Below are positions 1 to 53,719 of a DNA stretch of 53,719 nt, one piece after another (the first letter of the stretch is position 1; every line of letters starts with the position of its first letter). Origin of the DNA: Candidatus Levyibacteriota bacterium (GTDB taxonomy: Bacteria; Patescibacteriota; Microgenomatia; Levybacterales; UBA12049). The position numbers were made by a program, and so were the translations under genes. The stretch lies in NCBI GenBank assembly GCA_016180725.1, contig JACPAR010000015.1, positions 1-53,719 on the forward strand, in the 5' to 3' direction. The notes under the pieces are model-generated. The model did not search any database and was not told where the DNA came from. It worked only from the letters and a program-made list of their open reading frames with translations.

Positions 1-139
1 CCTGAAGATTTGCTCAAAAAAAAGATGGTGGTGAAATAGTAGGACGCTTTGAGGAATGTATTTATATTCCAAAGGAAGGCAATACAGTTATATTAGGTAG
101 TAAGAAACCAGTACCCTTAATAAGGTAGTACAAAACACG

Positions 140-239
140 TTGAAAGGGTCAAAAATGTGATACATAATACAATAATTATGCAGTCTGGAAACAGGCTGTT
201 ATCAACCACCCGTTGTAAAAGACGGGCTTTTTTGTGGTT
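140..239 (+). ncRNA. Candidate small structured RNA or leader (promoter + GNRA hairpin + terminator)
   Basis: TTGAAA(140-145)-N17-CATAAT(163-168); hairpin GCAGTCTG-GAAA-CAGGCTGT (180-199); CCCGTT-GTAAAA-GACGGG followed by a T-run (209-233). Confidence 0.35.
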
Positions 240-321
240 AAAATTATTACTTCACTATTACGATATTTTTATATCCTATTGACAATGGTTTGATTAAATG
301 TGCTAAAATGAAATTGAAGAT

Positions 322-486
322 ATGATTATGAAAAATAAACGAGTTGCTAAAAAATCGCAAAAAATAACTTACGAGGAGGGACTAAAAATTGTTAAAGCAA
401 TACAAAAAAAGATAGAAATACTAGAGAAAAAAATAAAATCTCCGAGCGCCACTTCTGCAAATGAACGTTTACTACGATTCCCTTAA
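322..486 (+). CDS. Small basic 54-aa protein, putative antitoxin (not in ORF track)
   Basis: ATG at 322, MIMKNKRVAKKSQKITYEEGLKIVKAIQKKIEILEKKIK...FP*, overlaps the start of the downstream PIN gene. Confidence 0.5.
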   Translation: MIMKNKRVAKKSQKITYEEGLKIVKAIQKKIEILEKKIKSPSATSANERLLRFP

Positions 487-1021
487 ACTTGGAACAATTA
501 AAAATAAGTATCTGGTTTTAGATACAAACGTCTTATCCTCTTGTTCCTCTGATGTAGAATATTACAAAGTATTCTTTGAAATATTTAAAGCTAATCCTAT
601 TTTAATTGATCCTATTGTAAAATTGGAATTTTTAAGAGGAGCCTACAAGGAACAAACTTACAAAGAAAAAAATAAATTTTTAACAATTGAAAAATTCTTT
701 CCAATGGCTGATCATCAAGATATTTATAAAAGGATGTATGACAACGCTTTCAATATAGCCCGCATATATAGTCATCATGGAAGAAGTGATGTTCCTCTAG
801 GAGATATTTTAATAACTGCCAGATTTGGAATTTATAAAGACGATAGATTATTCTTGACAGAAGACATGAATGATTTTTTAACACTTCTATTTGATAGAAT
901 TTCAATCATCACTTTTGAGAAAATTAGAAATAAAGATAAATCCGAATACTTAGAACATACTCAACTTTTAAGGTTTAATCACAAAAAATATGAAGATTGT
1001 TTAAAAAATTTACCTGAATAG
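461..1021 (+). CDS. PIN-domain protein (VapC-like ribonuclease)
   Basis: N-terminal LVLDTNVL, conserved E (VKLEFL), GDILI and LTEDxxDF acidic PIN motifs. Confidence 0.75.
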   Translation: MNVYYDSLKLGTIKNKYLVLDTNVLSSCSSDVEYYKVFFEIFKANPILIDPIVKLEFLRGAYKEQTYKEKNKFLTIEKFFPMADHQDIYKRMYDNAFNIARIYSHHGRSDVPLGDILITARFGIYKDDRLFLTEDMNDFLTLLFDRISIITFEKIRNKDKSEYLEHTQLLRFNHKKYEDCLKNLPE

Positions 1022-1022
1022 A

Positions 1023-1241
1023 ATGGCTATGATTTTTATCTACATAACAAATCCATTGTATCCCTGGAAAGGAGAAGTTGCTGATGAGACCGAATGTATT
1101 TTGATTACAAAAACTACAAAGGAAAATTACGAAAAAGTAAAAAATGAAGTTGAAGAAATTCACTCTTACACAATCCCCTACATCATCAAAATACCTGTTG
1201 AACCTAATTCTAAATACTCATAGTGGTTAAAAAGCGTCCTT
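1023..1241 (+). pseudogene. cutA: CutA divalent-cation tolerance protein, internally deleted with premature stop
   Basis: IFIYIT joined directly to YPWKGEV..E..LITKT; IHSYTIP; ends PNSKYS*WLKSV where CutA has Y..WL; central helix/ACVN segment missing. Confidence 0.7.
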
Positions 1242-1308
1242 TTTTCTTCTAAAATTCTTACAAATTTTTGCTTGATAACTAGTTTTAATCTTCTACACTT
1301 TTTAAGCA

Positions 1309-1746
1309 ATGAAAATTATTCTTATTTTTGTCTGGATATATGCCGCCATGATAGCGATGTCTTTTTGGGAATCTTATACCGAAGGAAGACATGCCTGGGA
1401 TAAAAGAAAACTTGGCTGGAAATTAAGAATAACCAAAAGATTTGTACTCCCAGCTTATCATTTTTATCTTTTTTTTGTTATGTGGCCTTTACTTTTAACT
1501 CTCCCTTTTGTAATTTATGGCTTTGACTTAAAAATGTTTGGGGTTGTAATGAGCGCTTATTTTTCCGGATTGGTAGTTGAGGATTTTTTCTGGTATGTTG
1601 TTAATCCTGTAGTAAAACTTTCTGAATTCAATTCAAAGTTTGCTAAATTTTATGCATGGATAAAACTTGGCGAACTCGAAGTTCCACTTCTTTATATAAT
1701 TGGCCTCTCTATGGCAATTACATCCTGGTATTTTATTTGGAGATGA
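1309..1746 (+). CDS. Hypothetical integral membrane protein
   Basis: About 4 hydrophobic segments, EDFFWYVVNP motif. Confidence 0.7.
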   Translation: MKIILIFVWIYAAMIAMSFWESYTEGRHAWDKRKLGWKLRITKRFVLPAYHFYLFFVMWPLLLTLPFVIYGFDLKMFGVVMSAYFSGLVVEDFFWYVVNPVVKLSEFNSKFAKFYAWIKLGELEVPLLYIIGLSMAITSWYFIWR

Positions 1747-2533
1747 CTGTTTTTTGTAGTCTCAAGGCAATTAAAATATAAAAACTATAAAAAAATATTT
1801 CAAGCAATGTTGGTTTAGCTGTATAGCCAAAAATAGTCCTAAGAAAACTACCAAATATACTATCGTTACTTAATATAAAAGATATATTTAAAACGGGATC
1901 GAAGAAAAAAACAGGTAAAAGCCCAACTTCCTGAAATTCATGCACTCCATGTGAAATAAGACCGGCTGCAAATAAAAGCAAAAATATTGATGAAGCAGTA
2001 AAAAATGCTGAAAGATTAATCTTTACTGCCCGCGCAAACAATAAGCATCCTAATATTAAAGCCAAAATTAAACCTAAAACCGCACCGATCAACTGATTTG
2101 TTGAGCCCGTCATGCCAACTGCCCTTAGATATAAAACTGTTTCTACACCTTCTCTTAAAACCGAAATAGCAACCATTGATGCTATGCCTAAACCATATCC
2201 TTTTTCTATATGTGGCGCTAGCTTTTGCTTGATTTTTTCACTTAAATTTTTTTGCTTATGTACCCAAATTATCATCCACGTTAGGAATAAAGTGGTAACA
2301 AACATAAGCGTCCCCTCAAATACCTGTTCTGTTTTTCCAGAAAAACCACCGAAAAAAAATTGTAAAAAGTAAGCAGTTATAACAGAAAGTAATACCCCAA
2401 CAAATGTTCCAAACCAAACAAATTTTTTAAGTTTCCAATTCGCTGATTGCTTAGAAAGAATGGCAAAAACAATACTAATCACTAAAATAGCTTCTATTGT
2501 TTCGCGGAAAGTGATTAAACTGGAAGTAAACAC
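1733..2533 (-). CDS. FTR1-family high-affinity iron permease
   Basis: Two RExxE motifs (FRETIE, LREGVE), HGVHEFQE; likely GTG start at 2533 (MFTSSLITFRE) behind TTGACA-N17-TACATT. Confidence 0.9.
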   Translation of the reverse strand: MFTSSLITFRETIEAILVISIVFAILSKQSANWKLKKFVWFGTFVGVLLSVITAYFLQFFFGGFSGKTEQVFEGTLMFVTTLFLTWMIIWVHKQKNLSEKIKQKLAPHIEKGYGLGIASMVAISVLREGVETVLYLRAVGMTGSTNQLIGAVLGLILALILGCLLFARAVKINLSAFFTASSIFLLLFAAGLISHGVHEFQEVGLLPVFFFDPVLNISFILSNDSIFGSFLRTIFGYTAKPTLLEIFFYSFYILIALRLQKTVISK

Positions 2534-2604
2534 AAATAATAATGTATACAACAAAACTAACACTGTCAAGATGTTAGTTTTGTTAAACAGTCAAAGCTTA
2601 AAAA

Positions 2605-2850
2605 TTAAGCAATGTTGCCTGAATTTGCTCCTCCCTGATTTACATCTCCTGCTGGATTAACTGGTGGTTCTTGAGCAGGAGGTACTTGTTCTGGCGTAGG
2701 GTTTACAACTGGTTCTGTTGGTTGTACAGGTTCGTTAACCGGAGGTACAACGGGCTCCGCTGGCTGAGATGGTTGTTGTACCGGCTGCTCGCCAACAGGG
2801 TTTACTGGGTTTGGCGTAACTGGCGTACTTTGATTTTGTTGATCATCCAT
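2605..2850 (-). CDS. Pro/Gln-rich low-complexity hypothetical protein
   Basis: 81-aa ORF with GGAGGTG RBS, start overlaps the dnaB stop; PV/QP repeats. Confidence 0.6.
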   Translation of the reverse strand: MDDQQNQSTPVTPNPVNPVGEQPVQQPSQPAEPVVPPVNEPVQPTEPVVNPTPEQVPPAQEPPVNPAGDVNQGGANSGNIA

Positions 2851-4181
2851 TATCTATCACCTCCCTCTTCTCTTTTTTTGTCCACATTATAAAATCTTAT
2901 CCTATCTCCCCTAAAAAGTAAATCTATTTCTCCGGTTGGACCGTTTCTATGTTTTGCAATTAATAATTTTACATTCATTGTAGGAGATAATTGGTCTTCC
3001 GGTCTGTATAAAAACATCACTACGTCTGCATCCTGCTCTATTGCGCCCGACTCTCTTAAGTCGGCAAGCTGTGGCTTCTTCTCTCCTCTGTGTTCAACCG
3101 CACGAGATAACTGGGATACAGCTACAACCGGAATTTTTAATTCTCTGGCTAAATTTTTAAGGGCTTGTGAAACAATCGAAACCTCCTGAACTCTGCTATC
3201 ATATCTCCTCCCCGGATCGGCCAGTTGAAGATAATCAACCATAAGAAGTTTAATACCGTATTCCAACTGCAGACGCCTTGCTTTTGTACGCATTTCCGAA
3301 ACAGATATGCCAGGTGTATCGTCTATAAAAATCGGCGCGTCTGCAAGCTGACCCATTGCTTCTGATAATTTACTGAAATCATCCTCCGAGAGCTTACCTG
3401 TTTTTAATCTCCATGCGTCAACATCTGCCTGACCCACTAGTAGCCTGTCAACCAACTCTTCTTTACTCATTTCAAGTGAAAATATTCCAACCGGTAATTT
3501 TTCGATTACGCTTATATTTTGGGCAATATTTACAGCCATAGCCGTTTTTCCCTGACCCGGACGGGCTGCAAGAATAATAAGATTTGAATCCTGCATACCG
3601 GAAAGCAAAGAGTCGAGGTCAAAAAATCCGGTCTTTACCCCACGAAATCCAATTCCGGTTTTATGCAATTCATCTATTCTGTCAAAACTTTCTGCCAACG
3701 CTTCTTTGATTGGTGTAAAACCTCGTAAGATTTGCCCTTGAGAGATAGAAAAAATGGATGATTCAGCCTTATCTATAATTGACTTTATATCTTTATCATC
3801 AACAAATCCCATTTCTGCGATTTCTGTACCTGTTTTTATAAGCAATCTTTTTGTAGATGCCTCTTTAATTAAAAGAGCGTAATGCTCCACATTTGCAGCC
3901 GTTGGTACGGAGTTAACAATTTCTATTAAATAAGAAGAGCCGACTTTATCATAAACTTTTTTCTTTTTAAGCTGAGTTGTTAAAGTTAAAACATCTATTG
4001 GTTTTCTGTCTTCGTATAAAAAAAGCATGGCCTCAAAAATTATTCCGTTTGTGTCGTTGTAGAAATCTTTTGGGGTGATTATTTCAGACACAATATTAAT
4101 TGCGTCTTTATCAAGAAGAATTGCTCCTAAAACGCTTTTTTCTGCATCTTCGTTATGCGGCAGTATTTTTACGTTAGCCAT
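2850..4181 (-). CDS. dnaB: Replicative DNA helicase DnaB
   Basis: PHNEDAEKSVLG, ARPGQGKT Walker A, VDYLQL, DLRESGAIEQDAD, KHRNGPTG. Confidence 0.98.
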   Translation of the reverse strand: MANVKILPHNEDAEKSVLGAILLDKDAINIVSEIITPKDFYNDTNGIIFEAMLFLYEDRKPIDVLTLTTQLKKKKVYDKVGSSYLIEIVNSVPTAANVEHYALLIKEASTKRLLIKTGTEIAEMGFVDDKDIKSIIDKAESSIFSISQGQILRGFTPIKEALAESFDRIDELHKTGIGFRGVKTGFFDLDSLLSGMQDSNLIILAARPGQGKTAMAVNIAQNISVIEKLPVGIFSLEMSKEELVDRLLVGQADVDAWRLKTGKLSEDDFSKLSEAMGQLADAPIFIDDTPGISVSEMRTKARRLQLEYGIKLLMVDYLQLADPGRRYDSRVQEVSIVSQALKNLARELKIPVVAVSQLSRAVEHRGEKKPQLADLRESGAIEQDADVVMFLYRPEDQLSPTMNVKLLIAKHRNGPTGEIDLLFRGDRIRFYNVDKKREEGGDR

Positions 4182-4195
4182 AATTTAATTTTAAA

Positions 4196-4720
4196 CTATT
4201 TTAATACTACCGTTTCCATCTCTTCCGGTAATTTTTCAAATGTAACTGAATATTTAGAAACGGCGCTTGTCTGTTTTCCCAAAGCCTTTACTGCCTCCTC
4301 TGCACCATCACCGTAAAAGATAACAACATTCGGTTCAAGAGCTGCGATTGTTTCTTCATTTAATTTTCCTTCTACTTTAATTAATAAAACATTATGTTTG
4401 TCCAGCTTTTCTTTTGCAGCTTCGATTGCATCGGTCTTACCAAGTAAAATGCTTAATCCATCAATCAAAATACTATAAACTATATTTTGTGCATTTCTAA
4501 AAGCGGTAATTTTTGTTCCGGAAACTTCGTATTCACCCGGCCCTTTAATAGTTACCCTGCTTTCTTCAATTTTTGATAAGTCGTATTTTTCCTGCTCATT
4601 TAAAATAATCACCGCGTCTGCAGCTGTTTTAGACTTAAGCGCCACTGTTGGATCAACAACAAACGCAGAACGTTTTCCTTTTAACCTTAAACAACCTTGA
4701 GCAACAATATAAATATCCAT
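4196..4720 (-). CDS. Degenerate metallo-beta-lactamase-fold protein
   Basis: CLRLKGK..VVDP, KGPGEYEVSG typical of the short MBL-like family; no HxHxDH motif. Confidence 0.65.
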   Translation of the reverse strand: MDIYIVAQGCLRLKGKRSAFVVDPTVALKSKTAADAVIILNEQEKYDLSKIEESRVTIKGPGEYEVSGTKITAFRNAQNIVYSILIDGLSILLGKTDAIEAAKEKLDKHNVLLIKVEGKLNEETIAALEPNVVIFYGDGAEEAVKALGKQTSAVSKYSVTFEKLPEEMETVVLK

Positions 4721-4774
4721 CGCATTTAAAACAAAAGCTGAGCAGTTTATTCATCCTAGCACAGCTTTTTTTCC

Positions 4775-4803
4775 TTGACAAGAGGATCTTTTTAATTTAT
4801 TAT
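4775..4803 (+). promoter_or_regulatory. Sigma70-type promoter
   Basis: TTGACA-N17-TATTAT upstream of ORF 4856. Confidence 0.6.
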
Positions 4804-4855
4804 TAAGCACATCTTGAGCTACTCTTCTGCCCGGAATTTCCAGGTTTTATAATTT

Positions 4856-5281
4856 ATGAAAGCAGAAAAAATTGTAATTTCTTTTATTGCAGTCCTTATT
4901 GGCGTTCTTGTAGCAGGAGCTGCTTTTTATTTTTACCAAAGTACAAAAATCGTTTCGCCATCTCAAATTAAAACCGTTTCTATAAAATCTCCCACCCCAA
5001 CACCTTCTTCTTCTATTTTTCTGTCTGTTGAAAATCCTAAAAACGAAGACGTCGTGGACACAAAGACAATTACTGTTAACGGAAAAACAACATCGGATGC
5101 TGTAATTATTTTGTCAACAATCTCGGATGACCAGGTATTTACACCAACAAAAATCGGCAGTTTCTCAACCACAACAACTCTTAACGATGGTGCAAATCTT
5201 ATTACAATAACGGCAATTGCTCCAAACGGAGAAGAAGTAAAAATAACAAAAACTGTTACATATTCAACTGAAAGTTTTTAA
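4856..5281 (+). CDS. Membrane-anchored protein with Ig-like domain
   Basis: N-terminal TM, PTPTP linker, beta-rich C-terminus (LNDGANLITITA). Confidence 0.75.
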   Translation: MKAEKIVISFIAVLIGVLVAGAAFYFYQSTKIVSPSQIKTVSIKSPTPTPSSSIFLSVENPKNEDVVDTKTITVNGKTTSDAVIILSTISDDQVFTPTKIGSFSTTTTLNDGANLITITAIAPNGEEVKITKTVTYSTESF

Positions 5282-5284
5282 TTT

Positions 5285-6121
5285 ATGAAAACAAAATTTA
5301 GTTTTATTTTTCTATTTGCTATTTGCTTTTTTACCCTGAGCGTAGTCGAAGGGCTATTTGCTATGAATGCGATAGCATTATCTCCAACGCCAACAGATTC
5401 CGACGCCCCAACACCTACAAAGACTGAAGTAAAAAAGGATACGAACACCAGTGAGGTTATTAATGATCTAAAAGAACGTATCGCATCAAGAGTAGCACAA
5501 TTAAAATTAGTTAAAAGAAAAGGAATTCTGGGAACCGTTACCGATATATCCGGCACTCAAATTACTCTCTCTGATCCACAAAACAATACCCGCTTTATAG
5601 ATGTAGACGAGCTAACGAAATTTTCCTCCCCTTCTACGTCTGCAAAAGAATCTTTCGGACTTTCCGATATTACAAAAGGAACCAAACTTGGTATTCTTGG
5701 CATTTATAATAAACAATCAGAAAGAATTCTTGCCAGATTTGTTAATGTTATTTCTTTGCCAACAATAATTAACGCAGCTGTTACTTCTGTTAACAGCGAT
5801 GATTTTAGTTTTAAAATAGTTGAAGAAGAAGGAAAATCAAATAGCGTTGATGTTGAGAAAATAACAAAAACATTTTCCTACAGCAAGGAAACAGACCTTG
5901 TAAAATCAGGATTTTCAAAAATAAAAGAAGGTCAGCACGTTATGATTATTGGATTTCCGGATATAAAAGATAAGGCAAGAATTGTTGCCTCCAGAATTAT
6001 TATTTTTGCAAACATTCCTAAAAATCCAAGAATAATTATTCCCCAAGAAGCATTAGATCCTCAAGACACTACAACTCCATCGACCGGCAGCGGCAAAAAA
6101 CTTACACCAATTACTCGCTAA
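5285..6121 (+). CDS. Secreted hypothetical protein with repeated OB-like beta domains
   Basis: Signal peptide, two repeats of GTVT..S...I.L...D..TK...SDI..G. Confidence 0.7.
   Translation: MKTKFSFIFLFAICFFTLSVVEGLFAMNAIALSPTPTDSDAPTPTKTEVKKDTNTSEVINDLKERIASRVAQLKLVKRKGILGTVTDISGTQITLSDPQNNTRFIDVDELTKFSSPSTSAKESFGLSDITKGTKLGILGIYNKQSERILARFVNVISLPTIINAAVTSVNSDDFSFKIVEEEGKSNSVDVEKITKTFSYSKETDLVKSGFSKIKEGQHVMIIGFPDIKDKARIVASRIIIFANIPKNPRIIIPQEALDPQDTTTPSTGSGKKLTPITR
5334..5353. repeat. Short palindromic element (CCCTGAG..CGAAGGG family) inside a signal peptide
   Basis: CCCTGAGCGTAGTCGAAGGG encodes TLSVVEG; reverse complement matches copies at 14117 and 37518. Confidence 0.7.
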
Positions 6122-6124
6122 AAA

Positions 6125-6859
6125 ATGCTTGAACAAATCGCAGAAAGAATAGGAAGAGTTATAAAACCACATTTTTATACACGTGTTGAAAATAGTATTA
6201 ACGCTTATAATCTTTATGTTTATAACATAGAAAACTTAGAACTTTTAAAAGGAAACCCGTGTGTTTTTGTTGCAAACCACATAAAGCCTGAAGGTGATAA
6301 AAATGTTTACCGTTCCTCAGGTTTAAGTCCCGATTCGTTTTTATTAAGAAGAGTAATTCTTAATACACTTGGTCAAGACGTGCATTTTGTTGCTCAATAC
6401 GATCCTAATGATCTTGGGACATTAAGAGATAAAATTCCAGGCGCACGCAGCGTACTTAAAAGATTTCATAAAGGCATGCTTCGGGGATTCGATGTTATTC
6501 CTGTGTCAAAAAGAACCGGTGCTGTAAATGTTGATTTTTTCAGAGACGCAAAAACAGCCGTTGCAAGAAAAGAATCGATATTCATTTACCCCTTTGAAGA
6601 TTGGATGGATGACTTTAATCCCGAACAAAAAATTGAGTCCGGAGCAGCTTACCTTGCGCAAAAGTTAGATGTCCCAATCTTTCCTATTTATGTCTTTGGT
6701 TGTAAAACATGGAACCCAAAGCCAAACCAAGAAACAACAATCGTATTTGGTAAACCATTCTCCGCAAAAGGGATAACGATTGAGCAAACAAATAGTAAAA
6801 TAAGAGAAGAACTAACAGCTTTACAAAATTTAGTAAGAGCTAAAAACCATGAACAATAG
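6125..6859 (+). CDS. Lysophospholipid acyltransferase family (PlsC-like), divergent
   Basis: VFVANH motif, IPVSKR, IFIYPFE, SGAAYLAQKLDVPIFPIYV, IVFGKP. Confidence 0.75.
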   Translation: MLEQIAERIGRVIKPHFYTRVENSINAYNLYVYNIENLELLKGNPCVFVANHIKPEGDKNVYRSSGLSPDSFLLRRVILNTLGQDVHFVAQYDPNDLGTLRDKIPGARSVLKRFHKGMLRGFDVIPVSKRTGAVNVDFFRDAKTAVARKESIFIYPFEDWMDDFNPEQKIESGAAYLAQKLDVPIFPIYVFGCKTWNPKPNQETTIVFGKPFSAKGITIEQTNSKIREELTALQNLVRAKNHEQ

Positions 6860-8051
6860 GCTTAACCAAACAAAAAATTTATTAACAAAAAATTCCCTGG
6901 ATGCAATTCTTGTCTCCTCTATTCCAAATATTACTTATCTCACAGGCTTTTCTAATTTTTCCAAAGACGAACGGGAAGCATTTGTTGTTATCGTGGCTCA
7001 ACCCCTGGCTCAACCCCAGGGGTTGACGCACAAAACCCCTGGGGTTACAGGGTATATTATTACCGATGGAAGGTATTCCGAAGCAGTACAGATTTCTGTC
7101 CCCCACTTTGAGCTTATCGAACGAAATGTCAATAATACTTTAAAACAGATCTTTTCATCTCTTTTAAAAAAACATCGCATAAAAACAGTTGGCATAGAAG
7201 AAAATAACATCTGTGTTGCAGAATACAAAGCATTCAAAAAACTTTTTCCCAGAATAAAACCGTTCGATATATCGTTGTTACGAACAATAAAGTCAAACGA
7301 TGAAATTAAAGCAATCGAAAAAGCTTGCGAGATTGGAGACAAAGCATTTGAGTACATATTGGAGCAGCTTAATGAAGATTTAACCGAAAAGGATGTAGCA
7401 TTCCTACTTGAACATTTTATTAAAAAACAAGGCGCTGACCTTTCGTTTCCAACAATAGTCGCCTTTGGTAAAAATTCTTCCATCCCCCACCACCAAACAA
7501 GTAATCAGCGCCTAGCGTCCAGCGGTCAGTTTGTGTTAATTGATTTTGGAGTAAAATTGAATAATTATTGCTCCGACATGACCCGCACGGTATTCTTTGG
7601 TAAAGCAACTGATGAACAAAAAAAGATGTACCAAACTGTGTTAGAAGCACAACAGAAAGCCATCGACTTTCTTACTCAACGTCATTCTGAGCGAAGCGAA
7701 GAATCCCCAAGGGCTTCTTTAAAGCGGAGTGGATCCTTCGGCCTGCGGCCTCAGGATGACGGTCGGATGAAAGCAAGTGACATTGACAAAGTTGCACGTG
7801 ATTACATTGTTAATAAAGGTTATCCAACCATTCCCCACTCCCTCGGCCATGGCATTGGCCTTGAAGTTCATGAAGCTCCACGGCTTTCCCCAAACTCCAG
7901 TGATGAACTTAGAGAAGGCATGGTGTTCTCGATAGAACCTGGAATTTATTTACCGGGCTTTGGAGGCGTGAGAATCGAAGATCTTATCGTTCTTGAAAAA
8001 TCCGGCCATAGATCTCTAACAAAATCCCCAAGAGGCATGATTATAATTTAA
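6849..8051 (+). CDS. Xaa-Pro aminopeptidase/dipeptidase (M24B)
   Basis: DGRY, IDFG..YCSDMTRT, HSLGHGIGLEVHE, IEPGIY, GVRIED; carries two palindromic inserts. Confidence 0.95.
   Translation: MNNRLNQTKNLLTKNSLDAILVSSIPNITYLTGFSNFSKDEREAFVVIVAQPLAQPQGLTHKTPGVTGYIITDGRYSEAVQISVPHFELIERNVNNTLKQIFSSLLKKHRIKTVGIEENNICVAEYKAFKKLFPRIKPFDISLLRTIKSNDEIKAIEKACEIGDKAFEYILEQLNEDLTEKDVAFLLEHFIKKQGADLSFPTIVAFGKNSSIPHHQTSNQRLASSGQFVLIDFGVKLNNYCSDMTRTVFFGKATDEQKKMYQTVLEAQQKAIDFLTQRHSERSEESPRASLKRSGSFGLRPQDDGRMKASDIDKVARDYIVNKGYPTIPHSLGHGIGLEVHEAPRLSPNSSDELREGMVFSIEPGIYLPGFGGVRIEDLIVLEKSGHRSLTKSPRGMIII
6993..7047. repeat. Intragenic palindromic element (CAACCCC/GGGGTTG family)
   Basis: TCAACCCC-A-GGGGTTGA plus AACCCCTGGGGTT; related GGCTCAACCCCAGGG at 52590. 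Confidence 0.7.
7680..7761. repeat. Intragenic REP-like palindrome (GTCATT..GAGCGAAGCGAA..ATGAC family)
   Basis: CGTCATTCTGAG...CTCAGGATGACG terminal inverted repeats; in-frame insert RHSERSEESPRASLKRSGSFGLRPQDDG. Confidence 0.85.
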
Positions 8052-8104
8052 AAGCTAAGCGATGTTTCGATAAGTTCATCTACTCTACCACTCTCAATGT
8101 ATTT

Positions 8105-9277
8105 TTACAACTCTTTCTCTGCAAGTCTTGCACCCTGCACAGTTGCTTGCAATTTTCTAAAAGCTACTTCCCATGCTCTAGTCCTAAGTCCGCAGTCAGG
8201 CGTTGGATTAACCAGACTTGAATCACCAAGTAATTTTGCCGAATAAAGAATACGGTCCCTTACAAGTTCCGGGCTTTCGAGAAAATTTGTATGAATATCG
8301 GTAACGCCAAGACCAATACGTGATGGAATCTTATATTTTTTAAACCAGGAAAGAATTTCGTATCCTGGACGGTTCCCCTCTTTAGTTCCTAATGTTTTTG
8401 AATCCCGATTAGATAACTCTAATGCATACTGGCTACAATTCTCCATTTTTTGGATATGGGGAAAAAGAAGCCGGTAATCAGAATAACAAATATGCACGCT
8501 AAACTGCCCTTTTAAACCCTTTACCGACTCATTAAACGACTCAACAAATAGCGGAACTTCTGATGGAATTGTTGTTGCAGCCGGTTCATCAATTTGTATC
8601 CAACCTGCACCATTTTCTATAAGCATTTTTATGTTTGGACGAATTAGAAACTTAGCAATATCTAAAACAAATTTACGCCGCGCTTTTTCCTTGTTTTGAA
8701 GCGCAACTTTACCACCTAGTCTTTGAGCTTTCTTTCCATAGTATTCATCAAAAGACCATGCAGCAATAGTATATGCTCCGGTAATTGGGATTTTTATTAC
8801 TCTGTCCGTATGCTTTTTTAAAAATGCTAATTCTTCTAAATGCCAGGGTTTTTTTAGTTTTGGCTTTCCAACGCATGCCGCTTTTTGATAATATTTATTA
8901 TCAAAAGACCTCACCAATCCTCTAAATACAAAGCCATAACAACGATTAACCGCGTATTGATACATCTCGCTCCGCTGCTGCTCCCCATCGTAAACAATAT
9001 CAAGCCCAGCCTTTTCCTGCATGCGGATTGCGTAAATAGATGCCCATTTTTTAATTTCATTCCTGTCACGGGTGCCAGGGTTTTTCTTTTGAAGAAGCAA
9101 TATTAATGGGTCATAGTCAATATCGAATCGCTTACCCCAAGAAACTGCATCCTTGATATCTTCATCTGTAATTTTTTTTCCTAGCGCAACCTTTACCCGC
9201 CATTCGGGTTTTGCAAGACTTCCTATTTCGTGCGTAAGTAAATGTATCATATTATTTTTGGAAATATGTTTTAACAT
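8105..9277 (-). CDS. metE: Cobalamin-independent methionine synthase, catalytic (C-terminal) barrel
   Basis: EIGSLAKP, DGEQQR, PITGAYT, IQIDEPA, Zn ligands HICY, E, PDCGLRT; start may be the Met at ~9250. Confidence 0.9.
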   Translation of the reverse strand: MLKHISKNNMIHLLTHEIGSLAKPEWRVKVALGKKITDEDIKDAVSWGKRFDIDYDPLILLLQKKNPGTRDRNEIKKWASIYAIRMQEKAGLDIVYDGEQQRSEMYQYAVNRCYGFVFRGLVRSFDNKYYQKAACVGKPKLKKPWHLEELAFLKKHTDRVIKIPITGAYTIAAWSFDEYYGKKAQRLGGKVALQNKEKARRKFVLDIAKFLIRPNIKMLIENGAGWIQIDEPAATTIPSEVPLFVESFNESVKGLKGQFSVHICYSDYRLLFPHIQKMENCSQYALELSNRDSKTLGTKEGNRPGYEILSWFKKYKIPSRIGLGVTDIHTNFLESPELVRDRILYSAKLLGDSSLVNPTPDCGLRTRAWEVAFRKLQATVQGARLAEKEL

Positions 9278-10202
9278 CTTTTAGAATTAAAAGTTTTTTT
9301 GCTGCAACTTCTTCTGGTAAAAATTCTATATCTGAATTGTTTGCAATATATAAAACTTTAGGGTCAAGTCTTTTAAGAGTCTCTTTTATAAAAGACCTTA
9401 ATATAGCTTTATTTTCAAGAAGCGAATTCCTTCCGTCAACAATACCGGCAATAATATCAAATGGTATACGCCTTGGTAATGACTTAAGTGTTGTTTTATA
9501 AAAATCAACACCAACAACATCTGCTAATTTTTCATTACATAATTTTAAAACAAAAGGCGCCGCATCACCAAAATAAAAATGCACTGCAAATAAAGAATTT
9601 CCTTTTGATTTATATAAAGTTTTAAGTGAATCGATAAATAATTTTAGATCTTGATCATTTGCTCCGTGATATGGAAGATAAGGCTCGTTAAGCTGAATAA
9701 ATGATACACCCTTTTTATTTAAGTATTTTATAATTAATTGCAATATTTCTGTTGTTTTTGCAAGTCTTTCCTCAAAGGAGGCATCTCCTTCGCTTAATTT
9801 TGCAAATGTAAAAGGAGATGGCAGTGTTACTTTCCATTTTTTTGAGGGTTTTGTGTTTGGGAAAAAATCATCAAGCTTTCCGGTGTTTAAACGAACCTTT
9901 TTGCTAAAAATCGGTTGGCGGAAAAAGCTGTTGTTATTGAACCACCGGGTAAGCGCACCAACTTCTAAACCTTGCGTTGCTAAAACAATGGGTCGGAAAA
10001 TATCTTGCCAAGAAAGTTTCCCATCTTCGATGTAATCAAACGCTGCAGATTTCTGAAGCTTAAAAAGTTTTACAAGATCTGCTTTTTCTTGTTTTAATAA
10101 ATCCTTTTGAGAAAGGCGATTACGATCTACATCTCTACTTGTTTGGACAAGTTTTGCAGAGCGTGGATAAATACCATGTATAAAGTTTGCTATTTGTGTC
10201 AT
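9252..10202 (-). CDS. MetE N-terminal-barrel-like subunit (split MetE)
   Basis: GIYPRS, DGKLSWQD, TRWFNNNSFFRQP, LPSPFT, IQLNEP, YFGD, GIVDGRNS; lacks Zn ligands. Confidence 0.85.
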   Translation of the reverse strand: MTQIANFIHGIYPRSAKLVQTSRDVDRNRLSQKDLLKQEKADLVKLFKLQKSAAFDYIEDGKLSWQDIFRPIVLATQGLEVGALTRWFNNNSFFRQPIFSKKVRLNTGKLDDFFPNTKPSKKWKVTLPSPFTFAKLSEGDASFEERLAKTTEILQLIIKYLNKKGVSFIQLNEPYLPYHGANDQDLKLFIDSLKTLYKSKGNSLFAVHFYFGDAAPFVLKLCNEKLADVVGVDFYKTTLKSLPRRIPFDIIAGIVDGRNSLLENKAILRSFIKETLKRLDPKVLYIANNSDIEFLPEEVAAKKLLILKDVKTYFQK

Positions 10203-11170
10203 ATTATTTTTCTTCTTGGTTGATTTAAATATATATTAGATAATTCTTCAACAAGAATAAAAGAAAGTTCAAGATTGTGAATACTAACATGCTCTACGTT
10301 TAAACCTAATGGAATACAAATACCATTTTCTTTTACAAAACGCAAGATATCAGAAAGAATTTTTTTGCACACCTGAATTGAATTCCATCCCATACCAATC
10401 CACCCTGTTGCCAACTTTTTGATGGTTTTTTCGGGAACATTAACGCCTAACCACCTAAGAAGCTCCACATCCTTTGGTGTTGCAATAGGCGCAAAACTTA
10501 AAAATACCATTGGAGGTTTAATATGTTTTTTCACGCACTCTTCCCACAACTGCTTAAGAAATTGCTTGATAAACCAATCTTCGAAAAGAATTTGTGTTGT
10601 AAAAAATGTAATACCTGATTGTGTTTTTTGCAAGACCCGCAATATCTCGTGTTTGCGAGTTGGAATAATAATACCACCTAAACAAATATTTGGAAATTCT
10701 TCTTGAAATTGACCTTTCACCCACGCTGCCGCATCGTTTACCGATAATCCAGGATATGCAATTTTACTTGACTCCCCCCCAACAAAAACATAATTTTGCA
10801 CATTATATTTTCGACAGGTTTCTTTTAACCACAATTGCTGTTTTTCCCATGGCAAATAGACAATGGGTCTATTAATAATAAGATCCCACATACCGTACTT
10901 TTGCAAGAACGGACAGACGAGTCTTGGCTCCATTTTTGCCAATGCAGGCGAGATTCGAATGCCATTACGGGTTTCTTCCCGAACTTCCGGTAGGTTAATC
11001 GCATCAACCGGGAATTTCGAAAGAATAGTGGCAAAGAGCGAGATCGACTTGTCGATGTCTTGAGAAGATAAGTTTTTTGGCGGCGGAAGAAATTCATAAA
11101 GAATTGTTTTATCCCCTCTTCTAATTTTTTGGGCAAATGTTTTTTTGATGGTATTTTTTTTCATTTTCAT
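10199..11170 (-). CDS. Methylenetetrahydrofolate reductase-like, resembling the mycobacterial type
   Basis: YEFLPP, INLPEV, FVGGE, GGIIIPTR, G..FFTTQIL, LSF, L.WLG, GLNVE; sits in a Met operon. Confidence 0.75.
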   Translation of the reverse strand: MKMKKNTIKKTFAQKIRRGDKTILYEFLPPPKNLSSQDIDKSISLFATILSKFPVDAINLPEVREETRNGIRISPALAKMEPRLVCPFLQKYGMWDLIINRPIVYLPWEKQQLWLKETCRKYNVQNYVFVGGESSKIAYPGLSVNDAAAWVKGQFQEEFPNICLGGIIIPTRKHEILRVLQKTQSGITFFTTQILFEDWFIKQFLKQLWEECVKKHIKPPMVFLSFAPIATPKDVELLRWLGVNVPEKTIKKLATGWIGMGWNSIQVCKKILSDILRFVKENGICIPLGLNVEHVSIHNLELSFILVEELSNIYLNQPRRKII

Positions 11171-11250
11171 ATCTTAATGATGCCTCTTTTCTTTTAATGT
11201 ATTTACGATAATTTTTATATACGATGGATTTGTCCCACAACATCCGCCAA

Positions 11251-11742
11251 TTAACAATGCGCCATCTTCAACCCATCTCGAAACTGAACTTGCATTACCA
11301 CCAATACTTCTTCTATTTCTCGACTTAAATAATCTTCTGCTGGTTCTGTCCTACCAGACAATGGATCTGCAACTTCCTCCCCAACCCTGATAAACCAATG
11401 GGTTACAGGATCTCCATTTTTGCCTCTTTGTCTTTTTTTACCTGCCACTAAATATGGTACTTGCGAATCATATGTATCTGGCGGAAATTCCAATTCAGCT
11501 CCTGTTAATGCTGTAACCTGATCTGAAGATAATCCATCTGCACTAATGGGCAAAGTGCCTATCGGCCAACCAAGCATACTTAGACATGCTTCTCCACAAT
11601 AACTTGATCCTTCCGGTTGTCTTAACACAAACAATGCAACCTCACCAACATGAAAAACATCTCCTGTTGGAGTAAACACCCTTGGATCAGGTTGAACTTT
11701 TTGATCTATTCTTCCCTGTCTGTATGCTTCTATGTCTGCCAT
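11251..11742 (-). CDS. Papain-like/C39-like cysteine peptidase-domain protein
   Basis: Q....CG.ACL.M (LRQPEGSSYCGEACLSM), HWFI, ADP catalytic pattern. Confidence 0.65.
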   Translation of the reverse strand: MADIEAYRQGRIDQKVQPDPRVFTPTGDVFHVGEVALFVLRQPEGSSYCGEACLSMLGWPIGTLPISADGLSSDQVTALTGAELEFPPDTYDSQVPYLVAGKKRQRGKNGDPVTHWFIRVGEEVADPLSGRTEPAEDYLSREIEEVLVVMQVQFRDGLKMAHC

Positions 11743-11746
11743 AAGA

Positions 11747-12922
11747 TTATTGGAATTTTCTTAGTCCTTCTTTGAAAGCCGTTGTTAATATTTCCATTTG
11801 CTCTGGAGTTTCTAATCCACCAGAAACGCGAACCGCAGAATAACTTGGATCAAACCATATACGTGTTTTAGGAAAACCAAAACTTTGTCCTAACTCACAA
11901 AGTTCTCTTACAGTTGGATTATCCCATAAAGCCTGTGCCATGGCGTATTGATCTTCATCGTTAAATCCCATGGATTGAATATAAAACACTGGCGATGCTC
12001 CATCTGGAAATAACCTTTGCGCTAATTTAAAATTGGGATGGGAAGGTAGATTTGGGTGAAAAACAGCAAATTTTCCAGTCTCCTCACCAACCTCAGCACA
12101 AGCTTTTGCAAGTGCAAGTGTGTTTCTAAAAATTACTTTATTTCTCCTATCAAATTCTTCTTTTGTAGGCAAAATTACTTGCTCTACTGTTCTAACTGTA
12201 GACGGCGGTGTTAAAGACCCTATCATTTGCCTTCTTCCTCTTAATTTAGCAAGAATATCTTGATTATTTGTTGTTGCTATACCAAATATATCTTGATTCA
12301 ATGCATAAAACTTTGTTCCACTTTCTACAACAATTACGGGAAATGGCAAATCTTTTATTCTCTTTGCCAACGGTAAACCAGTAGGTGTTGCAAGTGTATT
12401 ATCTAATATAATTAGGGGTTTCTTTTCTAAAGCTGCAACTTCTGCAAACAGCTCCTCGGTATCCAGAACTGGCATATCCTGCCCGTTTGTTACCGTCTCG
12501 AAAAAAACAATATCTGGATTCATCCTTCTAATTGCGCTGGAAACAGAAGTTGGAGAACCTGTATCAACCATTGCAACGCGAGCGCCCCGTTGATCCCTCA
12601 GAACATTTTCTACATACCGTCCTATCTGGCTATAAAATTGCTCTGGATACAGGGTAACCGTATCCCTACTTGGGCCGGCTATTTCCAATGCATCAACAAC
12701 TGCACTCATACCTGTGTTGTATAAAACAACATCTTTGCCCTCTACCCCCATTAACGTACCTACGTGTGCCTCCAGCCTCGCTAACGCAAGTGTTCCGTCA
12801 CGAAAATACAAATTTTCAGGCTTTCCTGTTCGCTTTGCTTCCAATGCACACCTTGCCGCCTCAATTGACGAAAAAGGTGGTACTCCGCTTATTCCTCTTT
12901 CTATAAATGTTGCTACTGCCAT
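11747..12922 (-). CDS. PLP-dependent Cys/Met metabolism enzyme (cystathionine gamma-synthase/beta-lyase family), divergent
   Basis: Y.R, NTGMSAV, FETVTN, LDNTLATP, ESGTKF (PLP lysine), SFG, RVSGGLE. Confidence 0.85.
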   Translation of the reverse strand: MAVATFIERGISGVPPFSSIEAARCALEAKRTGKPENLYFRDGTLALARLEAHVGTLMGVEGKDVVLYNTGMSAVVDALEIAGPSRDTVTLYPEQFYSQIGRYVENVLRDQRGARVAMVDTGSPTSVSSAIRRMNPDIVFFETVTNGQDMPVLDTEELFAEVAALEKKPLIILDNTLATPTGLPLAKRIKDLPFPVIVVESGTKFYALNQDIFGIATTNNQDILAKLRGRRQMIGSLTPPSTVRTVEQVILPTKEEFDRRNKVIFRNTLALAKACAEVGEETGKFAVFHPNLPSHPNFKLAQRLFPDGASPVFYIQSMGFNDEDQYAMAQALWDNPTVRELCELGQSFGFPKTRIWFDPSYSAVRVSGGLETPEQMEILTTAFKEGLRKFQ

Positions 12923-12950
12923 AAAAAAACCTCTCTAAAAAAGAGAGGTT
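12923..12950 (-). terminator. Riboswitch expression-platform terminator that also overlaps the RBS
   Basis: AACCTCTCT-TTTTT-AGAGAGGTT followed by a T-run that abuts the ATG; GAGG lies in the 3' stem. Confidence 0.8.
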
Positions 12951-12987
12951 ATACTTTTTTCCCACTTCGCATTAAGCTCCGCGGGAC

Positions 12988-13125
12988 GCATCCTCCCCTT
13001 TAAGGGCTGGGGTTAGCACCGTGCTCGAATGAAAGGTCCTTCGTCGCAAAGCTCCTCAGGACGACCTTCGGTCGGTTGCTGGGTGAGTCATCGGGCCAGT
13101 CCCCTCGTCACCACTCTTTATGTTT
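12988..13125 (-). ncRNA. SAM-I clan riboswitch (SAM-I or SAM-I/IV)
   Basis: CATAAAGAG..GAGGGGACTGGCCCGATGA..CAGCAACC..CACGGTGCTAA..GGATG; upstream of a Met operon. Confidence 0.9.
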
Positions 13126-13135
13126 AATTGTTATT

Positions 13136-13187
13136 ATTATAAAGATATTCTTCGCCACTTGTCAAGATGGGCTTTTTGTGGTATATT
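13136..13187. promoter_or_regulatory. Overlapping divergent sigma70 promoters
   Basis: Minus strand TTGACA(13165-13160)-N18-TATAAT(13141-13136); plus strand TTGTCA(13159)-N17-TATATT(13182) with extended TG. Confidence 0.75.
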
Positions 13188-13207
13188 ATTAATAATCGAA
13201 AACTAAA

Positions 13208-13459
13208 AGCGCCCAAGCGAAGTCACGATTCGCGATGCTGATCCCCAAAATGGGATACGGAAGTTGAACCGTAAAATCCAACAGTCGATGTCAGCCTAGC
13301 GGAGTCGGCCTGAGAGTCTTAAAGGAAAATACTTTAAGAAATAAGGATGGGACCGCGGGAGGTCCCGATTTTAGTTTTTAGGGGTTAGGTTTTAGGTATT
13401 AGAGAAACTAATAACTACAAACTAATAACTAATTACTAACTATCGCCTCTCGTTCCTTA
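13208..13459 (+). ncRNA. T-box riboswitch, probable His (CAC) specifier
   Basis: Stem III TCTTAAAG/CTTTAAGA; TAAGGA-[TGGGACC bulge]-GCGGGAGG pairs with CCTCTCGT-TCCTTA (13446-13459); short 5' stem with CAC in its loop; hisS downstream. Confidence 0.75.
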
Positions 13460-14091
13460 CTTTACTCGTTGAGGATTGTCCAAGAAACGAGTGGGATCGT
13501 ATTGCTAAAGAAGGCTTACAAACTGTTGAGCAAGTTGGATTTATAGCAACAAATATACCATTCCCCACTCTTACCATGATGGGCGGAGAATTAAGTATTA
13601 ATGGTACGCTTGCATTCGCCAGACGACTGGACGGATCCGGGCAACTACAAACAAGCGGACTTTCTTCGTTGATAGATTACGAAAATAGAAATGGAACAAC
13701 ATCCATTAGAATTAACATGCCTTACAAAACTGATCGTTCAATTTTCGCAAATGAAGACGGAAAAAACAATATTGTTTTATTTGAAGGTATTGGCTATTTA
13801 TGCACTAACAAACAATCTGCCCCTACGATGGGCGAACTTGTTACCTTAGCTGAAAAATACAAATTACCTGCTTTTGGAATAGTTATCTATAGCAATAATC
13901 AAATTTTTCCGTTTGTTTATGTTGGTAAAACGCAATCTATGGTCGCTGAAAGTGCTTGCGGCTCTGGAAGCATTGCGTTGAATATTCTTACCGGTCAACA
14001 ACGGATAGTACAGCCAACAGGAAAAACAATAGAGGTTAATCATGTTAAAGATAGATTTACTATAACGGCTAAAGTTGATATGATAAGGTAA
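13429..14091 (+). CDS. DapF/CntK (histidine racemase)-like protein, 5' end lacks a start codon (possibly truncated)
   Basis: Frame open from 13429: TLLVE..EQVGFI..MMGGELSING..ESACGSGS..QPTG; first ATG is at 13576. Confidence 0.65.
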   Translation, partial: LITNYRLSFLTLLVEDCPRNEWDRIAKEGLQTVEQVGFIATNIPFPTLTMMGGELSINGTLAFARRLDGSGQLQTSGLSSLIDYENRNGTTSIRINMPYKTDRSIFANEDGKNNIVLFEGIGYLCTNKQSAPTMGELVTLAEKYKLPAFGIVIYSNNQIFPFVYVGKTQSMVAESACGSGSIALNILTGQQRIVQPTGKTIEVNHVKDRFTITAKVDMIR

Positions 14092-14109
14092 AGATATAAA
14101 GACACAAAC

Positions 14110-14205
14110 ACTTATCCTTCGACTTCGCTCAGGCCTTCGGCTCTGAGGCTCAGGTCTTCGACTCCGAAGACGCTCAGCCTCGAGGAGCTCGAAGAGATAA
14201 AGTTT
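14110..14205. repeat. Nested palindromic element cluster upstream of hisS
   Basis: CCTTCGACTTCGCTCAGG, GTCTTCG-ACTC-CGAAGAC, CTGAGGCTCAG, inside ACTTATC/GATAAAGT. Confidence 0.7.
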
Positions 14206-14215
14206 TATTAATTAC

Positions 14216-15481
14216 ATGAAAAATGTTGAACCAAAAACTTTAAAAGGATTTAGAGATTTTTTACCCAAGGAGACAAAAAAGAGGCAGTATGCAATTGATA
14301 CCTTGAAAAAGGTGTTTGAGTCCTATGGCTTTGAGCCACTAGAAACTCCGGCGCTTGAATACGAAGAGGTTTTACTTGGTAAATACGGCGAAGAAGGAGA
14401 TAAACTTATGTATCGGTTTGTGGATAACGGTGGCAGAAGAGTTGCATTGCGATATGACCAAACCGTTCCCCTTTCCCGCGTTGTTGCGCAGTACTCGCCT
14501 CGCGGCGGAGCGGGCCAGAATGAATTATCAATGCCGTTTAAAAGATATCAGATTCAACCAGTTTGGCGGGCGGAAAACACGCAAAAAGGAAGATTTAGGG
14601 AATTTTTACAGTGCGATGTAGATATCGTAGGCACTACCTCTCCCCTTTCTGATGCCGAGGTTATTGCTGTTGCTACAAACGCACTCAAAACCTTAGGTTT
14701 TAAAGATTATAAAGTTTTAATAAACGATAGAAATAATTTTTCTTACTTTCAGGAATCGATGAATCTATCCCAAGAACAAGTAATGGCAGTTATTCGCGCT
14801 ATTGATAAACTCAAAAAAATTGGCAGAGATGGAGTTATAAACGAACTTAAGGAAAAAGGATTTTCTTACGATCAGGCCGCAACTGTAATCGACAGCATCA
14901 GCAACATTAAACCAACAGAATATATTCTTGAGATTATGCAAAACCTTAAAAAAATGGGCATTAAGGAAGAGCGCATTCAATTCTATCCCACACTTGCTCG
15001 AGGCCTCGACTACTATACAGATTTAATTTTTGAAATTGAGATCGAAGGGTATACTGCCGGTTCTGTGTGCGGTGGAGGCAGATATGACAAACTCATTGCT
15101 ATGTTTTCCGACAAAGATATTCCTGCTGTTGGTTTTGCCTTTGGGTTTGACAGATTGATTGAGGCGATGGATGCCCTAAAGTTATTTCCAGATAATTTGG
15201 AAACAACCAAGGTGCTTGTAACTATTTTTTCTAAAGAACTAAAAGAAAAATCCATTGAAATCAGTTCTCGACTTCGCTCGAACAATATTAATACCGAAAT
15301 TTACCTAGACGAAAATGCAAAGCTAGAAAAACAACTAAAATACGCAGATCAAAAAGGAATCCCTTATGTTGTTGTTATTGGCCCTGAAGAAGCAGAAAAA
15401 AACCAAATAACCCTTAAAAACATGCAGACTAGAGAGCAAAAAACATTTAATCAAGAAGGTTTAGTCAAAGAACTAGCCTGA
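14216..15481 (+). CDS. hisS: Histidyl-tRNA synthetase
   Basis: KGFRDFLP, LRYDQT, GRFREFLQCD, RGLDYY, GGGRYD, GFAFGFDR, anticodon-binding C-terminus. Confidence 0.98.
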   Translation: MKNVEPKTLKGFRDFLPKETKKRQYAIDTLKKVFESYGFEPLETPALEYEEVLLGKYGEEGDKLMYRFVDNGGRRVALRYDQTVPLSRVVAQYSPRGGAGQNELSMPFKRYQIQPVWRAENTQKGRFREFLQCDVDIVGTTSPLSDAEVIAVATNALKTLGFKDYKVLINDRNNFSYFQESMNLSQEQVMAVIRAIDKLKKIGRDGVINELKEKGFSYDQAATVIDSISNIKPTEYILEIMQNLKKMGIKEERIQFYPTLARGLDYYTDLIFEIEIEGYTAGSVCGGGRYDKLIAMFSDKDIPAVGFAFGFDRLIEAMDALKLFPDNLETTKVLVTIFSKELKEKSIEISSRLRSNNINTEIYLDENAKLEKQLKYADQKGIPYVVVIGPEEAEKNQITLKNMQTREQKTFNQEGLVKELA

Positions 15482-16564
15482 TCCAGGCCGTACCCTTTCC
15501 CTATTTAGCCGTCGCTCCTTTGCAGCTTCTGCTCTATCAAAGATTATCCCCTCCTCTCCAGATTCTACAAGCTGCCGAAATTTTCGTCCGTCTACCATCC
15601 TATAAGTTCCTCTTTGATCCTGCCCATATCCTCCACTACGAGTGCCAACCACAATAAATGCTTCTTCTTGTAAAAGACTGGTCTGAAACCATCCCAAATT
15701 AACTTCGCTTCCTAAAGTCTTGTACGCAAGCAGCAATGTCCTGTCTCCCTGTCTTGCGCGCAGCACAGCATCAAAAAATACTTCAAGACGTAATTGCTGC
15801 ATGGGACTTGCTGGTAAATTTCTTTCATGCCTTTTGTAAAATGTTATTAACCGCTCTTTCATTGCCATGCTAACAGGTATAAATCCTGCTACTAATAATT
15901 TCCTGGCAATAGCAAAATCAAATTCCTGCTCTTGTGTGTAAGAAGGTTTTTTTTCGCCTCTTTTTATCCCTACGTGGGCTATACTCCTTGCTGCACTTGT
16001 TTCATTTTGGGTTGGTTTAGGAAGTAGTCCTGAAGAGGCTTTTGCTTTTTTTCTAACACCGTGAAGCGATCTTTCTACCTGTTCGTGTTTTAACCCTGTT
16101 GTTTCAACAACATCTCTTATGGAAAATCCCCTTGCAAGCAATGGCAGACAAAAAAGTGTAATGCCGCCTCGACTTTTGCTCATGGCAAGTCTATATTCCT
16201 CTGTTCTGGGGTAATTACCAACACCAATTGGTTCACAATATCCAGATTTACCAAGATCGGTAGCAGTATCAGAGACTTGTCCCCTTGTTAAATTACCCAA
16301 TTCCTCTGTAATTTCGTCCAAATTAAGACCGCGCCTTAAAGCCTCAAGGACCCTAGCCCTATGCGATCCTGGTTTTGGCTCATTACTCCTGCGTTCTTCT
16401 CGCGTAATCACACCATCTTTGTAGAGTTTTCCTGTTGCAGTAGTAACCTGTCTTCTGGAAAGACCTGTTTGCGCTGCTATATCCTCTACTGATCGTTGTG
16501 CGCGAAGATATGGAAGCACTATATCCGTTCTTGTTATCCGACGAGGATCTTTTTCTGCACCCAT
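15473..16564 (-). CDS. Hypothetical DNA-binding protein with three HTH-like repeats
   Basis: SVEDIAAQTGLSRRQV, NLDEITEELGNLTRGQV, SIRDVVETTGLKHEQV. Confidence 0.6.
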   Translation of the reverse strand: MGAEKDPRRITRTDIVLPYLRAQRSVEDIAAQTGLSRRQVTTATGKLYKDGVITREERRSNEPKPGSHRARVLEALRRGLNLDEITEELGNLTRGQVSDTATDLGKSGYCEPIGVGNYPRTEEYRLAMSKSRGGITLFCLPLLARGFSIRDVVETTGLKHEQVERSLHGVRKKAKASSGLLPKPTQNETSAARSIAHVGIKRGEKKPSYTQEQEFDFAIARKLLVAGFIPVSMAMKERLITFYKRHERNLPASPMQQLRLEVFFDAVLRARQGDRTLLLAYKTLGSEVNLGWFQTSLLQEEAFIVVGTRSGGYGQDQRGTYRMVDGRKFRQLVESGEEGIIFDRAEAAKERRLNRERVRPGSG

Positions 16565-16632
16565 AAGCCGCTAGTATAGTATAGCCATATTTTAATTGCA
16601 ATTTTTAGGCCTCTCTGGTAAAATAGATTTAT

Positions 16633-16929
16633 ATGAAAGCAAATATCCACCCAAAATATAACCAAGCGCAGGTTTCTTGTGCTTGCGGAAACAAATTTAC
16701 AATTGGTTCTACCCAGGAAGTAATTAGAGTGGAACTTTGTAATAAATGTCACCCATTCTACACAGGCGAACAAAGATTTGTAGATGCAGCTTCCAGAATT
16801 CAGAAATTCCAGAAAAAACAGCAATCTGCACAAGGTTATGTAAGTAAAAAGGCTAAAAAAGAAGAGAAAAAAAAGGTAAAATCTTCCCAGCCCCGAACTC
16901 TCCGCGAAATGCTTGAGTCATTAAAATAG
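16633..16929 (+). CDS. rpmE: 50S ribosomal protein L31
   Basis: [26 protein letters not shown]; C-terminal extension. Confidence 0.97.
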
Positions 16930-16935
16930 CTTGGT

Positions 16936-17041
16936 GCGAATGCATCCGAATAAAAATACTCCGAATATATCCGAATCCTTCTATGGTATTCGAAACGATT
17001 ATTCGGATTCATTTGAATTAATAATTCGGATCAATTCGTAT
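16936..17041. repeat. Intergenic imperfect inverted-repeat array (CCGAAT/ATTCGG)
   Basis: Several TCCGAAT units followed by ATTCGGA units. Confidence 0.65.
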
Positions 17042-17047
17042 TTCACA

Positions 17048-17965
17048 ATGGATAACTCATATTTACTTGTACAAATTGAAGAGTTGGATAAAAAAATCAA
17101 AGAAACCGAAAGCTTGTTACAAGATCCGGAACTTTCCCCTATGGCAAAAGAAGAAATACAAAAATTAACCCAGCAAAAAGAAGTACTGCAAAATGCCCTT
17201 AAAGCTTTGAATCAAGAAACAGCAACTACTTCAGGCGGTAATTCAGACCTCGATGAGCGAAACGTTATTTTACAAGTAAGCGGCGCAGCCGGCGGAGAAG
17301 AAGCTAAAATATGGGCGCAGGATTTAATCAGGATGTATTCAAGATTTGCCCAATTAAGAGGCTTTAAAGTAGAGGCTTTAGATGAGGATGTCATTAAAAT
17401 CTCAGGAAATAATGTATTTGGAACTTTTAAATACGAAGCAGGTGTACACAGAGTACAAAGAACTCCCGAAACCGAAAAAAGAGGCCGTATACACACCTCT
17501 ACCGCTACTGTTTCTGTGCTGCCTGAACTAGAAGATATTGATTTACATATTAGTCCAGAGGATATTGATTTTGAAGCTTTTCGGGCAGGCGGACACGGAG
17601 GCCAAAACGTTAATAAAGTTTCCTCTGCTGTTAGAATTGTTCATAAACCCAGCGGAATTGTTGTAGTTTCGCGGGCAGAACGTTCCCAAGGACAAAACCG
17701 GGAAATCGCAATGGAACTTTTAAGGGCAAAATTGTGGGAGATCGAACTAGAAAAACAACACGAAGAAATTAGTTCTCTAAAATCAACCCAGGTAGGCCGC
17801 GGCATGCGGGCAGAAAAAATCAGAACCTACAACTTTCCTCAAGACAGACTAACTGATCACCGGATTAGCCAGTCCTGGCACAACCTTCCCTCTTTGCTTG
17901 ATGGAAATATTAACGAAGTCGTAGAAAACGTTAAAACAGCTCTAGAAACTACCCAAGCCGCATAA
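17048..17965 (+). CDS. prfA: Peptide chain release factor 1
   Basis: [12 protein letters not shown] (PxT motif), [20 protein letters not shown]; start at ATG 17048, follows rpmE. Confidence 0.93.
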
Positions 17966-19679
17966 AATCTTTGGAAGATTTTCTGCCGTCGATTTTGTCA
18001 AGCGTGTTTTCCTTGATCATCTTGGCCAGGTGCTTGCCGCCGATTATGTGCGGAATAACAACATAATCTGCACCTGCATCGTAAAGTTTTTTCGCGTCAT
18101 CAAAATCCTGAGCAACTACTATAATTTTTGCGCTTACCTGCCTTTCGCCCGCCTGACGGACGGACAGAGCAGGCAGGTTTTTTGTATGATGCAACCCGTC
18201 TATTAGAAGAATGTTGTCATCAACATCCGAAACAGTCGAGATAACAAGCTTTGCTCTATGCAACTGAAGCCTTTGCTGAATATCTATGTCTGAAATATCG
18301 CCAAATATGCTTATTACCCCTTTTTCTTTTAAATCTTTTATTATATCCGGATCGAAATCTACAACAATAACTTTTTCTCCCTCCTCCAAGAGAGCATCTA
18401 AAATACCACTTCCCATTCTATTTGCGCCTATTAAAGCAACATGATCGGAGAGATCATCTAAACCCTCCGATTCCTCTTTTCCCTCTCTTATTTTCCCTAT
18501 TTCAAAAATACCGAGATAATTTTTTGTATGTTTATAGAACGAATTAGCATGCGTACTCATGTAAGTTGAAGCAGCAAATGTAACAAGACCAACTGTAGTC
18601 ATTAAAATTACAATATCGTTAGTTACATGCCCTAATTTACTTCCTAAAAATATAATAATAAGCGAGAATTCCGAAATCTGAGCCATATGAATTCCTGTTA
18701 AAAGAGAGGTTCTTTTCCGGTGACCAAATAAACCCATGATTATCATAATAATCAGAGGCTTTCCTAATATTACAAAAACCGAGAATATTAGAGCCGGCAC
18801 CAGTACTTTTCCTAAATCTCCTGTTGCTGCCTCCATTCCCAAAACAACAAAAAAGATTGTAATAAAAAAATCCTGAAGCGCCCTTACTCTGGCAATAATT
18901 TGGAAATTTTCTTTACTGTTTGCCAAAGCGACTCCGGCTAAAAACCCTCCTATTTCGATAGAAAAGCCGATAATTTGTGAACTAACTAAAGCCGACAATC
19001 CCAAAACCCAGGCAAGAGAAAAAAGTATTAGTGTTTCTTCCGACCTTGCCAGCTTATCTAAGATTAACGGAAATACTTTCTTACTTAAGAAAATAACAAA
19101 GGCAAATAATAAAATTGCCTTTACAATAATTAAGGCTAAATGCTGGGTTAACAATAATTCTTGCGAACCCTTATTAAATACCGAAAGAAATATTAAAACA
19201 AATACAGCAAAAAAATCCTGTATTAAAAGCATGCCAATCGAGATTTTCCCATAAAGGCTTTGCAGATCTTTTTTAGCCGAGAGGAGCTTAACAATAATAA
19301 TTGTACTTGAAAATGAAAGAGCAACTGCAATATAAAAAGACGAAATTAACGAAAACCCAAGTAGAAAAGATATAAAATATCCTAAAGCTGCTGTTAAAAT
19401 AATCTGCGGTATGCCAATAAAAAAAGCGGTGGAGCCGATTGAACGAAGGTCTTTTAATTTTAATTCAAGACCTAGCATGAATAACAAAAGCGTAATGCCA
19501 AATTGAGCCATCATTCGCAAATCCGCATGATTTTGCAGTTGTAACTGGCCAAATGGCCCGATAATAATTCCGGTTAAGATGTAAGCTAAAATAGGAGGTT
19601 GCTTTAAAAACCTAAAAATAATAGAAATAAGTGCTGCAAAACAAATAATAACCGTTACTTCAAACAAAATCCCGGACAT
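17949..19679 (-). CDS. CPA2/Kef-type cation:proton antiporter with TrkA-N (RCK) domain
   Basis: About 13 TMs, [19 protein letters not shown]; C-terminal IGANRMG Rossmann fold. Confidence 0.92.
18136..18178. repeat. Intragenic palindromic element (ACCTGCCT..AGGCAGGT)
   Basis: Terminal inverted repeats; in-frame insert [14 protein letters not shown] in the RCK domain. Confidence 0.8.
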
Positions 19680-19722
19680 ACTTTAAGATTAGCAATTATT
19701 TGAAGAATTTACAAATTAAAAT

Positions 19723-19836
19723 TTATTTAGTTATTAAGTATAAGATCACGGCGATGGCGATGCCGATTGAAGCGATGGTAAATCCTATGGCTAGTAACCT
19801 TAACCACTCAAAATTAGGCGGCTCACTTTTTACCAT
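19723..19836 (-). CDS. 37-aa single-TM small protein (not in ORF track)
   Basis: ATG 1 nt after the htrA stop; MVKSEPPNFEWLRLLAIGFTIASIGIAIAVILYLITK*. Confidence 0.6.
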   Translation of the reverse strand: MVKSEPPNFEWLRLLAIGFTIASIGIAIAVILYLITK

Positions 19837-19837
19837 A

Positions 19838-20971
19838 TTACTGGTTTGGAGCAGTATCAAGAGTTGCCGTAAGCTCGATTGTTTTTCCTTGTCCTGATTC
19901 TTCCTCCCGCCATACCTTAATCAAAACCCTATCTCCAACCTTCTTTTTTGCTATAAGCGCAGCAAGACCACCATTGTTATCCTTTACCCGCTTTCCGTCA
20001 AATTCAGTAATAATATCGCCAAGCTTTATTCCCGCCTTTTCGGCAGCTGCGCCCTCTACCACTTGCTGTACAAAAGCTCCTTCGGGAAGATTATTTCTAA
20101 GCGCTGCTTCCCGACTAACCATCTGGTATGCAACGCCAAGATAAGGACGTGTAAAGCCGCCTGTTTGCCTAAAATTACTTAAAGCATCTCTAACAACGTT
20201 TATGGGGAGAGCAAAACCAATATTCTCTGCGCCGCTTGCTACTGCAGTATTAATACCAATAACTTGACTTGCGGAATTCACAAGCGGTCCGCCGCTATTA
20301 CCGGGATTTATTGCCGCATCTGTTTGGATTACATCATCTAACCGTTCGGCAAGCCCTTCAAGCGGCGATCCTGCAGTAATACCTCGTCCAAGACCACTCA
20401 CAATCCCTTTTGTCACGCTGCCGCGAAACTCTCCAAGAGGCGTACCAACCGCAACTACCAGCTGCCCTACCTTAATCTTAGAAGAATCTCCCATCTCAAC
20501 CGTTTTTAACCCGCTTGCGTTTATTTTAATAATTGCAATATCGTTTGCCGGATCTCTATAAACACTCACTACGTCATATTTTTTTCCATCGTGGGCTATG
20601 ACTTTATACTTCCCAGCCGAAGAAACAACATGCTTGTTTGTAACAATAAGCCCATCCGAAGAAACAATAAATCCGGAACCGATATCCTGCTCCTGCTGTT
20701 TTCCCCTTGGACGCTCAAAAAAACTAAAAGGATCAAGCGGATTAATCTCGACAATCCGCTGCTCAATACCAACCGTTACAACAGAAGGAGTAATCTTTTC
20801 GACAATATCAACAACAACAGAGTCTTCCGACACCACTTTTACACGTTCTGACGGAAGTTGCAGATTCGGTGCTTTAAAAATATTTTGTAAATTTGGCGCG
20901 TATTGCTCAGCGACGCCAAACGCAGCCAGTAAAACAATAAAAACTGTTGCTAAAATAATTAACCTTCTCAT
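19838..20971 (-). CDS. htrA: HtrA/DegP-family serine protease with one PDZ domain
   Basis: GSGFIV, TNKHVV, DIAIIK, QTDAAINPGNSGGPL, PDZ. Confidence 0.95.
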   Translation of the reverse strand: MRRLIILATVFIVLLAAFGVAEQYAPNLQNIFKAPNLQLPSERVKVVSEDSVVVDIVEKITPSVVTVGIEQRIVEINPLDPFSFFERPRGKQQEQDIGSGFIVSSDGLIVTNKHVVSSAGKYKVIAHDGKKYDVVSVYRDPANDIAIIKINASGLKTVEMGDSSKIKVGQLVVAVGTPLGEFRGSVTKGIVSGLGRGITAGSPLEGLAERLDDVIQTDAAINPGNSGGPLVNSASQVIGINTAVASGAENIGFALPINVVRDALSNFRQTGGFTRPYLGVAYQMVSREAALRNNLPEGAFVQQVVEGAAAEKAGIKLGDIITEFDGKRVKDNNGGLAALIAKKKVGDRVLIKVWREEESGQGKTIELTATLDTAPNQ

Positions 20972-20976
20972 GATAA

Positions 20977-22230
20977 TTATTTTATTAACTCTCCCACTGC
21001 TTTTTCTAGTTGTAAATCGTGACTTTGATCTTTTTCATCAGCTGCAACTGCAATATCCGGTTCCAATCCCTTTCCATTTACCCATGTACCGTTGGGAGTT
21101 AACCACTTAGCAATGGTTACATGCAAACCTGCGCCGCCACCTAAATCTTCGGCCTGCTGAATTGTTCCTTTTCCAAAAGATGTTTCCCCAATCAATTTTA
21201 TTTTTCTTTGGTCTCTTAAAGCTCCGGCAACTATTTCGCTTGCGGAAGCAGATCCTTTGTTAACAAGCACAACTACCGGCAGGTCTGTAAACACTCCCTG
21301 TCTTGTAACGGAAAATGTTGTTCTGTCTCCGTTTGCTTTTTCTTCCATTACAACCGGCCCGCTTCTTAAAAATTCCGAAGCAATAAATGTTGCATCGGTT
21401 AAGTATCCCCCCGGGTTATTGCGAAGGTCCAAAACTAATCCGGCGATATCTTTTTTACCATTCATCTCAAGCGATAATTTATTTACTACTGCCAACCATT
21501 CCTGATTTGTGTTGTCTCCAAATTGCGAAACTCTAATATAAAGAACCTGCTTTTTACTATTAGATACTTTTATACCGTCTATTTTGTCTGCTTCTTTTAG
21601 GAAGCCTTCAACGCTTTTTACTACAATCGAATCCCTTTCAATTTTTATATCTGTTGGATCGCTTGCACCTTTATGAAGAATTGTAAGGGTAACTGTTGTT
21701 CCCTTTGGTCCTCTAATTTTATCTACAGCTTGCGCAAGCGTCCAGCCCGTTGTAGGTTGGTTGTCAACTTTAAGAATTGCATCTCCGCTTCGAATTCCAG
21801 CTTTTTTTGCCGGCATTCCGTCCAGAGGAGCAACTACTATTATTTGTTTGTCTTTCATACCAAGCTCGGCCCCTATGCCTTCAAATTTTTGACCAGCCAG
21901 TCCTTGCTTAAAATTATCATTTTGTACGGGAGGTAGATATACGGTGTAGGGATCGCCTAAACTTTGCACCATACCGGAAATTGCTCCGTTAACAAGTTTT
22001 TGGGGATCTAAAGCTTTTTTGTCGTAATAAGAATCTTCTATTTTTTGCCAAACAGTCCAAAATGTGGAAAAATCAACGTTAGATAAAGATGCCGGCGGTT
22101 CACGGCTTATTACAGAAAGATGGGGTTTGTAGTTTTTCCAATCAAAAGTAATTTTGGAAACACCAAGATAATAACCCAAAAATCCCGATATTAATACTAT
22201 TAAAATAATATGCAGCGAACGTGTTTTCAT
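20977..22230 (-). CDS. ctpA: Carboxyl-terminal processing protease (S41)
   Basis: GDPYT, PDZ, DLRNNPGG, SASASEIVAGAL, SFGKG; likely start MKTRS at 22230. Confidence 0.93.
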   Translation of the reverse strand: MKTRSLHIILIVLISGFLGYYLGVSKITFDWKNYKPHLSVISREPPASLSNVDFSTFWTVWQKIEDSYYDKKALDPQKLVNGAISGMVQSLGDPYTVYLPPVQNDNFKQGLAGQKFEGIGAELGMKDKQIIVVAPLDGMPAKKAGIRSGDAILKVDNQPTTGWTLAQAVDKIRGPKGTTVTLTILHKGASDPTDIKIERDSIVVKSVEGFLKEADKIDGIKVSNSKKQVLYIRVSQFGDNTNQEWLAVVNKLSLEMNGKKDIAGLVLDLRNNPGGYLTDATFIASEFLRSGPVVMEEKANGDRTTFSVTRQGVFTDLPVVVLVNKGSASASEIVAGALRDQRKIKLIGETSFGKGTIQQAEDLGGGAGLHVTIAKWLTPNGTWVNGKGLEPDIAVAADEKDQSHDLQLEKAVGELIK

Positions 22231-22262
22231 GTAGATAAAGTCACCCAAACAAAAATTTTGAG

Positions 22263-22508
22263 CTAACGTCCTGCAGTATAAGGCAGGAGTGCTAAATGTC
22301 TTGCTTGTTTTATTGCAATTGTTACATCTTTTTGATGTTTTGAGCAAACTCCGCTTCTTGCTCTTCCGATAATTTTTCCTCTCTCTGTTAATACCCTGCG
22401 TAAAACCTCAACATCTTTAAAAATTGGGTTTTTGTTTTCTTTGCACAAAAAACACTCTTTTGGCACACTGATTTTTTTTCTTGTTCTTACTTTACTTTTT
22501 GGTCGCAT
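22263..22508 (-). CDS. rpsR: 30S ribosomal protein S18
   Basis: CFLC, ERGKI..R.SGVCSKHQ, AIKQARHLALLPY. Confidence 0.97.
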   Translation of the reverse strand: MRPKSKVRTRKKISVPKECFLCKENKNPIFKDVEVLRRVLTERGKIIGRARSGVCSKHQKDVTIAIKQARHLALLPYTAGR

Positions 22509-22517
22509 ATAAATTTT

Positions 22518-23057
22518 TTAAAAGGGGATATCGTCTGGGGCAACATCTGTAGTCTGATTCTCGCTGGTTTCTGCCGAGGAATCTTCGCCAGGTCCTTTTT
22601 CTCCTTTCTTTTTATCTTTTTGACTCTTAGAAGCTTTTACTTCGGGACTAACCTGAACTTTTTCTTCGTTAACCGGACTTGCCGTACTTATACTTGTTTT
22701 TGCGGCCTGAGATTCATCCGGTCGTTTGTTATCTAAAAGAATCATATCGTCAATTACAACCTCTGTTGCATTCCTTTGTGTTCCGTCTTGAGCTGTCCAG
22801 GACCTGGTTGAAAGTCTTCCTTCAACATAAACCTTTCGTCCTTTAGTTAAAAATTGGCTGCACAATTCCGCCAATTTATTCCAGGAGACAATTCTGTGGA
22901 ATTCTGTTTCTTCGTGTTTTTCTCCCGTGTCGGTTGTCCAAGACCTGTTAGTTGCCAAACCAAACGAGCAAACAGCTGTGCCGTTTGGAGTGTATCTCAA
23001 TTCCGGATCGCGTGTTAAATTCCCTATCAATTGAACTCTGTTTAAACTTCGTGCCAT
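22518..23057 (-). CDS. ssb: Single-stranded DNA-binding protein
   Basis: LNRVQLIGNLTRDPELRYT, VEGRL, C-terminal DDIPF. Confidence 0.98.
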   Translation of the reverse strand: MARSLNRVQLIGNLTRDPELRYTPNGTAVCSFGLATNRSWTTDTGEKHEETEFHRIVSWNKLAELCSQFLTKGRKVYVEGRLSTRSWTAQDGTQRNATEVVIDDMILLDNKRPDESQAAKTSISTASPVNEEKVQVSPEVKASKSQKDKKKGEKGPGEDSSAETSENQTTDVAPDDIPF

Positions 23058-23063
23058 AATTTT

Positions 23064-23143
23064 TAGCGTTTAGTTATCAGCGTCGCGTCAAACGCGACTG
23101 CCACGTTTGACGTGGCGTCTAACGTCTAGTTAACTGAACGCTA
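23064..23143. repeat. Branched palindromic element between rpsF and ssb
   Basis: Outer TAGCGTTTAGTTA/TAACTGAACGCTA; inner GTCGCG-TCAAA-CGCGAC and GCCACG-TTTGA-CGTGGC. Confidence 0.75.
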
Positions 23144-23154
23144 GTTGCTAGACG

Positions 23155-23433
23155 CTATTTCTTCCGAACCAATAGGTGTCTTAAGATATTATCCTGACCA
23201 AAGAGTCTTTTTTCAAAATCCGAAGGAATAGAACTCTCTGTCTCGAGTGCCAATAATTTATAATAACCGTTTGTTTCCCTTTTAATCGGAAAACTCAGGT
23301 TTTTTTTACCCCATTCTTCTTCGGAAGCAATTTTAACATCCTTTAACCATCCTTTAATGGTTTCCTGAAGTTTTTTTCGCTGATCCTCGGATAAAGACGA
23401 CTTTAAAATCAAAACTAATTCGTACAATCGCAT
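23155..23433 (-). CDS. rpsF: 30S ribosomal protein S6
   Basis: YELVLIL, WGKKNLSFPIK, GYY, ILRHL; rpsF-ssb-rpsR order. Confidence 0.96.
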   Translation of the reverse strand: MRLYELVLILKSSLSEDQRKKLQETIKGWLKDVKIASEEEWGKKNLSFPIKRETNGYYKLLALETESSIPSDFEKRLFGQDNILRHLLVRKK

Positions 23434-23485
23434 TGTGCTGTTATCCTATCAATTTACTCAAAAAAATGCAAGAAGCAAAAGAATT

Positions 23486-23815
23486 CTATGCCACCTTTAC
23501 TTCAGCTGATAAAATAGCCTGTCTTACTTCTTCCTCAGATAGTACATTGTCCCAAATTACCGTGTTACCATCATCCGTATAAATAACACTCATACCCTTG
23601 GACTGATCTCCTCCTGTTTTAACAACAATAAGACTCGTATTAACCGTATTTCCCAATACAGATACTCCATTACAAACATGTCTTATTGTTGATGGGTTTC
23701 TAGGATCTGGCTTACCAACCCCCATTACAACACCACGTAAATCGGAAATAAATCTTGAAGTAATACCTGGTATTCTAGACGATCCTCTCAACTCGGGTTT
23801 TTCTTTACCTGCCAT
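23486..23815 (-). CDS. Hypothetical protein
   Basis: 109-aa ORF with ATG start, no motif recognised. Confidence 0.6.
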   Translation of the reverse strand: MAGKEKPELRGSSRIPGITSRFISDLRGVVMGVGKPDPRNPSTIRHVCNGVSVLGNTVNTSLIVVKTGGDQSKGMSVIYTDDGNTVIWDNVLSEEEVRQAILSAEVKVA

Positions 23816-23864
23816 ATAAAAATCATTATAAATAATTCTCTAAAATTTAACAATATTATTATTT

Positions 23865-25055
23865 TTATTGGCCAATAATAACAACGGCATCAAAAGGCAA
23901 ATCTTGTGTTAAATCAGAAGAAATACTGGCAATTTTGTATTGCGCCAAATCCAAATCTTTTTTAAGAAGACCTGTGTAGTCAATCTTACTGTTTTTAATT
24001 TTTATTGTTACATTTTCGTAATCGGAATTTTCGGCATTACCGGTTGATGTAACGTGATAGCCAAAATCCCGCAAAATATCAATAGCCTCACTTGCCGCCC
24101 CTATTTTACCCGCTCCGTTTAAAATAGAAAGGGTAAGCTTGCTTCTGTCTAAACCACTTATTGAACCCAGAACGATCGACTCTTCAATGCTAGTAGAATT
24201 ATTAGAAACTGCAGGATAAACTTCTAAAAAAGGCAAAGGGAAAGGCTGTATCGAGTTAAAAAGATTATTATAAATAATATATCTTTCTGTGCCGCTTGCA
24301 GGATCTAAAATAAAAACACCCTGATGGTCGTAACCGGTTATAACAACCGTATGTTCGCCTTTTACAACCGGCACGCTGCCATAAGAAAGCTCTACATCTA
24401 TCGGCTGTCCGTAACCAATACGAATCCAGGTTATTATTAAATGCTCGCTTGATATTGCTTTTTGAATAGCAACAGTTAAATCCTGATTTTTACTTAACAG
24501 TTTAGCTTCTAATCCATATTCTCTAAAAAGATCTATAAAAGGCGGCGCGTGAACGCCGTAATAATCTGCTCCCCCAAAAAATTTGTTTAAATTTTGTAAA
24601 AGTGAGCTAAAATCGTTTTTATCGGTAACTCCCATTCTTACTCCAATATTTGGGTTGTCGGAAATCCCGACTTTTTTCATTAATGTCTCCTCCGCTCCCC
24701 TTTCGTTTGTCGGATTAAAATCCTGATTATTTGTGTAATGAAAAATAACTGCAGACGCCGCCGCAAACTCGCAGCTTAAATTAAAAACCTGTCTTCTTGA
24801 AACAAGACTGATCTTATAACTTTCCGGCAGTGGAGCTAACGAAGGTATAAGTGAATTTGAACTTTCTGATAACTTTTGTTGCCGCTTAACAAAGCTATTT
24901 CGTTTAACAGTAGTGCCTAAAACCTTAGAGGATGGAGAAACAATATGTTCTGTTTTATCTAATTTAAAAAAAGAAAAATTTAAAACCTTAAACCAAAAGA
25001 GAGTGTAAAAAAGAAAAAAGACAACAACTGTAAAAACCGTTTTTCGTGATAACAT
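23865..25055 (-). CDS. Membrane-anchored C39-like peptidase fused to LytR C-terminal domain
   Basis: Q..NLSCE.AA, EHTVVITGYD, DP; C-terminal ILNGAGKIGAA..GNA..DAVVIIG. Confidence 0.85.
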   Translation of the reverse strand: MLSRKTVFTVVVFFLFYTLFWFKVLNFSFFKLDKTEHIVSPSSKVLGTTVKRNSFVKRQQKLSESSNSLIPSLAPLPESYKISLVSRRQVFNLSCEFAAASAVIFHYTNNQDFNPTNERGAEETLMKKVGISDNPNIGVRMGVTDKNDFSSLLQNLNKFFGGADYYGVHAPPFIDLFREYGLEAKLLSKNQDLTVAIQKAISSEHLIITWIRIGYGQPIDVELSYGSVPVVKGEHTVVITGYDHQGVFILDPASGTERYIIYNNLFNSIQPFPLPFLEVYPAVSNNSTSIEESIVLGSISGLDRSKLTLSILNGAGKIGAASEAIDILRDFGYHVTSTGNAENSDYENVTIKIKNSKIDYTGLLKKDLDLAQYKIASISSDLTQDLPFDAVVIIGQ

Positions 25056-25078
25056 TTCACAAAGGCTACGCGCCTATC

Positions 25079-25777
25079 TTAAATTCTACCACTTTCCAAA
25101 GGCATTGAATAATTACGAGTATTTACAAGTCTTACATCTATAAACTTCTTATTCCCATTAGGAAGTATGACTGCATTAAGTGAGTTGTTTGCGCTTCCTT
25201 CTCCTTTATTACCAACATAAATTCCATGTATGCGCTCTAGTCTTTCTGCAAGGTCACTCAGCTCTGGATCATCGCAAATTTTTATCGGATCCCCTTGTAT
25301 AAATGGAATTGAATATCCAATAGCATAAGGCAAACTACTATCGCCTATAAACCATATGCATAATGGAGCATCTATATGTGCTGGGTCAACTATATTTCCC
25401 AAGACATGTCCTGCAACTTGCCGCCATACTGTTACTTGCGCAAATTGATCTCCCCACGGATTTTTTGGACATAATGCATCAATTTCGTCTTGCTCAACAT
25501 CTTGATAACCAGTTGCGCCAAACATTTTTCTCATTAATTGTTTAATATTAAGATGGTCAACGCGACTGATTTTTATCGCCATATCTTGTTGATCTGAGTC
25601 TGAAGTTTTATACCGAAAAACAACACCATGACTTCCATAACCTACAAAAGTTAATTCACCAGCGTCTAACAAACACTCTAAGCCATCATAAAAATTTAAA
25701 ACAGGTACTTCAGCTAACAAGGGACGATTTCCCCATCTAGTAGATTCTGCGGGAATAGGTGTTAACTCCTTAAGCAT
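25079..25777 (-). CDS. Protein-kinase-like fold protein, divergent
   Basis: VGYGSHGVVF Gly loop, MAIK, N...KFID; no HxD. Confidence 0.5.
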   Translation of the reverse strand: MLKELTPIPAESTRWGNRPLLAEVPVLNFYDGLECLLDAGELTFVGYGSHGVVFRYKTSDSDQQDMAIKISRVDHLNIKQLMRKMFGATGYQDVEQDEIDALCPKNPWGDQFAQVTVWRQVAGHVLGNIVDPAHIDAPLCIWFIGDSSLPYAIGYSIPFIQGDPIKICDDPELSDLAERLERIHGIYVGNKGEGSANNSLNAVILPNGNKKFIDVRLVNTRNYSMPLESGRI

Positions 25778-25785
25778 ACTAAAAT

Positions 25786-26943
25786 CTATGCGCCGATTTT
25801 AAACTCTACAACATCTCCATCTTGTATAACATAATCCCTTCCTTCAAGACGGGCTTTGCCGACTTCACGGGAACCCTTCCAACCTTTGCTTTGAACAAAA
25901 TCTTGATATGAAACTACTTCTGCTTTAATAAACTTTTTTACGAAGTCTGTATGAATAGTGCCGGAGGCCATGAGGGCTGTTGAACCAGCCCGAATGGTCC
26001 AAGCTCTCACTTCTTTTTCCCCCGCTGTTAAAAATGAAATTAAACCTAATTTTTCGTAGGCTTTTTGAATTAATCTCTCAAGTCCTGATTGCTGTAATCC
26101 TAAATCCAAAAGATATTGTTTTTGTTCATCGGTTGATAATTCCGAAAGCTCTGATTCAATCTTTGCGCAAATGGCAATAATGTCATTGCGAGGAGTTGAA
26201 GACGACGAAGCAATCTCTTGAGACTGCTTCGCTTCGCTCGCAGTGACAGGATTAAGAAGCTCTGTGTATTTTTTAATAATTTCTGGGATTTTTTCTTCTG
26301 TATAATCTTCTTCCGAAACGTTGATTACCACAAGTTCCGGCTTTGCGGAAAGTAAAAATAAATCTCTCACCGCTTCTTTCTCTTCGTCAGTCAACTGAAC
26401 TTCTCTCGCCGGTATTCCCTTATCAAGATTGTCTATCAATCGCTGTATCACTTCTGCATAATTCTTAATTCTTGATTCATGCTTCTTTACATTAACATTT
26501 TCAAGCGTTGATAAATCTGCAAGTATTAGCTCTGCTTCAATAGTTTCTAGATCGGATTTTGGATCAACTGATCCCTCTTTAATCACGTTCTCATCCGCAA
26601 ACGCTCTAACAACATGAGCAATAATACTAACTTCCCGAATATGAGATAAAAATTTATTTCCCAACCCCGCGCCTTCTGATGCACCTTTAACCAATCCGGC
26701 AATATCGAGGAATTGAACGGTCGCAGGCTTTATCGGCGGAAATCCGCTCATTTTTTCCTCATCCTTTGTTATCTGCGCTAATCTTTCCAAACGTTCGTCC
26801 GGAACAGGAACTACCCCCACATTTGGTTCGATGGTAGCAAACGGATAATTTGCCGCCAACGCCTGCTGTTTTTTTAAAAGCGCATTAAACAAAGTAGACT
26901 TTCCGACATTGGGCAAGCCAATAATTCCAACCGAAATATTCAT
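25786..26943 (-). CDS. ychF: Redox-regulated ATPase YchF
   Basis: GLPNVGKSTLFN, ANYPFATIEPN, DIAGLVKGA, TGS domain. Confidence 0.97.
   Translation of the reverse strand: MNISVGIIGLPNVGKSTLFNALLKKQQALAANYPFATIEPNVGVVPVPDERLERLAQITKDEEKMSGFPPIKPATVQFLDIAGLVKGASEGAGLGNKFLSHIREVSIIAHVVRAFADENVIKEGSVDPKSDLETIEAELILADLSTLENVNVKKHESRIKNYAEVIQRLIDNLDKGIPAREVQLTDEEKEAVRDLFLLSAKPELVVINVSEEDYTEEKIPEIIKKYTELLNPVTASEAKQSQEIASSSSTPRNDIIAICAKIESELSELSTDEQKQYLLDLGLQQSGLERLIQKAYEKLGLISFLTAGEKEVRAWTIRAGSTALMASGTIHTDFVKKFIKAEVVSYQDFVQSKGWKGSREVGKARLEGRDYVIQDGDVVEFKIGA
26181..26248. repeat. Intragenic REP-like palindrome in ychF
   Basis: TGTCATTGCGAG...CTCGCAGTGACA; in-frame insert VTASEAKQSQEIASSSSTPRND. Confidence 0.85.
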
Positions 26944-26972
26944 AAGAGGATTATATCAAGAAACAATTAATT

Positions 26973-28109
26973 TTATTCGTTTTGTTCTTTAGTAGATACG
27001 ATTTTTTTATACACCCTTTTATACTCCTCCACCATTTTCTCAATTGTAAAATTCTTTTCTATGTGTTTTCTACATGCTTCTCGCATTGCAAGATATTCGT
27101 TTTCCGGCATAGAATAAATTCTTTCAACAGCTTCGATCAACCCCTCTATCCCCGTTTTTTTAACAATCCAATCTCCTCGAATATCACTATCTGATGAATT
27201 TACTATAAATCCGGTTTCACCATCTTTAATAATTTCAGGTATTGAACCTCTCGCATATGCCACAACAGGTGTACCACAGCTCATCGCTTCGATCAAAACA
27301 AGTCCGAATGGTTCTTCCCATTGTAAAGGGAATAGAAAGAGCTTACTCGTTTGAAAATCTTTTATAAGATCTAATCTGTCTTTCCCCAATGTCAGAGAAA
27401 TATTTTTGAAACATTTAACATCTGGAAGCACTTTCTCTTCAAACCATTTCTCATATTCTTTTCTTATTGTTCCAAATAATTTTAAACTGCGTTCTGTCCT
27501 ATTGGCAAGATCTATAGCAATATCCATACCTTTATCGGGAACTACCCGTCCTGCCCACATCATGCTTAATCCTCCCTTTGAATAAAATTTAAAATCACCA
27601 GTATTTATTCCATGAGGAATGGTTGCCACATATGGTAAATCAGGTATCATTTCGCGCTGTCTGTTTGTGGGAACAACGAAGAAAATATTTTTACAATCTT
27701 TGAAAAGATTTAAATATTTTTTTGCATACTCAACATCTGTTGGATGATAAAGTGTAACTAGTAGTGGCTTTTTTACAAATCGTGCAAATGGAAGCGCTAT
27801 ATCACCGTCACCGAGATTGATGTGATATAAATCAAACTCTTCTTGCTCTGAAAATGCTTTTGAAAGTAGTGCCAGCTCAAAGAGAATATGTCTATTTGCT
27901 CGCATAACAGCCTTGTCCTCAATTGTGGAAAGATACGATACACTTTCAATACGTACTGGTAAATCAGAATCTCCAGATGCAAAAGCAACAACTTCAATAT
28001 CCTTTTGATTTACTAAATTATTAATAAAATCTCTAACAATAATTCTCGTTCCGTTTTTAGTGTGCTTGTTAATACTTAAGTAATTTGAGCAAACTATAGC
28101 AATTTTCAT
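26973..28109 (-). CDS. Glycosyltransferase family 4
   Basis: GRVVPDKG, EEPFGLVLIEAMSCGTPVVA. Confidence 0.93.
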   Translation of the reverse strand: MKIAIVCSNYLSINKHTKNGTRIIVRDFINNLVNQKDIEVVAFASGDSDLPVRIESVSYLSTIEDKAVMRANRHILFELALLSKAFSEQEEFDLYHINLGDGDIALPFARFVKKPLLVTLYHPTDVEYAKKYLNLFKDCKNIFFVVPTNRQREMIPDLPYVATIPHGINTGDFKFYSKGGLSMMWAGRVVPDKGMDIAIDLANRTERSLKLFGTIRKEYEKWFEEKVLPDVKCFKNISLTLGKDRLDLIKDFQTSKLFLFPLQWEEPFGLVLIEAMSCGTPVVAYARGSIPEIIKDGETGFIVNSSDSDIRGDWIVKKTGIEGLIEAVERIYSMPENEYLAMREACRKHIEKNFTIEKMVEEYKRVYKKIVSTKEQNE

Positions 28110-28112
28110 AAT

Positions 28113-30338
28113 TTACCCCAAACTTACCATTGTTTTTAAGAATTCAGCCGACCAACGGTAAATATTGTGGTTTTTAACTGAATTTCGCAACTTTTTCATT
28201 CGTTTCGTCTGCTCAGATAAAGGCATTATTAATGCTGTATATATTGCTTCTGAAGTTTGTTCTCCGCTATATGGGTTAACTATTAAAGCATCTTTAAATT
28301 CTTTTGAAGCGCCTGTAAATTGACTTAAAATAAGAACACCTTTTTCATCACTTCTGGCAGCCGCAAATTCTTTAGCAACAAGATTCATTCCATCATGAAG
28401 CGAGGTTACCAAACATACATTTGCAAGTTTATAATATTGGTTCAGTTCTTTATGGGTATGAAGCTTTTTTATAAGCACAATTGGTTTCCAATTTTTAATT
28501 TTATATAATAAGTTTACTCTTTCTACTTCTTTTTCTACGGCTTGAGCAAATTCCTGATATTTCTTAATTTTGCTTTTTGATGGCGGTGCAATTTGGATAA
28601 AAGTAAATTCTCCTCGATATTCAGTATATTTTTTGAGGAAAAGTTCAATAGCTTTTATGCGTTCAAGAATTCCTTTTGTATAGTCTAAACGATCAACACC
28701 AATTCCGATATATTTTACTTCAATTCCTAAATTCTTTAACAGTTTTTTCTTTTCAATTTCAAGTTGTTCATCATCGGGTTTCTCTTCATGATTTGAGAAA
28801 GCAATACTGATAGGAAAAGGTTTAATAAGCGATATGTGCTCACCTCTTGTAACTGTAAACTGCTCAAAATCAATAAGCGATTCAAGTTCTCTCCCGACTG
28901 TTTCTATGAAATTATTGCAATGCAACTGTGTATGAAAACCTATTAAATCAGCGCCAAGCATCCCGTCCAGCAGTTCTTTTTTCCAGGGACAAATACTAAA
29001 AGACTCAGGACTAACCCATGGAACATGCCAAAACAAACCAATTGTTGCGTCTGGCCTTGCGTTTTTTATCATTCTTGGAAGCAGTGCAAAATGGAAATCT
29101 TGAATACAAACAATAGGTTTTTTGAGGTTTTTTATTTCAGAAAGGACAGTTTTAGCAAATTTAGCATTTACTTTTTTGTACTCATCGTAATCTTCCTGAC
29201 TAAAAATCGGCCTCGTATGCGCATTAAGACATAGTGGATAAAGCGCTTCATTTGAAAATCCGTAATAATATCCTTTTTCTTCTTCCTCTGTAAGCCACAC
29301 TCTTTTTAAAGTGTATTTCGGATCATCCGGAGGCACTTGAATAGAATTATTTTCATCAACAACTAACTTATCTGCATCTCCGCTTCCGTGAGCAATCCAT
29401 GTTCCGCCTGTTGCCTGCATAACCGGCTCTATTGCCGTTACCATACCGCTTGCCGGAAAGAAATAATCAATTTTATTGCCGTTTTTTGTATGAATATAAG
29501 GCTCACGATTGGAAACAACAATAATCGTCCTGCCTTTAAGTATGTCTTTGACAAACTGCTTTAATCGTTCTGCTGTCCAGGGAGAATCTATTTTTTCCAA
29601 ACTAAGTCTTGCTTCCTCACTTGCTGCAAGCTGCGCTTGAATAAGACTTCTATTCATGTTTGTGATTTCTTTGACTAATGGCTGAAAAAACGGACTATTT
29701 GGTATATTTGGAGATTTGTTTCCCGATCTTGACAATTTTAACGATTCAACTAAATTATGCATCGGTCTAAAAATAATCCATCTCAAAAACAAAATTGCTG
29801 CTATTGATAATAGAAGAATTTGAAGGAAAAGACGCAGTAAATTATTTTTCCAGATTTCCTGCAAACGTGTATCTATATATCTTGCATTTTGCACAACTAT
29901 TAAGGATCCGACTACACTAGTTTTATCATGGAGGGGAACAGCAAAAACATACATCTTATTTTCTTCAAGCTTAACAAAATCTCCATTTGCATTATCGCCA
30001 TCCATTGCATCGGCTACAATTTTTTGGGAGTCGGAATTATCTTTAGGTAGATTCGAAGAAACAGCAATAACTTTTCCCTTGTTATCATATATTGCCAAAC
30101 CGGCAAGTCTTTCCCTATTGGCAAATTTTTCGACAACCGTTTGCAAGTACTCGTCTGATTTGTTGATGAAGTTTGGTTCGACAGTTTCTCTTAAACTTTC
30201 CGCAAGAAGCGTTGATCTGTGCTGAAGATCTACACTTAATCTTTTTTCTTCCTGATCAACTTGCTTTATAGTAAAAGAAAAGGCTACAAGACCAACTATC
30301 GCCGCAATTAATAATACGATTGCAATAATTTGTTTCAT
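28113..30338 (-). CDS. otsA: Trehalose-6-phosphate synthase (GT20) with N-terminal TM-sensor-TM module
   Basis: VSNREP, QDFHF, HVPW, GVDRLDYTKG, DGMNLVAKEF, LSQFTGA; about 250-aa N-terminal membrane module. Confidence 0.85.
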   Translation of the reverse strand: MKQIIAIVLLIAAIVGLVAFSFTIKQVDQEEKRLSVDLQHRSTLLAESLRETVEPNFINKSDEYLQTVVEKFANRERLAGLAIYDNKGKVIAVSSNLPKDNSDSQKIVADAMDGDNANGDFVKLEENKMYVFAVPLHDKTSVVGSLIVVQNARYIDTRLQEIWKNNLLRLFLQILLLSIAAILFLRWIIFRPMHNLVESLKLSRSGNKSPNIPNSPFFQPLVKEITNMNRSLIQAQLAASEEARLSLEKIDSPWTAERLKQFVKDILKGRTIIVVSNREPYIHTKNGNKIDYFFPASGMVTAIEPVMQATGGTWIAHGSGDADKLVVDENNSIQVPPDDPKYTLKRVWLTEEEEKGYYYGFSNEALYPLCLNAHTRPIFSQEDYDEYKKVNAKFAKTVLSEIKNLKKPIVCIQDFHFALLPRMIKNARPDATIGLFWHVPWVSPESFSICPWKKELLDGMLGADLIGFHTQLHCNNFIETVGRELESLIDFEQFTVTRGEHISLIKPFPISIAFSNHEEKPDDEQLEIEKKKLLKNLGIEVKYIGIGVDRLDYTKGILERIKAIELFLKKYTEYRGEFTFIQIAPPSKSKIKKYQEFAQAVEKEVERVNLLYKIKNWKPIVLIKKLHTHKELNQYYKLANVCLVTSLHDGMNLVAKEFAAARSDEKGVLILSQFTGASKEFKDALIVNPYSGEQTSEAIYTALIMPLSEQTKRMKKLRNSVKNHNIYRWSAEFLKTMVSLG

Positions 30339-30710
30339 GGTTGTTTATTTTAGCATATTGGCCACATTAATGAGGATCTAAGCCTTATTATTTTCTAAAT
30401 TTTTAGAAACACTGAAAATGAAACCACTAAAAATATCCCAATTGCATTTCTATAAAAATATATGAAATGGTTGATACTGCATGTCGGGTTGTGTTCGACC
30501 TTTTTAGAAAAATCCGAACTCGCTTCAAGTCGAATCGGTAGGCGCAATCTGTGGACTCAATTTCGAATCGCTTCTAATCATCCTATTGCGCCATTAAAAA
30601 ACACAATCTGCAAATAACTGAGTCCACGAAAAATTTAGCAGTTATCAGTCATCAAAGCAAGATGGATTTTCTATTGCAAAGTACCTCAAAAACTGATACA
30701 AAATACCTGT

Positions 30711-31574
30711 ATGGTAAAGTCAACTAAAATTGCGGTTTTTGAAGGAAAGAAAATCCGCAGACATTGGGATGAGGAGAAAGAAAAATGGTATTTTTCAGTA
30801 GCTAATGTAGTATCAGTACTCAGCAATAGTACCAGCCCCTTAGCTTATTGGCGTAAGCTCAAAGAAAGATTGAAAAAAGAGGGTAGTGAAACCGTGACAA
30901 AATGTCACAGTTTGAAAATGTTGGCAGCTGATGGAAAAATGAGGTTGACTGATGTTGCAGATACAGAAACTATGTTTCGGATTATCCAGTCAATCCCTTC
31001 TCCCAAAGCAGAGCCTTTCAAAAGGTGGTTAGCCAGAGTTGGATATGAAAGGGTACAGGAGATAGAAGATCCAGAACAAGATCCAGAACTTGCTCAGAAA
31101 CGAGCTCGAGCCATTTATAAAGCAAAAGGATATCCAGAGGATTGGATAGAAAGACGGATGCGCTCTATTGCCATCAGGGAAGAATTAACAGATGAGTGGC
31201 AAAAACATGGTGTAGAACTGGCAAAAGAGTATGAAATATAAACTGCCGAAATATCCAAAGCTACGTTTGGTGTTACTCCATCAGAATATAAGAAAATAAA
31301 AGGACTCAAACGTCAAAATCTGCGTGACCATATGAGTGATTTGGAATTATTATTTTCCCAGTTGGGTGAAGCAGCCACCACAGAAATTACCAAAACAGAA
31401 CATCCCAAAGGATTTGAGAAAAATAAACATGTCTCAAGACGTGGAGGTAAAATTGCCGGAGATGCCAGATCTAACCTTGAGAAAGAAACTGGCAGAAAAG
31501 TAATAAACTCACAAAATTATTTACCTAAGAAACAAAACAAAAAACTATTAGAGGAGAACAAATTTAATGTTTAG
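30711..31574 (+). pseudogene. Bro-N/phage antirepressor-like protein interrupted by an in-frame TAA
   Basis: IRRHWD..KWYFSV, IIQSIPSPKAEPFKRWLA; EYEI*TAEISKATFG..NLRDHMSDLEL continues in the same frame. Confidence 0.8.
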
Positions 31575-31908
31575 AAAGTTTTTCTTCCCAGGTTTTAAGT
31601 CCAGTTTTTACGACTGAGGGGGTAAAAAGGTTTGGCTTGATTTGTTTCAACAGTTTTTTTGCATCCTCATATCTTTTAGCTCCGTGATAAGCAGCCAGAA
31701 GGTTAAATTTTCCCATTACATTTAACTTACTCAAAGAAACTGATTCTCCTAACTTGATAGCCTCCTCAAATTTTTCCTGCATTACAAGGTTTGCAATGTT
31801 GTTCGCTCGTTTCATATAAAGTCTGTCATACAAAATTCGAACGATAAGCATGATTATTCCTAAAAATATTAAGGTTTGTATTATAAGCGAAAGAGAATTG
31901 TTATCCAT
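31564..31908 (-). CDS. Small membrane protein with TPR-like helical region
   Basis: N-terminal TM, KFEEAIK / AYHGAKRYEDAKK. Confidence 0.6.
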   Translation of the reverse strand: MDNNSLSLIIQTLIFLGIIMLIVRILYDRLYMKRANNIANLVMQEKFEEAIKLGESVSLSKLNVMGKFNLLAAYHGAKRYEDAKKLLKQIKPNLFTPSVVKTGLKTWEEKLSKH

Positions 31909-32254
31909 GATTAGTTTTATCTTAACATAAATAACTCAGGTTTGAAAAGATAAAATGGCGTACTCCGTTTAGGTCGTTATATCAACCTAAAGACGGTTCT
32001 GGTTTACCATCGTTTGGAGCCATTGTACCAAATTGCTCGAACTTATTTTACCAAAAATTACTAAAAATTGACAGCTCCGCATTGTATTAGCTCGCCTCGC
32101 TTCGCTCGGCCTTCGCCACGTCTGACGTGGCTTCGCTTTGACTTTGCCGGAAAAATTTTCGTGTCCTTTCTCTTTTTTATTTCCTGCTTGTGCTAAGTCT
32201 AATATATTGAGCAAATATTATTGACTATATTTTTATACTCGATATAGTTTAGGC

Positions 32255-33511
32255 TCACCCAATAATATACAATTCCTTCACTGCTCTGGTTACTGCTGTA
32301 TATAACCATCTGCTCCAAAGCTCATCTTCCCAGTAGGCTGATGGTTCTTCAAAAAGCAAGACTCTGTCTGCTTGGGATCCTTGGGATTTATGGACAGTTA
32401 AAGCATAACCAAAATCAAACCTATCACCAATCTCTTTGTAATGAATACCTTTGACCTCGGTTAAATATTTTTCTTGATGAAATTGGTACCTGGAGATTCT
32501 ACCTTGGTATGGAATATCTTCACCATGGAATAATATCTCGGCTTCATACCAGTGTTTATCAGATGGAGTAAGTTTAATTAGTTTACCAATCATGCCATTA
32601 TAAATTGGTTTACTTAAGTTTTTGTAGTTATTCTTCAAACAAATAACCTGCTCACCAATAACTGGTTCATCTGATGAAAAATCTAGCCTACTTCTAATTT
32701 GTTGGTTAAGTTTGACCCTGGTAGCATTTCTACCACAAAGAATCAGGGTATTGTCATCAAAACTGTTAAATATCTTATCAATTATTTCCTCTGCTTCTGG
32801 GCTGTGTCTAGCAACTTTTTTAACAGTTGAGGAGAAATTTTGAAATGGAATTTTACCAGTAGTTCTGGCTAAAGTAGCCACTTGTAGAATTGGGTTATCC
32901 TGGGCATGTCTATGAATGGTTTCTAATCTAAGTTGTGGTTTATCCATTAAGCTGTAACTGTCTCCGACTGGTGGTAATTGTCCATGATCCCCAATAGCAA
33001 TGATGGAAACTCCGTATGAGCAAATATCTTGCCACATATCTTGGGTTATCATTGAAGCCTCATCAATAATTATTAAATCTGAATCAATAGCACTTACTTT
33101 TTTCCAACCAACAATATGGCCATTTTTATCAACCTTTGGTTTATACATTAAAGAATGAAGAGTTCCAATACTGTCTCCTTTGAATATAGACTTTTGCTCA
33201 ATAAGTTTACTTTTTAATACCTGGCTGGCTTTACCAGTAAAGCAGGCAAATGCAACAACAAGATTAGGTAATTGTTTTTTCAGGAGAGTCCGCAAAATTG
33301 CAGTAATAGTAGTTTTTCCTGTACCAGCATATCCACCTACTGTAATATACCCATATTTAGGATTTCTGACCCAAGAAAGTAAAGATTCTAAGACAAACTT
33401 TTGGTCAGAAGATAAATGGTCTTCTTCCTCAGTCCAAGGGTCATAGGCTTTAGTAAAAGTCTTTCTGATTTCATCAACACCGTAAGCCTTTGATTTAACA
33501 GCAGGGATCAT
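32255..33511 (-). CDS. SF1B helicase, Dda/RecD-like
   Basis: GYAGTGKTT, IIDEASM, GDHGQLPPV, YALTVHKSQGS, LYTAVTRA. Confidence 0.9.
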   Translation of the reverse strand: MIPAVKSKAYGVDEIRKTFTKAYDPWTEEEDHLSSDQKFVLESLLSWVRNPKYGYITVGGYAGTGKTTITAILRTLLKKQLPNLVVAFACFTGKASQVLKSKLIEQKSIFKGDSIGTLHSLMYKPKVDKNGHIVGWKKVSAIDSDLIIIDEASMITQDMWQDICSYGVSIIAIGDHGQLPPVGDSYSLMDKPQLRLETIHRHAQDNPILQVATLARTTGKIPFQNFSSTVKKVARHSPEAEEIIDKIFNSFDDNTLILCGRNATRVKLNQQIRSRLDFSSDEPVIGEQVICLKNNYKNLSKPIYNGMIGKLIKLTPSDKHWYEAEILFHGEDIPYQGRISRYQFHQEKYLTEVKGIHYKEIGDRFDFGYALTVHKSQGSQADRVLLFEEPSAYWEDELWSRWLYTAVTRAVKELYIIG

Positions 33512-34266
33512 GGAGAAATTATATCATCATGTTTGTCGCTAATCAGTTCCAAAAGTGGCTTTTCCCAACCAAAACAAGTCTCTCTGTTCTCTAATTGTCG
33601 AAATGTTGGTGTACATTTTGGATCAAGTTTGGTGTATTGTATGAGTACCTCAACAGTTTCCCGAATAAATTCACCAACTGTTCCGTCAGAATCATCAACA
33701 CCGCCTGAGATAAGTTTTTTATCAAGCCGCAGGAGCAAATCTACCAAAAGTTGTGTGGTCTGTTCATTTACTGGTAAATTAGACACAATAGCTGACAAAC
33801 GTTTACACCCTTCTTGCAAAGAATTTTGGTACGCAAACCAGGTGCGGGATGGGCCATTGTATCCCTTTATGTATCGCAAAGCTTCGGTAAAAGATTTTTT
33901 AATCACAGCCAATTCTTCTTTTTCTAATTTTCCTAATTTGCCGCTACAGCTTGGAGAATCTATTAGTTTCTTATCTTCATCTGTCAGTGGTTTGCCATAC
34001 ATAACCACGAAAAGAGCCAATGCTACCATATGCTTGCAAAGGGTATCACTTTGCCCCAGATAGCAGTTACAGTGACCGTAGTCGTATCGGCGTGCCTCTA
34101 CAGATACCCGATATGGCTTGGTGCCAAGTACAACCGCTGCATAAGATCTAATCCCTTCCTCAAATTGGGTTACCTTCCCGCTTTCATATAACACAACTGC
34201 TTTCTCAAACGTTGGTTGATCAGTGGCAAATTTAATTTTACTTAGATCATAGTCTGGTCGCTGCAT
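33508..34266 (-). CDS. SWIM zinc-finger protein
   Basis: CNC-x7-CKH (CNCYLGQSDTLCKHMVA), GVDDSDG. Confidence 0.85.
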   Translation of the reverse strand: MQRPDYDLSKIKFATDQPTFEKAVVLYESGKVTQFEEGIRSYAAVVLGTKPYRVSVEARRYDYGHCNCYLGQSDTLCKHMVALALFVVMYGKPLTDEDKKLIDSPSCSGKLGKLEKEELAVIKKSFTEALRYIKGYNGPSRTWFAYQNSLQEGCKRLSAIVSNLPVNEQTTQLLVDLLLRLDKKLISGGVDDSDGTVGEFIRETVEVLIQYTKLDPKCTPTFRQLENRETCFGWEKPLLELISDKHDDIISP

Positions 34267-34273
34267 TTTTTAT

Positions 34274-35113
34274 TTATTTCAATTTTTTTATTCGTAGAAA
34301 AGCTTTGCTTATTGATGTATTTCCAACAAGCGATTGCATTTGTGCAATAGCAATCTGGTTTAACTGGGTTAAACGCTCACTTTGGGGTAATCCACGACGA
34401 ATGAGTTCAGCATTTATTCCTTCCAAATTTGCCAACACCACCAGTTGAGTTACATCTGAGTAGTCGCGGATATTGCCTTCTTTCCTGGGATTTCCGTCTC
34501 TCCACTCTTTGGCAGTTTTACCAAACAAAGCGACGTTTAAAATATCCGCTTCTGAAGCATAAATAACTTTGGCCTGACTCTCAGTAACTGACTTCGGGAT
34601 TAAGTTTTCTTTGATTGAATCTGTATGAATAAGATAATTAATTTTTGTTAACTGGCGTTTAATATCCCAACCCAAAGCTAATCTTTCGTTTTCCTCAGAT
34701 TTAAGTCGCTGAAATTCTTTAATCAAGTAAAGCTTAAATTCTGCACTTATCCAGGAAGCAAATTCAAAAGCAATATCTTTGTGTGCGAATGTTCCACCTC
34801 CATATCTACCTGATTTTGCAATAATCCCAATCGCATTGACTGAAAGAACCCATCTTTTGGGAGTTAAGGAAAAACTATTTAAGCCTGCCTCTTTTATTAA
34901 CCCATCGAATTCGATGGGTTTAAAATTTGGGTTGTTGATTCGTTCCCAAATACCTAAGAATTCTATAGTATCTCTATTTCTCATCCAGTTTTGGATGATA
35001 TAGTCAGTTCTTTCCTTATCTTTGTACCTTGCAATATCAGTGAGGGAGATGTAATCTATTTCATTTTGTTGAAAGGTATACACTTTTATGCCTTTGGTTA
35101 TAATTTTTTTCAT
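34274..35113 (-). CDS. KilA-N domain protein
   Basis: DYISLTDIA, GRYGGGTFAHKDIAFEFASWISAEF, YASEADILNVALFG. Confidence 0.9.
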   Translation of the reverse strand: MKKIITKGIKVYTFQQNEIDYISLTDIARYKDKERTDYIIQNWMRNRDTIEFLGIWERINNPNFKPIEFDGLIKEAGLNSFSLTPKRWVLSVNAIGIIAKSGRYGGGTFAHKDIAFEFASWISAEFKLYLIKEFQRLKSEENERLALGWDIKRQLTKINYLIHTDSIKENLIPKSVTESQAKVIYASEADILNVALFGKTAKEWRDGNPRKEGNIRDYSDVTQLVVLANLEGINAELIRRGLPQSERLTQLNQIAIAQMQSLVGNTSISKAFLRIKKLK

Positions 35114-35365
35114 ATTTTTAAAGCAATAGAATTTATTTTAATTATGACAAATTCGCCACAGTTAAAATCCAGTTTCTCCTGCTGCTATTATAGACGTAGA
35201 CTATAACAAGCTACGCTTATTATACAGGATTTTAGATCCGTAGGATCGCAAGATTTTCTTATTCAAACTAAATCAAAATGGCTATTGCATTTGTACGATC
35301 AGTTTGGTTCAATTAAGGTAGTCATAAGTTTTGATTTTTGACATTTGAGTTTTGAATTTTTTTAT

Positions 35366-38300
35366 ATGTATGTTATGGAATATCTTCAGAAATTTAGACA
35401 AGGTAAGCCCGACAGCTCACAGCTCACAGCTCACAGCTCACAGCTCACAGCTCACAGCTCACAGCTCACAGCTCACAGCTCACAGCTCACAGCTCACAGC
35501 TCACACTAAAGTTTAGGCGTCAATTCCCAAAAATCAAGAGGCAAACCCTCACTGTCCTCTTAATTATTTCTTTATTAATATCTCAACTCACTTCTCTTTT
35601 TGTTCCCTCAGTTTATGCCGCAAGTTCACCTTGGAGCCAAACTAATTGGAATGGTGGGAGTGGGCAGACTGCTTGGAGTGATACAACCAAGTATTCTTCT
35701 GGCTCAAGTGTTGATGCCACTACTACTTCTGGACAAGTAACATTGACTAATACAGAAAAATTTTCTAATACAGGGTTTGAATCAAACCTGACAGGGTGGA
35801 CCGTATCAGGCACCACCAATGATTTAACTTTGCAGCCTGATGGAGCTACTGGAATTGATACCTGGATATTATCAGTTGGCACAGGTGGTAGCGCTGGGTA
35901 TCAGAATACCAATAACGGTGCGCAGAATGTTTTTCAAGTGGGTCTCACAGTATCAGGCACAGATATTGAACGTGGACTTATAAAATTAGATCTTTCTTCT
36001 ATACCCTCAACAGCGAAGGTTTCATCTGCCACTCTTTCAATATATGCTACTAGTCAAGTAGCATCTGGAAATGCTCAAACATTTTCTGTTTACAGAATGC
36101 TCCAAAGTTGGGTGGAAGGAACAGGGAATTTTAGCACTACTGGGGATGGAACCACATGGTTAACCTATAATGGTGTCAGCAATTGGCAAACAGCAGGAGG
36201 GTCAGGGTCTAACGATCGAGAGACTACTGCTATCGGTTCTAGCGCATTCGCAAGTTCTGAAACTTCTGGTGAGTTCAAGAATTTCAGCTTGACAGCAAGT
36301 GCAGTTCAAGAATGGATTGATGGAACGATGACTAATAATGGGGTTATGATTAAGAGTGAGGAAACAGGAACAAATAGATTTACATTTGCTGCAAGTGATA
36401 ACGCTACTGCTGCTAACCGGCCTAAGTTAGCAATAAGCTACTATAACTACTCACGAGATACATCCATCAAATATGGAGGAAGTAATGCTTCGGCACAAAT
36501 AATCACACCTTCAGGTGGTACTAATAATTTTCTTCAAACTGTCAATGTGGGAGATACAAATACTTACAATTTAGTTTCTTATGCTTATACAGATGGTAGT
36601 GCCATAACTTCTTCTGATGTAGAGCTTTTTTATAACGGTTCAACGATTGCAACAACATATACTTCTGTTGGTTCTGGTTGGTATAAACTTACTGGAACTT
36701 TAACAGGAGCAAATGCGTCAAGGGTTTATGGAGTTCAAGTAAAAGCAAATAAAACTGTTTATGTAGACAACTTTAGTTTGAATAATTATGCTTCTTCCGG
36801 AACTTTGACCTCATCTATTTTTGACAGCGAATTTACAGCAGGTGCAGCTTGGGGTACCCTAACTTATACGGCAACTACTCCAACTAATACAACAGTTTCA
36901 GTAAAAATGAGGACTTCTAATTCATCTTCAATGTCTGGGGCTACAGCTTTTGGTTCATGTACCGCAATAACAAGTGGTTCCGACATTTCTTCTAACACTT
37001 GCGTAGCTGATGGGCAAAGATATATTCAATATCTCCTGACATTATCGAATAGCAGTACAGAAGTTACACCAACTTTTTCAGATTTATCACTAACATTTGC
37101 AACCTATGATACTGACGCACCATCTATCTCTTTAACAGCTTTAACCCCTGACCCAAATTCTGATAATACGCCAACTCTATCGGGAACAGCTACTGACTTA
37201 ATAGGCACTGTTTCCAATGTCCAGTTTCAGATGGATGCAACTTCTGGCTCCTGGACTGCTTGTACAGCGGATGACGGCAGTTTTGATGAAGTGACAGAGA
37301 CATTTACATGTACTCCTTCTGCATTATCTGACGGTAGTCATACGATGTATGTCAGGGCTACCGACAGTAACAGCAATACGACTGCTTCGGGAAGTGAATC
37401 TTCTGACACTTTTACCATTGATGTGACAGCCCCGGCTTCTTTTGACCTGGATTCTCCTGGCCATGAGAGTTACACTACCAATGAGCGACCCACTTTTAAG
37501 TGGAAGGCAACCACCGACCCTTCGGCAGGCTCAGGGCAAGTGCCTTCAGGTTTATCCAGCTATACCCTGGAAGTAGACAATGGGGATACGGGAGACTTTA
37601 GTATTACGGGTATCCCTACCAGCAGGACTACAGATTATGACACCAATAAATATCTTGTCCATTATGATAACTTTTCAGATTCAGATTCCAGTAATAATTA
37701 CATCTCAATTTATACTAAATCACACAGTGACTGGAGTTCCTCTGAAAACTATGGCAAGTTAAAAGAAGGCTCAAGATCCTGGAAGATTAAAGCCATTGAT
37801 GCCGCAGGTAATGAAAGGTCAGAGGGCAGGACTGTGATTGTTGATTTAACAGGCCCGACATTATCCTCCCTTTCCTCATCTGGCTCGGCAGGCAGCAAAG
37901 ACGGTTATTTTCTGGTGACCAACCAAAAGCCAAGCCTAACAGGCACTATTACTGATAATTATTCTCCTGATAAGGTAGAAATCTCCATCTACAAGGAAAA
38001 CTACTTTCTGGGTGCCATCACCTCCAAAGAGCTGTTTACTTCCATTACTTATTCACTCTCCAACAGCAGTAATAATAAATCCCTCTCTTTTTCCATTCCT
38101 GTCCCTGATTCCCTGGACTTCGGCAGTTACGAAGTAAATATTAAAGGACAAGACAAAGCAGGCAATAAATCCGGCGCTTCTACCATATATTTTAAGGTTT
38201 TGACTGCCCGGCAGGCAAAAGAACTTTTGCAGGGTAAACTTTCAGAAAAAGAAAAGAAAACAATTCAGGAGAGATCACAGGTATCTCTGCCGGAATTGGA

Positions 38301-39243
38301 GAAAAAAGCAGTTTTAAGACGGGAAAAAGAAGCAGCGGAATTTGATAAGTTAATTACCCCATTCTCCCAAACATTCTCTGTCATCCCCAACCTGATTGGG
38401 AATCTATATAAATCATCTACTGCGGGACTCACGATGACAGGAAACGCCATTAGCCATGGTTTCCTCGAAGTGACAAATGGTATAGGTAAAGGTTACAACA
38501 ACCTAGCTCAAAAAGCGCCTGGGTTGGTAAAAAATACCATGTTAGCTTTAGAAAATGGAGTAAATACGGTTAGCTCAACTATCAGTAACACTAACCAAGT
38601 AGCGCTTAATACTCTTAATAAATCTCAAGGGAAGTTAGAGAATAAAATCAGCAAGAGTTCTAGAGAAACAGCACAAATTTTTAATTCTCAATTATCAAAT
38701 GTTAAAAACATAGCAGGCGGCACCACTAAAGTCATTGCGAGCGCAAGCGAAGCAATCTCTAATTCGTTGGCCAGATCGCAGGAAGAAACCCAAAAACAAA
38801 TCGCAAAAACTCACCAGAATACAAGCGATGCTATTAAGGATAAAGGTCAAAGAATAAGTAAAGGAATAAATCTTGCTTTCCGCTCTTTCCAAAAACCAGT
38901 CAATGATACAACTGGTTTCCTGGACAGAACTAAAGTATGGTTTCTAACTTTTGGATCAATAGTTATAGATCCAAATCCAACAACTATTTCTGGTGTTGCT
39001 ATTGATGAGTTAGGAAAAGATTATGCAGTTGTTTCCTGGAAAACAAACCATTATGCTTGGGGTAAAGTTAATTATGGTAAAGATTTAACTTATGGGAAAG
39101 AAGTACTTTTAACCAAAAGAGAGAAAGTCCATGTTGCCCGCTTAACAGGGCTTAAACCAGGGGAAAAATATTATTTTGAAGTAATGTCCCAGAACAAAAA
39201 TTATGCTTATGACGCCTACTATAGTTTTGAGACTAAAAAGTAG
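35366..39243 (+). CDS. Large secreted/surface protein (DNRLRE-like, Ig-like, C-terminal FN3-like domains); start is out of frame at the repeat tract
   Basis: Frame open from 35407, signal peptide KRQTLTVLLIISLLISQL..VYA; RGLIKLDLSSIP..VSSATLSIY, Ser/Thr-rich beta repeats, VSWKTN..GKVNYG..LTGLKPG..YYF. Confidence 0.85.
35412..35502 (+). repeat. Heptanucleotide tandem repeat (ACAGCTC)13
   Basis: 13 perfect units, located between the ATG and the signal-peptide coding region. Confidence 0.95.
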
Positions 39244-39262
39244 TAAAATATTTGTATAACCT

Positions 39263-40114
39263 ATGCCAAACGAATTTATACGCAATCTAAATATAAATCA
39301 AGAGAATAAGACTCCTGGAAGGTGGCCCGCTTCGACTCAGCGAGGCGAGCCAAAAGGACTCCTTCCAGGTGGCGTTGCCATGCCGGTTATCACAATCCTG
39401 GTATATTTTCTGACTAAAAATCCTTTAACTGGCAACCTAAAATTACAGTTCACGCTTTTAAGCATCATAGCTTTGTTAGTTTTTGGGTATTTTCTTAAGA
39501 AAAAAGGGCTATCTGTTATTCAAAATGTAGAATTTAATTATCTTCTAACAGTTGCTGTGCTGTTTTTGATTGCCTCCACCGGCTGGTTTTTCTCTCCCTT
39601 TTTCTTTGTTTTATACCTTTGGGCAATATTTTTGGCTTTTATCTTTTCACCTACGGCTTCCTTAGGTTTTATTATTACCCTGGTAATCCTTTTTTCTTTT
39701 AATATTGGACAGGTAGACTTAGCTTATGACTTTATGATTGTCTTATCATTACTCACCACAATCCCGTTAAGTCTATATCTTAGAAAAGAATATCTTCGGC
39801 TTAAAGAATCGGAAAAAGAAATTTTGGTACTGCAAAAACAGAAAGAAAATTTTAACAGCATAGTTGAGGAAGTGTTAGCCAATAAAATCAGCAGTATTGC
39901 AGCGAATTTAAGACAGCCGATTAATGATATTAAGCAGTTAGCTTTTAGAATGGGAGATATTAAGGAAAAACAAAAATTAGAAACTGACAGGGAAAGAATA
40001 CTTGCTTCCTCAGAAGAAGCCCTAAGGGTTCTAAAAGAATTTGAAGAACAATCAACAGGAAAGAAATTAGTAGTTAACCCCGGCTCTCCTCAGGCGGCTC
40101 CAGGAACTTCTTAA
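39263..40114 (+). CDS. Membrane protein with degenerate HisKA-like C-terminus
   Basis: About 5 TMs, coiled coil, SIAANLRQPIN at the H-box position without His; no HATPase domain. Confidence 0.6.
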   Translation: MPNEFIRNLNINQENKTPGRWPASTQRGEPKGLLPGGVAMPVITILVYFLTKNPLTGNLKLQFTLLSIIALLVFGYFLKKKGLSVIQNVEFNYLLTVAVLFLIASTGWFFSPFFFVLYLWAIFLAFIFSPTASLGFIITLVILFSFNIGQVDLAYDFMIVLSLLTTIPLSLYLRKEYLRLKESEKEILVLQKQKENFNSIVEEVLANKISSIAANLRQPINDIKQLAFRMGDIKEKQKLETDRERILASSEEALRVLKEFEEQSTGKKLVVNPGSPQAAPGTS

Positions 40115-40463
40115 TATTTTGCAGAAACTGGTCAGGATTCATGTCTGATTTAATGAGGTAAGATTTAGCTCCGTTTTGCATGGCTTCATCTATAACTTTA
40201 TCATGGGCTAAATTAGTAAGAAGTATAATGGGGCCATTGGCCAGTTTGGCAGGGTTTTCTTTAAGCTCTTTTAAAAACCCCAAGCCATCTAATTTAGGCA
40301 TCATGGCATCAAGTAAAATTAAATCAAAACCACCTTCCTGGGCTTTGAGTAATCCTTCCTGGCCATCAACAGCAGTTTCAACCTGGTATTTTTCACCTTC
40401 CAAAACTTCACGGTAAACATCACGGATATACTGGTCATCATCAATTACTAATACTTTTTTCAT
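40074..40463 (-). CDS. Single-domain response regulator (receiver)
   Basis: VLVIDDD, LLDAMMPKLDG, LTN, YLIKS. Confidence 0.93.
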   Translation of the reverse strand: MKKVLVIDDDQYIRDVYREVLEGEKYQVETAVDGQEGLLKAQEGGFDLILLDAMMPKLDGLGFLKELKENPAKLANGPIILLTNLAHDKVIDEAMQNGAKSYLIKSDMNPDQFLQNIKKFLEPPEESRG

Positions 40464-40531
40464 CTGGTTTTAGAATAGCAAATAACCTTGGATATTGCAA
40501 TTGTTTTTTTCTTTAAGAATTTAACAAAAAA

Positions 40532-43201
40532 TCAACCTATATGTCTTCTAATAAGTTTTCTAATTTCTTCAACTAATACAATTGATGCTGCAATAGAAAT
40601 AATTAATAGCCAGTCTTGTAAACTCAAAACGGTTGTATGAAGTATATTTTGCATTAAGGGATTATAAATCGCAAAAAGCTGCAAAATAATAACAGTTAAG
40701 GTAGCACCAACTAAAAACCTATTTGAGAACGGATTTAATTGAAAAATAGATTTGCTTTCATGTCTGCAGTTCCAGGCATTAAACCACTGGAAAACTGCCA
40801 GTACTGTTAGTGACACTGTCCATGCTTTTACCATATCCTGCTGATAATAGCCTTTGAACAAAAACAGTGTTCCTATCATCATTGGTATTGCCATCAAAAA
40901 CATTCTTTGAGCAGTTAATCCGTCTATTAAATACTTTTTTGGATGTTCAAAAGTGCCTTTTAGCAAACCTTCTTCTTTAGGTTCCATAGCCAAAGACACA
41001 TCAAGAAAACCATCAGTCACAAAGTTTAGCCACACAATTTGGGCTGCTAAAATTGGTAATGGAAAACCTAGAAGCAATGCCCCTATAATGGTAAATGCTT
41101 CACCAAAACCGGTTGAAAAAAGATACAGAATAACCTTTTTAATGGTCTTATAAATACTCCTGCCTTCCTCTACTGCTGAAATAATACTGGCAAAGTTATC
41201 ATCAAGCAAGACTATATCTGAAGCCTCTTTGGCTACTTCCGTACCAATCTTACCCATAGAAACACCTAAATCTGCTGCTACCAAAGAGGGAGCATCGTTA
41301 ACACCATCTCCAGTCATAGCTACAATAACACCTTTTCTTTTATATGCCCTGACAATCTTTAACTTATGGTCCGGTGTAACTCGGGCAAAAACAGATACTT
41401 TAGGGAGCATATCAGCAAACTCATCATCAGAAAGTGAATCAATATCTTCCCCTGTTAGAATAGTGTCTCCTTCATGGTAAATGCCAGCCTCTTTGGCGAT
41501 AGCTTGAGCTGTTATTTTGTGATCTCCAGTAATCATTACTACCTTAATTCCGGCAGATATAGCTTTTCGCATAGCATCATGGACTTCTGGACGAAGTGTA
41601 TCTTTTAGACCAAAAAACCCTACAAAAGTAAGTCCTTCCACATCTTTAGGTTTAATATCATCATTGACATCATCCTTTAAGGCAAAAGCCAGAACTCTTA
41701 GCCCTTCTTGGGATATTTTGACTAACATTGCCTCAAGCTCTTTTTTCTTCTCCTGGGATAAAGGATGACTTTTGCCTTCATGCCAAACTTTAGTTGTAAG
41801 TTTTAAAATCTCCTCAGAAGCACCAAGCACAGTCAAATTTACCTGTCCATCAATTTTGTGTGAAACAGCATGGTATTTATTTTTGTAATCAAATGGTATT
41901 TCAGACAGCCTGGGAGATTCTTTCTCTAAAACTTGCTTTTGAAACCCTACCTTTTGGGCAAAGACTGACAAAGAGGACTCTGTTGGATCGCCAGTTGCCT
42001 GCCACTGCTTTAATTCCTTATCAAAAACCACTCCATTATTAGTAACAAAAGCTGCTAGTTTGCCTGCTAAAAGTAATTCTGGGTGATTAAGAGGGTCAAT
42101 TTTACTGTCATTTAAAATTACTTCTCCCTCTGGTTTATAACCTTCACCAGTTACGCTGAATGTTTTTCCGTCAACATAGACCTTCTGCAACAGTATTTCA
42201 TTTTTGGTAAGAGTGCCTGTTTTATCAACAGCAATTACCCTGGCTTGCCCTAAGGCTTCAACTGCCTGAAGTTTTTTAACCAAAGCATTCCTTTTACTCA
42301 TTCTCCAAACACCTGTTGCCAGCACTAAAGTCATAACAATTGGTAGACCTTCGGGAATAATAGATACTGCCAAGGACACAACTGTTGTAAACATTTCTCT
42401 TACTGAATGACCTAAGAAAATTCCTATGGTGAATATAGAAGTACAAATAGTAGCAACAGTAATAATGATTAACCTGGTAAGGTAACGAATATTGGCTTTA
42501 AGGGGTATTTCGGTATTGATAACAGCAATTTCTTTTGAGATTTTACCTAAAACTGTTTCCAGCCCTGTGGCAACAACAATTGCTTTTCCATTACCGGCCA
42601 CAACATTGGTTCCTTTAAAGACCATATTTCTTTGATCAGCAGTTGGTAAGTTTTGAGTAGATAATACTTCATCAAATTTAGAAACTGGCTGGGATTCACC
42701 GGTCATGGCAGCTTCATTAATTGTGAGATTGTTTGATTCAATTATTCTGCCGTCAGCCGGTACTTTATCTCCTTCTTGTAAAATAACCACATCTCCTGGT
42801 ACAACCTCATAGTCAGGGATAACCATCTCTTTGCCATCACGCAGGACTTTAGTATTAGTCTCAGCAAACTTTTTTAAAGCTAGTAGAGTATTTTGAGCCT
42901 TACCTTCCTGGATTGCGCCAACTATTGCATTAAAGAAAAGTACAAACAGAATAATGGAGCCATCAATAAATTCCTTCATAAAAAACACAATTAAACTGGC
43001 AATAAGGAGGACATAAATAAGAGGGCTTTGGAATTGTCGAAGAAAGATGATTACTAGATTGTCTAATTTGGCTTCTGGAAGTTTATTAAACCCGTACATT
43101 GCAAGACGATTTTTTGCTTCTTCCTCTATTAAACCATTTTCATTGGAATTAAGTATTTCAAAAACACTAGAAACATTTTTGGAGTACCAAGCATTTTCCA
43201 T
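40532..43201 (-). CDS. P-type (IIA-like) cation-transporting ATPase
   Basis: TGES, IPEGLP, DKTGTLT, TGDH, TGDGVNDAPSL. Confidence 0.95.
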   Translation of the reverse strand: MENAWYSKNVSSVFEILNSNENGLIEEEAKNRLAMYGFNKLPEAKLDNLVIIFLRQFQSPLIYVLLIASLIVFFMKEFIDGSIILFVLFFNAIVGAIQEGKAQNTLLALKKFAETNTKVLRDGKEMVIPDYEVVPGDVVILQEGDKVPADGRIIESNNLTINEAAMTGESQPVSKFDEVLSTQNLPTADQRNMVFKGTNVVAGNGKAIVVATGLETVLGKISKEIAVINTEIPLKANIRYLTRLIIITVATICTSIFTIGIFLGHSVREMFTTVVSLAVSIIPEGLPIVMTLVLATGVWRMSKRNALVKKLQAVEALGQARVIAVDKTGTLTKNEILLQKVYVDGKTFSVTGEGYKPEGEVILNDSKIDPLNHPELLLAGKLAAFVTNNGVVFDKELKQWQATGDPTESSLSVFAQKVGFQKQVLEKESPRLSEIPFDYKNKYHAVSHKIDGQVNLTVLGASEEILKLTTKVWHEGKSHPLSQEKKKELEAMLVKISQEGLRVLAFALKDDVNDDIKPKDVEGLTFVGFFGLKDTLRPEVHDAMRKAISAGIKVVMITGDHKITAQAIAKEAGIYHEGDTILTGEDIDSLSDDEFADMLPKVSVFARVTPDHKLKIVRAYKRKGVIVAMTGDGVNDAPSLVAADLGVSMGKIGTEVAKEASDIVLLDDNFASIISAVEEGRSIYKTIKKVILYLFSTGFGEAFTIIGALLLGFPLPILAAQIVWLNFVTDGFLDVSLAMEPKEEGLLKGTFEHPKKYLIDGLTAQRMFLMAIPMMIGTLFLFKGYYQQDMVKAWTVSLTVLAVFQWFNAWNCRHESKSIFQLNPFSNRFLVGATLTVIILQLFAIYNPLMQNILHTTVLSLQDWLLIISIAASIVLVEEIRKLIRRHIG

Positions 43202-43338
43202 AAGTTAATAGCTGCTACCATTTCTAGTTTATCATTATTTTCGTTATCATGTTGCCAATCTACTTTGAATTTCTGGTGGTTTCGAGTGGACAATTCTCAC
43301 TAAAGCATCCCTTTTAGACAATGTGATAATATAGGGGT

Positions 43339-44646
43339 ATGACAAGATGGAAGCATGTGTTTAGGAAAACGTATTTGATCATTGTATCCCTCGCCGCATT
43401 ACTGGCTACTGCTGTCTTTTTTATCCTGCAATCTCCTAATCCGAAGACATCTATAGCGGAGTTTACCGGAGAAATCAGCGGACTTCCGCCATCAAGTACT
43501 GGTACCGCTTCAAAAAGCGCAGTTCTTAATGTTGTAGATCCGACTACCGTGCAACTAATCACCGGAAAAGAAATTGAAGGTAGTTTTTCTTCATACCAAA
43601 TAGAAACCTCTCCCGGCCGGAGGATGGCAATCCTGAAAGTATGGGATTTTGACAGTAAGGTTTTGTACAGCGGCTCAAGCAGGATTTTTAATCTTTCCGC
43701 AGGGCAGACTCAAAAGGCGGATATTGCACTTAAAGAGGCAGGTGCTTTCAATGACATTTCTGCTCCGGTGTCTTTCCAACCTGCGGTCTTTAACACCCTT
43801 ACTATATTCTCCAAAAGTTTCATTGCCCATGCGGCAGAAGAAAAACCGGTTTTTGCTGTCATCCACAAACCCGGACCACGCGGACCATATTCAGACCAGG
43901 TAGCAGATGTTCAACTCACCTTAGTTTTAAGCGGCAACAGTGTAATAGCAACCGATCAACAATCACTGGATGCTATCGATGAAGAGCGCAATTTAAAAGA
44001 TCTTGCTCCCGATACGTACGGGGATTTTAAGCCTTTAGAACCAAATTTTGTGGTGGAATTGGATATAAAGTTTGACCTTACCTGGCCGATAATAACAATT
44101 TCGTTAATAAATGTGGAAAATCAGGAAGTAATCTGGAAAGACACAACAGATTCTAGAGTAGAGACGAAAGCTTATGGTTTTAGTAATATTGTTAATCTTG
44201 CCGCAGAAAAATTAGTTACAAGTCTTAGCGGAAAAGGTCCAAATCCGGTTAAGCTCCCCGCATTTACTCCATCAATCCCAAAACCTGTCAAATCAATGGC
44301 CCAGTGGAGAATAAAGTTAAGAAAGTTACTGGGTTTGGACAAACAATCCGAATCCAAACCCCAATCATTACCGCCTCCAACCACAGCGCCTAAGCTATCT
44401 TGTAACATCCCAGCTTTTCGGGAATGCGCGAACACTTTTAGTTTGCAGGTATGTATTGACGCATGCCCGTATGTAGATACCGTTTGTCCGGCCAGCGCGC
44501 CGCCGAACACTGAGTGCAAAGAAACGGACAAGGCTTGTTCCGATGCTTGCTGGAACAAAGCCGATGCGCATATTAACAATTGCTTGACAGTAAACAACTG
44601 CACCAAGGAAGAAGTTATTGCTGGCGGTGGCGGAGCACAAAGGTAA
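43339..44646 (+). CDS. Secreted protein with Cys-rich C-terminal domain
   Basis: N-terminal TM, Pro linkers, 10 Cys in the last ~80 aa. Confidence 0.75.
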   Translation: MTRWKHVFRKTYLIIVSLAALLATAVFFILQSPNPKTSIAEFTGEISGLPPSSTGTASKSAVLNVVDPTTVQLITGKEIEGSFSSYQIETSPGRRMAILKVWDFDSKVLYSGSSRIFNLSAGQTQKADIALKEAGAFNDISAPVSFQPAVFNTLTIFSKSFIAHAAEEKPVFAVIHKPGPRGPYSDQVADVQLTLVLSGNSVIATDQQSLDAIDEERNLKDLAPDTYGDFKPLEPNFVVELDIKFDLTWPIITISLINVENQEVIWKDTTDSRVETKAYGFSNIVNLAAEKLVTSLSGKGPNPVKLPAFTPSIPKPVKSMAQWRIKLRKLLGLDKQSESKPQSLPPPTTAPKLSCNIPAFRECANTFSLQVCIDACPYVDTVCPASAPPNTECKETDKACSDACWNKADAHINNCLTVNNCTKEEVIAGGGGAQR

Positions 44647-44719
44647 TTACTACAAGAGCTTTATCCGCAACCCTAGATGAACAATTTTTAGGACTTTTTT
44701 AAGGTAAGGGTTTGTCCAT

Positions 44720-45040
44720 TTAATAAATGGGGGTACCAGCATTTTTGTCGTTTTGAATCCGCCCCAGTAAGATAAACAGTTCAGTTATCGCTTCGACATC
44801 ATCTTCACCAACAACATTAAACTTTTCCTGACAGGCTTCGGAGAATAACTCCTCTTTCTTAAGATTACAAATAGTAGCCCGTGCTTCTGCTGCTGATACT
44901 TCGGGCATTAGTTGCGATGGAGTTATCGGTATTTTTTCTCCTCTTGATTGTTGTTGCCCCAAGAATAAAACTGCCAGAACAATGATAATTATTATGGCAA
45001 TAATAAGACCTGGGAGTGCAAATCTTTTTTGTTTTTTTAT
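44720..45040 (-). CDS. Small membrane-anchored protein, start codon reads ATA
   Basis: Frame extends to 45040: IKKQKRFALPGLIIAIIIIIVLAVLFLGQQQ; ATAA overlap with the upstream stop. Confidence 0.5.
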   Translation of the reverse strand: MKKQKRFALPGLIIAIIIIIVLAVLFLGQQQSRGEKIPITPSQLMPEVSAAEARATICNLKKEELFSEACQEKFNVVGEDDVEAITELFILLGRIQNDKNAGTPIY

Positions 45041-46206
45041 TTTCTTCCCTTACTCCTTTTCTTCAAAAATAAAACAGTGCCACCAATAATTGCTATTAAA
45101 ACTAAACTCACTATACCGACTTTAACAAGTGACAGTTTTTGGGCAATAACCATTACTCCCGGCTTATCACCTTCTGGTTTAACACTAACTGTTTTCCCAT
45201 CTTTGGTTTTGACTTCTACCTCACCTTCATAGACAACAACTGCTACCAATTTTTTATCGGTGTCTTTCAAAACCCAAAAATGGGTTCTGCTGACTGTTAC
45301 CCCCAACCAGCCTGCATCTACACCAAATTTATTTTCCGTAGGGTTGTTATTTCTTACTCTTACCTCTATTTCTCCTTCACTCAATTCTACAATGTGAGAG
45401 GTAACCCCATTGGCTTTAACCGGTTCTTGAAATTTAATCTTCTCCCAGTTACTAGATTGCATCACCGCCCCCGAATCCTCACCCCAAGAATATTTCTTGA
45501 TATTCTGCATTCCGGGAATGACAACAAACACAGGTTCGCCTTGAGGAACAGGCCGTATCCAAGCGTCCGCTTCAACCTTATCATTGATCCGCCCTTTTTT
45601 GTCAGCCTCCTTCATAGCCTCTTCGTACCACCATGGTTTTGTCTCCGCTTCCTTTTGACTAATACTTTTTCTGCCGAACAGGTTAAGAAAGCCTCCTTCC
45701 AGAGATTCTTCCAAATCACCGCTTGCGAAAAATTCCGAAACTTCAGCTACTTCTCTTAATCTCAACCAAGTTTGATAGGGATTAATGCCCAAAAACTCCA
45801 ACCATGACGGTCCCTCTTTTTGGCTTGGTGACGAAGTTTCCTTTTTTGAATCCAAAGTTGGGAGATTTTTGCTCTGGCCTTCATCTACTTCGGAAACTGT
45901 AGGAGTTTTTGGCTTAGCCGACAAACATGCTTTATAATCAGCCTCTACCTGTTTTTCACATGCGTCTTTAGATTGAGTACAGGTCTTATAGCACGCGCTT
46001 ACATCTTTGGTTTGATCTACGCATGGATAATAACATTTAGTCCATCCTGTCAAACAATTATATGAGGCGCGGGCACGGATTTTGTCACATTCCTCTATTG
46101 TCTGGGCATTGGCTTCCGGAGACAAGAAAAGCACAGCAGTTAAAATAAGCAGTACGGGCAGGATGCCTGCCCGCCAAAACTTTAGCGTAGACGGGAATTT
46201 TTTCAT
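45037..46206 (-). CDS. Secreted Cys-rich protein with FecR-like beta domain and C-terminal TM anchor
   Basis: Signal peptide, 8 Cys, THFWV..VYEGEVEV, TM + KKR tail; paralog of 47400-48443. Confidence 0.75.
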   Translation of the reverse strand: MKKFPSTLKFWRAGILPVLLILTAVLFLSPEANAQTIEECDKIRARASYNCLTGWTKCYYPCVDQTKDVSACYKTCTQSKDACEKQVEADYKACLSAKPKTPTVSEVDEGQSKNLPTLDSKKETSSPSQKEGPSWLEFLGINPYQTWLRLREVAEVSEFFASGDLEESLEGGFLNLFGRKSISQKEAETKPWWYEEAMKEADKKGRINDKVEADAWIRPVPQGEPVFVVIPGMQNIKKYSWGEDSGAVMQSSNWEKIKFQEPVKANGVTSHIVELSEGEIEVRVRNNNPTENKFGVDAGWLGVTVSRTHFWVLKDTDKKLVAVVVYEGEVEVKTKDGKTVSVKPEGDKPGVMVIAQKLSLVKVGIVSLVLIAIIGGTVLFLKKRSKGRK

Positions 46207-46215
46207 AAAAGCTAA

Positions 46216-47403
46216 TTAAAAAATACTCTGAACTTTTTTAGTCAGATTACCATCTTCGTCGCGAGCTGTAACAGTCACTATCGCATCAACACATTCTCCT
46301 GGAGTATTATAACGCCATTCTACATCCCCTCCTCCAACTGTCGAGCCAACAAAATACCCACAATTTATTTTCCAGAAATAAGTAAGCTTACTACCCTCGG
46401 GATCACTGGCAACAGGTTTCAATAGGTACCTGTGAGGTAATTCTTCATAAGAACCATGAAGCTGCGTATAATCGACTCTTTCTATCACTGGAGACTTGTT
46501 AACTGTTTTTCCCGCTCTCTCTTCTCCCGAGCATTTCACCTCTCTGCCTACAAGCACTTTTTGATCAAACGGTTCAGTGTGTGCAAAATCCCTTTTCTCA
46601 TCAGCAGCGTGTCTAAAAATTGCTGTCCATTCACCTCTAAGACGGGCATCAAGATTAATCAAAGCTGAACCTTCTTTTCTACAAAAGAAGGTTTCTTGGG
46701 TAGAAACAGAATTGAATGATTTAAGTGTGGTTAAAGCCGGACGATCTTCAACTAGAACTGGACCTACAACTTCACTAGTCTGGTCAACAATAAACCTGCC
46801 TTTAACGTTTGAAGTGCTAATGTTGTCTGTAGTTTTAGTCTCAGGATCTAAAACGAAAGTCACAAGTTTACCTGTGTTTTCTATTGCTGCATGTACCAAG
46901 AATGAATCAGCAAAATCAACTGGCTCAAGAGGCCCAGTTATATCTATCTTGAAAAATCCAAAGGTAACAACTAAGGAGCTAAAATGATTTATTTCCGTGA
47001 AGATTTTAGTCTTACCTTTTGTATCTACTACCACCTTTACATTTTTAGGAGTCACTAAATCATTACCAGAAAAATGAGAAATTATAGGGATCGAGTCTCC
47101 TGCTTCAAGAGTAATTTCAACAATGATTGGTTGAGATACTGTTAAACCACTTGGGGCCAACTCATATACTAAAACATTATCGTCATCTTGGGCCACCCGC
47201 TTTACAGAAATATCGCTTGTCGACATACCCTGGGGCAAGCTAACTTTAGGAATTGTAAGAACGACCTTTCCGTCATCAGAAGTAAACTTCAATATCTTAC
47301 TGGAACTGCGGTTTGTGAGCCAGACTGCTGCTCCAACAACAAGCAGGATTAAAATAAGGATCGCAATATGTACTGCCTTTTGGGTAAAAAAAGGATGCTT
47401 CAT
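46216..47403 (-). CDS. Membrane-anchored ZU5-like/PKD-like domain protein
   Basis: LTIPK.SL, YELAPSGL..PI, INHFS; C-terminal ASDPEG..LTYFW..VTVTARDEDG. Confidence 0.65.
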   Translation of the reverse strand: MKHPFFTQKAVHIAILILILLVVGAAVWLTNRSSSKILKFTSDDGKVVLTIPKVSLPQGMSTSDISVKRVAQDDDNVLVYELAPSGLTVSQPIIVEITLEAGDSIPIISHFSGNDLVTPKNVKVVVDTKGKTKIFTEINHFSSLVVTFGFFKIDITGPLEPVDFADSFLVHAAIENTGKLVTFVLDPETKTTDNISTSNVKGRFIVDQTSEVVGPVLVEDRPALTTLKSFNSVSTQETFFCRKEGSALINLDARLRGEWTAIFRHAADEKRDFAHTEPFDQKVLVGREVKCSGEERAGKTVNKSPVIERVDYTQLHGSYEELPHRYLLKPVASDPEGSKLTYFWKINCGYFVGSTVGGGDVEWRYNTPGECVDAIVTVTARDEDGNLTKKVQSIF

Positions 47404-48443
47404 TTTTTCTTTTTCAAAATTAAGACCACTGTTCCAATAGCCACCGCCAAAACCAAACCAAACATAGCAAGCTTGGCAAGTGAAAGTTTTTGAGCAACCA
47501 CAACTACTCCTGGCTTACCATCTTGAGGTTCAACAGTCATAACTTTTCCATCCTTAGTTTTTACCTTCACCTGCCCTTGATAAACCCCCACTATTGTCTC
47601 TTTTGTTGGTTCATGGGTTATCCAATAGTGAGTACCAATAATAAAAAGATCTATAAATTCTGTACTTGCATCATGTTGTCCCTCCAGCTCAACAGTACCG
47701 TTTAAAATATTTATGGGACCGGTTTCCGGCAAGGTCGCTTCTGAACCAGGCGTAATGATAATTACAGTACCATCTGAAGAGAACAACTTGACTGGCTCAT
47801 CAATGGCTTTAATTGTCGATCCTAATGGAAAATCCCACAAACGTGCCTTGTCTATCTTAATAAATTCCGATGAACCCGGTAATTTAATCAGTCCCGTCTC
47901 GGAAAAACTCATACCTAAATAAAACTTATTTTTTGCACCTGCTTTTTTTGCTGCTTCTTTATCTTCCTGAGTAATATTTGGCGTTCTTTCCAGTTGAGCG
48001 CCAGTTTCAATTTTTTCAATATTCAAATCTAAACCATTGGAAATAATCCAATCATTTACTTGTTGCGCGTTCGTTAGCCAGCTTTCATTGGACGAAACCT
48101 CGGGTTCTTTTTTTAACCTGGCTATGTCAGGCTTTTTATCGGACTTCCTGCAAGCCCAGAAATCCTCCAGGGCTTTGGCGCTACAGTCAGAACTTTTTTC
48201 GCTGCACTGCTCTCTTTTTGTACATCTTGAATAAACTTCTCCGGAATTAAAATAAGTATCCCCGTCCGGTTTTTTTGTTTCCTCACCGCATAAATGAATA
48301 CAGGCATTAAAATTTTCCGTGCATTTTTTCATATCCTGATCAAAAATAGGCCTGCATTCAGCATCAGTACCTGCATAAGTTACATGAGGGCTCAGAAGAA
48401 AAATAAAAACAACTAAAATTATGGGCAGGATAAATTTTTTCAT
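47400..48443 (-). CDS. Secreted Cys-rich protein with FecR-like beta domain and C-terminal TM anchor
   Basis: Signal peptide, 8 Cys, GTHYWI..VYQGQVKVKTKDGK..KPGVVVVAQKLSL shared with the paralog. Confidence 0.75.
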   Translation of the reverse strand: MKKFILPIILVVFIFLLSPHVTYAGTDAECRPIFDQDMKKCTENFNACIHLCGEETKKPDGDTYFNSGEVYSRCTKREQCSEKSSDCSAKALEDFWACRKSDKKPDIARLKKEPEVSSNESWLTNAQQVNDWIISNGLDLNIEKIETGAQLERTPNITQEDKEAAKKAGAKNKFYLGMSFSETGLIKLPGSSEFIKIDKARLWDFPLGSTIKAIDEPVKLFSSDGTVIIITPGSEATLPETGPINILNGTVELEGQHDASTEFIDLFIIGTHYWITHEPTKETIVGVYQGQVKVKTKDGKVMTVEPQDGKPGVVVVAQKLSLAKLAMFGLVLAVAIGTVVLILKKKK

Positions 48444-48445
48444 TG

Positions 48446-49414
48446 TTACTGCGCCTTTTCTGCGGGCGGCTTATAATTTGGATTGAAATACTTGTAAAAA
48501 TCTTGAATTTCACTATAAATTCTTTGTGATTCTGCCGCTAAACCATTATATCGATAAACCATATTGTTATATTGTCCTAGTAAATTGTTGAAGTTTGTTG
48601 CGTCGCCTGCGTTTTGATATGCAGTCAGCTGGTTTTGCATCGAAGTAAGTTGAGGAGCAAGCGTTCCCAATTCATATTTAATCTCATCCATTCTTCTCAC
48701 CCTGCTGTTGAATCCTCCGTTTTTAAAAAGCCCTACAACTTTTGGCCGGTCGCTAAAATACTGTTTATAATATTCTTCTAGTTCCGGTGAAAGATCACTA
48801 TACTCAACTCCAAACTTAGAATGCAATTCGCTGAGAAAACTTTGTTTAATTTTCTTTTCATCTTTTGCTTTCTCCAAAATGCTCTTTACAGAAAGCAGAT
48901 GAGAATCATCTGCATGTTTTGAGAATTCTTGTTCGAGTAAGGAATTAACATTAGTTTTTTCATCCGGACTTAACCGATCATATATTGCATGTAACATTTC
49001 GTGTATTGCGGCTGCATATTTGTGATCGGCAAACTGCGGATCATCAATCTTTAAAAGATGTATCTGCCGTCCGCCAAACGGTCCTCCCCCTCGCTTTGGC
49101 CCAATGCAAGCAAGCGCCTCTACTCCATTAACAAGACAATACTTTCTAAAAACTTCTCCGTTAACAAATTCCGGCTGTGCCCGATAAAATGCTGCTTTCC
49201 CTTTACCTGTGAGGGTATTTTTTTCGGCAATCTCTACTATTTCGGCAGTTGGCTGATACGTTTTTAATACTTCTTCATCAGACTTTCTAAGATCTGCCGT
49301 TGCAAAAAAGAAAAAACCTCCAATAAGAAGCACAAGAACAAAAATTACAATCAAAGCTATGGTCAAACATCCCATGCCTTTTTTTTCTTGGGGTCCTTTT
49401 GATTTCTGCGCCAT
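48446..49414 (-). CDS. Membrane-anchored zincin-like metallopeptidase with C-terminal coiled coil
   Basis: AIHEMLHAIY (HExxH), downstream ELHS. Confidence 0.7.
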   Translation of the reverse strand: MAQKSKGPQEKKGMGCLTIALIVIFVLVLLIGGFFFFATADLRKSDEEVLKTYQPTAEIVEIAEKNTLTGKGKAAFYRAQPEFVNGEVFRKYCLVNGVEALACIGPKRGGGPFGGRQIHLLKIDDPQFADHKYAAAIHEMLHAIYDRLSPDEKTNVNSLLEQEFSKHADDSHLLSVKSILEKAKDEKKIKQSFLSELHSKFGVEYSDLSPELEEYYKQYFSDRPKVVGLFKNGGFNSRVRRMDEIKYELGTLAPQLTSMQNQLTAYQNAGDATNFNNLLGQYNNMVYRYNGLAAESQRIYSEIQDFYKYFNPNYKPPAEKAQ

Positions 49415-49466
49415 AAAGTTATATATTAATATATTAATCTTAAAATTTAGACTAAGTCAAGGCTTA

Positions 49467-49946
49467 TTATTCTACTTCTTCCCAATTATCGGTTGTTGCT
49501 CTTTCTAGGAATTGCGTAAATATTTTACCCGTATCCGGATAATAACGATACCATCTGAAAGTTGTTCTATGATCCGCAAGAGTTTCAAAAACTTGAATTA
49601 AATAATAAGGGTTATCTTTCGTTAGTTCCGCAGCAACTACGACATTAAACGTTGAACGGCCGTTCTCCTCAACTGCCTTTTTAAACTCTTGAACTTCGGA
49701 AAGCTTTGAAACAAACTCGACCCCTCTTTGACCTTTATTCACTTTAGGCTGTATCTTGTAAAAAACTAACCACCCACAAAAAATAATAAGAATTATAAAA
49801 CCAGTAATTATTAATAATTTATTTGGTTGTTGAACTTTATTTTTTGTATTTTTCTCCTTTAGCTGCAGCTGTTGCCAAAGAAACAACGCTACTATATCAC
49901 CGACAAGTAAAAACAAAACCGCTTTTTTGACAATATTTGGCAACAT
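49467..49946 (-). CDS. Hypothetical membrane protein
   Basis: Two TMs and a small extracellular domain. Confidence 0.65.
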   Translation of the reverse strand: MLPNIVKKAVLFLLVGDIVALFLWQQLQLKEKNTKNKVQQPNKLLIITGFIILIIFCGWLVFYKIQPKVNKGQRGVEFVSKLSEVQEFKKAVEENGRSTFNVVVAAELTKDNPYYLIQVFETLADHRTTFRWYRYYPDTGKIFTQFLERATTDNWEEVE

Positions 49947-49985
49947 ATGGAAATATTAGGTAATATTTGGTAATATTAAAGCACA

Positions 49986-50972
49986 ATGCTTATTCCGCCA
50001 AAGTATTTCTTAACACCAAAAATTTCCCAGCTTCTCGCATCAATAGAAGCAAGTAAGGAAGTGATTGATGCTATTTCTATTCCGGCAGAAGTAGAAACAA
50101 ATATTCGCCGTAGTTCAACGCTTAAAAGCTCGCTTTTTTCTGCAAGAATCGAAGGTAATACCCTTACCCTTGACGAACTTTCTAGTAGACCCTCCAAAGA
50201 TCAAAAAAAGGCAGAGGTGTTTAATATTTTAAAAGCCCTCAATACTATTTTCCAAAAGAGAAACAAAGATATTACTTTAAAAGATATTTTAAATCTACAT
50301 AAAATAGTAATGGAAGGATTAACGCATAAAACACAGCAGGGGAAAATAAGAAACGAAGTGAGCGCAATTTTTAACAGCGCCGGAATTGCTGTTTATATGC
50401 CTCCGCCTCCACGCTCGATCCCCTCTTTTTTAGAAAAGCTTATTAAATTTGCCAATAGTCAAAAAGAACAATTTGTGCCGATTCGTGCCTGTCTTACACA
50501 TTACACTTTTGAAAAAATTCACCCGTTTTTAGACGGCAATGGCCGGGTTGGAAGACTTCTTCTTCAGACAATAATGTATAAAGGCGGGTATGGCATGAAA
50601 GGACTTTTAACAATTGAGGAATATTTAGATAATAATCGCAGTGATTACTACCGGGCGCTCGAAGAAACAGAGCGGGATGCAAGCCCGTATCTTGAGTTAA
50701 TGCTTGAGGCAATAGCCGAAACTTCAGAAAAAGCAAAGCAACTTGTGCTTGAGAAAAAGCAATTACAAGCAAAAGATTATTTGCTGCCGCGCAGAGCCGA
50801 AATTCTGGACATTATTAAGGATCACAGGCTTGTGAATTTTGATCAAATAAGGCGAAGATTTATGGCTGTAAACGAAAGAACACTGCGCTTTGATCTTAAA
50901 AAACTTACAGACGCGGGGTTAATAAGAAAACTTGGCAATACCAAAGGCGTCTACTATGAATATCTCGACTAA
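49986..50972 (+). CDS. Fic-domain protein with C-terminal wHTH
   Basis: SARIEGN, HPFLDGNGRVGR, C-terminal RTLRFDLKKL. Confidence 0.92.
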   Translation: MLIPPKYFLTPKISQLLASIEASKEVIDAISIPAEVETNIRRSSTLKSSLFSARIEGNTLTLDELSSRPSKDQKKAEVFNILKALNTIFQKRNKDITLKDILNLHKIVMEGLTHKTQQGKIRNEVSAIFNSAGIAVYMPPPPRSIPSFLEKLIKFANSQKEQFVPIRACLTHYTFEKIHPFLDGNGRVGRLLLQTIMYKGGYGMKGLLTIEEYLDNNRSDYYRALEETERDASPYLELMLEAIAETSEKAKQLVLEKKQLQAKDYLLPRRAEILDIIKDHRLVNFDQIRRRFMAVNERTLRFDLKKLTDAGLIRKLGNTKGVYYEYLD

Positions 50973-51111
50973 ACCTTAGCCACAAATCGCAGATAAATTA
51001 TGAAAGTAAAGGTAGCGAGGCTGTTGCACCCGAAAGGTGAAAATATTACTACTAATTTAACTCTTGCATAAGCGTAAAACTTCTTTGCCTAATCCTGTAT
51101 AATATTTTGAT

Positions 51112-52314
51112 ATGAATAAAAGGCTTATTTTTATCTTAGTCACGATGTTTCTAAATTTTTTGGGTTTTAGCATTGTTATTCCTATTCTCCCCTTTCTGGT
51201 CCAACACTACGCCCCGGATCAAAACACAATCGCTCTGCATGTTGGACTTTTGATATCTGTTTATGCTTTGTGTCAATTTATAGCAGCGCCCGGACTTGGC
51301 GCGTTAAGCGATCTTTACGGAAGAAGGCCGATTTTACTGATAAGTCTTTTTGGTTCGGTTATCGGATATGTTCTTTTAGGCGTAGGCGGTTCGCTCTGGA
51401 TATTGTTTTTGGGCAGAATTATTGATGGCCTAACAGGGGGAAACACTAGCACGGTTTATGCTTACATGGCAGATATTACAAAACCGAAGGAGAGAGGAAA
51501 ATATTATGGCATGCTTGGCGCAGCCGGCGGATTTGGATTTATGTTTGGACCGGCAATTGGAGGATTTACTGCTCATATTTTTTTAACTCTACCTCTTTTT
51601 TTAGCAGCCGGTGTAACCTTAGTAAACATGGTTTGGGGATATTTTGTTTTACCCGAAAGTTTGCCAAAAGAGCACAAAAGTATAAAACTTGATTTTAATC
51701 ACCTTAACCCATTCCAACAGTTTTCTCATATATTTGAAATTATTGCTTTAAAAAGACTATTTTCTATGGCGTTTCTTTTTTTCTTGGCATTTAATGCAAT
51801 GTACGGCAATGCTTCCGTATATTTAAAAGATGTTTTTAGCTGGAGTGCTGCACAAATCGGCATACTTCTTTTTGTTGTTGGTCTTATGGATATTTTTTCT
51901 CAAGGGTATTTACTAAGAAAACTTTTATCAAAATTTGGAGAAATGAACGTGATTATAATTGGAACAATCTTAAGCTTTATTGGACTATTTATCGCAGCCT
52001 CTACTTCGTTTTTTGTCTCAACTTATTTAATTTATTTAGGAGTAATTATTTTAATTATTGGCTATGGTTTATTTGAACCATCCACAAGTGGAATGATTTC
52101 AAATGCGGTTGGGCCTAAAATGCAAGGAAGGGTACAGGGAGCAAATCAGGGTATGCAGTCAATTGCCAGAGTTTTTGGCCCGCTTTTGTCTGCTTTTGCG
52201 TATCAATATTGGCGCGGTCTCCCCTACTCTCTAGAAGCATTACTCGTAGTTGGATCTTTTATAGTATTTACCTCTTCTTTAGCTCTGATCAAATCCCACA
52301 AAATTCAGAGTTAA
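51112..52314 (+). CDS. MFS transporter, TetA/DHA1-like
   Basis: GALSDLYGRRP motif A, GRIIDGLTGG, GPAIGG; about 12 TMs. Confidence 0.9.
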   Translation: MNKRLIFILVTMFLNFLGFSIVIPILPFLVQHYAPDQNTIALHVGLLISVYALCQFIAAPGLGALSDLYGRRPILLISLFGSVIGYVLLGVGGSLWILFLGRIIDGLTGGNTSTVYAYMADITKPKERGKYYGMLGAAGGFGFMFGPAIGGFTAHIFLTLPLFLAAGVTLVNMVWGYFVLPESLPKEHKSIKLDFNHLNPFQQFSHIFEIIALKRLFSMAFLFFLAFNAMYGNASVYLKDVFSWSAAQIGILLFVVGLMDIFSQGYLLRKLLSKFGEMNVIIIGTILSFIGLFIAASTSFFVSTYLIYLGVIILIIGYGLFEPSTSGMISNAVGPKMQGRVQGANQGMQSIARVFGPLLSAFAYQYWRGLPYSLEALLVVGSFIVFTSSLALIKSHKIQS

Positions 52315-52754
52315 AATCTGCAAAATATCTTAAATTTTTGGCTTGCCTGGCGGATTAAACTGTGCTAATTTTTACATACTTCTTGCGCATTTATTAAACA
52401 ATTCTTGTTGCTGTCTTACGCTCAAATACTATACTTAATAATATGAATAAATTCGGTCATTTAAACAAGTCTTGTGACGATAAAGATAAATAAGACTCCT
52501 TAACTTAAAACCCCAAGCTTTTCTTTGACTAAAATAAGCTTAATTCTTCCGGGCTGAAATTCTTTGTTAATGATTAAAATTTTATTAGAGGCTCAACCCC
52601 AGGGCTCGCCGCAGGAAAAAGAATTACAACTTCTCCAATAATTATTGTTTTATTCACATCCTCACCTCCTTTTCGAAGATTCCTGTTATCTTATTATAAC
52701 ATCTCTAATGCTCAAATAGCCTTTGTGAATTTTAACCGCTCGTAAGTTTTACAC

Positions 52755-53450
52755 CTAAAAGTTAGTGTTCGAAGAATTCTCATAGTGAATTTCTGGAATT
52801 AAATCAGACGTTGCTATGTAGATAAAAAAACCTGCAGTTAATGCAAGAAATATAGGAATATATCCTTCCAAAACATTACCAAGCAGGTATGTTGTTATTG
52901 CGCCAATAAATGCAACAGCAGCACTCAGAATATTTACAATTATTATCTTTTTTCTAGCTAATCCTTTGTGAAGCATTAACCCAAAATCACCTATCTCTTG
53001 GGGTATTTCATGCGCCGCAACCGCTATAGTTGTCACTATCCCCAACGGTATATTAACCATAAACGTTGCTGCAATAACAATGCCATCAATAAAATTATGA
53101 ACCGTATCTCCAATAATAATTAAAGGAAGTGTAGATTTTGATTCTCTTTCATGCTCCTGATATTCCTCGTGGTGATGAAACCAATGAATAAAACGTTCTA
53201 TAAGAAAAAACAGCACAATACCTAAAAGCGTCCAGAAAAAAATATTTATCTCGGTTTTTTCGGCCTCATGAGCTGCCTCCGGCAATAAGTCAAAAAATGC
53301 AGTACCAAGCAAAACTCCAGCTGCAAACGAAGCAAGAAAATGAGAAATCTTTAACGCAAGTTTTTCATGAGATAATAGAATAAAACCTCCGATAAGAGAG
53401 GCTACACTCCCTAAAAATGTAAATAATAAAATATACGCTAGAGTTGACAT
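52755..53450 (-). CDS. ZIP-family metal transporter, C-terminal TM apparently missing
   Basis: HNFIDG, HEIPQEIGDF, His-rich loop; ends just after LIPEIH. Confidence 0.85.
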   Translation of the reverse strand: MSTLAYILLFTFLGSVASLIGGFILLSHEKLALKISHFLASFAAGVLLGTAFFDLLPEAAHEAEKTEINIFFWTLLGIVLFFLIERFIHWFHHHEEYQEHERESKSTLPLIIIGDTVHNFIDGIVIAATFMVNIPLGIVTTIAVAAHEIPQEIGDFGLMLHKGLARKKIIIVNILSAAVAFIGAITTYLLGNVLEGYIPIFLALTAGFFIYIATSDLIPEIHYENSSNTNF

Positions 53451-53719
53451 AGATTGCAAATTCCAAAAAACTCAAGCGAATGACTTTTTACTTTGAACTT
53501 CTTTTTCTTTTCAATATCTTTTTCAAGCGCTTCAATATTGCAGTCTGAAATATCTTCAATGTTGCCACATTTTTCACATACTAAATGATGATGGTCTGCT
53601 TTTGCACTGTGCTCGTATCTAAGTTTTCCTTCGTTTAATTGAACCGATTTAACAATTCCCTTTTCAAAAAGAGCATTAATAATCCTAAAAACAGTAACTT
53701 TATCTACTTTAATTTTGTT
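53438..53719 (-). CDS. Fur/Zur-family transcriptional regulator (5' partial)
   Basis: TVFRIINAL, HHHLVCEKCG, LEFFGICNLC*; coupled to the ZIP gene. Confidence 0.9.
   Translation of the reverse strand, partial: NKIKVDKVTVFRIINALFEKGIVKSVQLNEGKLRYEHSAKADHHHLVCEKCGNIEDISDCNIEALEKDIEKKKKFKVKSHSLEFFGICNLCQL

What the first reader, a model, noticed from the sequence alone, without database searches (positions are those of the whole stretch)
5334..46194. Several palindromic element families inserted in frame into proteins
Seen in sequence: GC-rich hairpins sit inside AT-rich CDSs and add foreign peptides. Examples: 5334-5353 (TLSVVEG), 6993-7047 and 7680-7761 (peptidase), 14495-14515 (HisS SPRGGAG), 18136-18178 (Kef), 26181-26248 (YchF), 37518-37536 (PSAGSG) and 38731-38758 (VIASASEAIS) in the surface protein, 39311-39372, and 46165-46194. 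Some families also occur intergenically (14117, 32090, 52590). Established: this parallels Rickettsia palindromic elements and REPs mobilised in trans. Inference: an active non-autonomous system remodelling even essential proteins; no mobiliser is visible in the window.
Basis: partly seen in the sequence, partly recalled or inferred. Interest (0 to 1): 0.75.

Follow-up and report, generated by a model that had tools for sequence, protein, structure and literature searches.

The report
Tiny repeat elements translated inside genes
Short GC-rich repeats of several known kinds have been inserted, in frame, into loops of ordinary and essential proteins of a tiny groundwater bacterium; this has been seen before in other bacteria, so it is a new example, not a new principle.

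Summary
The observation largely holds. Alignment with related genomes shows lineage-specific in-frame inserts at 7 of the 10 intragenic sites: HisS, Kef, YchF, the M24 peptidase (two sites), a signal peptide, and one site in the surface protein. The other three could not be verified. Only 6 of the 10 fold as hairpins, and 2 have no second copy in the genome.

The inserts belong to at least three known kinds:
- CGTC-tagged hairpin units arranged as inverted dimers. The same units flank a 93-aa GIY-YIG (Ssn-like) gene elsewhere in this genome and in relatives.
- REP-like hairpins resembling those that flank eight RAYT-like Y1-transposase genes.
- GC cores of about 20 nt that normally sit inside 7-base tandem repeats (SDR-like).

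So candidate mobilisers exist, but outside the window. Ongoing activity is not shown.

Three further points:
- Different element families hit the same protein loops in different genera.
- Palindromes inside two genes are kept by compensatory changes.
- The CGTC units here fail the published SRM search pattern.

The genome is a Levybacteria-like Patescibacteria (CPR) MAG. This scan has found the same class before in other genomes and in this one. I found no paper describing it for CPR. Verdict: real, a new variant of a known kind, moderate interest.

The parts
5334..5353 (+). 20-nt GC core (family B, CCCTGAGCGnAGTCGAAGGG) between CTATTTG heptamer units in the signal-peptide coding region of a conserved secreted protein. 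Adds TLSVVEG.
   Evidence: Family B has 23 copies at up to 2 mismatches. The insert is absent in 10 of 11 orthologues and present in G006 as TLSPVEG. It is not a hairpin (z -0.16).
6993..7047 (+). Double palindrome (AACCCCAGGGGTT, a 9-nt spacer, AACCCCTGGGGTT, plus a 12-nt local duplication) in the Creatinase_N domain of the M24 peptidase. About 15 aa.
   Evidence: Hairpin z -3.74. Absent in 11 of the 12 relatives that cover the site. G007 has the same element with both palindromes changed compensatorily. Each variant occurs only in that gene. It shares 15-17 nt with family D, which has 5 copies.
7680..7761 (+). Inverted dimer of CGTC-tagged units (stems ATTCT/AGAAT and ATCCT/AGGAT) in a variable loop of the M24 catalytic domain. 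Adds about 28 aa (RHSERSEESPRASLKRSGSFGLRPQDD).
   Evidence: (z -2.31). The Pfam match to Peptidase_M24 is split into two stretches. Relatives carry other elements in the same loop. Independent-study contigs bridge it with 0 differences.
14495..14515 (+). 21-nt GC core (family C, TCGCCTCGCGGCGrAGCGGGC) in HisS. Adds SPRGGAG.
   Evidence: Found in 0 of 11 orthologues. There is a 7-residue gap against solved HisRS 6nhi. Family C has 11 copies, 20 of 21 nt identical to 7 of them. Not a hairpin (z +0.43). Bridged by independent contigs.
18136..18178 (-). 42/43-nt palindrome (ACCTGCC...GGCAGGT) in the TrkA_N domain of the Kef-type antiporter. Adds [14 protein letters not shown].
   Evidence: Found in 0 of 13 orthologues. 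Hairpin z -2.92. No other copy in the genome.
26181..26248 (-). Inverted dimer of CGTC-type units (TGTCATTGCGAG...GCAATCTC / GAGACTGC...CTCGCAGTGACA) in YchF. Adds about 23 aa (NPVTASEAKQSQEIASSSSTPRN).
   Evidence: (z -4.74). G016 carries a different CGTC dimer at the same codon position. The left unit has 40-80 times the flanking depth in the metagenome contigs, with many different flanks.
37518..37538 (+). 21-nt GC core (CCCTTCGGCAGGCTCAGGGCA) in the surface protein. Adds PSAGSGQ.
   Evidence: Absent in 3 of 3 orthologues, two of which carry PS[IL]GSGQ about 20 residues further on. One near copy elsewhere at C20:16105. Not a hairpin.
38731..38759 (+). Single CGTC-type unit (GTCATTGCGAGCGCAAGCGAAGCAATCTC) in the surface protein, read as VIASASEAIS.
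   Evidence: About 93% identical to 3 other units. Coding signal on both sides. Insert status not verifiable because the region aligns poorly. No significant fold on its own.
39311..39372 (+). Hairpin element (CCTGGAAGGTGGCC, a GC module, then GGACTCCTTCCAGG) in the N-terminal tail of a membrane protein ORF.
   Evidence: z -2.92. Its arm matches, at 2 mismatches, the CCACCTCCCAGGTG hairpins that flank a RAYT-like gene, and resembles CDS copies at C36, C24 and C12. Orthologues and the paralogue do not resolve whether it is an insert.
46155..46194 (-). Palindrome GGGCAGGATGCCTGCCC and adjoining GC-rich stretch in the N-terminal (signal-peptide) codons 5-17 of a FecR-like protein.
   Evidence: Hairpin z -2.61. 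No other copy. Too few orthologues to test.
14112..14200 (.). Intergenic composite of family-B-type modules enclosed by a TTATC...GATAA stem, upstream of hisS.
   Evidence: 28 blastn-short hits. z -3.92. Raised contig depth in the metagenomes.
32085..32145 (.). Intergenic repeat: a GC module plus the hairpin GCCACGTCTGACGTGGC.
   Evidence: The hairpin matches 4 other places, 16 of 17 nt identical. The module matches C13:773.
52586..52615 (.). Intergenic family-D copy (GAGGCTCAACCCCAGGGC).
23073..23160 (.). Intergenic twin-hairpin repeat downstream of ssb.
   Evidence: 97% identical over 61 nt to C30:19646-19706, with further partial copies. z -4.30.

Best explanation
The window belongs to a small (about 0.77 Mb assembled, 36.6% GC) Levybacteria-like Patescibacteria genome. 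It is littered with several kinds of very small, GC-rich, mostly hairpin-forming, non-coding repeats. Copies that land in frame, without stops, in tolerant loops or signal peptides persist and are most likely translated as extra loop residues.

Three kinds are involved:
1. CGTC/TGTC-tagged units. Each has a 5-bp AT-started outer stem such as ATTGC/GCAAT, a GAG internal loop and a variable inner hairpin. They are arranged as inverted dimers with the tags outward (YchF, M24 site 2, and one single unit in the surface protein). The same arrangement brackets a 93-aa single-domain GIY-YIG gene. The dimers therefore look like gene-less derivatives of a unit-ssn-unit cassette, recognised as single-stranded hairpins by an Ssn-type nuclease.
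2. REP-like hairpins related to those flanking RAYT-like Y1 transposase genes (39311, and the inserts in M24 site 2 of relatives).
3. GC cores of about 20 nt that normally nest inside 7-base tandem repeats, like cyanobacterial SDRs (5334, HisS, 37518).

Shown: insert status, family membership, the architecture around the GIY-YIG and Y1 genes, the lack of target duplications, recurrence at the same loops, and compensatory upkeep of palindromes.

Inferred: mobilisation in trans by these enzymes, a single-strand (replication-linked) copy route, and translation of the inserts.
For: Inserts against orthologues.

Families above chance: 414 loci against 12-36 in shuffles; 24 exact CGTCATTGCGAG in G000, 0 in the reversed-pattern control.

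CGTC units:
- 68 units in 43 loci.
- 22 of 23 two-unit loci are '+-', that is, tags outward.
- Of 27 dimers, 26 have no target duplication. The base before GTC is C in 16 and T in 9 of the 26 dimers that have an upstream base.
- The own GIY-YIG ORF C36:6227-6505 passes the Pfam cut-off. It is flanked by units at 6175 (+) and 6513-6543 (-).
- 10 of 11 loci of close homologues in relatives show the same GTCAT...ATC / GAT...ATGAC bracket, with stems that vary by homologue.
- Chenal et al. 2025 (PMC11893778, sections 6, 7, 10, 12, 17 read) show that such proteins cut single-stranded DNA next to their flanking hairpin repeats.

RAYT-like genes: 8 PF01797 matches over the cut-off, each with flanking hairpins that recur elsewhere, also in CDSs.

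GC cores in heptamer arrays: 14 loci. There are 126 period-7 arrays; period 7 does not appear among the commonest periods listed for any of 3 shuffles.

Selection filter: of 103 larger repeat loci, 52 are intergenic although 88% of the genome is coding. 26 are inside CDSs with coding signal on both sides.

The peptides differ by frame and orientation (VIARSEATKQS, RHSERSEES, SLRG..., EIASS...RND, LAMT). The peptide is therefore a by-product.

Recurrent hits: at least three element types sit in M24 site 2 across genera, and two different CGTC dimers sit at the same YchF codon.

Compensatory changes:
- M24 site 1 has AACCCCWGGGGTT twice in G000 against AACACCWGGTGTT twice in G007.
- The YchF right unit has ACTGC/GCAGT against the family's ATTGC/GCAAT.

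Real DNA: independent-study contigs carry the inserts.
Against: - No direct sign of mobility. No empty-site allele or footprint of this strain appeared in the contigs laid, and contigs cannot show absence.
- The published SRM search pattern finds 1 match against 1.05 expected.
- Small GIY-YIG paralogues occur in 31 of 31 related genomes whatever their count of the exact motif. G006 has the closest homologues (73% identity) and 0 exact CGTCATTGCGAG.
- The RAYT-like proteins score below NCBIfam's cut-off for REP-associated tyrosine transposase (52.8 against 80 bits). They have no solved relative by sequence.
- 4 of the 10 sites are not hairpins. 2 of the 10 have no second copy.
- How a 21-nt core could be copied is unknown.
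- My 'inside CDS' census rests on ORFs and codon statistics, not on annotation. 18 loci are ambiguous.
Confidence: 0.72

Rival explanations
1. The repeats are not transposed as units. They arise and spread by local repair and replication processes: template switching at hairpins, slippage in heptamer arrays, and gene conversion from other copies. The GIY-YIG and Y1 genes are merely neighbours or targets of the same repeats.
For: No target duplications. Modules are mixed and nested: family-B cores occur as inner hairpins of CGTC units, and cores sit inside heptamer arrays. There is a 12-nt local duplication in M24 site 1. Both palindromes of M24 site 1 changed in concert, which fits self-templated correction. 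Orthologues have pure heptamer arrays where G000 and G006 have array plus core. There is no simple link between the motif count and the nearest GIY-YIG homologue.
Against: Whole dimers of 52-105 nt with fixed tag orientation recur at unrelated sites. The same bracket surrounds GIY-YIG genes in 10 of 11 loci of relatives. Enzymes of that family cut next to such repeats in vitro (PMC11893778, section 10). The unit has many different flanks in the community contigs.
Confidence: 0.15
2. The intragenic hairpins are kept because they do something for the host. They may act as recognition sites that limit recombination with incoming single-stranded DNA, as proposed for NTS/SsnA in Neisseria. Or they may act as RNA or DNA structures that tune expression of the genes they sit in.
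For: Palindromy is preserved by compensatory changes inside coding sequence, at the cost of two amino-acid changes in one copy. The same loops are re-occupied in different genera. Chenal et al. report that NTS-flanked DNA transforms less well (PMC11893778, section 12).
Against: The repeats are strongly depleted from coding DNA (52 of 103 loci lie in the 12% that is non-coding). Peptides and frames vary. Most orthologues do without the inserts. In N. meningitidis only 2% of NTS lie in genes (PMC11893778, section 12). Concerted change can come from hairpin self-correction without any function.
Confidence: 0.1
3. The stretches are ancestral parts of the proteins lost in relatives, or assembly or binning artefacts of a metagenome-assembled genome.
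For: The genome is a fragmented MAG (44 contigs, 80.5% complete). Several contigs end inside the repeats. Two sites (18136, 46165) have no second copy.
Against: The inserts match multi-copy families elsewhere in the genome. They are absent from 0/11, 0/13 and 0/29 orthologues. Contigs of an independent study carry them unchanged.
Confidence: 0.03

Closest known systems
CGTC-tagged REPs (Di Nocera, De Gregorio and Rocco 2013, PMC3733652; abstract and sections 6 and 15 read). According to that paper they include Neisseria dRS3 and Rickettsia RPE-4 and RPE-6.
   Same: Unpaired CGTC/TGTC tag, stem starting with A-T pairs, mostly inverted dimers, no target duplication. Some copies are translated inside genes, including tRNA synthetase genes. 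Inserts of dimers encode 20-30 residues.
   Different: The outer stem here is only 5 bp, followed by a GAG internal loop and a variable inner hairpin of very different lengths. The described form has an 8-9 bp stem with a 4-5 nt loop. The tail is CTC/CCC, not CCA. The host is a CPR bacterium, a group not among the phyla listed there.
Ssn-related motifs and SsnA GIY-YIG single-strand nucleases (Chenal et al. 2025, PMC11893778; sections 6, 7, 10, 12, 17 read)
   Same: A small single-domain GIY-YIG gene bracketed by inverted, tagged hairpin repeats that are also dispersed in the genome. The repeat stem varies with the homologue.
   Different: The published degenerate SRM pattern does not match these units. 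About a fifth of loci lie inside genes with coding signal on both sides, against 2% reported for N. meningitidis. cd10448 membership and nuclease activity were not tested.
Rickettsia palindromic elements (RPE-1 to RPE-10). I recall Ogata et al. 2000/2002 and did not read them. They are mentioned in PMC3733652 sections 6 and 15.
   Same: Palindromic repeats inserted in frame into many genes, including essential ones, of a reduced genome.
   Different: Different sequences, smaller units (20-105 nt), and several unrelated families at once. No sequence comparison with RPEs was made here.
REP / REPIN with RAYT Y1 transposases (Nunvar 2010 PMC2817692, Bertels and Rainey 2011 PMC3116915, Bertels 2017 PMC5581495; only listings or abstracts seen, plus one passage of PMC3116915)
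   Same: Y1 (HUH) transposase-like genes flanked by their own hairpins, which also occur elsewhere in the genome.
   Different: Eight divergent paralogues in 0.77 Mb, where RAYTs are typically single-copy (abstract of PMC5581495). They score below the NCBIfam RAYT cut-off. Few copies per hairpin family (3-14). A copy of the hairpin lies inside at least three of the transposase-like genes themselves (the two others not checked for this).
Small dispersed repeats (SDR) nested in heptamer tandem repeats of Nostoc/Anabaena (Elhai et al. 2008, PMC2527708; not held, so known to me only from recall and from earlier notes of this scan). Also heptamer SSRs (Rehm et al. 2015, PMC4692102; passages read).
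   Same: Inserts of about 20-30 nt sit between units of 7-base tandem arrays, also inside genes. Period-7 repeats are in excess.
   Different: A different phylum and different sequences. The HisS and surface-protein cores lie outside any heptamer array. I could not check the paper's definitions.

Membership tests
CGTC-tagged REPs (Di Nocera 2013) | Unpaired terminal CGTC motif (TGTC or CCTC allowed) | tested here: met
   The base before GTC is C in 16 and T in 9 of the 26 dimers with an upstream base.
CGTC-tagged REPs (Di Nocera 2013) | Stem of 8-9 bp that begins with complementary A-T pairs, and a loop of 4-5 nt | tested here: not met
   The stems do begin with AT (ATTGC 47, ATCGC 8, ATCCT 7, ATTCT 6). 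But the outer stem is 5 bp, followed by an internal loop and a variable inner hairpin.
CGTC-tagged REPs (Di Nocera 2013) | Mostly organised as inverted dimers | tested here: met
   23 of 43 loci hold two units, and 22 of the 23 have the tags outward.
Ssn-related motifs / Ssn (Chenal 2025) | Match to the degenerate SRM search sequence, enriched over shuffled genomes | tested here: not met
   1 match against a mean of 1.05 in 20 shuffles.
Ssn-related motifs / Ssn (Chenal 2025) | Repeats flank a small single-domain GIY-YIG gene on both sides | tested here: met
   Own gene C36:6227-6505. 10 of 11 loci of close homologues in relatives.
Ssn-related motifs / Ssn (Chenal 2025) | Nuclease belongs to CDD cd10448 and cuts single-stranded DNA beside the motif | not testable with these tools
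   No CDD library is on hand. Pfam GIY-YIG is over the cut-off, NCBIfam gives nothing, and no solved relative was found by sequence.
Rickettsia palindromic elements | Palindromic dispersed repeat inserted in frame in protein-coding genes and tolerated | tested here: met
Rickettsia palindromic elements | Sequence similarity to RPE-1 to RPE-10 | not tested
   No RPE sequences were fetched. The only link is the statement in PMC3733652 that RPE-4 and RPE-6 are CGTC elements.
REP / RAYT | Y1 transposase gene of the RAYT family | tested here: inconclusive
   PF01797 is over the cut-off for all 8. The NCBIfam REP_Tyr_transpos model is the best hit but below its cut-off (30.7-52.8 against 80 bits for the 3 tested).
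REP / RAYT | Gene flanked by inverted copies of a hairpin that is dispersed in the genome | tested here: met
   Flanks. Copies elsewhere: AGCCTCGCAAGG 14 hits, CCACCTCCCAGGTG type 11, TTCCGATCCCATATCG 5, ATCCACCCCAAGGGTGGA 3.
REP / RAYT | GTAG tag on the hairpins; about one RAYT per genome | tested here: not met
   Eight paralogues. The GTAG tag was not examined systematically.
SDR-type cores in heptamer arrays (Elhai 2008; definition recalled, paper not held) | Short core nested between direct units of a 7-base tandem repeat | tested here: met
   14 loci, 13 of them with direct units on both sides. Site 5334 lies between CTATTTG units. The HisS and 37518 cores do not lie in arrays.

The most novel reading that the evidence does not exclude
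In Levybacteria-like CPR bacteria the hairpins inside genes are not mere tolerated junk. Particular protein loops are preferred landing sites that are re-occupied by different element families in different genera, and the palindromes are then actively kept by compensatory change. This would point to a role of the DNA or RNA structure itself. One possibility is recognition tags for Ssn- or RAYT-type single-strand nucleases that govern recombination with imported DNA in these competence-dependent, reduced genomes.
Probability: 0.1. Interest if true: 0.75.

Novelty: new variant of a known kind. Interest (0 to 1): 0.42.

Why it matters
It adds the ultra-small CPR bacteria to the lineages in which REP-, SRM- and SDR-type mini-repeats reshape proteins. 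One 0.77-Mb genome holds three such systems side by side, together with their candidate enzymes.

Practically, these inserts inflate and distort protein families. They generate recurrent spurious peptides in databases, break metagenome assemblies at contig ends, and can mislead alignments and structure predictions for CPR proteins.

The bracketed GIY-YIG genes, with stems that vary from homologue to homologue, are a ready source of new Ssn-type single-strand nuclease and site pairs.

The recurrent hits at the same loops and the compensatory upkeep of palindromes give a testable handle on a wider question: are such repeats only selfish, or do they have a function?

Tried and rejected
- Rfam at gathering thresholds and ARAGORN found nothing in the window, so the repeats are not known RNA genes.
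- A plain GC-island scan did not separate the elements from ordinary coding GC peaks.
- The published SRM pattern found nothing above chance.
- A presence/absence link between the exact motif and a GIY-YIG homologue across 31 genomes was uninformative, because all 31 have small GIY-YIG paralogues.
- Target-site duplications were sought and not found.
- Expression: no RNA holder is listed for the YchF stretch.
- Laying contigs of 4 runs gave no empty-site form of this strain. Joints at 7006/7051, 6979/7056 and 14133/14216 have short sides or other letters and probably come from relatives or other loci.
- Structure prediction of YchF with its insert (alignment A1) was asked for three times and never started because the shared queue was full. 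The inserts are therefore not mapped on a 3-D model. Only gaps against solved homologues 1jal (YchF) and 6nhi (HisRS) were seen.
- Elhai et al. 2008 could not be read. Its supplements and those of Di Nocera 2013 and Chenal 2025 were not consulted and may list related elements.
- Searches for CPR or Patescibacteria together with REP, RAYT or palindromic repeats returned no relevant paper.
- Identical dimers on several contigs (C8, C11, C38, C44; C19 and C20) share longer flanks. I did not count them as evidence of recent transposition.

Full report
**What the window is.** The window is contig C9 of a 768,608-base, 44-contig genome with 36.6% GC, estimated 80.5% complete. Related YchF loci come from records titled Candidatus Levyibacteriota, Woesebacteria, Blackburnbacteria and 'Patescibacteria group'. 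Runs that hold the DNA are groundwater metagenomes. It is therefore a Levybacteria-like CPR bacterium.

**Are the ten intragenic stretches inserts?** I aligned each protein with orthologues from up to 30 related genomes, whose HisS identity is 51-74%.
- HisS carries an exact 7-residue insert (SPRGGAG, 21 nt) found in 0 of 11 relatives. It also appears as a gap against solved HisRS 6nhi.
- Kef carries a 14-residue insert in its TrkA_N domain, found in 0 of 13.
- YchF carries about 23 extra residues, found in 0 of 13 and 0 of 29 informative orthologues (one truncated row dropped). They are seen as gaps against solved YchF 1jal.
- M24 peptidase site 1 (about 15 residues) is absent in 11 of the 12 relatives that cover it and shared, in variant form, with G007.
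- M24 site 2 lies in a loop that differs in almost every relative.
- The TLSVVEG stretch sits in the signal peptide of a conserved secreted protein. It is absent in 10 of 11 relatives, and G006 has TLSPVEG at the same place.
- PSAGSGQ in the surface protein is absent in 3 of 3 orthologues.
- Three sites could not be tested. VIASASEAIS lies in a poorly aligned region. For 39311 and 46165, which lie in N-terminal tails, the orthologues do not reach or are too few.

**Are they palindromic and repeated?** Six of the ten fold clearly better than shuffles as single-stranded DNA: 6993, 7680, 18136, 26181, 39311 and 46150. Their z-scores run from -2.3 to -4.7, and at most 4 of 200 shuffles fold as well. 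The other four fold no better than chance: 5334, 14495, 37518 and 38731. Eight have relatives elsewhere in the genome. 18136 and 46165 have none.

Genome-wide, 346 GC-rich 12-mers occur four or more times and mark 414 loci, against 3-11 words and 12-36 loci in three shuffles.

Of the 103 loci with at least 18 covered bases, 52 are intergenic and 7 straddle gene ends. A further 26 lie inside ORFs with coding signal on both sides, and 18 lie inside ORFs but are ambiguous. My ORF model% of the genome coding. The repeats are thus strongly depleted from genes, yet present in a couple of dozen of them. This census rests on ORFs and codon statistics and is approximate.

**Kind 1: CGTC-tagged units.** The commonest family reads (C/T)GTCATTGCGAG, then a variable inner hairpin, then G..GCAATCTC.
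- With four stem variants (ATTGC 47, ATCGC 8, ATCCT 7, ATTCT 6) I count 68 units in 43 loci. A few of the shortest are probably chance.
- 23 loci hold two units, and 22 of those have the tags pointing outward.
- Of 27 dimers of 52-105 nt, 26 have no target-site duplication. The base before GTC is C in 16 and T in 9.
- The YchF insert and M24 site 2 are such dimers. VIASASEAIS is a single unit.
- These features match the CGTC-tagged REP superfamily of Di Nocera et al. (tag, AT-started stem, inverted dimers). Per that paper the superfamily includes Neisseria dRS3 and Rickettsia RPE-4 and RPE-6, and has translated intragenic copies, some in tRNA synthetases (PMC3733652, sections 6 and 15).
- The units differ in having a 5-bp outer stem plus a variable inner hairpin, in place of an 8-9-bp stem with a 4-5-nt loop.

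**The candidate enzyme for kind 1.**
- The genome has a 93-residue single-domain GIY-YIG ORF (C36:6227-6505, Pfam over cut-off). It has a unit just upstream in forward orientation and one just downstream in reverse.
- In relatives, 10 of 11 loci of close homologues show the same bracket. The stems differ from homologue to homologue (ATTGC, ATTCT/ATCCT, ATGCT and others).
- This is the architecture Chenal et al. 2025 describe for SsnA nucleases, which cut single-stranded DNA next to their flanking 'Ssn-related motifs' (PMC11893778, sections 7, 10, 12).
- The dimers inside genes have the same outward-tag arrangement and look like the cassette without its gene.
- Caveats. The published degenerate SRM pattern gives 1 match against 1.05 expected. 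All 31 related genomes have small GIY-YIG paralogues, and the exact 12-mer count (G000 24, G016 16, G005 8, G010 4, others 2 or fewer) does not track the closest homologue. cd10448 membership and activity could not be tested.

**Kind 2: REP-like hairpins and RAYT-like genes.**
- Eight ORFs of 217-262 residues match Pfam Y1_Tnp over its cut-off.
- Their best NCBIfam model is 'REP-associated tyrosine transposase', but below its cut-off.
- In the flanks I read, each has a hairpin next to it, on both sides in at least five. For six of the eight I searched the hairpin: it recurs elsewhere in the genome, also inside genes, and in at least three cases inside the transposase-like gene itself.
- The element at 39311 matches the CCACCTCCCAGGTG-type flank at two mismatches.
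- The same type (CACCTCGGA...TCCGAGGTG) fills M24 site 2 in four relatives and another YchF loop in G020.

**Kind 3: GC cores in heptamer arrays.**
- The HisS core (family C, 11 copies) usually sits between direct AAAGTTC-type 7-base repeats (8 of 11 copies by my reading).
- The 5334 core sits between CTATTTG units. G007 and G002 have pure (TTTACTA)n and (CTTACTA)n arrays at that place in the same gene.
- The genome has 126 period-7 arrays at TRF score 36 or more. Period 7 is not among the commonest periods listed for any of three shuffles.
- 14 loci have the form array-GC core-array.
- Earlier notes of this scan compare this with the small dispersed repeats of Nostoc (Elhai et al. 2008). I could not read that paper.
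- The excess of heptamer repeats in bacteria is noted by Rehm et al. 2015 (passages).

- First, the same loops are hit repeatedly. At the YchF site, G016 carries a different, classical CGTC dimer (TGTCATTCCCGCGAAGGCGGGAATCC...) at the same codon position, and L124 keeps what looks like a decayed right end. At M24 site 2, G000 and G006 carry different CGTC dimers and four relatives carry a kind-2 element. The surface-protein orthologues of G009 and G016 carry PS[IL]GSGQ about 20 residues away from where G000 has PSAGSGQ. Whether this reflects target preference or only tolerant loops is open.
- Second, palindromes are maintained. M24 site 1 has two copies of AACCCCWGGGGTT in G000 and two of AACACCWGGTGTT in G007. 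That is four concerted changes, two of them changing amino acids, and each variant is found only in that gene. The right unit of the YchF dimer has ACTGC/GCAGT where the family has ATTGC/GCAAT. Hairpin self-correction or selection on structure could explain this.

**Reality and activity.**
- Contigs from an independent study (X5, X6) cover M24 site 2 and the HisS insert with no differences.
- A 7.5-kb contig of X1 spans the YchF insert.
- The left YchF unit has 40-80 times the depth of its flanks, with dozens of different flanks. The unit is therefore shared by many contexts in the community.
- No empty-site form of this strain was seen, but contigs cannot show absence. 'Active' therefore remains unproven.

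**Comparison and verdict.** In-frame palindromic repeats in reduced genomes (RPEs), intragenic REPs, Ssn-bracketed hairpin repeats and SDR-like cores are all known. This scan has already reported the same class in other Patescibacteria and Omnitrophota genomes and in another piece of this genome. I found no paper describing them for CPR.

What is new is modest:
- a variant unit architecture that the published SRM pattern misses;
- three systems with candidate enzymes in one 0.77-Mb genome;
- recurrent occupation of the same loops;
- compensatory upkeep of palindromes inside genes.

I rate it a real feature, a new variant of a known kind, of moderate interest.

Noticed in passing
window 35412-35505: A perfect (ACAGCTC) x 13.4 heptamer microsatellite lies about 240 nt upstream of the 1166-aa surface-protein gene. 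Its position and perfection suggest a slippage-prone (phase-variable) control region.
   Followed up: no
window 12985-13126 (- strand): A full-length match to the SAM riboswitch (RF00162; 41.5 bits, gathering 44.4, E 6e-8) lies just upstream of the Cys/Met PLP enzyme and metE-like operon. It was missed at gathering threshold.
   Followed up: partly
window 13203-13375 (+ strand): A weak T-box leader match (31 bits against gathering 93) lies upstream of ORF 13576-14091 and hisS. It is followed by two inverted heptamer arrays at 13369-13439.
   Followed up: no
genome contigs C19:4068-4814, C41:6750-7484, C3, C11 (two), C30, C38, C43: There are eight divergent RAYT-like Y1-transposase paralogues in a 0.77-Mb genome. 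At least three carry a copy of their own flanking hairpin inside the coding sequence at the same position, after the conserved KYIHKQA.
   Followed up: partly
window 5300-5370; L096, L092, L100 (orthologues): The hydrophobic core of the signal peptide of a conserved secreted protein is encoded by 7-base (or 15-base) tandem repeats in several genera. Examples are (TTTACTA)n in G007 and (CTTACTA)n in G002. Gain or loss of one unit would shift the frame.
   Followed up: partly
whole genome; window 13369-13439 and 35329-35360: AT-rich period-7 tandem repeats are in strong excess: 126 arrays at TRF score 36 or more, the commonest unit being AAAGTTC. Period 7 does not appear among the commonest periods listed for any of 3 shuffles. 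Sixteen pairs of inverted arrays flank AT-rich spacers between genes.
   Followed up: partly
window 30711-35113: A cluster of Bro-N, KilA-N and PIF1/UvrD-like helicase genes, together with unknown ORFs, looks like a remnant of a phage or other mobile element.
   Followed up: no
window 14133-14216 in runs X1 and X3: A contig at about the genome's own depth joins 14133 to 14216 with 22 other letters between. This may be a shorter variant of the intergenic composite repeat upstream of hisS, or another locus.
   Followed up: partly
L111 (G009) and L112 (G016), surface-protein orthologues: Both carry PS[IL]GSGQ, the same kind of GC-core peptide as PSAGSGQ in the window, but about 20 residues further along the protein.
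   Followed up: no

Follow-up and report, generated by a model that had tools for sequence, protein, structure and literature searches.

Background

CPR bacteria are described as lacking amino-acid synthesis (PMC11665869). Split MetE, which a first-pass annotation of this DNA had rightly called mostly archaeal, is found mainly in archaea plus one Sulfobacillus, with P. furiosus PF1268/PF1269 as its prototype (Price, Deutschbauer and Arkin 2021, PMC7857596). Among methylene-folate reductases, hMfr has a catalytic Glu9 and places Gln177 and Glu55 in its pterin site (PMC11094777), and in the Streptomyces MetM/MetO pathway Mec is the carrier-adduct hydrolase of a thiocarboxylate route (PMC13759103).

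The locus and its host

Our window, the whole stretch of 53,719 nt that was analysed, contains every element listed by the first-pass annotation for a SAM-riboswitch methionine module, all on the minus strand and running from 13165 to 8105:

13136..13165, minus strand: sigma-70-type promoter, TTGACA-18-TATAAT, 12/12 consensus matches
12985..13126, minus strand: SAM-I (S-box) aptamer (RF00162) with a 43-nt P3 insertion and a short P1
12923..12984, minus strand: expression platform, a small hairpin and then a terminator (terminator-like site 12950..12928)
11747..12922, minus strand: divergent Cys/Met PLP enzyme, 'type A', 391 aa (PF01053, 75.8 bits)
11251..11742, minus strand: orf163, a 163-aa Cys/His protein with a predicted papain-/C39-like fold
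10199..11170, minus strand: MTHFR-like (beta/alpha)8 reductase of the 3IJD family (profile match to 3ijd_A)
9252..10202, minus strand: N-terminal, folate-binding barrel of split MetE (MetE_N), 316 aa (PF08267, 65.6 bits)
8105..9277 (likely start 9250), minus strand: C-terminal catalytic barrel of split MetE (MetE_C), 381-390 aa (PF01717, 108.1 bits)

The same coordinates confirm the co-orientation and the short or overlapping junctions claimed for the module: a 4-nt gap separates the PLP gene from orf163, the MTHFR-like gene overlaps MetE_N by 4 nt, and the 26-nt overlap of MetE_N with MetE_C becomes a 1-nt gap if MetE_C begins at its tenth codon (9250), the start suggested by the 381-aa database form. 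Between orf163 and the MTHFR-like gene lies a spacer of 80 nt, in which a search for a terminator found none. We read the riboswitch and the five co-oriented genes as one SAM-repressed transcription unit that serves the final part of the methionine pathway in a CPR cell of Levybacteria type, and give this reading a probability of about 0.7.

The host is a Levybacteria-type CPR bacterium, as the first-pass annotation had thought probable. Its genome is small (768,608 bp, or 0.77 Mb, at 80.5% completeness; relatives range from 0.6 to 1.8 Mb), and the closest locus, which is syntenic, belongs to a Candidatus Levyibacteriota MAG, a lineage within the Patescibacteria group. The outcome named beforehand as contrary to the claim, a host outside the CPR in whose lineage the operon is common, is not what we observe: MetE_C was found in 1 of 40 relatives and in 3 of 400 genomes of the phylum.

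The idea of a horizontally assembled mosaic fares less well. Riboswitch, reductase and split MetE recur together in nine CPR genomes and make up a single conserved block in all 8 of the 8 related CPR loci, where the reductase, MetE_N and MetE_C keep the same order. In the Levybacteria MAG the block occupies the equivalent chromosomal site, adjoining pepP, and its GC content resembles that of the genome. Around it only the PLP genes vary, and the PLP/protease-like pair is elsewhere fused into one protein. The block was not assembled within the window's genome; the variable portion of the locus is the PLP and protease-like pair. Two loci (G012 and G443) carry metK directly after MetE_C. The gene is present in 7 of the 8 genomes with the trio, and the window's 80.5%-complete assembly yielded no metK of either type.

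The SAM-I riboswitch

The promoter, which precedes the aptamer by about 10 nt, is the best of 17 promoter-like sites within 7900-13700, and similar promoters stand ahead of the orthologous leaders. The aptamer spans the full RF00162 model (positions 1-108) at 41.5 bits, with E 7.3e-08 in a 901-nt search and E 1.5e-8 in a whole-genome search that returned no other match. This is 2.9 bits below the Rfam gathering score of 44.4 bits, and a search at that threshold misses it. In 4 relatives, five orthologous aptamers exceed the gathering score (44.6-55.2 bits), and the orthologous leaders of 2 further relatives reach 41.0 and 29.2 bits. Pairing of the P1-P4 four-way junction is upheld by covariation: over 21 pairs in 8 orthologous aptamers (L012 left out), 93.5% of cells are paired, as against 31-54% in slid controls, 8 of the 21 pairs are altered on both sides, and none of 500 shuffles reached the covariation score.

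Downstream, the terminator consists of AACCUCUCU-UUUUU-AGAGAGGUU followed by a U-run; hairpin (12950..12928) and U-run end 5 nt ahead of the ATG at 12922, and the Shine-Dalgarno-like AGAGAGG is the 3' arm of the terminator. In the truncated leader (-24.3 kcal/mol) the P4 3' strand (AAAGGGGAGG) pairs with the terminator 5' arm, an antiterminator duplex of -10.0 kcal/mol against -12.2 for the terminator hairpin. Terminator and antiterminator are mutually exclusive, and the same layout recurs in the leaders of 8 relatives. When SAM is plentiful, its binding to the aptamer would keep P4 and P1 closed and allow the downstream hairpin to form, which would both end transcription and mask the first gene's Shine-Dalgarno sequence. 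At low SAM the terminator 5' arm would instead be captured by the P4 3' strand, permitting readthrough of the operon.

Its score of 41.5 bits, a P1 of 3 Watson-Crick pairs flanked by mismatches and the 43-nt insertion in P3 might also be those of a decaying or retuned copy that has lost its response to SAM, leaving the operon constitutive or otherwise controlled, and the sister aptamer of G012, which cmscan misses at E<=0.01, stands ahead of a MetE_N read in two frames. We regard such decay as far-fetched, however, because the aptamer keeps its conserved core and junction nucleotides across the entire model, one P1 pair is kept through a compensatory A-U to C-G change, the terminator/antiterminator logic survives, and the leader of L011 (first 24 nt the same, 2 substitutions in the next 31) passes the cut-off. 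The window leader is best read as a SAM-I riboswitch orthologous to leaders that score above the cut-off, and one that presumably responds to SAM.

Split MetE and the methylene-folate reductase homologue

MetE_N exceeds the PF08267 cut-off of 27 bits, has no PF01717 match at E<=0.01, aligns with residues 107-307 of the full-length MetE 2nq5 (E 9e-9) and scores 75-76 bits against NCBIfam PRK08575, PRK06438 and PRK04326. It has the properties of the N-terminal half of a split MetE, namely a Meth_synt_1 match above cut-off and better than that to Meth_synt_2, a length of at most 400 aa, and a position adjacent to MetE_C, whether overlapping or abutting. MetE_C is closest to the short-form models PRK04326 and PRK01207 (254.7 and 245.8 bits, below the NCBI cut-offs of 406 and 399), as against 97.8 bits to the full-length TIGR01371. 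Its HICYSD and PDCGLRTR motifs correspond to HMCYSD and PDCGLKTR in T. maritima MetE and contain what we take to be the ligands of the Zn/homocysteine site. For a catalytic part, PMC7857596 asks for at least 200 bits to P. furiosus PF1269 and at most 400 aa; MetE_C measures 381-390 aa, and the short-form models serve here as proxies for PF1269. Among the best 120 matches, most of them nameless, the named non-CPR sources are Acetothermia/Bipolaricaulia at 56-57% identity. Joined, the two halves would act as a cobalamin-independent methionine synthase, with homocysteine as the methyl acceptor.

The window's reductase taken alone falls under both Pfam cut-offs (PF19345 22.2 bits, cut-off 27; PF02219 16.8 bits); within its family, 18 of 26 members match PF19345 (at E<=0.01) and 17 of 26 match PF02219. 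The family profile aligns at full length with 3ijd_A (E 1.2e-44, profile 7-310 on chain 4-306), a structure presumably deposited with bound 5-methyl-THF, and more distantly with 7wmw (E 7.6e-11) and 8bgr/8qpj (~1e-7), classical MetF giving E 0.47 or worse. The earlier label of a mycobacterial-type MTHFR holds in that the family is nearer to the flavin-free mycobacterial type than to classical MetF, but its closest relative is 3IJD. At least 90% of members have E26, and E66 and Q193 are invariant in the 26 sequences; these align with E9, E53 and the Gln of MTQLLY in 7wmw, and equivalents of the functional Mfr residues Glu9, Glu55 and Gln177 are conserved in the family. On sequence grounds we assign the reductase to the 3IJD family, with flavin-independent Mfr as a relative; it may act with NAD(P)H and without flavin. 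An enzyme of this type would convert 5,10-methylene-THF to 5-methyl-THF, the former supplied by SHMT (glyA) and FolD, both of which are encoded elsewhere in the genome. The constant pairing of split MetE with a 3IJD-type reductase points to a possible role for this solved and uncharacterised protein family.

The probable source of homocysteine

The PLP enzyme is a clear member of PF01053 (cut-off 27 bits), and among the best 25 of 29 NCBIfam equivalogs matched (MetB/MetC/MetY/MetZ/MGL) none is near its cut-off, the best giving 77.9 against 477 bits. Both the PLP Lys (K204, ESGTKF) and the Asp of the DNT(F/L)ATP motif (D174, LDNTLATP) are conserved and align with methionine gamma-lyase 7bqw. 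Its family has about 97 strong homologues, in most cases from CPR sources, and it is the only Cys/Met PLP gene in its own genome. The enzyme probably forms homocysteine; its substrate and the direction of its reaction are putative readings of sequence.

Gene neighbourhoods and genome content point to homoserine as the origin of that homocysteine. On contig C14 the window's genome carries ask, hom and asd. In L013 a co-oriented run begins with a PLP::orf163 fusion and continues with ask-hom, asd, a P-loop kinase, a riboswitch, the trio and a second PLP gene; in L054 thrC runs into the start of a family member; and in G028 ask-hom, asd, a kinase and the PLP gene form one block. The observation that the window holds no homoserine acyltransferase is borne out and extends to the 80.5%-complete genome, where neither metA nor metX was found. 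Because thrB was likewise not found, no known enzyme activates homoserine here. The sole thrC-like gene lies far below cut-offs in an unrelated-looking operon, none of three PALP matches in the genome is a cysteine synthase, and a search of the genome for a ThiS-type sulfur carrier found none.

The first-pass annotation had favoured methionine made from scavenged cystathionine or homocysteine. In the fullest form of that view, imported cystathionine, homocysteine or sulfur peptides would be processed by orf163 as a peptidase and by the PLP enzyme as a beta-lyase-type C-S lyase, and nothing would come from homoserine. CPR bacteria are described as without amino-acid synthesis and rich in transporters and proteases (PMC11665869), which suits this view, as do the missing homoserine-activating enzyme, the predicted cysteine-peptidase-like fold of orf163 and the weak matches of the PLP enzyme to cystathionine beta-lyase models. 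We nevertheless consider it unlikely: the genome retains ask, hom and asd in an assembly with no clear homoserine consumer, the fused relative is the first gene ahead of ask-hom and asd, and other family members adjoin thrC or ask-hom/asd. Since these genes are retained and relatives of the PLP enzyme stand beside homoserine genes, synthesis from aspartate is likelier than scavenging. The PLP enzyme and orf163 would then most likely supply homocysteine from what is probably a homoserine derivative made via ask-asd-hom; the homoserine-activating step and the sulfur donor of this route are steps that we infer.

The nearest solved relatives of the PLP enzyme are methionine and cystathionine gamma-lyases, at only ~44 bits, and its family also occurs in settings compatible with cysteine formation: in L033 a PLP::orf163 fusion has cysS on one side and a methyltransferase plus metK on the other, and in L039 and L042 a PAPS-reductase-like gene is directly upstream. 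The pair might accordingly be run as a gamma-lyase or desulfhydrase that yields cysteine, sulfide or persulfide from homocysteine, methionine or cystathionine and is merely co-transcribed with the rest. This we find very unlikely, given that a switch turned off by SAM suits a methionine-forming role, that PLP genes of other types in relatives follow MetE_C or carry their own SAM riboswitch, and that homoserine-pathway genes accompany the window's type.

Less can be read from orf163 itself, which has no match in Pfam, NCBIfam, PHROGs or PDB sequences. Four small members of its family have no Pfam match at E<=1, the C39 families PF03412 and PF13529 included, and an hhalign comparison of the family with 7 C39 domains from relatives was limited to 10 aligned columns around the Cys, at 7% probability. 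All 11 sequences compared keep C49, H115, G58 and G130, and C39 clusters are structural neighbours of the ESM Atlas models of orf163 and its paralogue at TM 0.54-0.62, all flagged as 'under the bar'. The C39-like designation is a prediction drawn solely from Cys/His motifs and predicted-model comparisons. A second, unlinked copy of orf163 is present in the window's genome.

Single proteins that join the PLP enzyme and orf163 are present in L013 (527 aa), L033 (533 aa) and P0118 (537 aa). Of 23 metagenome loci of the PLP family, 2 contain orf163; most of that family can do without it. The fusions suggest that orf163 may act as a partner of the PLP enzyme. A more speculative and rather doubtful proposal is that the two form a novel two-component homocysteine synthase, in which orf163 O-acylates homoserine via an acyl-cysteine, replacing MetA/MetX, or releases or relays a sulfur-bearing product. 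If true, some CPR bacteria would have a complete aspartate-to-methionine pathway, with orf163 covering the step that has no known gene. The pair is a concrete candidate for a missing step of homocysteine synthesis.

Several observations count against the single SAM-repressed methionine unit: the below-cut-off aptamer with its short P1, the failure to find metK, metA/metX/thrB, cysteine synthase or ThiS in the assembly, the gamma-lyase-like PLP enzyme, the L033 context, the scarcity of orf163 among PLP loci together with its second, unlinked copy in this genome, and a reductase below Pfam cut-offs.

Comparison with known systems

The PLP enzyme shares with the PF01053 cystathionine gamma-synthases (CGS), O-acylhomoserine sulfhydrylases and gamma-lyases the fold-type I gamma-family domain and its PLP Lys and Asp. 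It differs in forming a separate, mostly CPR clade, far from every equivalog cut-off and sometimes fused to an orf163 domain. The resemblance of orf163 to peptidase C39 and papain-like cysteine peptidases lies in a Gln...Cys-Gly...His pattern and in the neighbours of its predicted model, without membership in the sequence family. For the coupling of a hydrolase to a PLP enzyme that forms homocysteine, Mec of Streptomyces MetM/MetO is a precedent in kind; Mec is a JAMM metalloprotease, whereas orf163 comes from another protein family and no ThiS-type carrier was found in the window's genome.

With Mfr (M. smegmatis MSMEG_6649, 7wmw; M. hassiacum hMfr, 8bgr/8qpj) the reductase shares profile-level homology and functional residues, yet its family is much closer to the 3IJD protein. 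The leader has the four-helix aptamer, the terminator/antiterminator platform and the methionine-gene control of the SAM-I/S-box riboswitches found ahead of Bacillus met genes, and differs from them in a score just below gathering, a short P1, a long P3 insertion and a single hairpin that serves as both terminator and Shine-Dalgarno mask.

A small CPR clade would keep a riboswitch-regulated methionine route, probably from aspartate and with unusual parts, as an exception to the rule of no amino-acid synthesis. The split MetE resembles that described in PMC7857596 in having adjacent genes of at most 400 aa, one with Meth_synt_1 only and one with Meth_synt_2 only, a catalytic half nearest to short-form models, and a methyl pterin or folate as predicted donor. 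It differs from the mainly archaeal systems of that paper in its CPR host, in the SAM-I riboswitch that precedes it and in the dedicated Mfr-like reductase that always does so, and it extends a mostly archaeal form of the enzyme into the CPR.

Organization and leader of the methionine operon

The riboswitch and five co-oriented genes described in the first-pass annotation are all present and form one minus-strand unit.

Features of the methionine operon and the second orf163-family gene
13165..13136, minus: sigma-70-type promoter, TTGACA-18-TATAAT, perfect match
13126..12985, minus: SAM-I aptamer, full-length match, 41.5 bits
Ending 5 nt upstream of the ATG at 12922, minus: terminator AACCUCUCU-UUUUU-AGAGAGGUU with U-run, after a small hairpin
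12922..11747, minus: PLP gene (Cys/Met PLP enzyme), PF01053, 75.8 bits
11742..11251, minus: orf163 (Cys/His protein), without family match
11170..10199, minus: MTHFR-like reductase gene, under both Pfam MTHFR cut-offs
10202..9252, minus: MetE_N, Meth_synt_1, 65.6 bits
9277..8105, minus: MetE_C, Meth_synt_2, 108.1 bits
Contig C30 of the same genome, 33756-34220 (L068:1480-1944), plus: second orf163-family copy, 154 aa, E 6.8e-19, unlinked

A gap of 4 nt separates the PLP gene from orf163, the 80-nt spacer between orf163 and the reductase gene holds no terminator, and the reductase gene overlaps MetE_N by 4 nt. MetE_N and MetE_C overlap by 26 nt as annotated; the 381-aa form in the database suggests that MetE_C may start at codon 10, which would leave a 1-nt gap.

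The SAM-I match falls below the gathering score of 44.4 bits (E 7.3e-08 in a 901-nt search) and is therefore missed by a gathering-threshold search; it is the sole match in the whole genome (E 1.5e-8). The riboswitch is genuine, and copies orthologous to it score above the Rfam cut-off. A SAM-I match lies directly 5' of the reductase gene in 6 of the 7 related loci scanned (55.2, 50.8, 47.2, 45.1, 41.0 and 29.2 bits), the seventh, L010, being a sequence that ends 105 nt upstream of the reductase. One locus, L015, carries a second match (44.6 bits) preceding a MetC-like gene. An eighth locus, L012 of genome G012, gave no SAM-I match at E<=0.01 (cmscan); by eye its leader has the same layout with a shortened J3/4 region. 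The aptamers of the window and L011 are identical over their first 24 nt and differ at 2 positions over the following 31. Covariation was assessed on a hand-drawn P1/P2a/P2b/P3/P4 structure with eight aptamers, L012 being omitted because its 3' half is unalignable. Pairing is kept in 93.5% of 168 cells, compared with 31-54% in slid controls, both sides change at 8 of 21 pairs, and none of 500 shuffles reached the observed covariation score. P1 of the window is weak, with three Watson-Crick pairs and mismatches on either side, one pair being preserved through an A-U to C-G double change.

The antiterminator is classical in type: the 3' strand of P4 (AAAGGGGAGG) is complementary to the 5' arm of the terminator, giving a duplex of -10.0 kcal/mol where the terminator hairpin has -12.2 kcal/mol; the folding energy of the truncated leader is -24.3 kcal/mol. 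The 3' arm of the terminator is also the sole Shine-Dalgarno-like sequence of the PLP gene.

A reductase related to the flavin-independent type

By its own sequence, the reductase stays below the cut-offs of both Pfam MTHFR families. A family profile built from 26 members has a full-length match to PDB 3ijd_A ('uncharacterized protein'; E 1.2e-44) and further matches to the flavin-independent reductase of M. smegmatis (7wmw, E 7.6e-11) and Mfr of M. hassiacum (8bgr and 8qpj, E ~1e-7), as against E 0.47 at best for classical MetF. In the alignment with 7wmw, family residues E26, E66 and Q193 fall on E9, E53 and the glutamine of MTQLLY; for the corresponding residues of hMfr, Gehl et al. (PMC11094777) describe Glu9 as catalytic and Glu55 and Gln177 as pterin-site residues. 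A literature search on 3IJD/Cthe_2304 found nothing relevant. Methylene-THF can come from SHMT and FolD, both of which the genome encodes.

The PLP enzyme and orf163

The PLP protein has a bona fide PF01053 domain with the Schiff-base lysine K204 (ESGTKF) and the aspartate of DNT-L-ATP, and none of the NCBIfam equivalogs comes near its cut-off (top score 77.9 bits against 477). Its roughly 97 strong homologues, at identities of at least 32%, have as named sources Daviesbacteria, Microgenomates, Saccharimonadales, Dormibacteraeota and one unclassified bacterium. In four loci (L047, L050, L051 and L053) distant members of about 480 aa are followed by 4-6 tandem genes of ~270-300 aa each.

orf163 has no family match in Pfam or NCBIfam; none of 11 members of its family matched PHROGs, and the family profile found nothing in PDB sequences. 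Among 1.84 billion representatives, a full HMMER search gave 17 matches, 11 of them plausible relatives. Long multi-stretch proteins make up the other six; two of these were examined, proved to be WD40 repeats and were set aside. The family shares seven invariant residues (C49, L54, G58, H115, G130, A135 and Y138) and a conserved Gln 6-7 residues before the Cys, and 'DP' after the His is common. This gene had been called C39-like. An hhalign comparison with seven C39 domains from relatives recovered only the Cys motif (SYCGEACLSM/NNCGPASLSM, probability 7%). The nearest neighbours of the ESM Atlas models of orf163 (pTM 0.79) and its paralogue (pTM 0.72) include Peptidase_C39/C39_2 clusters and staphopain at TM 0.54-0.62, all under the family-naming bar, so that the label reasonably describes the predicted fold but assigns the protein to no family.

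Function is most strongly suggested by fusion of the two proteins, which occurs in L013 (527 aa), L033 (533 aa) and P0118 (537 aa) and, judging from length only, probably also in P0041 (528 aa) and P0062 (544 aa). Just 2 of 23 metagenome loci bearing a PLP family member have the orf163 domain, which, together with the unlinked copy on C30 (with the gene of a multi-pass membrane protein on one side and a large convergent gene on the other), counts against an obligatory partnership. The Atlas model of the C30 copy, too, has C39 clusters among its neighbours.

Source of homocysteine

The pathway had been proposed to draw on scavenged cystathionine or homocysteine, and the annotated absence of a homoserine acyltransferase extends to the assembly (80.5% complete), in which neither metA nor metX was found; thrB was not found in it either. 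Synthesis from homoserine is more probable than scavenging, given that the genome has its own operon of ask, hom and archaeal-type asd (contig C14) and that relatives of the PLP enzyme lie beside homoserine genes. L013:23-9802 holds a single co-oriented run made up, in this order, of the PLP::orf163 fusion, ask-hom, asd, a P-loop kinase, a SAM riboswitch, the reductase, both MetE genes (N, then C) and another divergent PLP gene. Genome G028 (L058 = G028:C52:1-6560) lacks the reductase and MetE genes there but has ask-hom, asd, the kinase and two PLP genes, one of type B and one canonical. In these CPR relatives, L013 and L058, the aspartate-to-methionine supercluster is nearly complete. In L054 the gene for a threonine synthase (270 bits) and the start of a PLP family member overlap, and a shikimate-kinase-like P-loop kinase comes next. 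These contexts tie the PLP family to homoserine or phosphohomoserine.

The L013 and G028 kinases (212-214 aa, 72% identical to each other, directly 3' of asd) are candidates for a non-orthologous homoserine kinase. Adjoining ask-hom-asd on C14 is a gene for a 170-aa P-loop kinase (C14:1623-2135, plus strand; L018:1623-2135) with a weak Sep-tRNA kinase match (33.9 bits), and msrA lies on the opposite side of that operon. Because this kinase resembles those of L013 and G028 only in its P-loop, the homoserine-kinase role stays a lead.

Across the eight genomes carrying the reductase and both MetE genes, metX is found in none, metA in one (a partial match), hom in five and metK in seven, and the missing homoserine-activation step is general among them. 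According to GapMind 2026 (PMC13759103), 8% of prototrophs have no thrB, and substitution by other kinases is expected. Neither type of metK was found in our assembly, probably an assembly gap given its presence in those seven. The three PALP genes of the assembly, ilvA, trpB and a divergent thrC-like gene, include no cysteine synthase. The thrC-like gene, on C11, was considered as a MetM analogue and set aside: it lies in an unrelated-looking operon and scores far under cut-offs. A thiocarboxylate-carrier route with orf163 as adduct hydrolase is so far unsupported, no ThiS family match being found in the 80.5%-complete assembly; contig C3 holds the sole ThiF domain, within an open frame of 667 aa.

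Host, rarity and origin

The assembly comprises 768,608 bp in 44 contigs. The nearest locus, L010, is from a Candidatus Levyibacteriota MAG (MetE_C identity 80%), and this phylum belongs to the Patescibacteria group, which bears out a CPR host. The reductase and both MetE genes are present in 8 of 8 related loci from named MAGs, labelled Candidatus Levyibacteriota, Shapirobacteria, Patescibacteria group and, in three cases, the generic 'uncultured Gammaproteobacteria'. The operon is not common in its lineage: MetE_C and the PLP family each occur in 1 of 40 relatives (hom in 6), MetE_C in 3 of 400 genomes sampled across the phylum and the orf163 family in none of the 400. The only carrier of the module among the 40 relatives, G012 (L006/L012 on contig C2), has MetE_N split over two frames, which, like its shortened J3/4, could be decay or assembly error; metK lies directly 3' of its MetE_C.

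The operon had also been read as a horizontally assembled mosaic. As a recent event in this genome, that reading is made less likely by gene GC contents of 0.32-0.415, near the genome's 0.366, and by a site common to the window and L010, both of which have pepP and two more genes beside MetE_C. In the window pepP (6849-8051, plus strand) encodes an Xaa-Pro peptidase with two insertion-like in-frame stretches, around QPLAQPQGLTHKTPGVTG and HSERSEESPRASLKRSGSFGLRPQDDGR.

Divergent from the operon is a T-box-leader-like element (13203-13375, plus strand; 31 bits, gathering score 93, E 6.4e-05; fold z-score -3.3) with a terminator-like hairpin at 13348-13367. Between it and hisS (14216-15481) sits a 171-aa ORF (13576-14091, plus strand) that matches a histidine racemase model at positions 56-247 of 254 only (34 bits). 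The ORF may lack its N-terminal end or begin at an unrecognised codon.

Comparison with known split methionine synthases

MetE_N matches Meth_synt_1 only and aligns to the N-barrel of full-length MetE, and MetE_C matches Meth_synt_2 only. The nearest models to MetE_C are those of short-form methionine synthases (PRK04326, 254.7 bits; PRK01207, 245.8 bits), against 97.8 bits for the full-length TIGR01371, and its motifs HICYSD and PDCGLRTR align with their counterparts in T. maritima MetE. The two proteins appear to fit the definition of split MetE in Price et al. (2021, PMC7857596), who describe it mainly from archaea, plus one Sulfobacillus, and predict methyl-THF or another methyl pterin as donor; GapMind 2026 (PMC13759103) still lists split MetE as 'predicted'. 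The literature titles retrieved include none on methionine synthesis in CPR, and the supplementary tables of both papers may list CPR split MetE. The MetE_C clade in metagenomes is not tiny (3,421 proteins at E<=1e-20); the best 120 of these matches are at least 53% identical, the majority without a source name, and the named non-CPR sources among these 120 are Acetothermia/Bipolaricaulia.

Riboswitch, reductase and split MetE are of a known kind in a rare host. What is new is a divergent PLP enzyme with a partner of predicted papain-like fold, placed between the switch and these three genes, alongside the apparent retention in the genome of the aspartate-to-homoserine branch.

What the first reader, a model, noticed from the sequence alone, without database searches (positions are those of the whole stretch)
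13208..15481. His-type T-box with ultrashort stem I controlling a histidine-racemase-like gene plus hisS
Seen in sequence: a complete antiterminator (TAAGGA-[TGGGACC]-GCGGGAGG / CCTCTCGT-TCCTTA) preceded by stem III; a 5' stem AGC-GCCCAA-GCGAA-GTCACGA-TTCGC-GAT-GCT with the His codon CAC (13224-13226) in its terminal loop; a short CGGAAG/GAACCG stem-II-like hairpin. Established: ultrashort stem I T-boxes with a terminal-loop specifier are known from actinobacterial ileS; EQVGF/MxGGE/ExxCGSG motifs typify the CntK/DapF fold. Inference: a tRNA-His-sensing switch that co-regulates HisS and a His racemase/epimerase-like protein, possibly for D-His salvage or detoxification in an auxotroph. I know of no description of this combination.
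Basis: partly seen in the sequence, partly recalled or inferred. Interest (0 to 1): 0.85.

Follow-up and report, generated by a model that had tools for sequence, protein, structure and literature searches.

The report
Histidine T-box leader before hisR-like and hisS
This is a real tRNA-His-sensing T-box RNA switch of an unusually short type, common in one class of tiny groundwater bacteria, placed before a histidine-racemase-like gene and the histidyl-tRNA synthetase gene; its missing terminator in this contig is probably an assembly gap.

Summary
Bases 13200-13460 (+) are a T-box leader with a 33-nt Stem I. Its 7-nt end loop GUCACGA carries the His codon CAC. The leader also has Stem II, a IIA/B pseudoknot, Stem III, the bulge UGGGACC and a 14-bp antiterminator. 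Rfam's model scores it at 31 bits against a cut-off of 93. A model built from 19 relatives, without the window, scores it at 154 bits. The genome's tRNA-His has discriminator C73, which fits UGGG. The leader family occurs in 35 of 151 genomes of the family and 40 of 151 of the class. His-type copies precede hisR-like+hisS, hisG, hisD, hisS or the tRNA-His gene. Sister leaders with UGC, CGC, CCU/CCC or UGG loops precede cysK, argH, proB/proS or trpE. In 36 of 39 relatives a terminator with a U-run, which holds the SD, follows. The window lacks that terminator, the ATG and about 11 codons. Contigs from public runs carry 89 extra letters exactly at 13461|13462, so this is probably an assembly omission. 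Also seen: terminator-type T-boxes with an ultrashort Stem I, and a conserved hairpin plus U-run that masks the bulge (35 of 39). The racemase-like protein has Ser at the HisR Cys67 position.

The parts
13159..13187 (+). Promoter-like site for the leader: TTGTCA, 17 nt, TATATT, with TG before the second hexamer.
   Evidence: 10 of 12 matches. It ends about 12 nt before the leader starts. This is a consensus match only.
13208..13239 (+). Ultrashort Stem I. The 7-nt end loop GUCACGA lies at 13222-13228, the specifier CAC (His) at 13224-13226, and a purine G at 13227.
   Evidence: The helices co-vary across 38 distinct relatives: all 5 inner pairs show changes on both sides. The loop is invariant in the His-type copies.
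13241..13256 (+). Stem II (AUCCC / GGGAU).
   Evidence: all 5 pairs show compensatory changes and 96.8% of cells are paired.
13257..13282 (+). Stem IIA hairpin (ACGG/CCGU), the F-box-like CCGUAA, and the IIA/B pseudoknot (GUUG 13263-13266 with CAAC 13279-13282).
   Evidence: In one search, 92.3% of pseudoknot cells are paired. 36 cells are changed on both sides against 8.3 in shuffles, with 0 of 500 shuffles as high. The pseudoknot is not part of the covariance model.
13286..13307 (+). Linker hairpin between the Stem II domain and Stem III.
   Evidence: helix 5: all 7 pairs show changes on both sides. The window's inner pairs are imperfect.
13317..13339 (+). Stem III.
   Evidence: -7.4 kcal/mol, with 0 of 200 shuffles as good; all 9 pairs are compensatory.
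13342..13362 (+). T-box sequence: A1 5' strand UAAGGA, bulge UGGGACC (13348-13354), A2 5' strand GCGGGAGG.
   Evidence: UGGG is complementary to CCCA of tRNA-His with C73.
13348..13379 (+). Hairpin T1 (UGGGACC / GGUCCCG, 7 pairs, -13.1 kcal/mol) followed by AUUUUAGUUUUU. It hides the tRNA 3'-end binding bulge.
   Evidence: A hairpin plus a run of at least 5 U occurs at this place in 35 of 39 His-type relatives. Register-shifted versions occur in L038, L120, L146 and L158.
13368..13445 (+). AU-rich long hairpin inserted in the antiterminator end loop. Most relatives have a 12-14 nt loop here.
   Evidence: -17.9 kcal/mol and no other copy in the genome. Searches give the loop lengths. One low-depth contig in run X1 has TTTTTTAG in place of 13366-13443.
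13446..13459 (+). Antiterminator 3' strand CCUCUCGU-UCCUUA.
   Evidence: It is present in 38 of 39 relatives, with compensatory variants such as GCGGAAGG with CCUUUCGU.
13461..13462 (+). Joint where the contig lacks the terminator 3' strand, U-run, SD, ATG and about 11 codons that relatives have. Public contigs hold 89 extra letters here.
   Evidence: One search compares with L043, L030 and others, which have 78-86 nt at this place. In one search, X1 record 1 (1105 nt) spans 13105-13461, then 89 letters, then 13462-14120. A contig in X3 shows the same insert. X3, X5 and X6 contigs break at this joint.
13459..14091 (+). HisR/CntK-like (histidine-racemase-like) coding sequence, 5'-truncated as assembled. 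It has Ser at the HisR Cys67 position (ELSING) and keeps Cys at the Cys209 position (ESACGSGS).
14112..14205 (.). GC-rich structured repeat between the two genes. In most relatives hisS abuts or overlaps the hisR-like gene.
   Evidence: -42.9 kcal/mol for 14092-14215, with 18-39 nt matches at 11 other places in the genome. One search shows the gene spacing in relatives.
14216..15481 (+). hisS, histidine--tRNA ligase, 421 aa.
   Evidence: TIGR00442 407.6 bits against a cut-off of 286.75; tRNA-synt_His plus HGTP_anticodon.

Best explanation
The leader at 13200-13460 is a histidine-specific T-box riboswitch of an ultrashort-Stem-I type that is widespread in this organism's class. The best protein hits and related records are titled Daviesbacteria and Woesebacteria, so this is probably Microgenomates of the candidate phyla radiation.

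Proposed mechanism (inferred, not shown):
1. The anticodon GUG of tRNA-His pairs with CAC in the end loop of Stem I, helped by Stem II and the IIA/B pseudoknot.
2. If the tRNA is uncharged, its 3' end CCCA pairs with UGGG in the bulge and stabilises the antiterminator (13342-13362 with 13446-13459).
3. RNA polymerase then reads on into the hisR-like gene and hisS.
4. Otherwise a terminator forms from the antiterminator 3' strand and a downstream GAACGGGAGG strand with a U-run. This strand also buries the SD.

The downstream strand, the ATG and about 11 codons are absent from this contig. I read that as an 89-nt assembly omission at 13461|13462, not as biology.

The extra hairpin T1 with its U-run most likely acts as a pause or early checkpoint that the tRNA 3' end must open.
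For: Identity of the RNA as a T-box:
- Rfam's T-box model aligns end to end, with 75 Stem I positions replaced by 8 nt.
- R2, built from 19 relatives without the window, gives 154.2 bits and E 7.6e-43.

Structure:
- 94.5% of cells are paired and 36 of 40 pairs change on both sides, with 0 of 500 shuffles as high.
- The pseudoknot, which the model does not hold, co-varies: 92.3% paired, 0 of 500 shuffles as high.

Specificity:
- tRNA-His(GUG) of this genome has an encoded G-1 and C73.
- 27 of 39 His-type leaders precede hisS, hisG or hisG-like, hisD or HisR-like genes.
- Sister leaders act as internal controls:
  - UGC loop with UGGA bulge precedes cysK/CBS.
  - CGC loop with UGGU bulge precedes argH.
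  - CCU or CCC loop with UGGU bulge precedes proB or proS.
  - UGG loop with UGGC bulge precedes trpE/trpG.

Operon: R1 lies directly upstream of the hisR-like gene in 9 of 80 loci, all with hisS downstream.

Terminator:
- The GAACGGGAGG-like strand with a U-run is present in 36 of 39 relatives.
- In 4 leaders that strand and U-run are followed at once by a tRNA-His gene (L038, L135, L137, L141). Control there must be at transcription.

Assembly gap: 89 extra letters in X1 and X3 contigs at the joint.

Pause idea: a pause just before the terminator strand is thought to give time for 3'-end sensing in glyQS (PMC5951919, passages read).
Against: - No terminator or SD sequestrator exists in the window as given. 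No start codon precedes 13576.
- I could not see the 89 letters, so their content is inferred from their length and place only.
- No RNA data exist and no binding or switching was tested.
- Rfam's gathering score is not reached: 31 against 93 bits.
- A review states that transcriptional T-boxes generally need a long Stem I with the elbow-binding motif (PMC7583486, passages read). Terminator action with this Stem I is therefore unproven.
- T1 with its U-run lies upstream of the antiterminator 3' strand. If it were an efficient terminator it would block expression regardless of that helix.
- The A3 alignment was fitted to the model's structure, which favours pair counts.
Confidence: 0.8

Rival explanations
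1. The 89-nt loss is real in this strain. A deletion fused the antiterminator 3' strand to codon 11 of the hisR-like gene. That would leave a pseudogene and a T-box without its canonical terminator. hisS would then be either constitutively read through or controlled only by T1.
For: - The contig as deposited reads this way.
- A second relative, L082 (record titled Daviesbacteria), has a larger loss. It keeps the leader up to T1 and the U-run, then a 56-codon hisR-like remnant, then hisS.
- Five further loci hold only C-terminal hisR-like fragments.
- Contigs in X3, X5 and X6 break at the joint, which could mean two forms coexist.
Against: - None of the 31 contig records listed (157 more were not shown) bridges 13461|13462 without extra letters.
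- The one listed record that spans the joint carries 89 letters at 28.6x depth, and an X3 contig shows the same insert.
- The remaining 210 codons are open and keep all family-invariant residues.
- 89 nt fits the 78-86 nt found at this place in L043 and L030.
Confidence: 0.2
2. The family acts mainly on translation, like actinobacterial ultrashort T-boxes. On this view the downstream hairpin is an SD sequestrator and the U-run is only an SD-to-AUG spacer.
For: - GGGAGG lies in the 3' strand of the hairpin, 6-8 nt before the ATG, in many relatives.
- In the literature an ultrashort Stem I goes with translational control (PMC7583486).
Against: - A run of 4 or more U follows the hairpin in 36 of 39, including copies whose start codon lies further away, such as L030 and L134.
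- Four copies are followed by a tRNA-His gene, which is not translated.
- Both modes may act together.
Confidence: 0.3
3. T1 itself is the regulated terminator. On this view, pairing of the tRNA CCCA end with the nascent UGGG prevents the GGGACC/GGUCC hairpin, so the leader can regulate even without the canonical terminator, as in the window and L082.
For: - T1 plus U-run is kept in 35 of 39. Four copies use a shifted pairing register.
- It is reported as terminator-like by the scan in the window and in L038.
- It is retained in both copies that lack the downstream terminator.
- It was seen only in leaders with a UGGG bulge. The non-His leaders with other bulges lack it.
Against: - Four intermolecular pairs would have to beat a 5-7 pair GC-rich hairpin before helix A1 exists.
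- 4 of 39 lack the hairpin plus U-run by the criterion. L129 and L154 have no such hairpin. L115 keeps a weak one (-6.6 kcal/mol) with no U-run. L105 keeps a strong one (-13.2 kcal/mol) with only an interrupted U tail.
- No experiment bears on it.
Confidence: 0.15

Closest known systems
Actinobacterial ileS T-boxes with ultrashort Stem I (Sherwood, Grundy and Henkin 2015; Mycobacterium tuberculosis and Nocardia structures), as described in the review PMC7583486 (passages read)
   Same: - Stem I is reduced to a short helix with the specifier in the apical loop.
- There is no elbow-binding distal platform.
- Stem II and the IIA/B pseudoknot are kept.
- The T-box bulge and antiterminator-like helix are present.
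- There are insertions on top of helix A2.
   Different: - Different phylum: candidate phyla radiation, not Actinobacteria.
- Many specificities (His, Arg, Pro, Cys, Trp), not ileS only.
- Relatives carry a hairpin followed by a U-run, and some precede a tRNA gene. This points to transcription termination, not only SD sequestration.
- An extra bulge-masking hairpin plus U-run (T1) is present.
Canonical transcriptional T-box leaders of Firmicutes (Rfam RF00230; glyQS, tyrS)
   Same: - Specifier-anticodon and UGGN-NCCA logic.
- Stem II, IIA/B and Stem III.
- A 7-nt bulge.
- A terminator that overlaps the antiterminator 3' strand in relatives.
- Polymerase pausing near the decision point is discussed for glyQS (PMC5951919).
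   Different: - Stem I is 33 nt instead of about 90 nt, without K-turn, AG bulge or distal T-loops.
- It scores 31 bits against Rfam's 93-bit cut-off.
- The pause or terminator hairpin is built from the bulge itself.
HisR of Fusobacterium nucleatum (PDB 9CR1, 9CR6) and CntK of Staphylococcus aureus (PDB 6JIW): cofactor-independent histidine racemases (PMC11602996, passages read)
   Same: - The family profile matches HisR at E 1.8e-26 and the chains 6L4L, 6JIS and 6JIW, deposited as 'diaminopimelate epimerase', at E 9e-21 to 5e-20; PMC11602996 identifies 6JIW as CntK C72S.
- The motifs GN(S/I)T, EQVGF, MMGGE and E..CGSG are shared.
- The second catalytic Cys is kept.
   Different: - The family is about 215 aa, against 254-271 aa.
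- NCBIfam scores are 47 and 32 bits against cut-offs of 400 and 300.
- The window's protein, and 30 of the 112 homologues in which my pattern found the motif (120 scanned), have Ser at the Cys67 position. The HisR C67S mutant has greatly reduced turnover.
- The gene context is hisS and a His T-box, which that paper does not mention (0 occurrences of hisS).

Membership tests
T-box riboswitch (general) | A specifier codon in Stem I that matches the amino acid of the regulated gene, followed by a purine | tested here: met
   CAC at 13224-13226 is followed by G, and hisS lies downstream. 27 of 39 His-type relatives precede histidine genes. Other loops match cysK, argH, proB/proS and trpE.
T-box riboswitch (general) | A T-box sequence with the 7-nt bulge UGGNACC, where N is complementary to the tRNA discriminator | tested here: met
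   UGGGACC lies at 13348-13354. The genome's tRNA-His has C73. The Cys, Arg/Pro and Trp leaders have UGGA, UGGU and UGGC.
T-box riboswitch (general) | Antiterminator helices A1 and A2 flanking the bulge | tested here: met
   There are 6+8 pairs, 13342-13362 with 13446-13459. The 3' strand is present in 38 of 39 relatives, with compensatory variants.
T-box riboswitch (general) | A mutually exclusive terminator or SD sequestrator that uses the antiterminator 3' strand | tested here: inconclusive
   It is absent from the window as assembled and present in 36 of 39 relatives. Read contigs hold 89 unseen letters at 13461|13462.
T-box riboswitch (general) | Stem II, Stem IIA/B pseudoknot and Stem III | tested here: met
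   (covariation; the pseudoknot is not in the model).
T-box riboswitch (general) | Rfam RF00230 gathering score | tested here: not met
   31 bits against 93. The shortfall comes from the missing long Stem I.
T-box riboswitch (general) | Binds uncharged cognate tRNA and switches | not testable with these tools
   No experiment was done and no RNA run is listed.
Canonical (class I) transcriptional T-box | A long Stem I with K-turn, specifier internal loop and distal interdigitated T-loops | tested here: not met
   75 model positions are replaced by 8 nt and Stem I is 33 nt.
Ultrashort-Stem-I T-box class (actinobacterial type) | The specifier sits in the apical loop of a truncated Stem I, and the Stem II domain is retained | tested here: met
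   The definition is taken from PMC7583486.
Ultrashort-Stem-I T-box class (actinobacterial type) | Translational control only, by SD sequestration with no intrinsic terminator | tested here: not met
   Relatives have a hairpin plus U-run (36 of 39), and four are followed by a tRNA-His gene.
Cofactor-independent histidine racemase (HisR/CntK) | NCBIfam equivalog cut-off | tested here: not met
   NF052224 scores 47 bits against 400 and NF033599 scores 32 against 300.
Cofactor-independent histidine racemase (HisR/CntK) | Two catalytic cysteines (HisR Cys67 and Cys209) | tested here: not met
   The window has Ser at the first position (ELSING) and Cys at the second. The residues are named in PMC11602996.
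Cofactor-independent histidine racemase (HisR/CntK) | Sequence homology to solved HisR and CntK | tested here: met
   The family profile matches 9CR1 at E 1.8e-26 and matches 6L4L, 6JIS and 6JIW (deposited as 'diaminopimelate epimerase'; PMC11602996 identifies 6JIW as CntK C72S) at E 9e-21 to 5e-20.
Histidine--tRNA ligase HisS | TIGR00442 equivalog cut-off, with catalytic and anticodon-binding domains | tested here: met
   407.6 bits against 286.75, with PF13393 and PF03129.

The most novel reading that the evidence does not exclude
This class of candidate-phyla-radiation bacteria uses a general set of T-boxes (His, Arg, Pro, Cys, Trp) that lack the tRNA-elbow platform yet act by transcription termination. 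That would contradict the rule that terminator-type T-boxes need a long Stem I.

In the His type, a hard-wired hairpin plus U-run built from the 3'-end-binding bulge pauses or stops polymerase until the uncharged CCCA end opens it. That gives a second, earlier checkpoint.

In some genomes the same switch controls the tRNA-His gene itself, so the ligand regulates its own synthesis. It also controls a HisR-like protein that travels with hisS.
Probability: 0.35. Interest if true: 0.8.

Novelty: new variant of a known kind. Interest (0 to 1): 0.65.

Why it matters
- **Annotation gap.** Standard annotation misses these leaders. Rfam gave no match at its gathering score, and TBDB applied its short-Stem-I model to Actinobacteria and to truncated class I hits only (PMC7778990). 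Amino-acid regulation in these reduced genomes is therefore under-described.
- **T-box mechanism.** If terminator-type action with an ultrashort Stem I is confirmed, the kinetic argument that the elbow platform is needed for co-transcriptional sensing would need revision. The T1 hairpin would be a natural test case for pause-assisted tRNA sensing.
- **A regulon.** The leader defines a histidine regulon of hisS, hisG, hisD, tRNA-His, a HisR-like protein, and unnamed phosphoribosyltransferase-like and other proteins. This gives functional leads for genes with no family.
- **A gene link.** The hisR-like to hisS link, seen in 35 of 80 loci, suggests a role close to histidine charging that is not discussed in the HisR paper.

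Tried and rejected
**Searches that gave nothing**
- Rfam at gathering score gave nothing in the window.
- Pfam gave no family for the racemase-like frame or for two full-length homologues. The precomputed label PF26317 is not in the local copy, so I never saw its name.

**Structures and readings considered and dropped**
- The short-range antiterminator drawn by cmscan (AGGA/UUUU with CGGG/CCCG) was rejected. Relatives cannot form it, and they keep the long-range helix.
- I considered that AACGAGUGGGA (13487-13497) is a decayed terminator 3' strand. I rejected this because the stretch encodes residues that align with the protein family.
- Until my working reading was a true deletion and a pseudogene. 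The read contigs made this the minority reading.

**Method limit**
- My first script took a U-run inside the terminator loop for the terminator tail in 7 sequences. I replaced it with a search for the 3' strand. L140 still fails that pattern and was not checked by eye.

**Sequencing runs**
- No RNA holder is listed, so nothing can be said on expression.
- Parts of the stretch without cover in X5 and X6, and the joints 13365->14240 and 14133->14216 (sides of 19-22 letters; the contig pieces beginning at 14216 show 3 other letters in 41), probably come from other organisms. I did not use them.

**Literature**
- Five searches found no description of these leaders or of the T-box, hisR-like, hisS order: T-box + Candidate Phyla Radiation + riboswitch (0 papers); T-box + Patescibacteria (4 unrelated papers); hisS + racemase + T-box (1 unrelated paper); T-box riboswitch + tRNA genes + tRNA-His (nothing relevant among the 10 listed); T-box riboswitch + ultrashort + Stem I (4 papers, on actinobacterial or engineered T-boxes).
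- Subscription papers and supplements were not searched. TBDB's supplementary tables, which I could not see, might list such sequences.

- Structure prediction, complex prediction and the protein atlas, because the HMM match to solved HisR was sufficient.


Full report
**What is in the sequence**

The intergenic region 12923-13460 holds two divergent leaders. On the + strand a promoter-like site (13159-13187, 10 of 12 matches) is followed by a structured RNA. Rfam's T-box model aligns this RNA from end to end at 13203-13375, but only at 31 bits (gathering score 93, E 1e-4). The low score arises because 75 model positions of Stem I are replaced by 8 nt. At gathering thresholds Rfam reports nothing in the whole window.

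- Stem I at 13208-13239, with the loop GUCACGA and CAC at 13224-13226.
- Stem III at 13317-13339.
- UAAGGA-[UGGGACC]-GCGGGAGG at 13342-13362, pairing with CCUCUCGU-UCCUUA at 13446-13459.

Folding 13342-13460 reproduces this 14-pair helix with its 7-nt bulge, at -38.1 kcal/mol. None of 200 shuffles folded as well.

One label needs correcting. The true Stem II is 13241-13256.

**Relatives and structure**

A DNA search of 41 related genomes found two homologous leaders, in G009 and G004. A covariance model built from the three sequences (R1) then found matches as follows:
- 35 of 151 genomes of the same family.
- 40 of 151 genomes of the same class. This tally includes one unpublished genome, G232, which I did not use otherwise.
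- 7 of 151 genomes in a phylum-wide sample, three of them being the window's own genome and two genomes of its class.

On 39 aligned matches, 94.5% of cells form pairs and 36 of 40 pairs show changes on both sides. None of 500 shuffles reached these values. That alignment was fitted to the model, which favours pair counts.

The Stem IIA/B pseudoknot (GUUG 13263-13266 with CAAC 13279-13282) is not part of the model and so is a cleaner test. It is 92.3% paired, with 36 doubly changed cells against 8.3 in shuffles.

A second model, R2, was built from 19 relatives without the window. It finds only this site in the window, at 154.2 bits and E 7.6e-43. The 19 relatives were themselves found and aligned with R1, whose seed included the window, so R2 is not fully independent.

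**Specificity**

The genome's single tRNA-His (GUG; contig C14) has an encoded G-1 and discriminator C73. Its CCCA end is therefore complementary to the bulge UGGG.

Of 69 distinct matches, 39 combine the GUCACG loop with a UGGG bulge. What follows those 39 leaders:

| Downstream gene(s) | Leaders |
|---|---|
| hisR-like then hisS | 9 |
| Longer HisR-like gene | 2 |
| hisG or hisG-like | 13 |
| hisD | 1 |
| hisS alone | 2 |
| Phosphoribosyltransferase-like ORF | 3 |
| ArgE/DapE-type deacylase | 1 |
| No family match, or flank too short | 8 |

- hisG: two were confirmed at 188 and 198 bits. One scores below the NCBIfam cut-off but above Pfam's. The rest rest on BLASTP only, at E 1e-5 to 1e-37.
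- hisD scores 495 bits.

The model also picks up sister leaders that serve as internal controls for the end-loop specifier:
- Loop GUUGCGA (UGC) with bulge UGGA, before cysK/CBS.
- Loop GUCGCGA (CGC) with bulge UGGU, before argH.
- Loops UUUCCUG and UUUCCCG (CCU, CCC) with bulge UGGU, before proB and proS.
- In the window's own genome, a UGG loop with bulge UGGC, before trpE/trpG.

**The operon**

The frame after the leader matches NCBIfam's HisR model (E 2.7e-12, 47 bits, far below the cut-off of 400) and the CntK model. A database search gave 129 homologues, mostly 210-220 aa. The best of them (55% identity) is from a record named Candidatus Daviesbacteria. A profile of 17 of these homologues matches solved HisR at E 1.8e-26, and matches 6L4L, 6JIS and 6JIW (deposited as 'diaminopimelate epimerase'; PMC11602996 identifies 6JIW as CntK C72S) at E 9e-21 to 5e-20.

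Among 80 loci that encode a relative, hisS lies within 4 kb in 35, and on the same strand in 34. R1 lies directly upstream of the hisR-like gene in 9 of the 80, and all 9 have hisS downstream.

hisS itself is a clear HisRS: TIGR00442 at 407.6 bits against 286.75.

**What is missing in the window, and why**

In relatives the antiterminator 3' strand is followed in order by:
1. a loop,
2. a GAACGGGAGG-like strand that pairs back to the antiterminator 3' strand,
3. six or seven U,
4. usually the ATG at once.

This layout holds in 36 of 39 relatives. In the window ...GUUCCUUAC runs directly into ACU UUA CUC GUU GAG (T-L-L-V-E). That corresponds to codon 14 or so of the family consensus MxxxKFLIAxGNSTLLV. 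The terminator 3' strand, the U-run, the SD, the start codon and the GN motif are all absent. The frame has no ATG, GTG or TTG before 13576.

I first read this as a deletion. Laying Logan contigs of four public groundwater runs on 13100-14300 changed that view:
- In X1 a single 1105-nt contig at 28.6x depth covers 13105-13461, then 89 other letters, then 13462-14120, with no other difference.
- A contig in X3 shows the same insert.
- In X3, X5 and X6 contigs end or begin exactly at 13461 and 13462.
- No listed contig joins the two positions directly (157 records were not shown).

Eighty-nine letters fits the 78 and 86 nt found at this place in L043 and L030. I could not see the letters themselves.

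I therefore put about 0.75 on an assembly omission or a minority variant, and about 0.2 on a real loss. One fact favours a real loss. Another relative, L082, has a larger loss that leaves only a 56-codon hisR-like remnant between its leader and hisS.

**Features that depart from textbook T-boxes**

1. *Short Stem I with a terminator.* A review states that transcriptional T-boxes generally need a long Stem I with the elbow-binding motif, and that intermediate or ultrashort Stem I goes with translational control, mostly in Actinobacteria (PMC7583486, passages read). Here the ultrashort Stem I is combined with a hairpin plus U-run. In four leaders (L038, L135, L137, L141) that U-run is followed at once by a tRNA-His gene. 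That cannot be translational control. The SD does lie in the hairpin's 3' strand, so both modes may act.

2. *The T1 hairpin.* In 35 of 39 His-type leaders the bulge and the start of helix A2 pair with the first bases of the antiterminator loop (GGGACC-GCGGGA-GGUCC, about -8 kcal/mol), directly followed by 5-9 U.
   - Four leaders reach the same hairpin plus U-run through a shifted pairing (ACCGC/GCGGU or GACCGC/GCGGUC). This argues for selection on the hairpin and U-run rather than on the sequence.
   - In the window T1 has 7 pairs at -13.1 kcal/mol, followed by AUUUUAGUUUUU.
   - Leaders with other bulges lack it.
   - Because T1 precedes the antiterminator 3' strand, that helix cannot prevent it.
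   - I think a pause or checkpoint that the tRNA 3' end has to open is most likely. This is analogous to the pause before the terminator strand discussed for glyQS (PMC5951919, passages read). It is inference only.

**The protein**

The family's ELCING motif aligns with HisR MMGGEF-C67-GNA, and ETACGSGS aligns with C209. HisR uses these two cysteines, and its C67S mutant has greatly reduced turnover (PMC11602996, passages read). The window has Ser at the first site.

In the 120 homologues my motif pattern gave:

| Site | Cys | Ser | No match |
|---|---|---|---|
| First (HisR Cys67) | 82 | 30 | 8 |
| Second (HisR Cys209) | 111 | 1 | 8 |

A two-thiol racemase is therefore doubtful for this copy. 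Its role next to hisS is open: slow racemisation, one-directional proton transfer or histidine binding are all possible.

No hisG or hisD was found in the genome, which is 80.5% complete. This fits histidine auxotrophy but does not prove it.

**Verdict**

The element belongs to the T-box kind but to a variant that, as far as my searches show, is not described.

Noticed in passing
window 12985-13126 (- strand), with promoter 13165-13136, terminator 12950-12928 and gene 12922-11747: There is a SAM (S-box) riboswitch just below Rfam's cut-off: 41.5 bits against 44.4, E 1.2e-7, with a 43-nt insert. It sits after a perfect TTGACA-18-TATAAT promoter. A terminator-like hairpin and a Cys/Met-metabolism PLP enzyme gene follow it. 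It is transcribed divergently from the T-box.
   Followed up: partly
L038 3874-3948; L135 1283-1355; L137 1367-1441; L141 1743-1815; also L157 and L148: In six relatives a tRNA-His gene lies directly downstream of the His leader. In four of them it starts right after the terminator U-run. The tRNA would then control transcription of its own gene. I found no report of this.
   Followed up: partly
L055/L153, L155, L156, L157, L160, L164, L148: Some leaders have the same Stem I (GUCACGA), Stem II and IIA/B but no UGGGACC bulge or antiterminator. A plain hairpin plus U-run follows instead. They precede hisS, hisR-like+hisS or the tRNA-His gene. In L155 a histidine ammonia-lyase (hutH) fragment lies downstream, which is a catabolic gene. 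How they would sense charging is unclear.
   Followed up: partly
G000 contig C27:15447-15671 (- strand): There is a second short-Stem-I T-box in the same genome. Its loop holds UGG (Trp) and its bulge is UGGCACA. It lies before trpE- and trpG-like genes, judged from their N-terminal sequences only. A third leader, of the long-Stem-I type, is at C11:41688-41955 before a 690-aa ORF of unknown family.
   Followed up: partly
window 14112-14205: A GC-rich, strongly folding repeat (-42.9 kcal/mol for 14092-14215) lies between the hisR-like gene and hisS. It has 18-39 nt matches at 11 other places in the genome, one of them inside the C11 T-box leader. It looks like a small dispersed intergenic repeat.
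   Followed up: partly
window 13368-13445: An AU-rich imperfect palindrome of about 75 nt is inserted in the antiterminator loop. Bases 13406-13439 match short tandem-like repeats in several related genomes, including G023, G031 and G039. It has no second copy in this genome. G009 has a different insert at the same place.
   Followed up: partly
G000 contig C14:1119-1215: The 3' part of the tRNA-His gene (T arm and acceptor strand, about 27 nt) is repeated in tandem right after the gene.
   Followed up: no
L118 (G102:C4) 1501-1676: One leader has the full His-type expression platform (UGGGACC and T1) but a different loop, UUCCCCA. It lies before a 314-aa ORF with no family match. This may be a specifier change in progress.
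   Followed up: no
L105/L005 1641-2489, L108, L120: An unnamed phosphoribosyltransferase-like protein (about 200-300 aa; Pfam Pribosyltran only at 19 bits) is under His T-box control in three genomes. In L005 a uridine phosphorylase gene follows it. It is a candidate unknown histidine-related enzyme.
   Followed up: no
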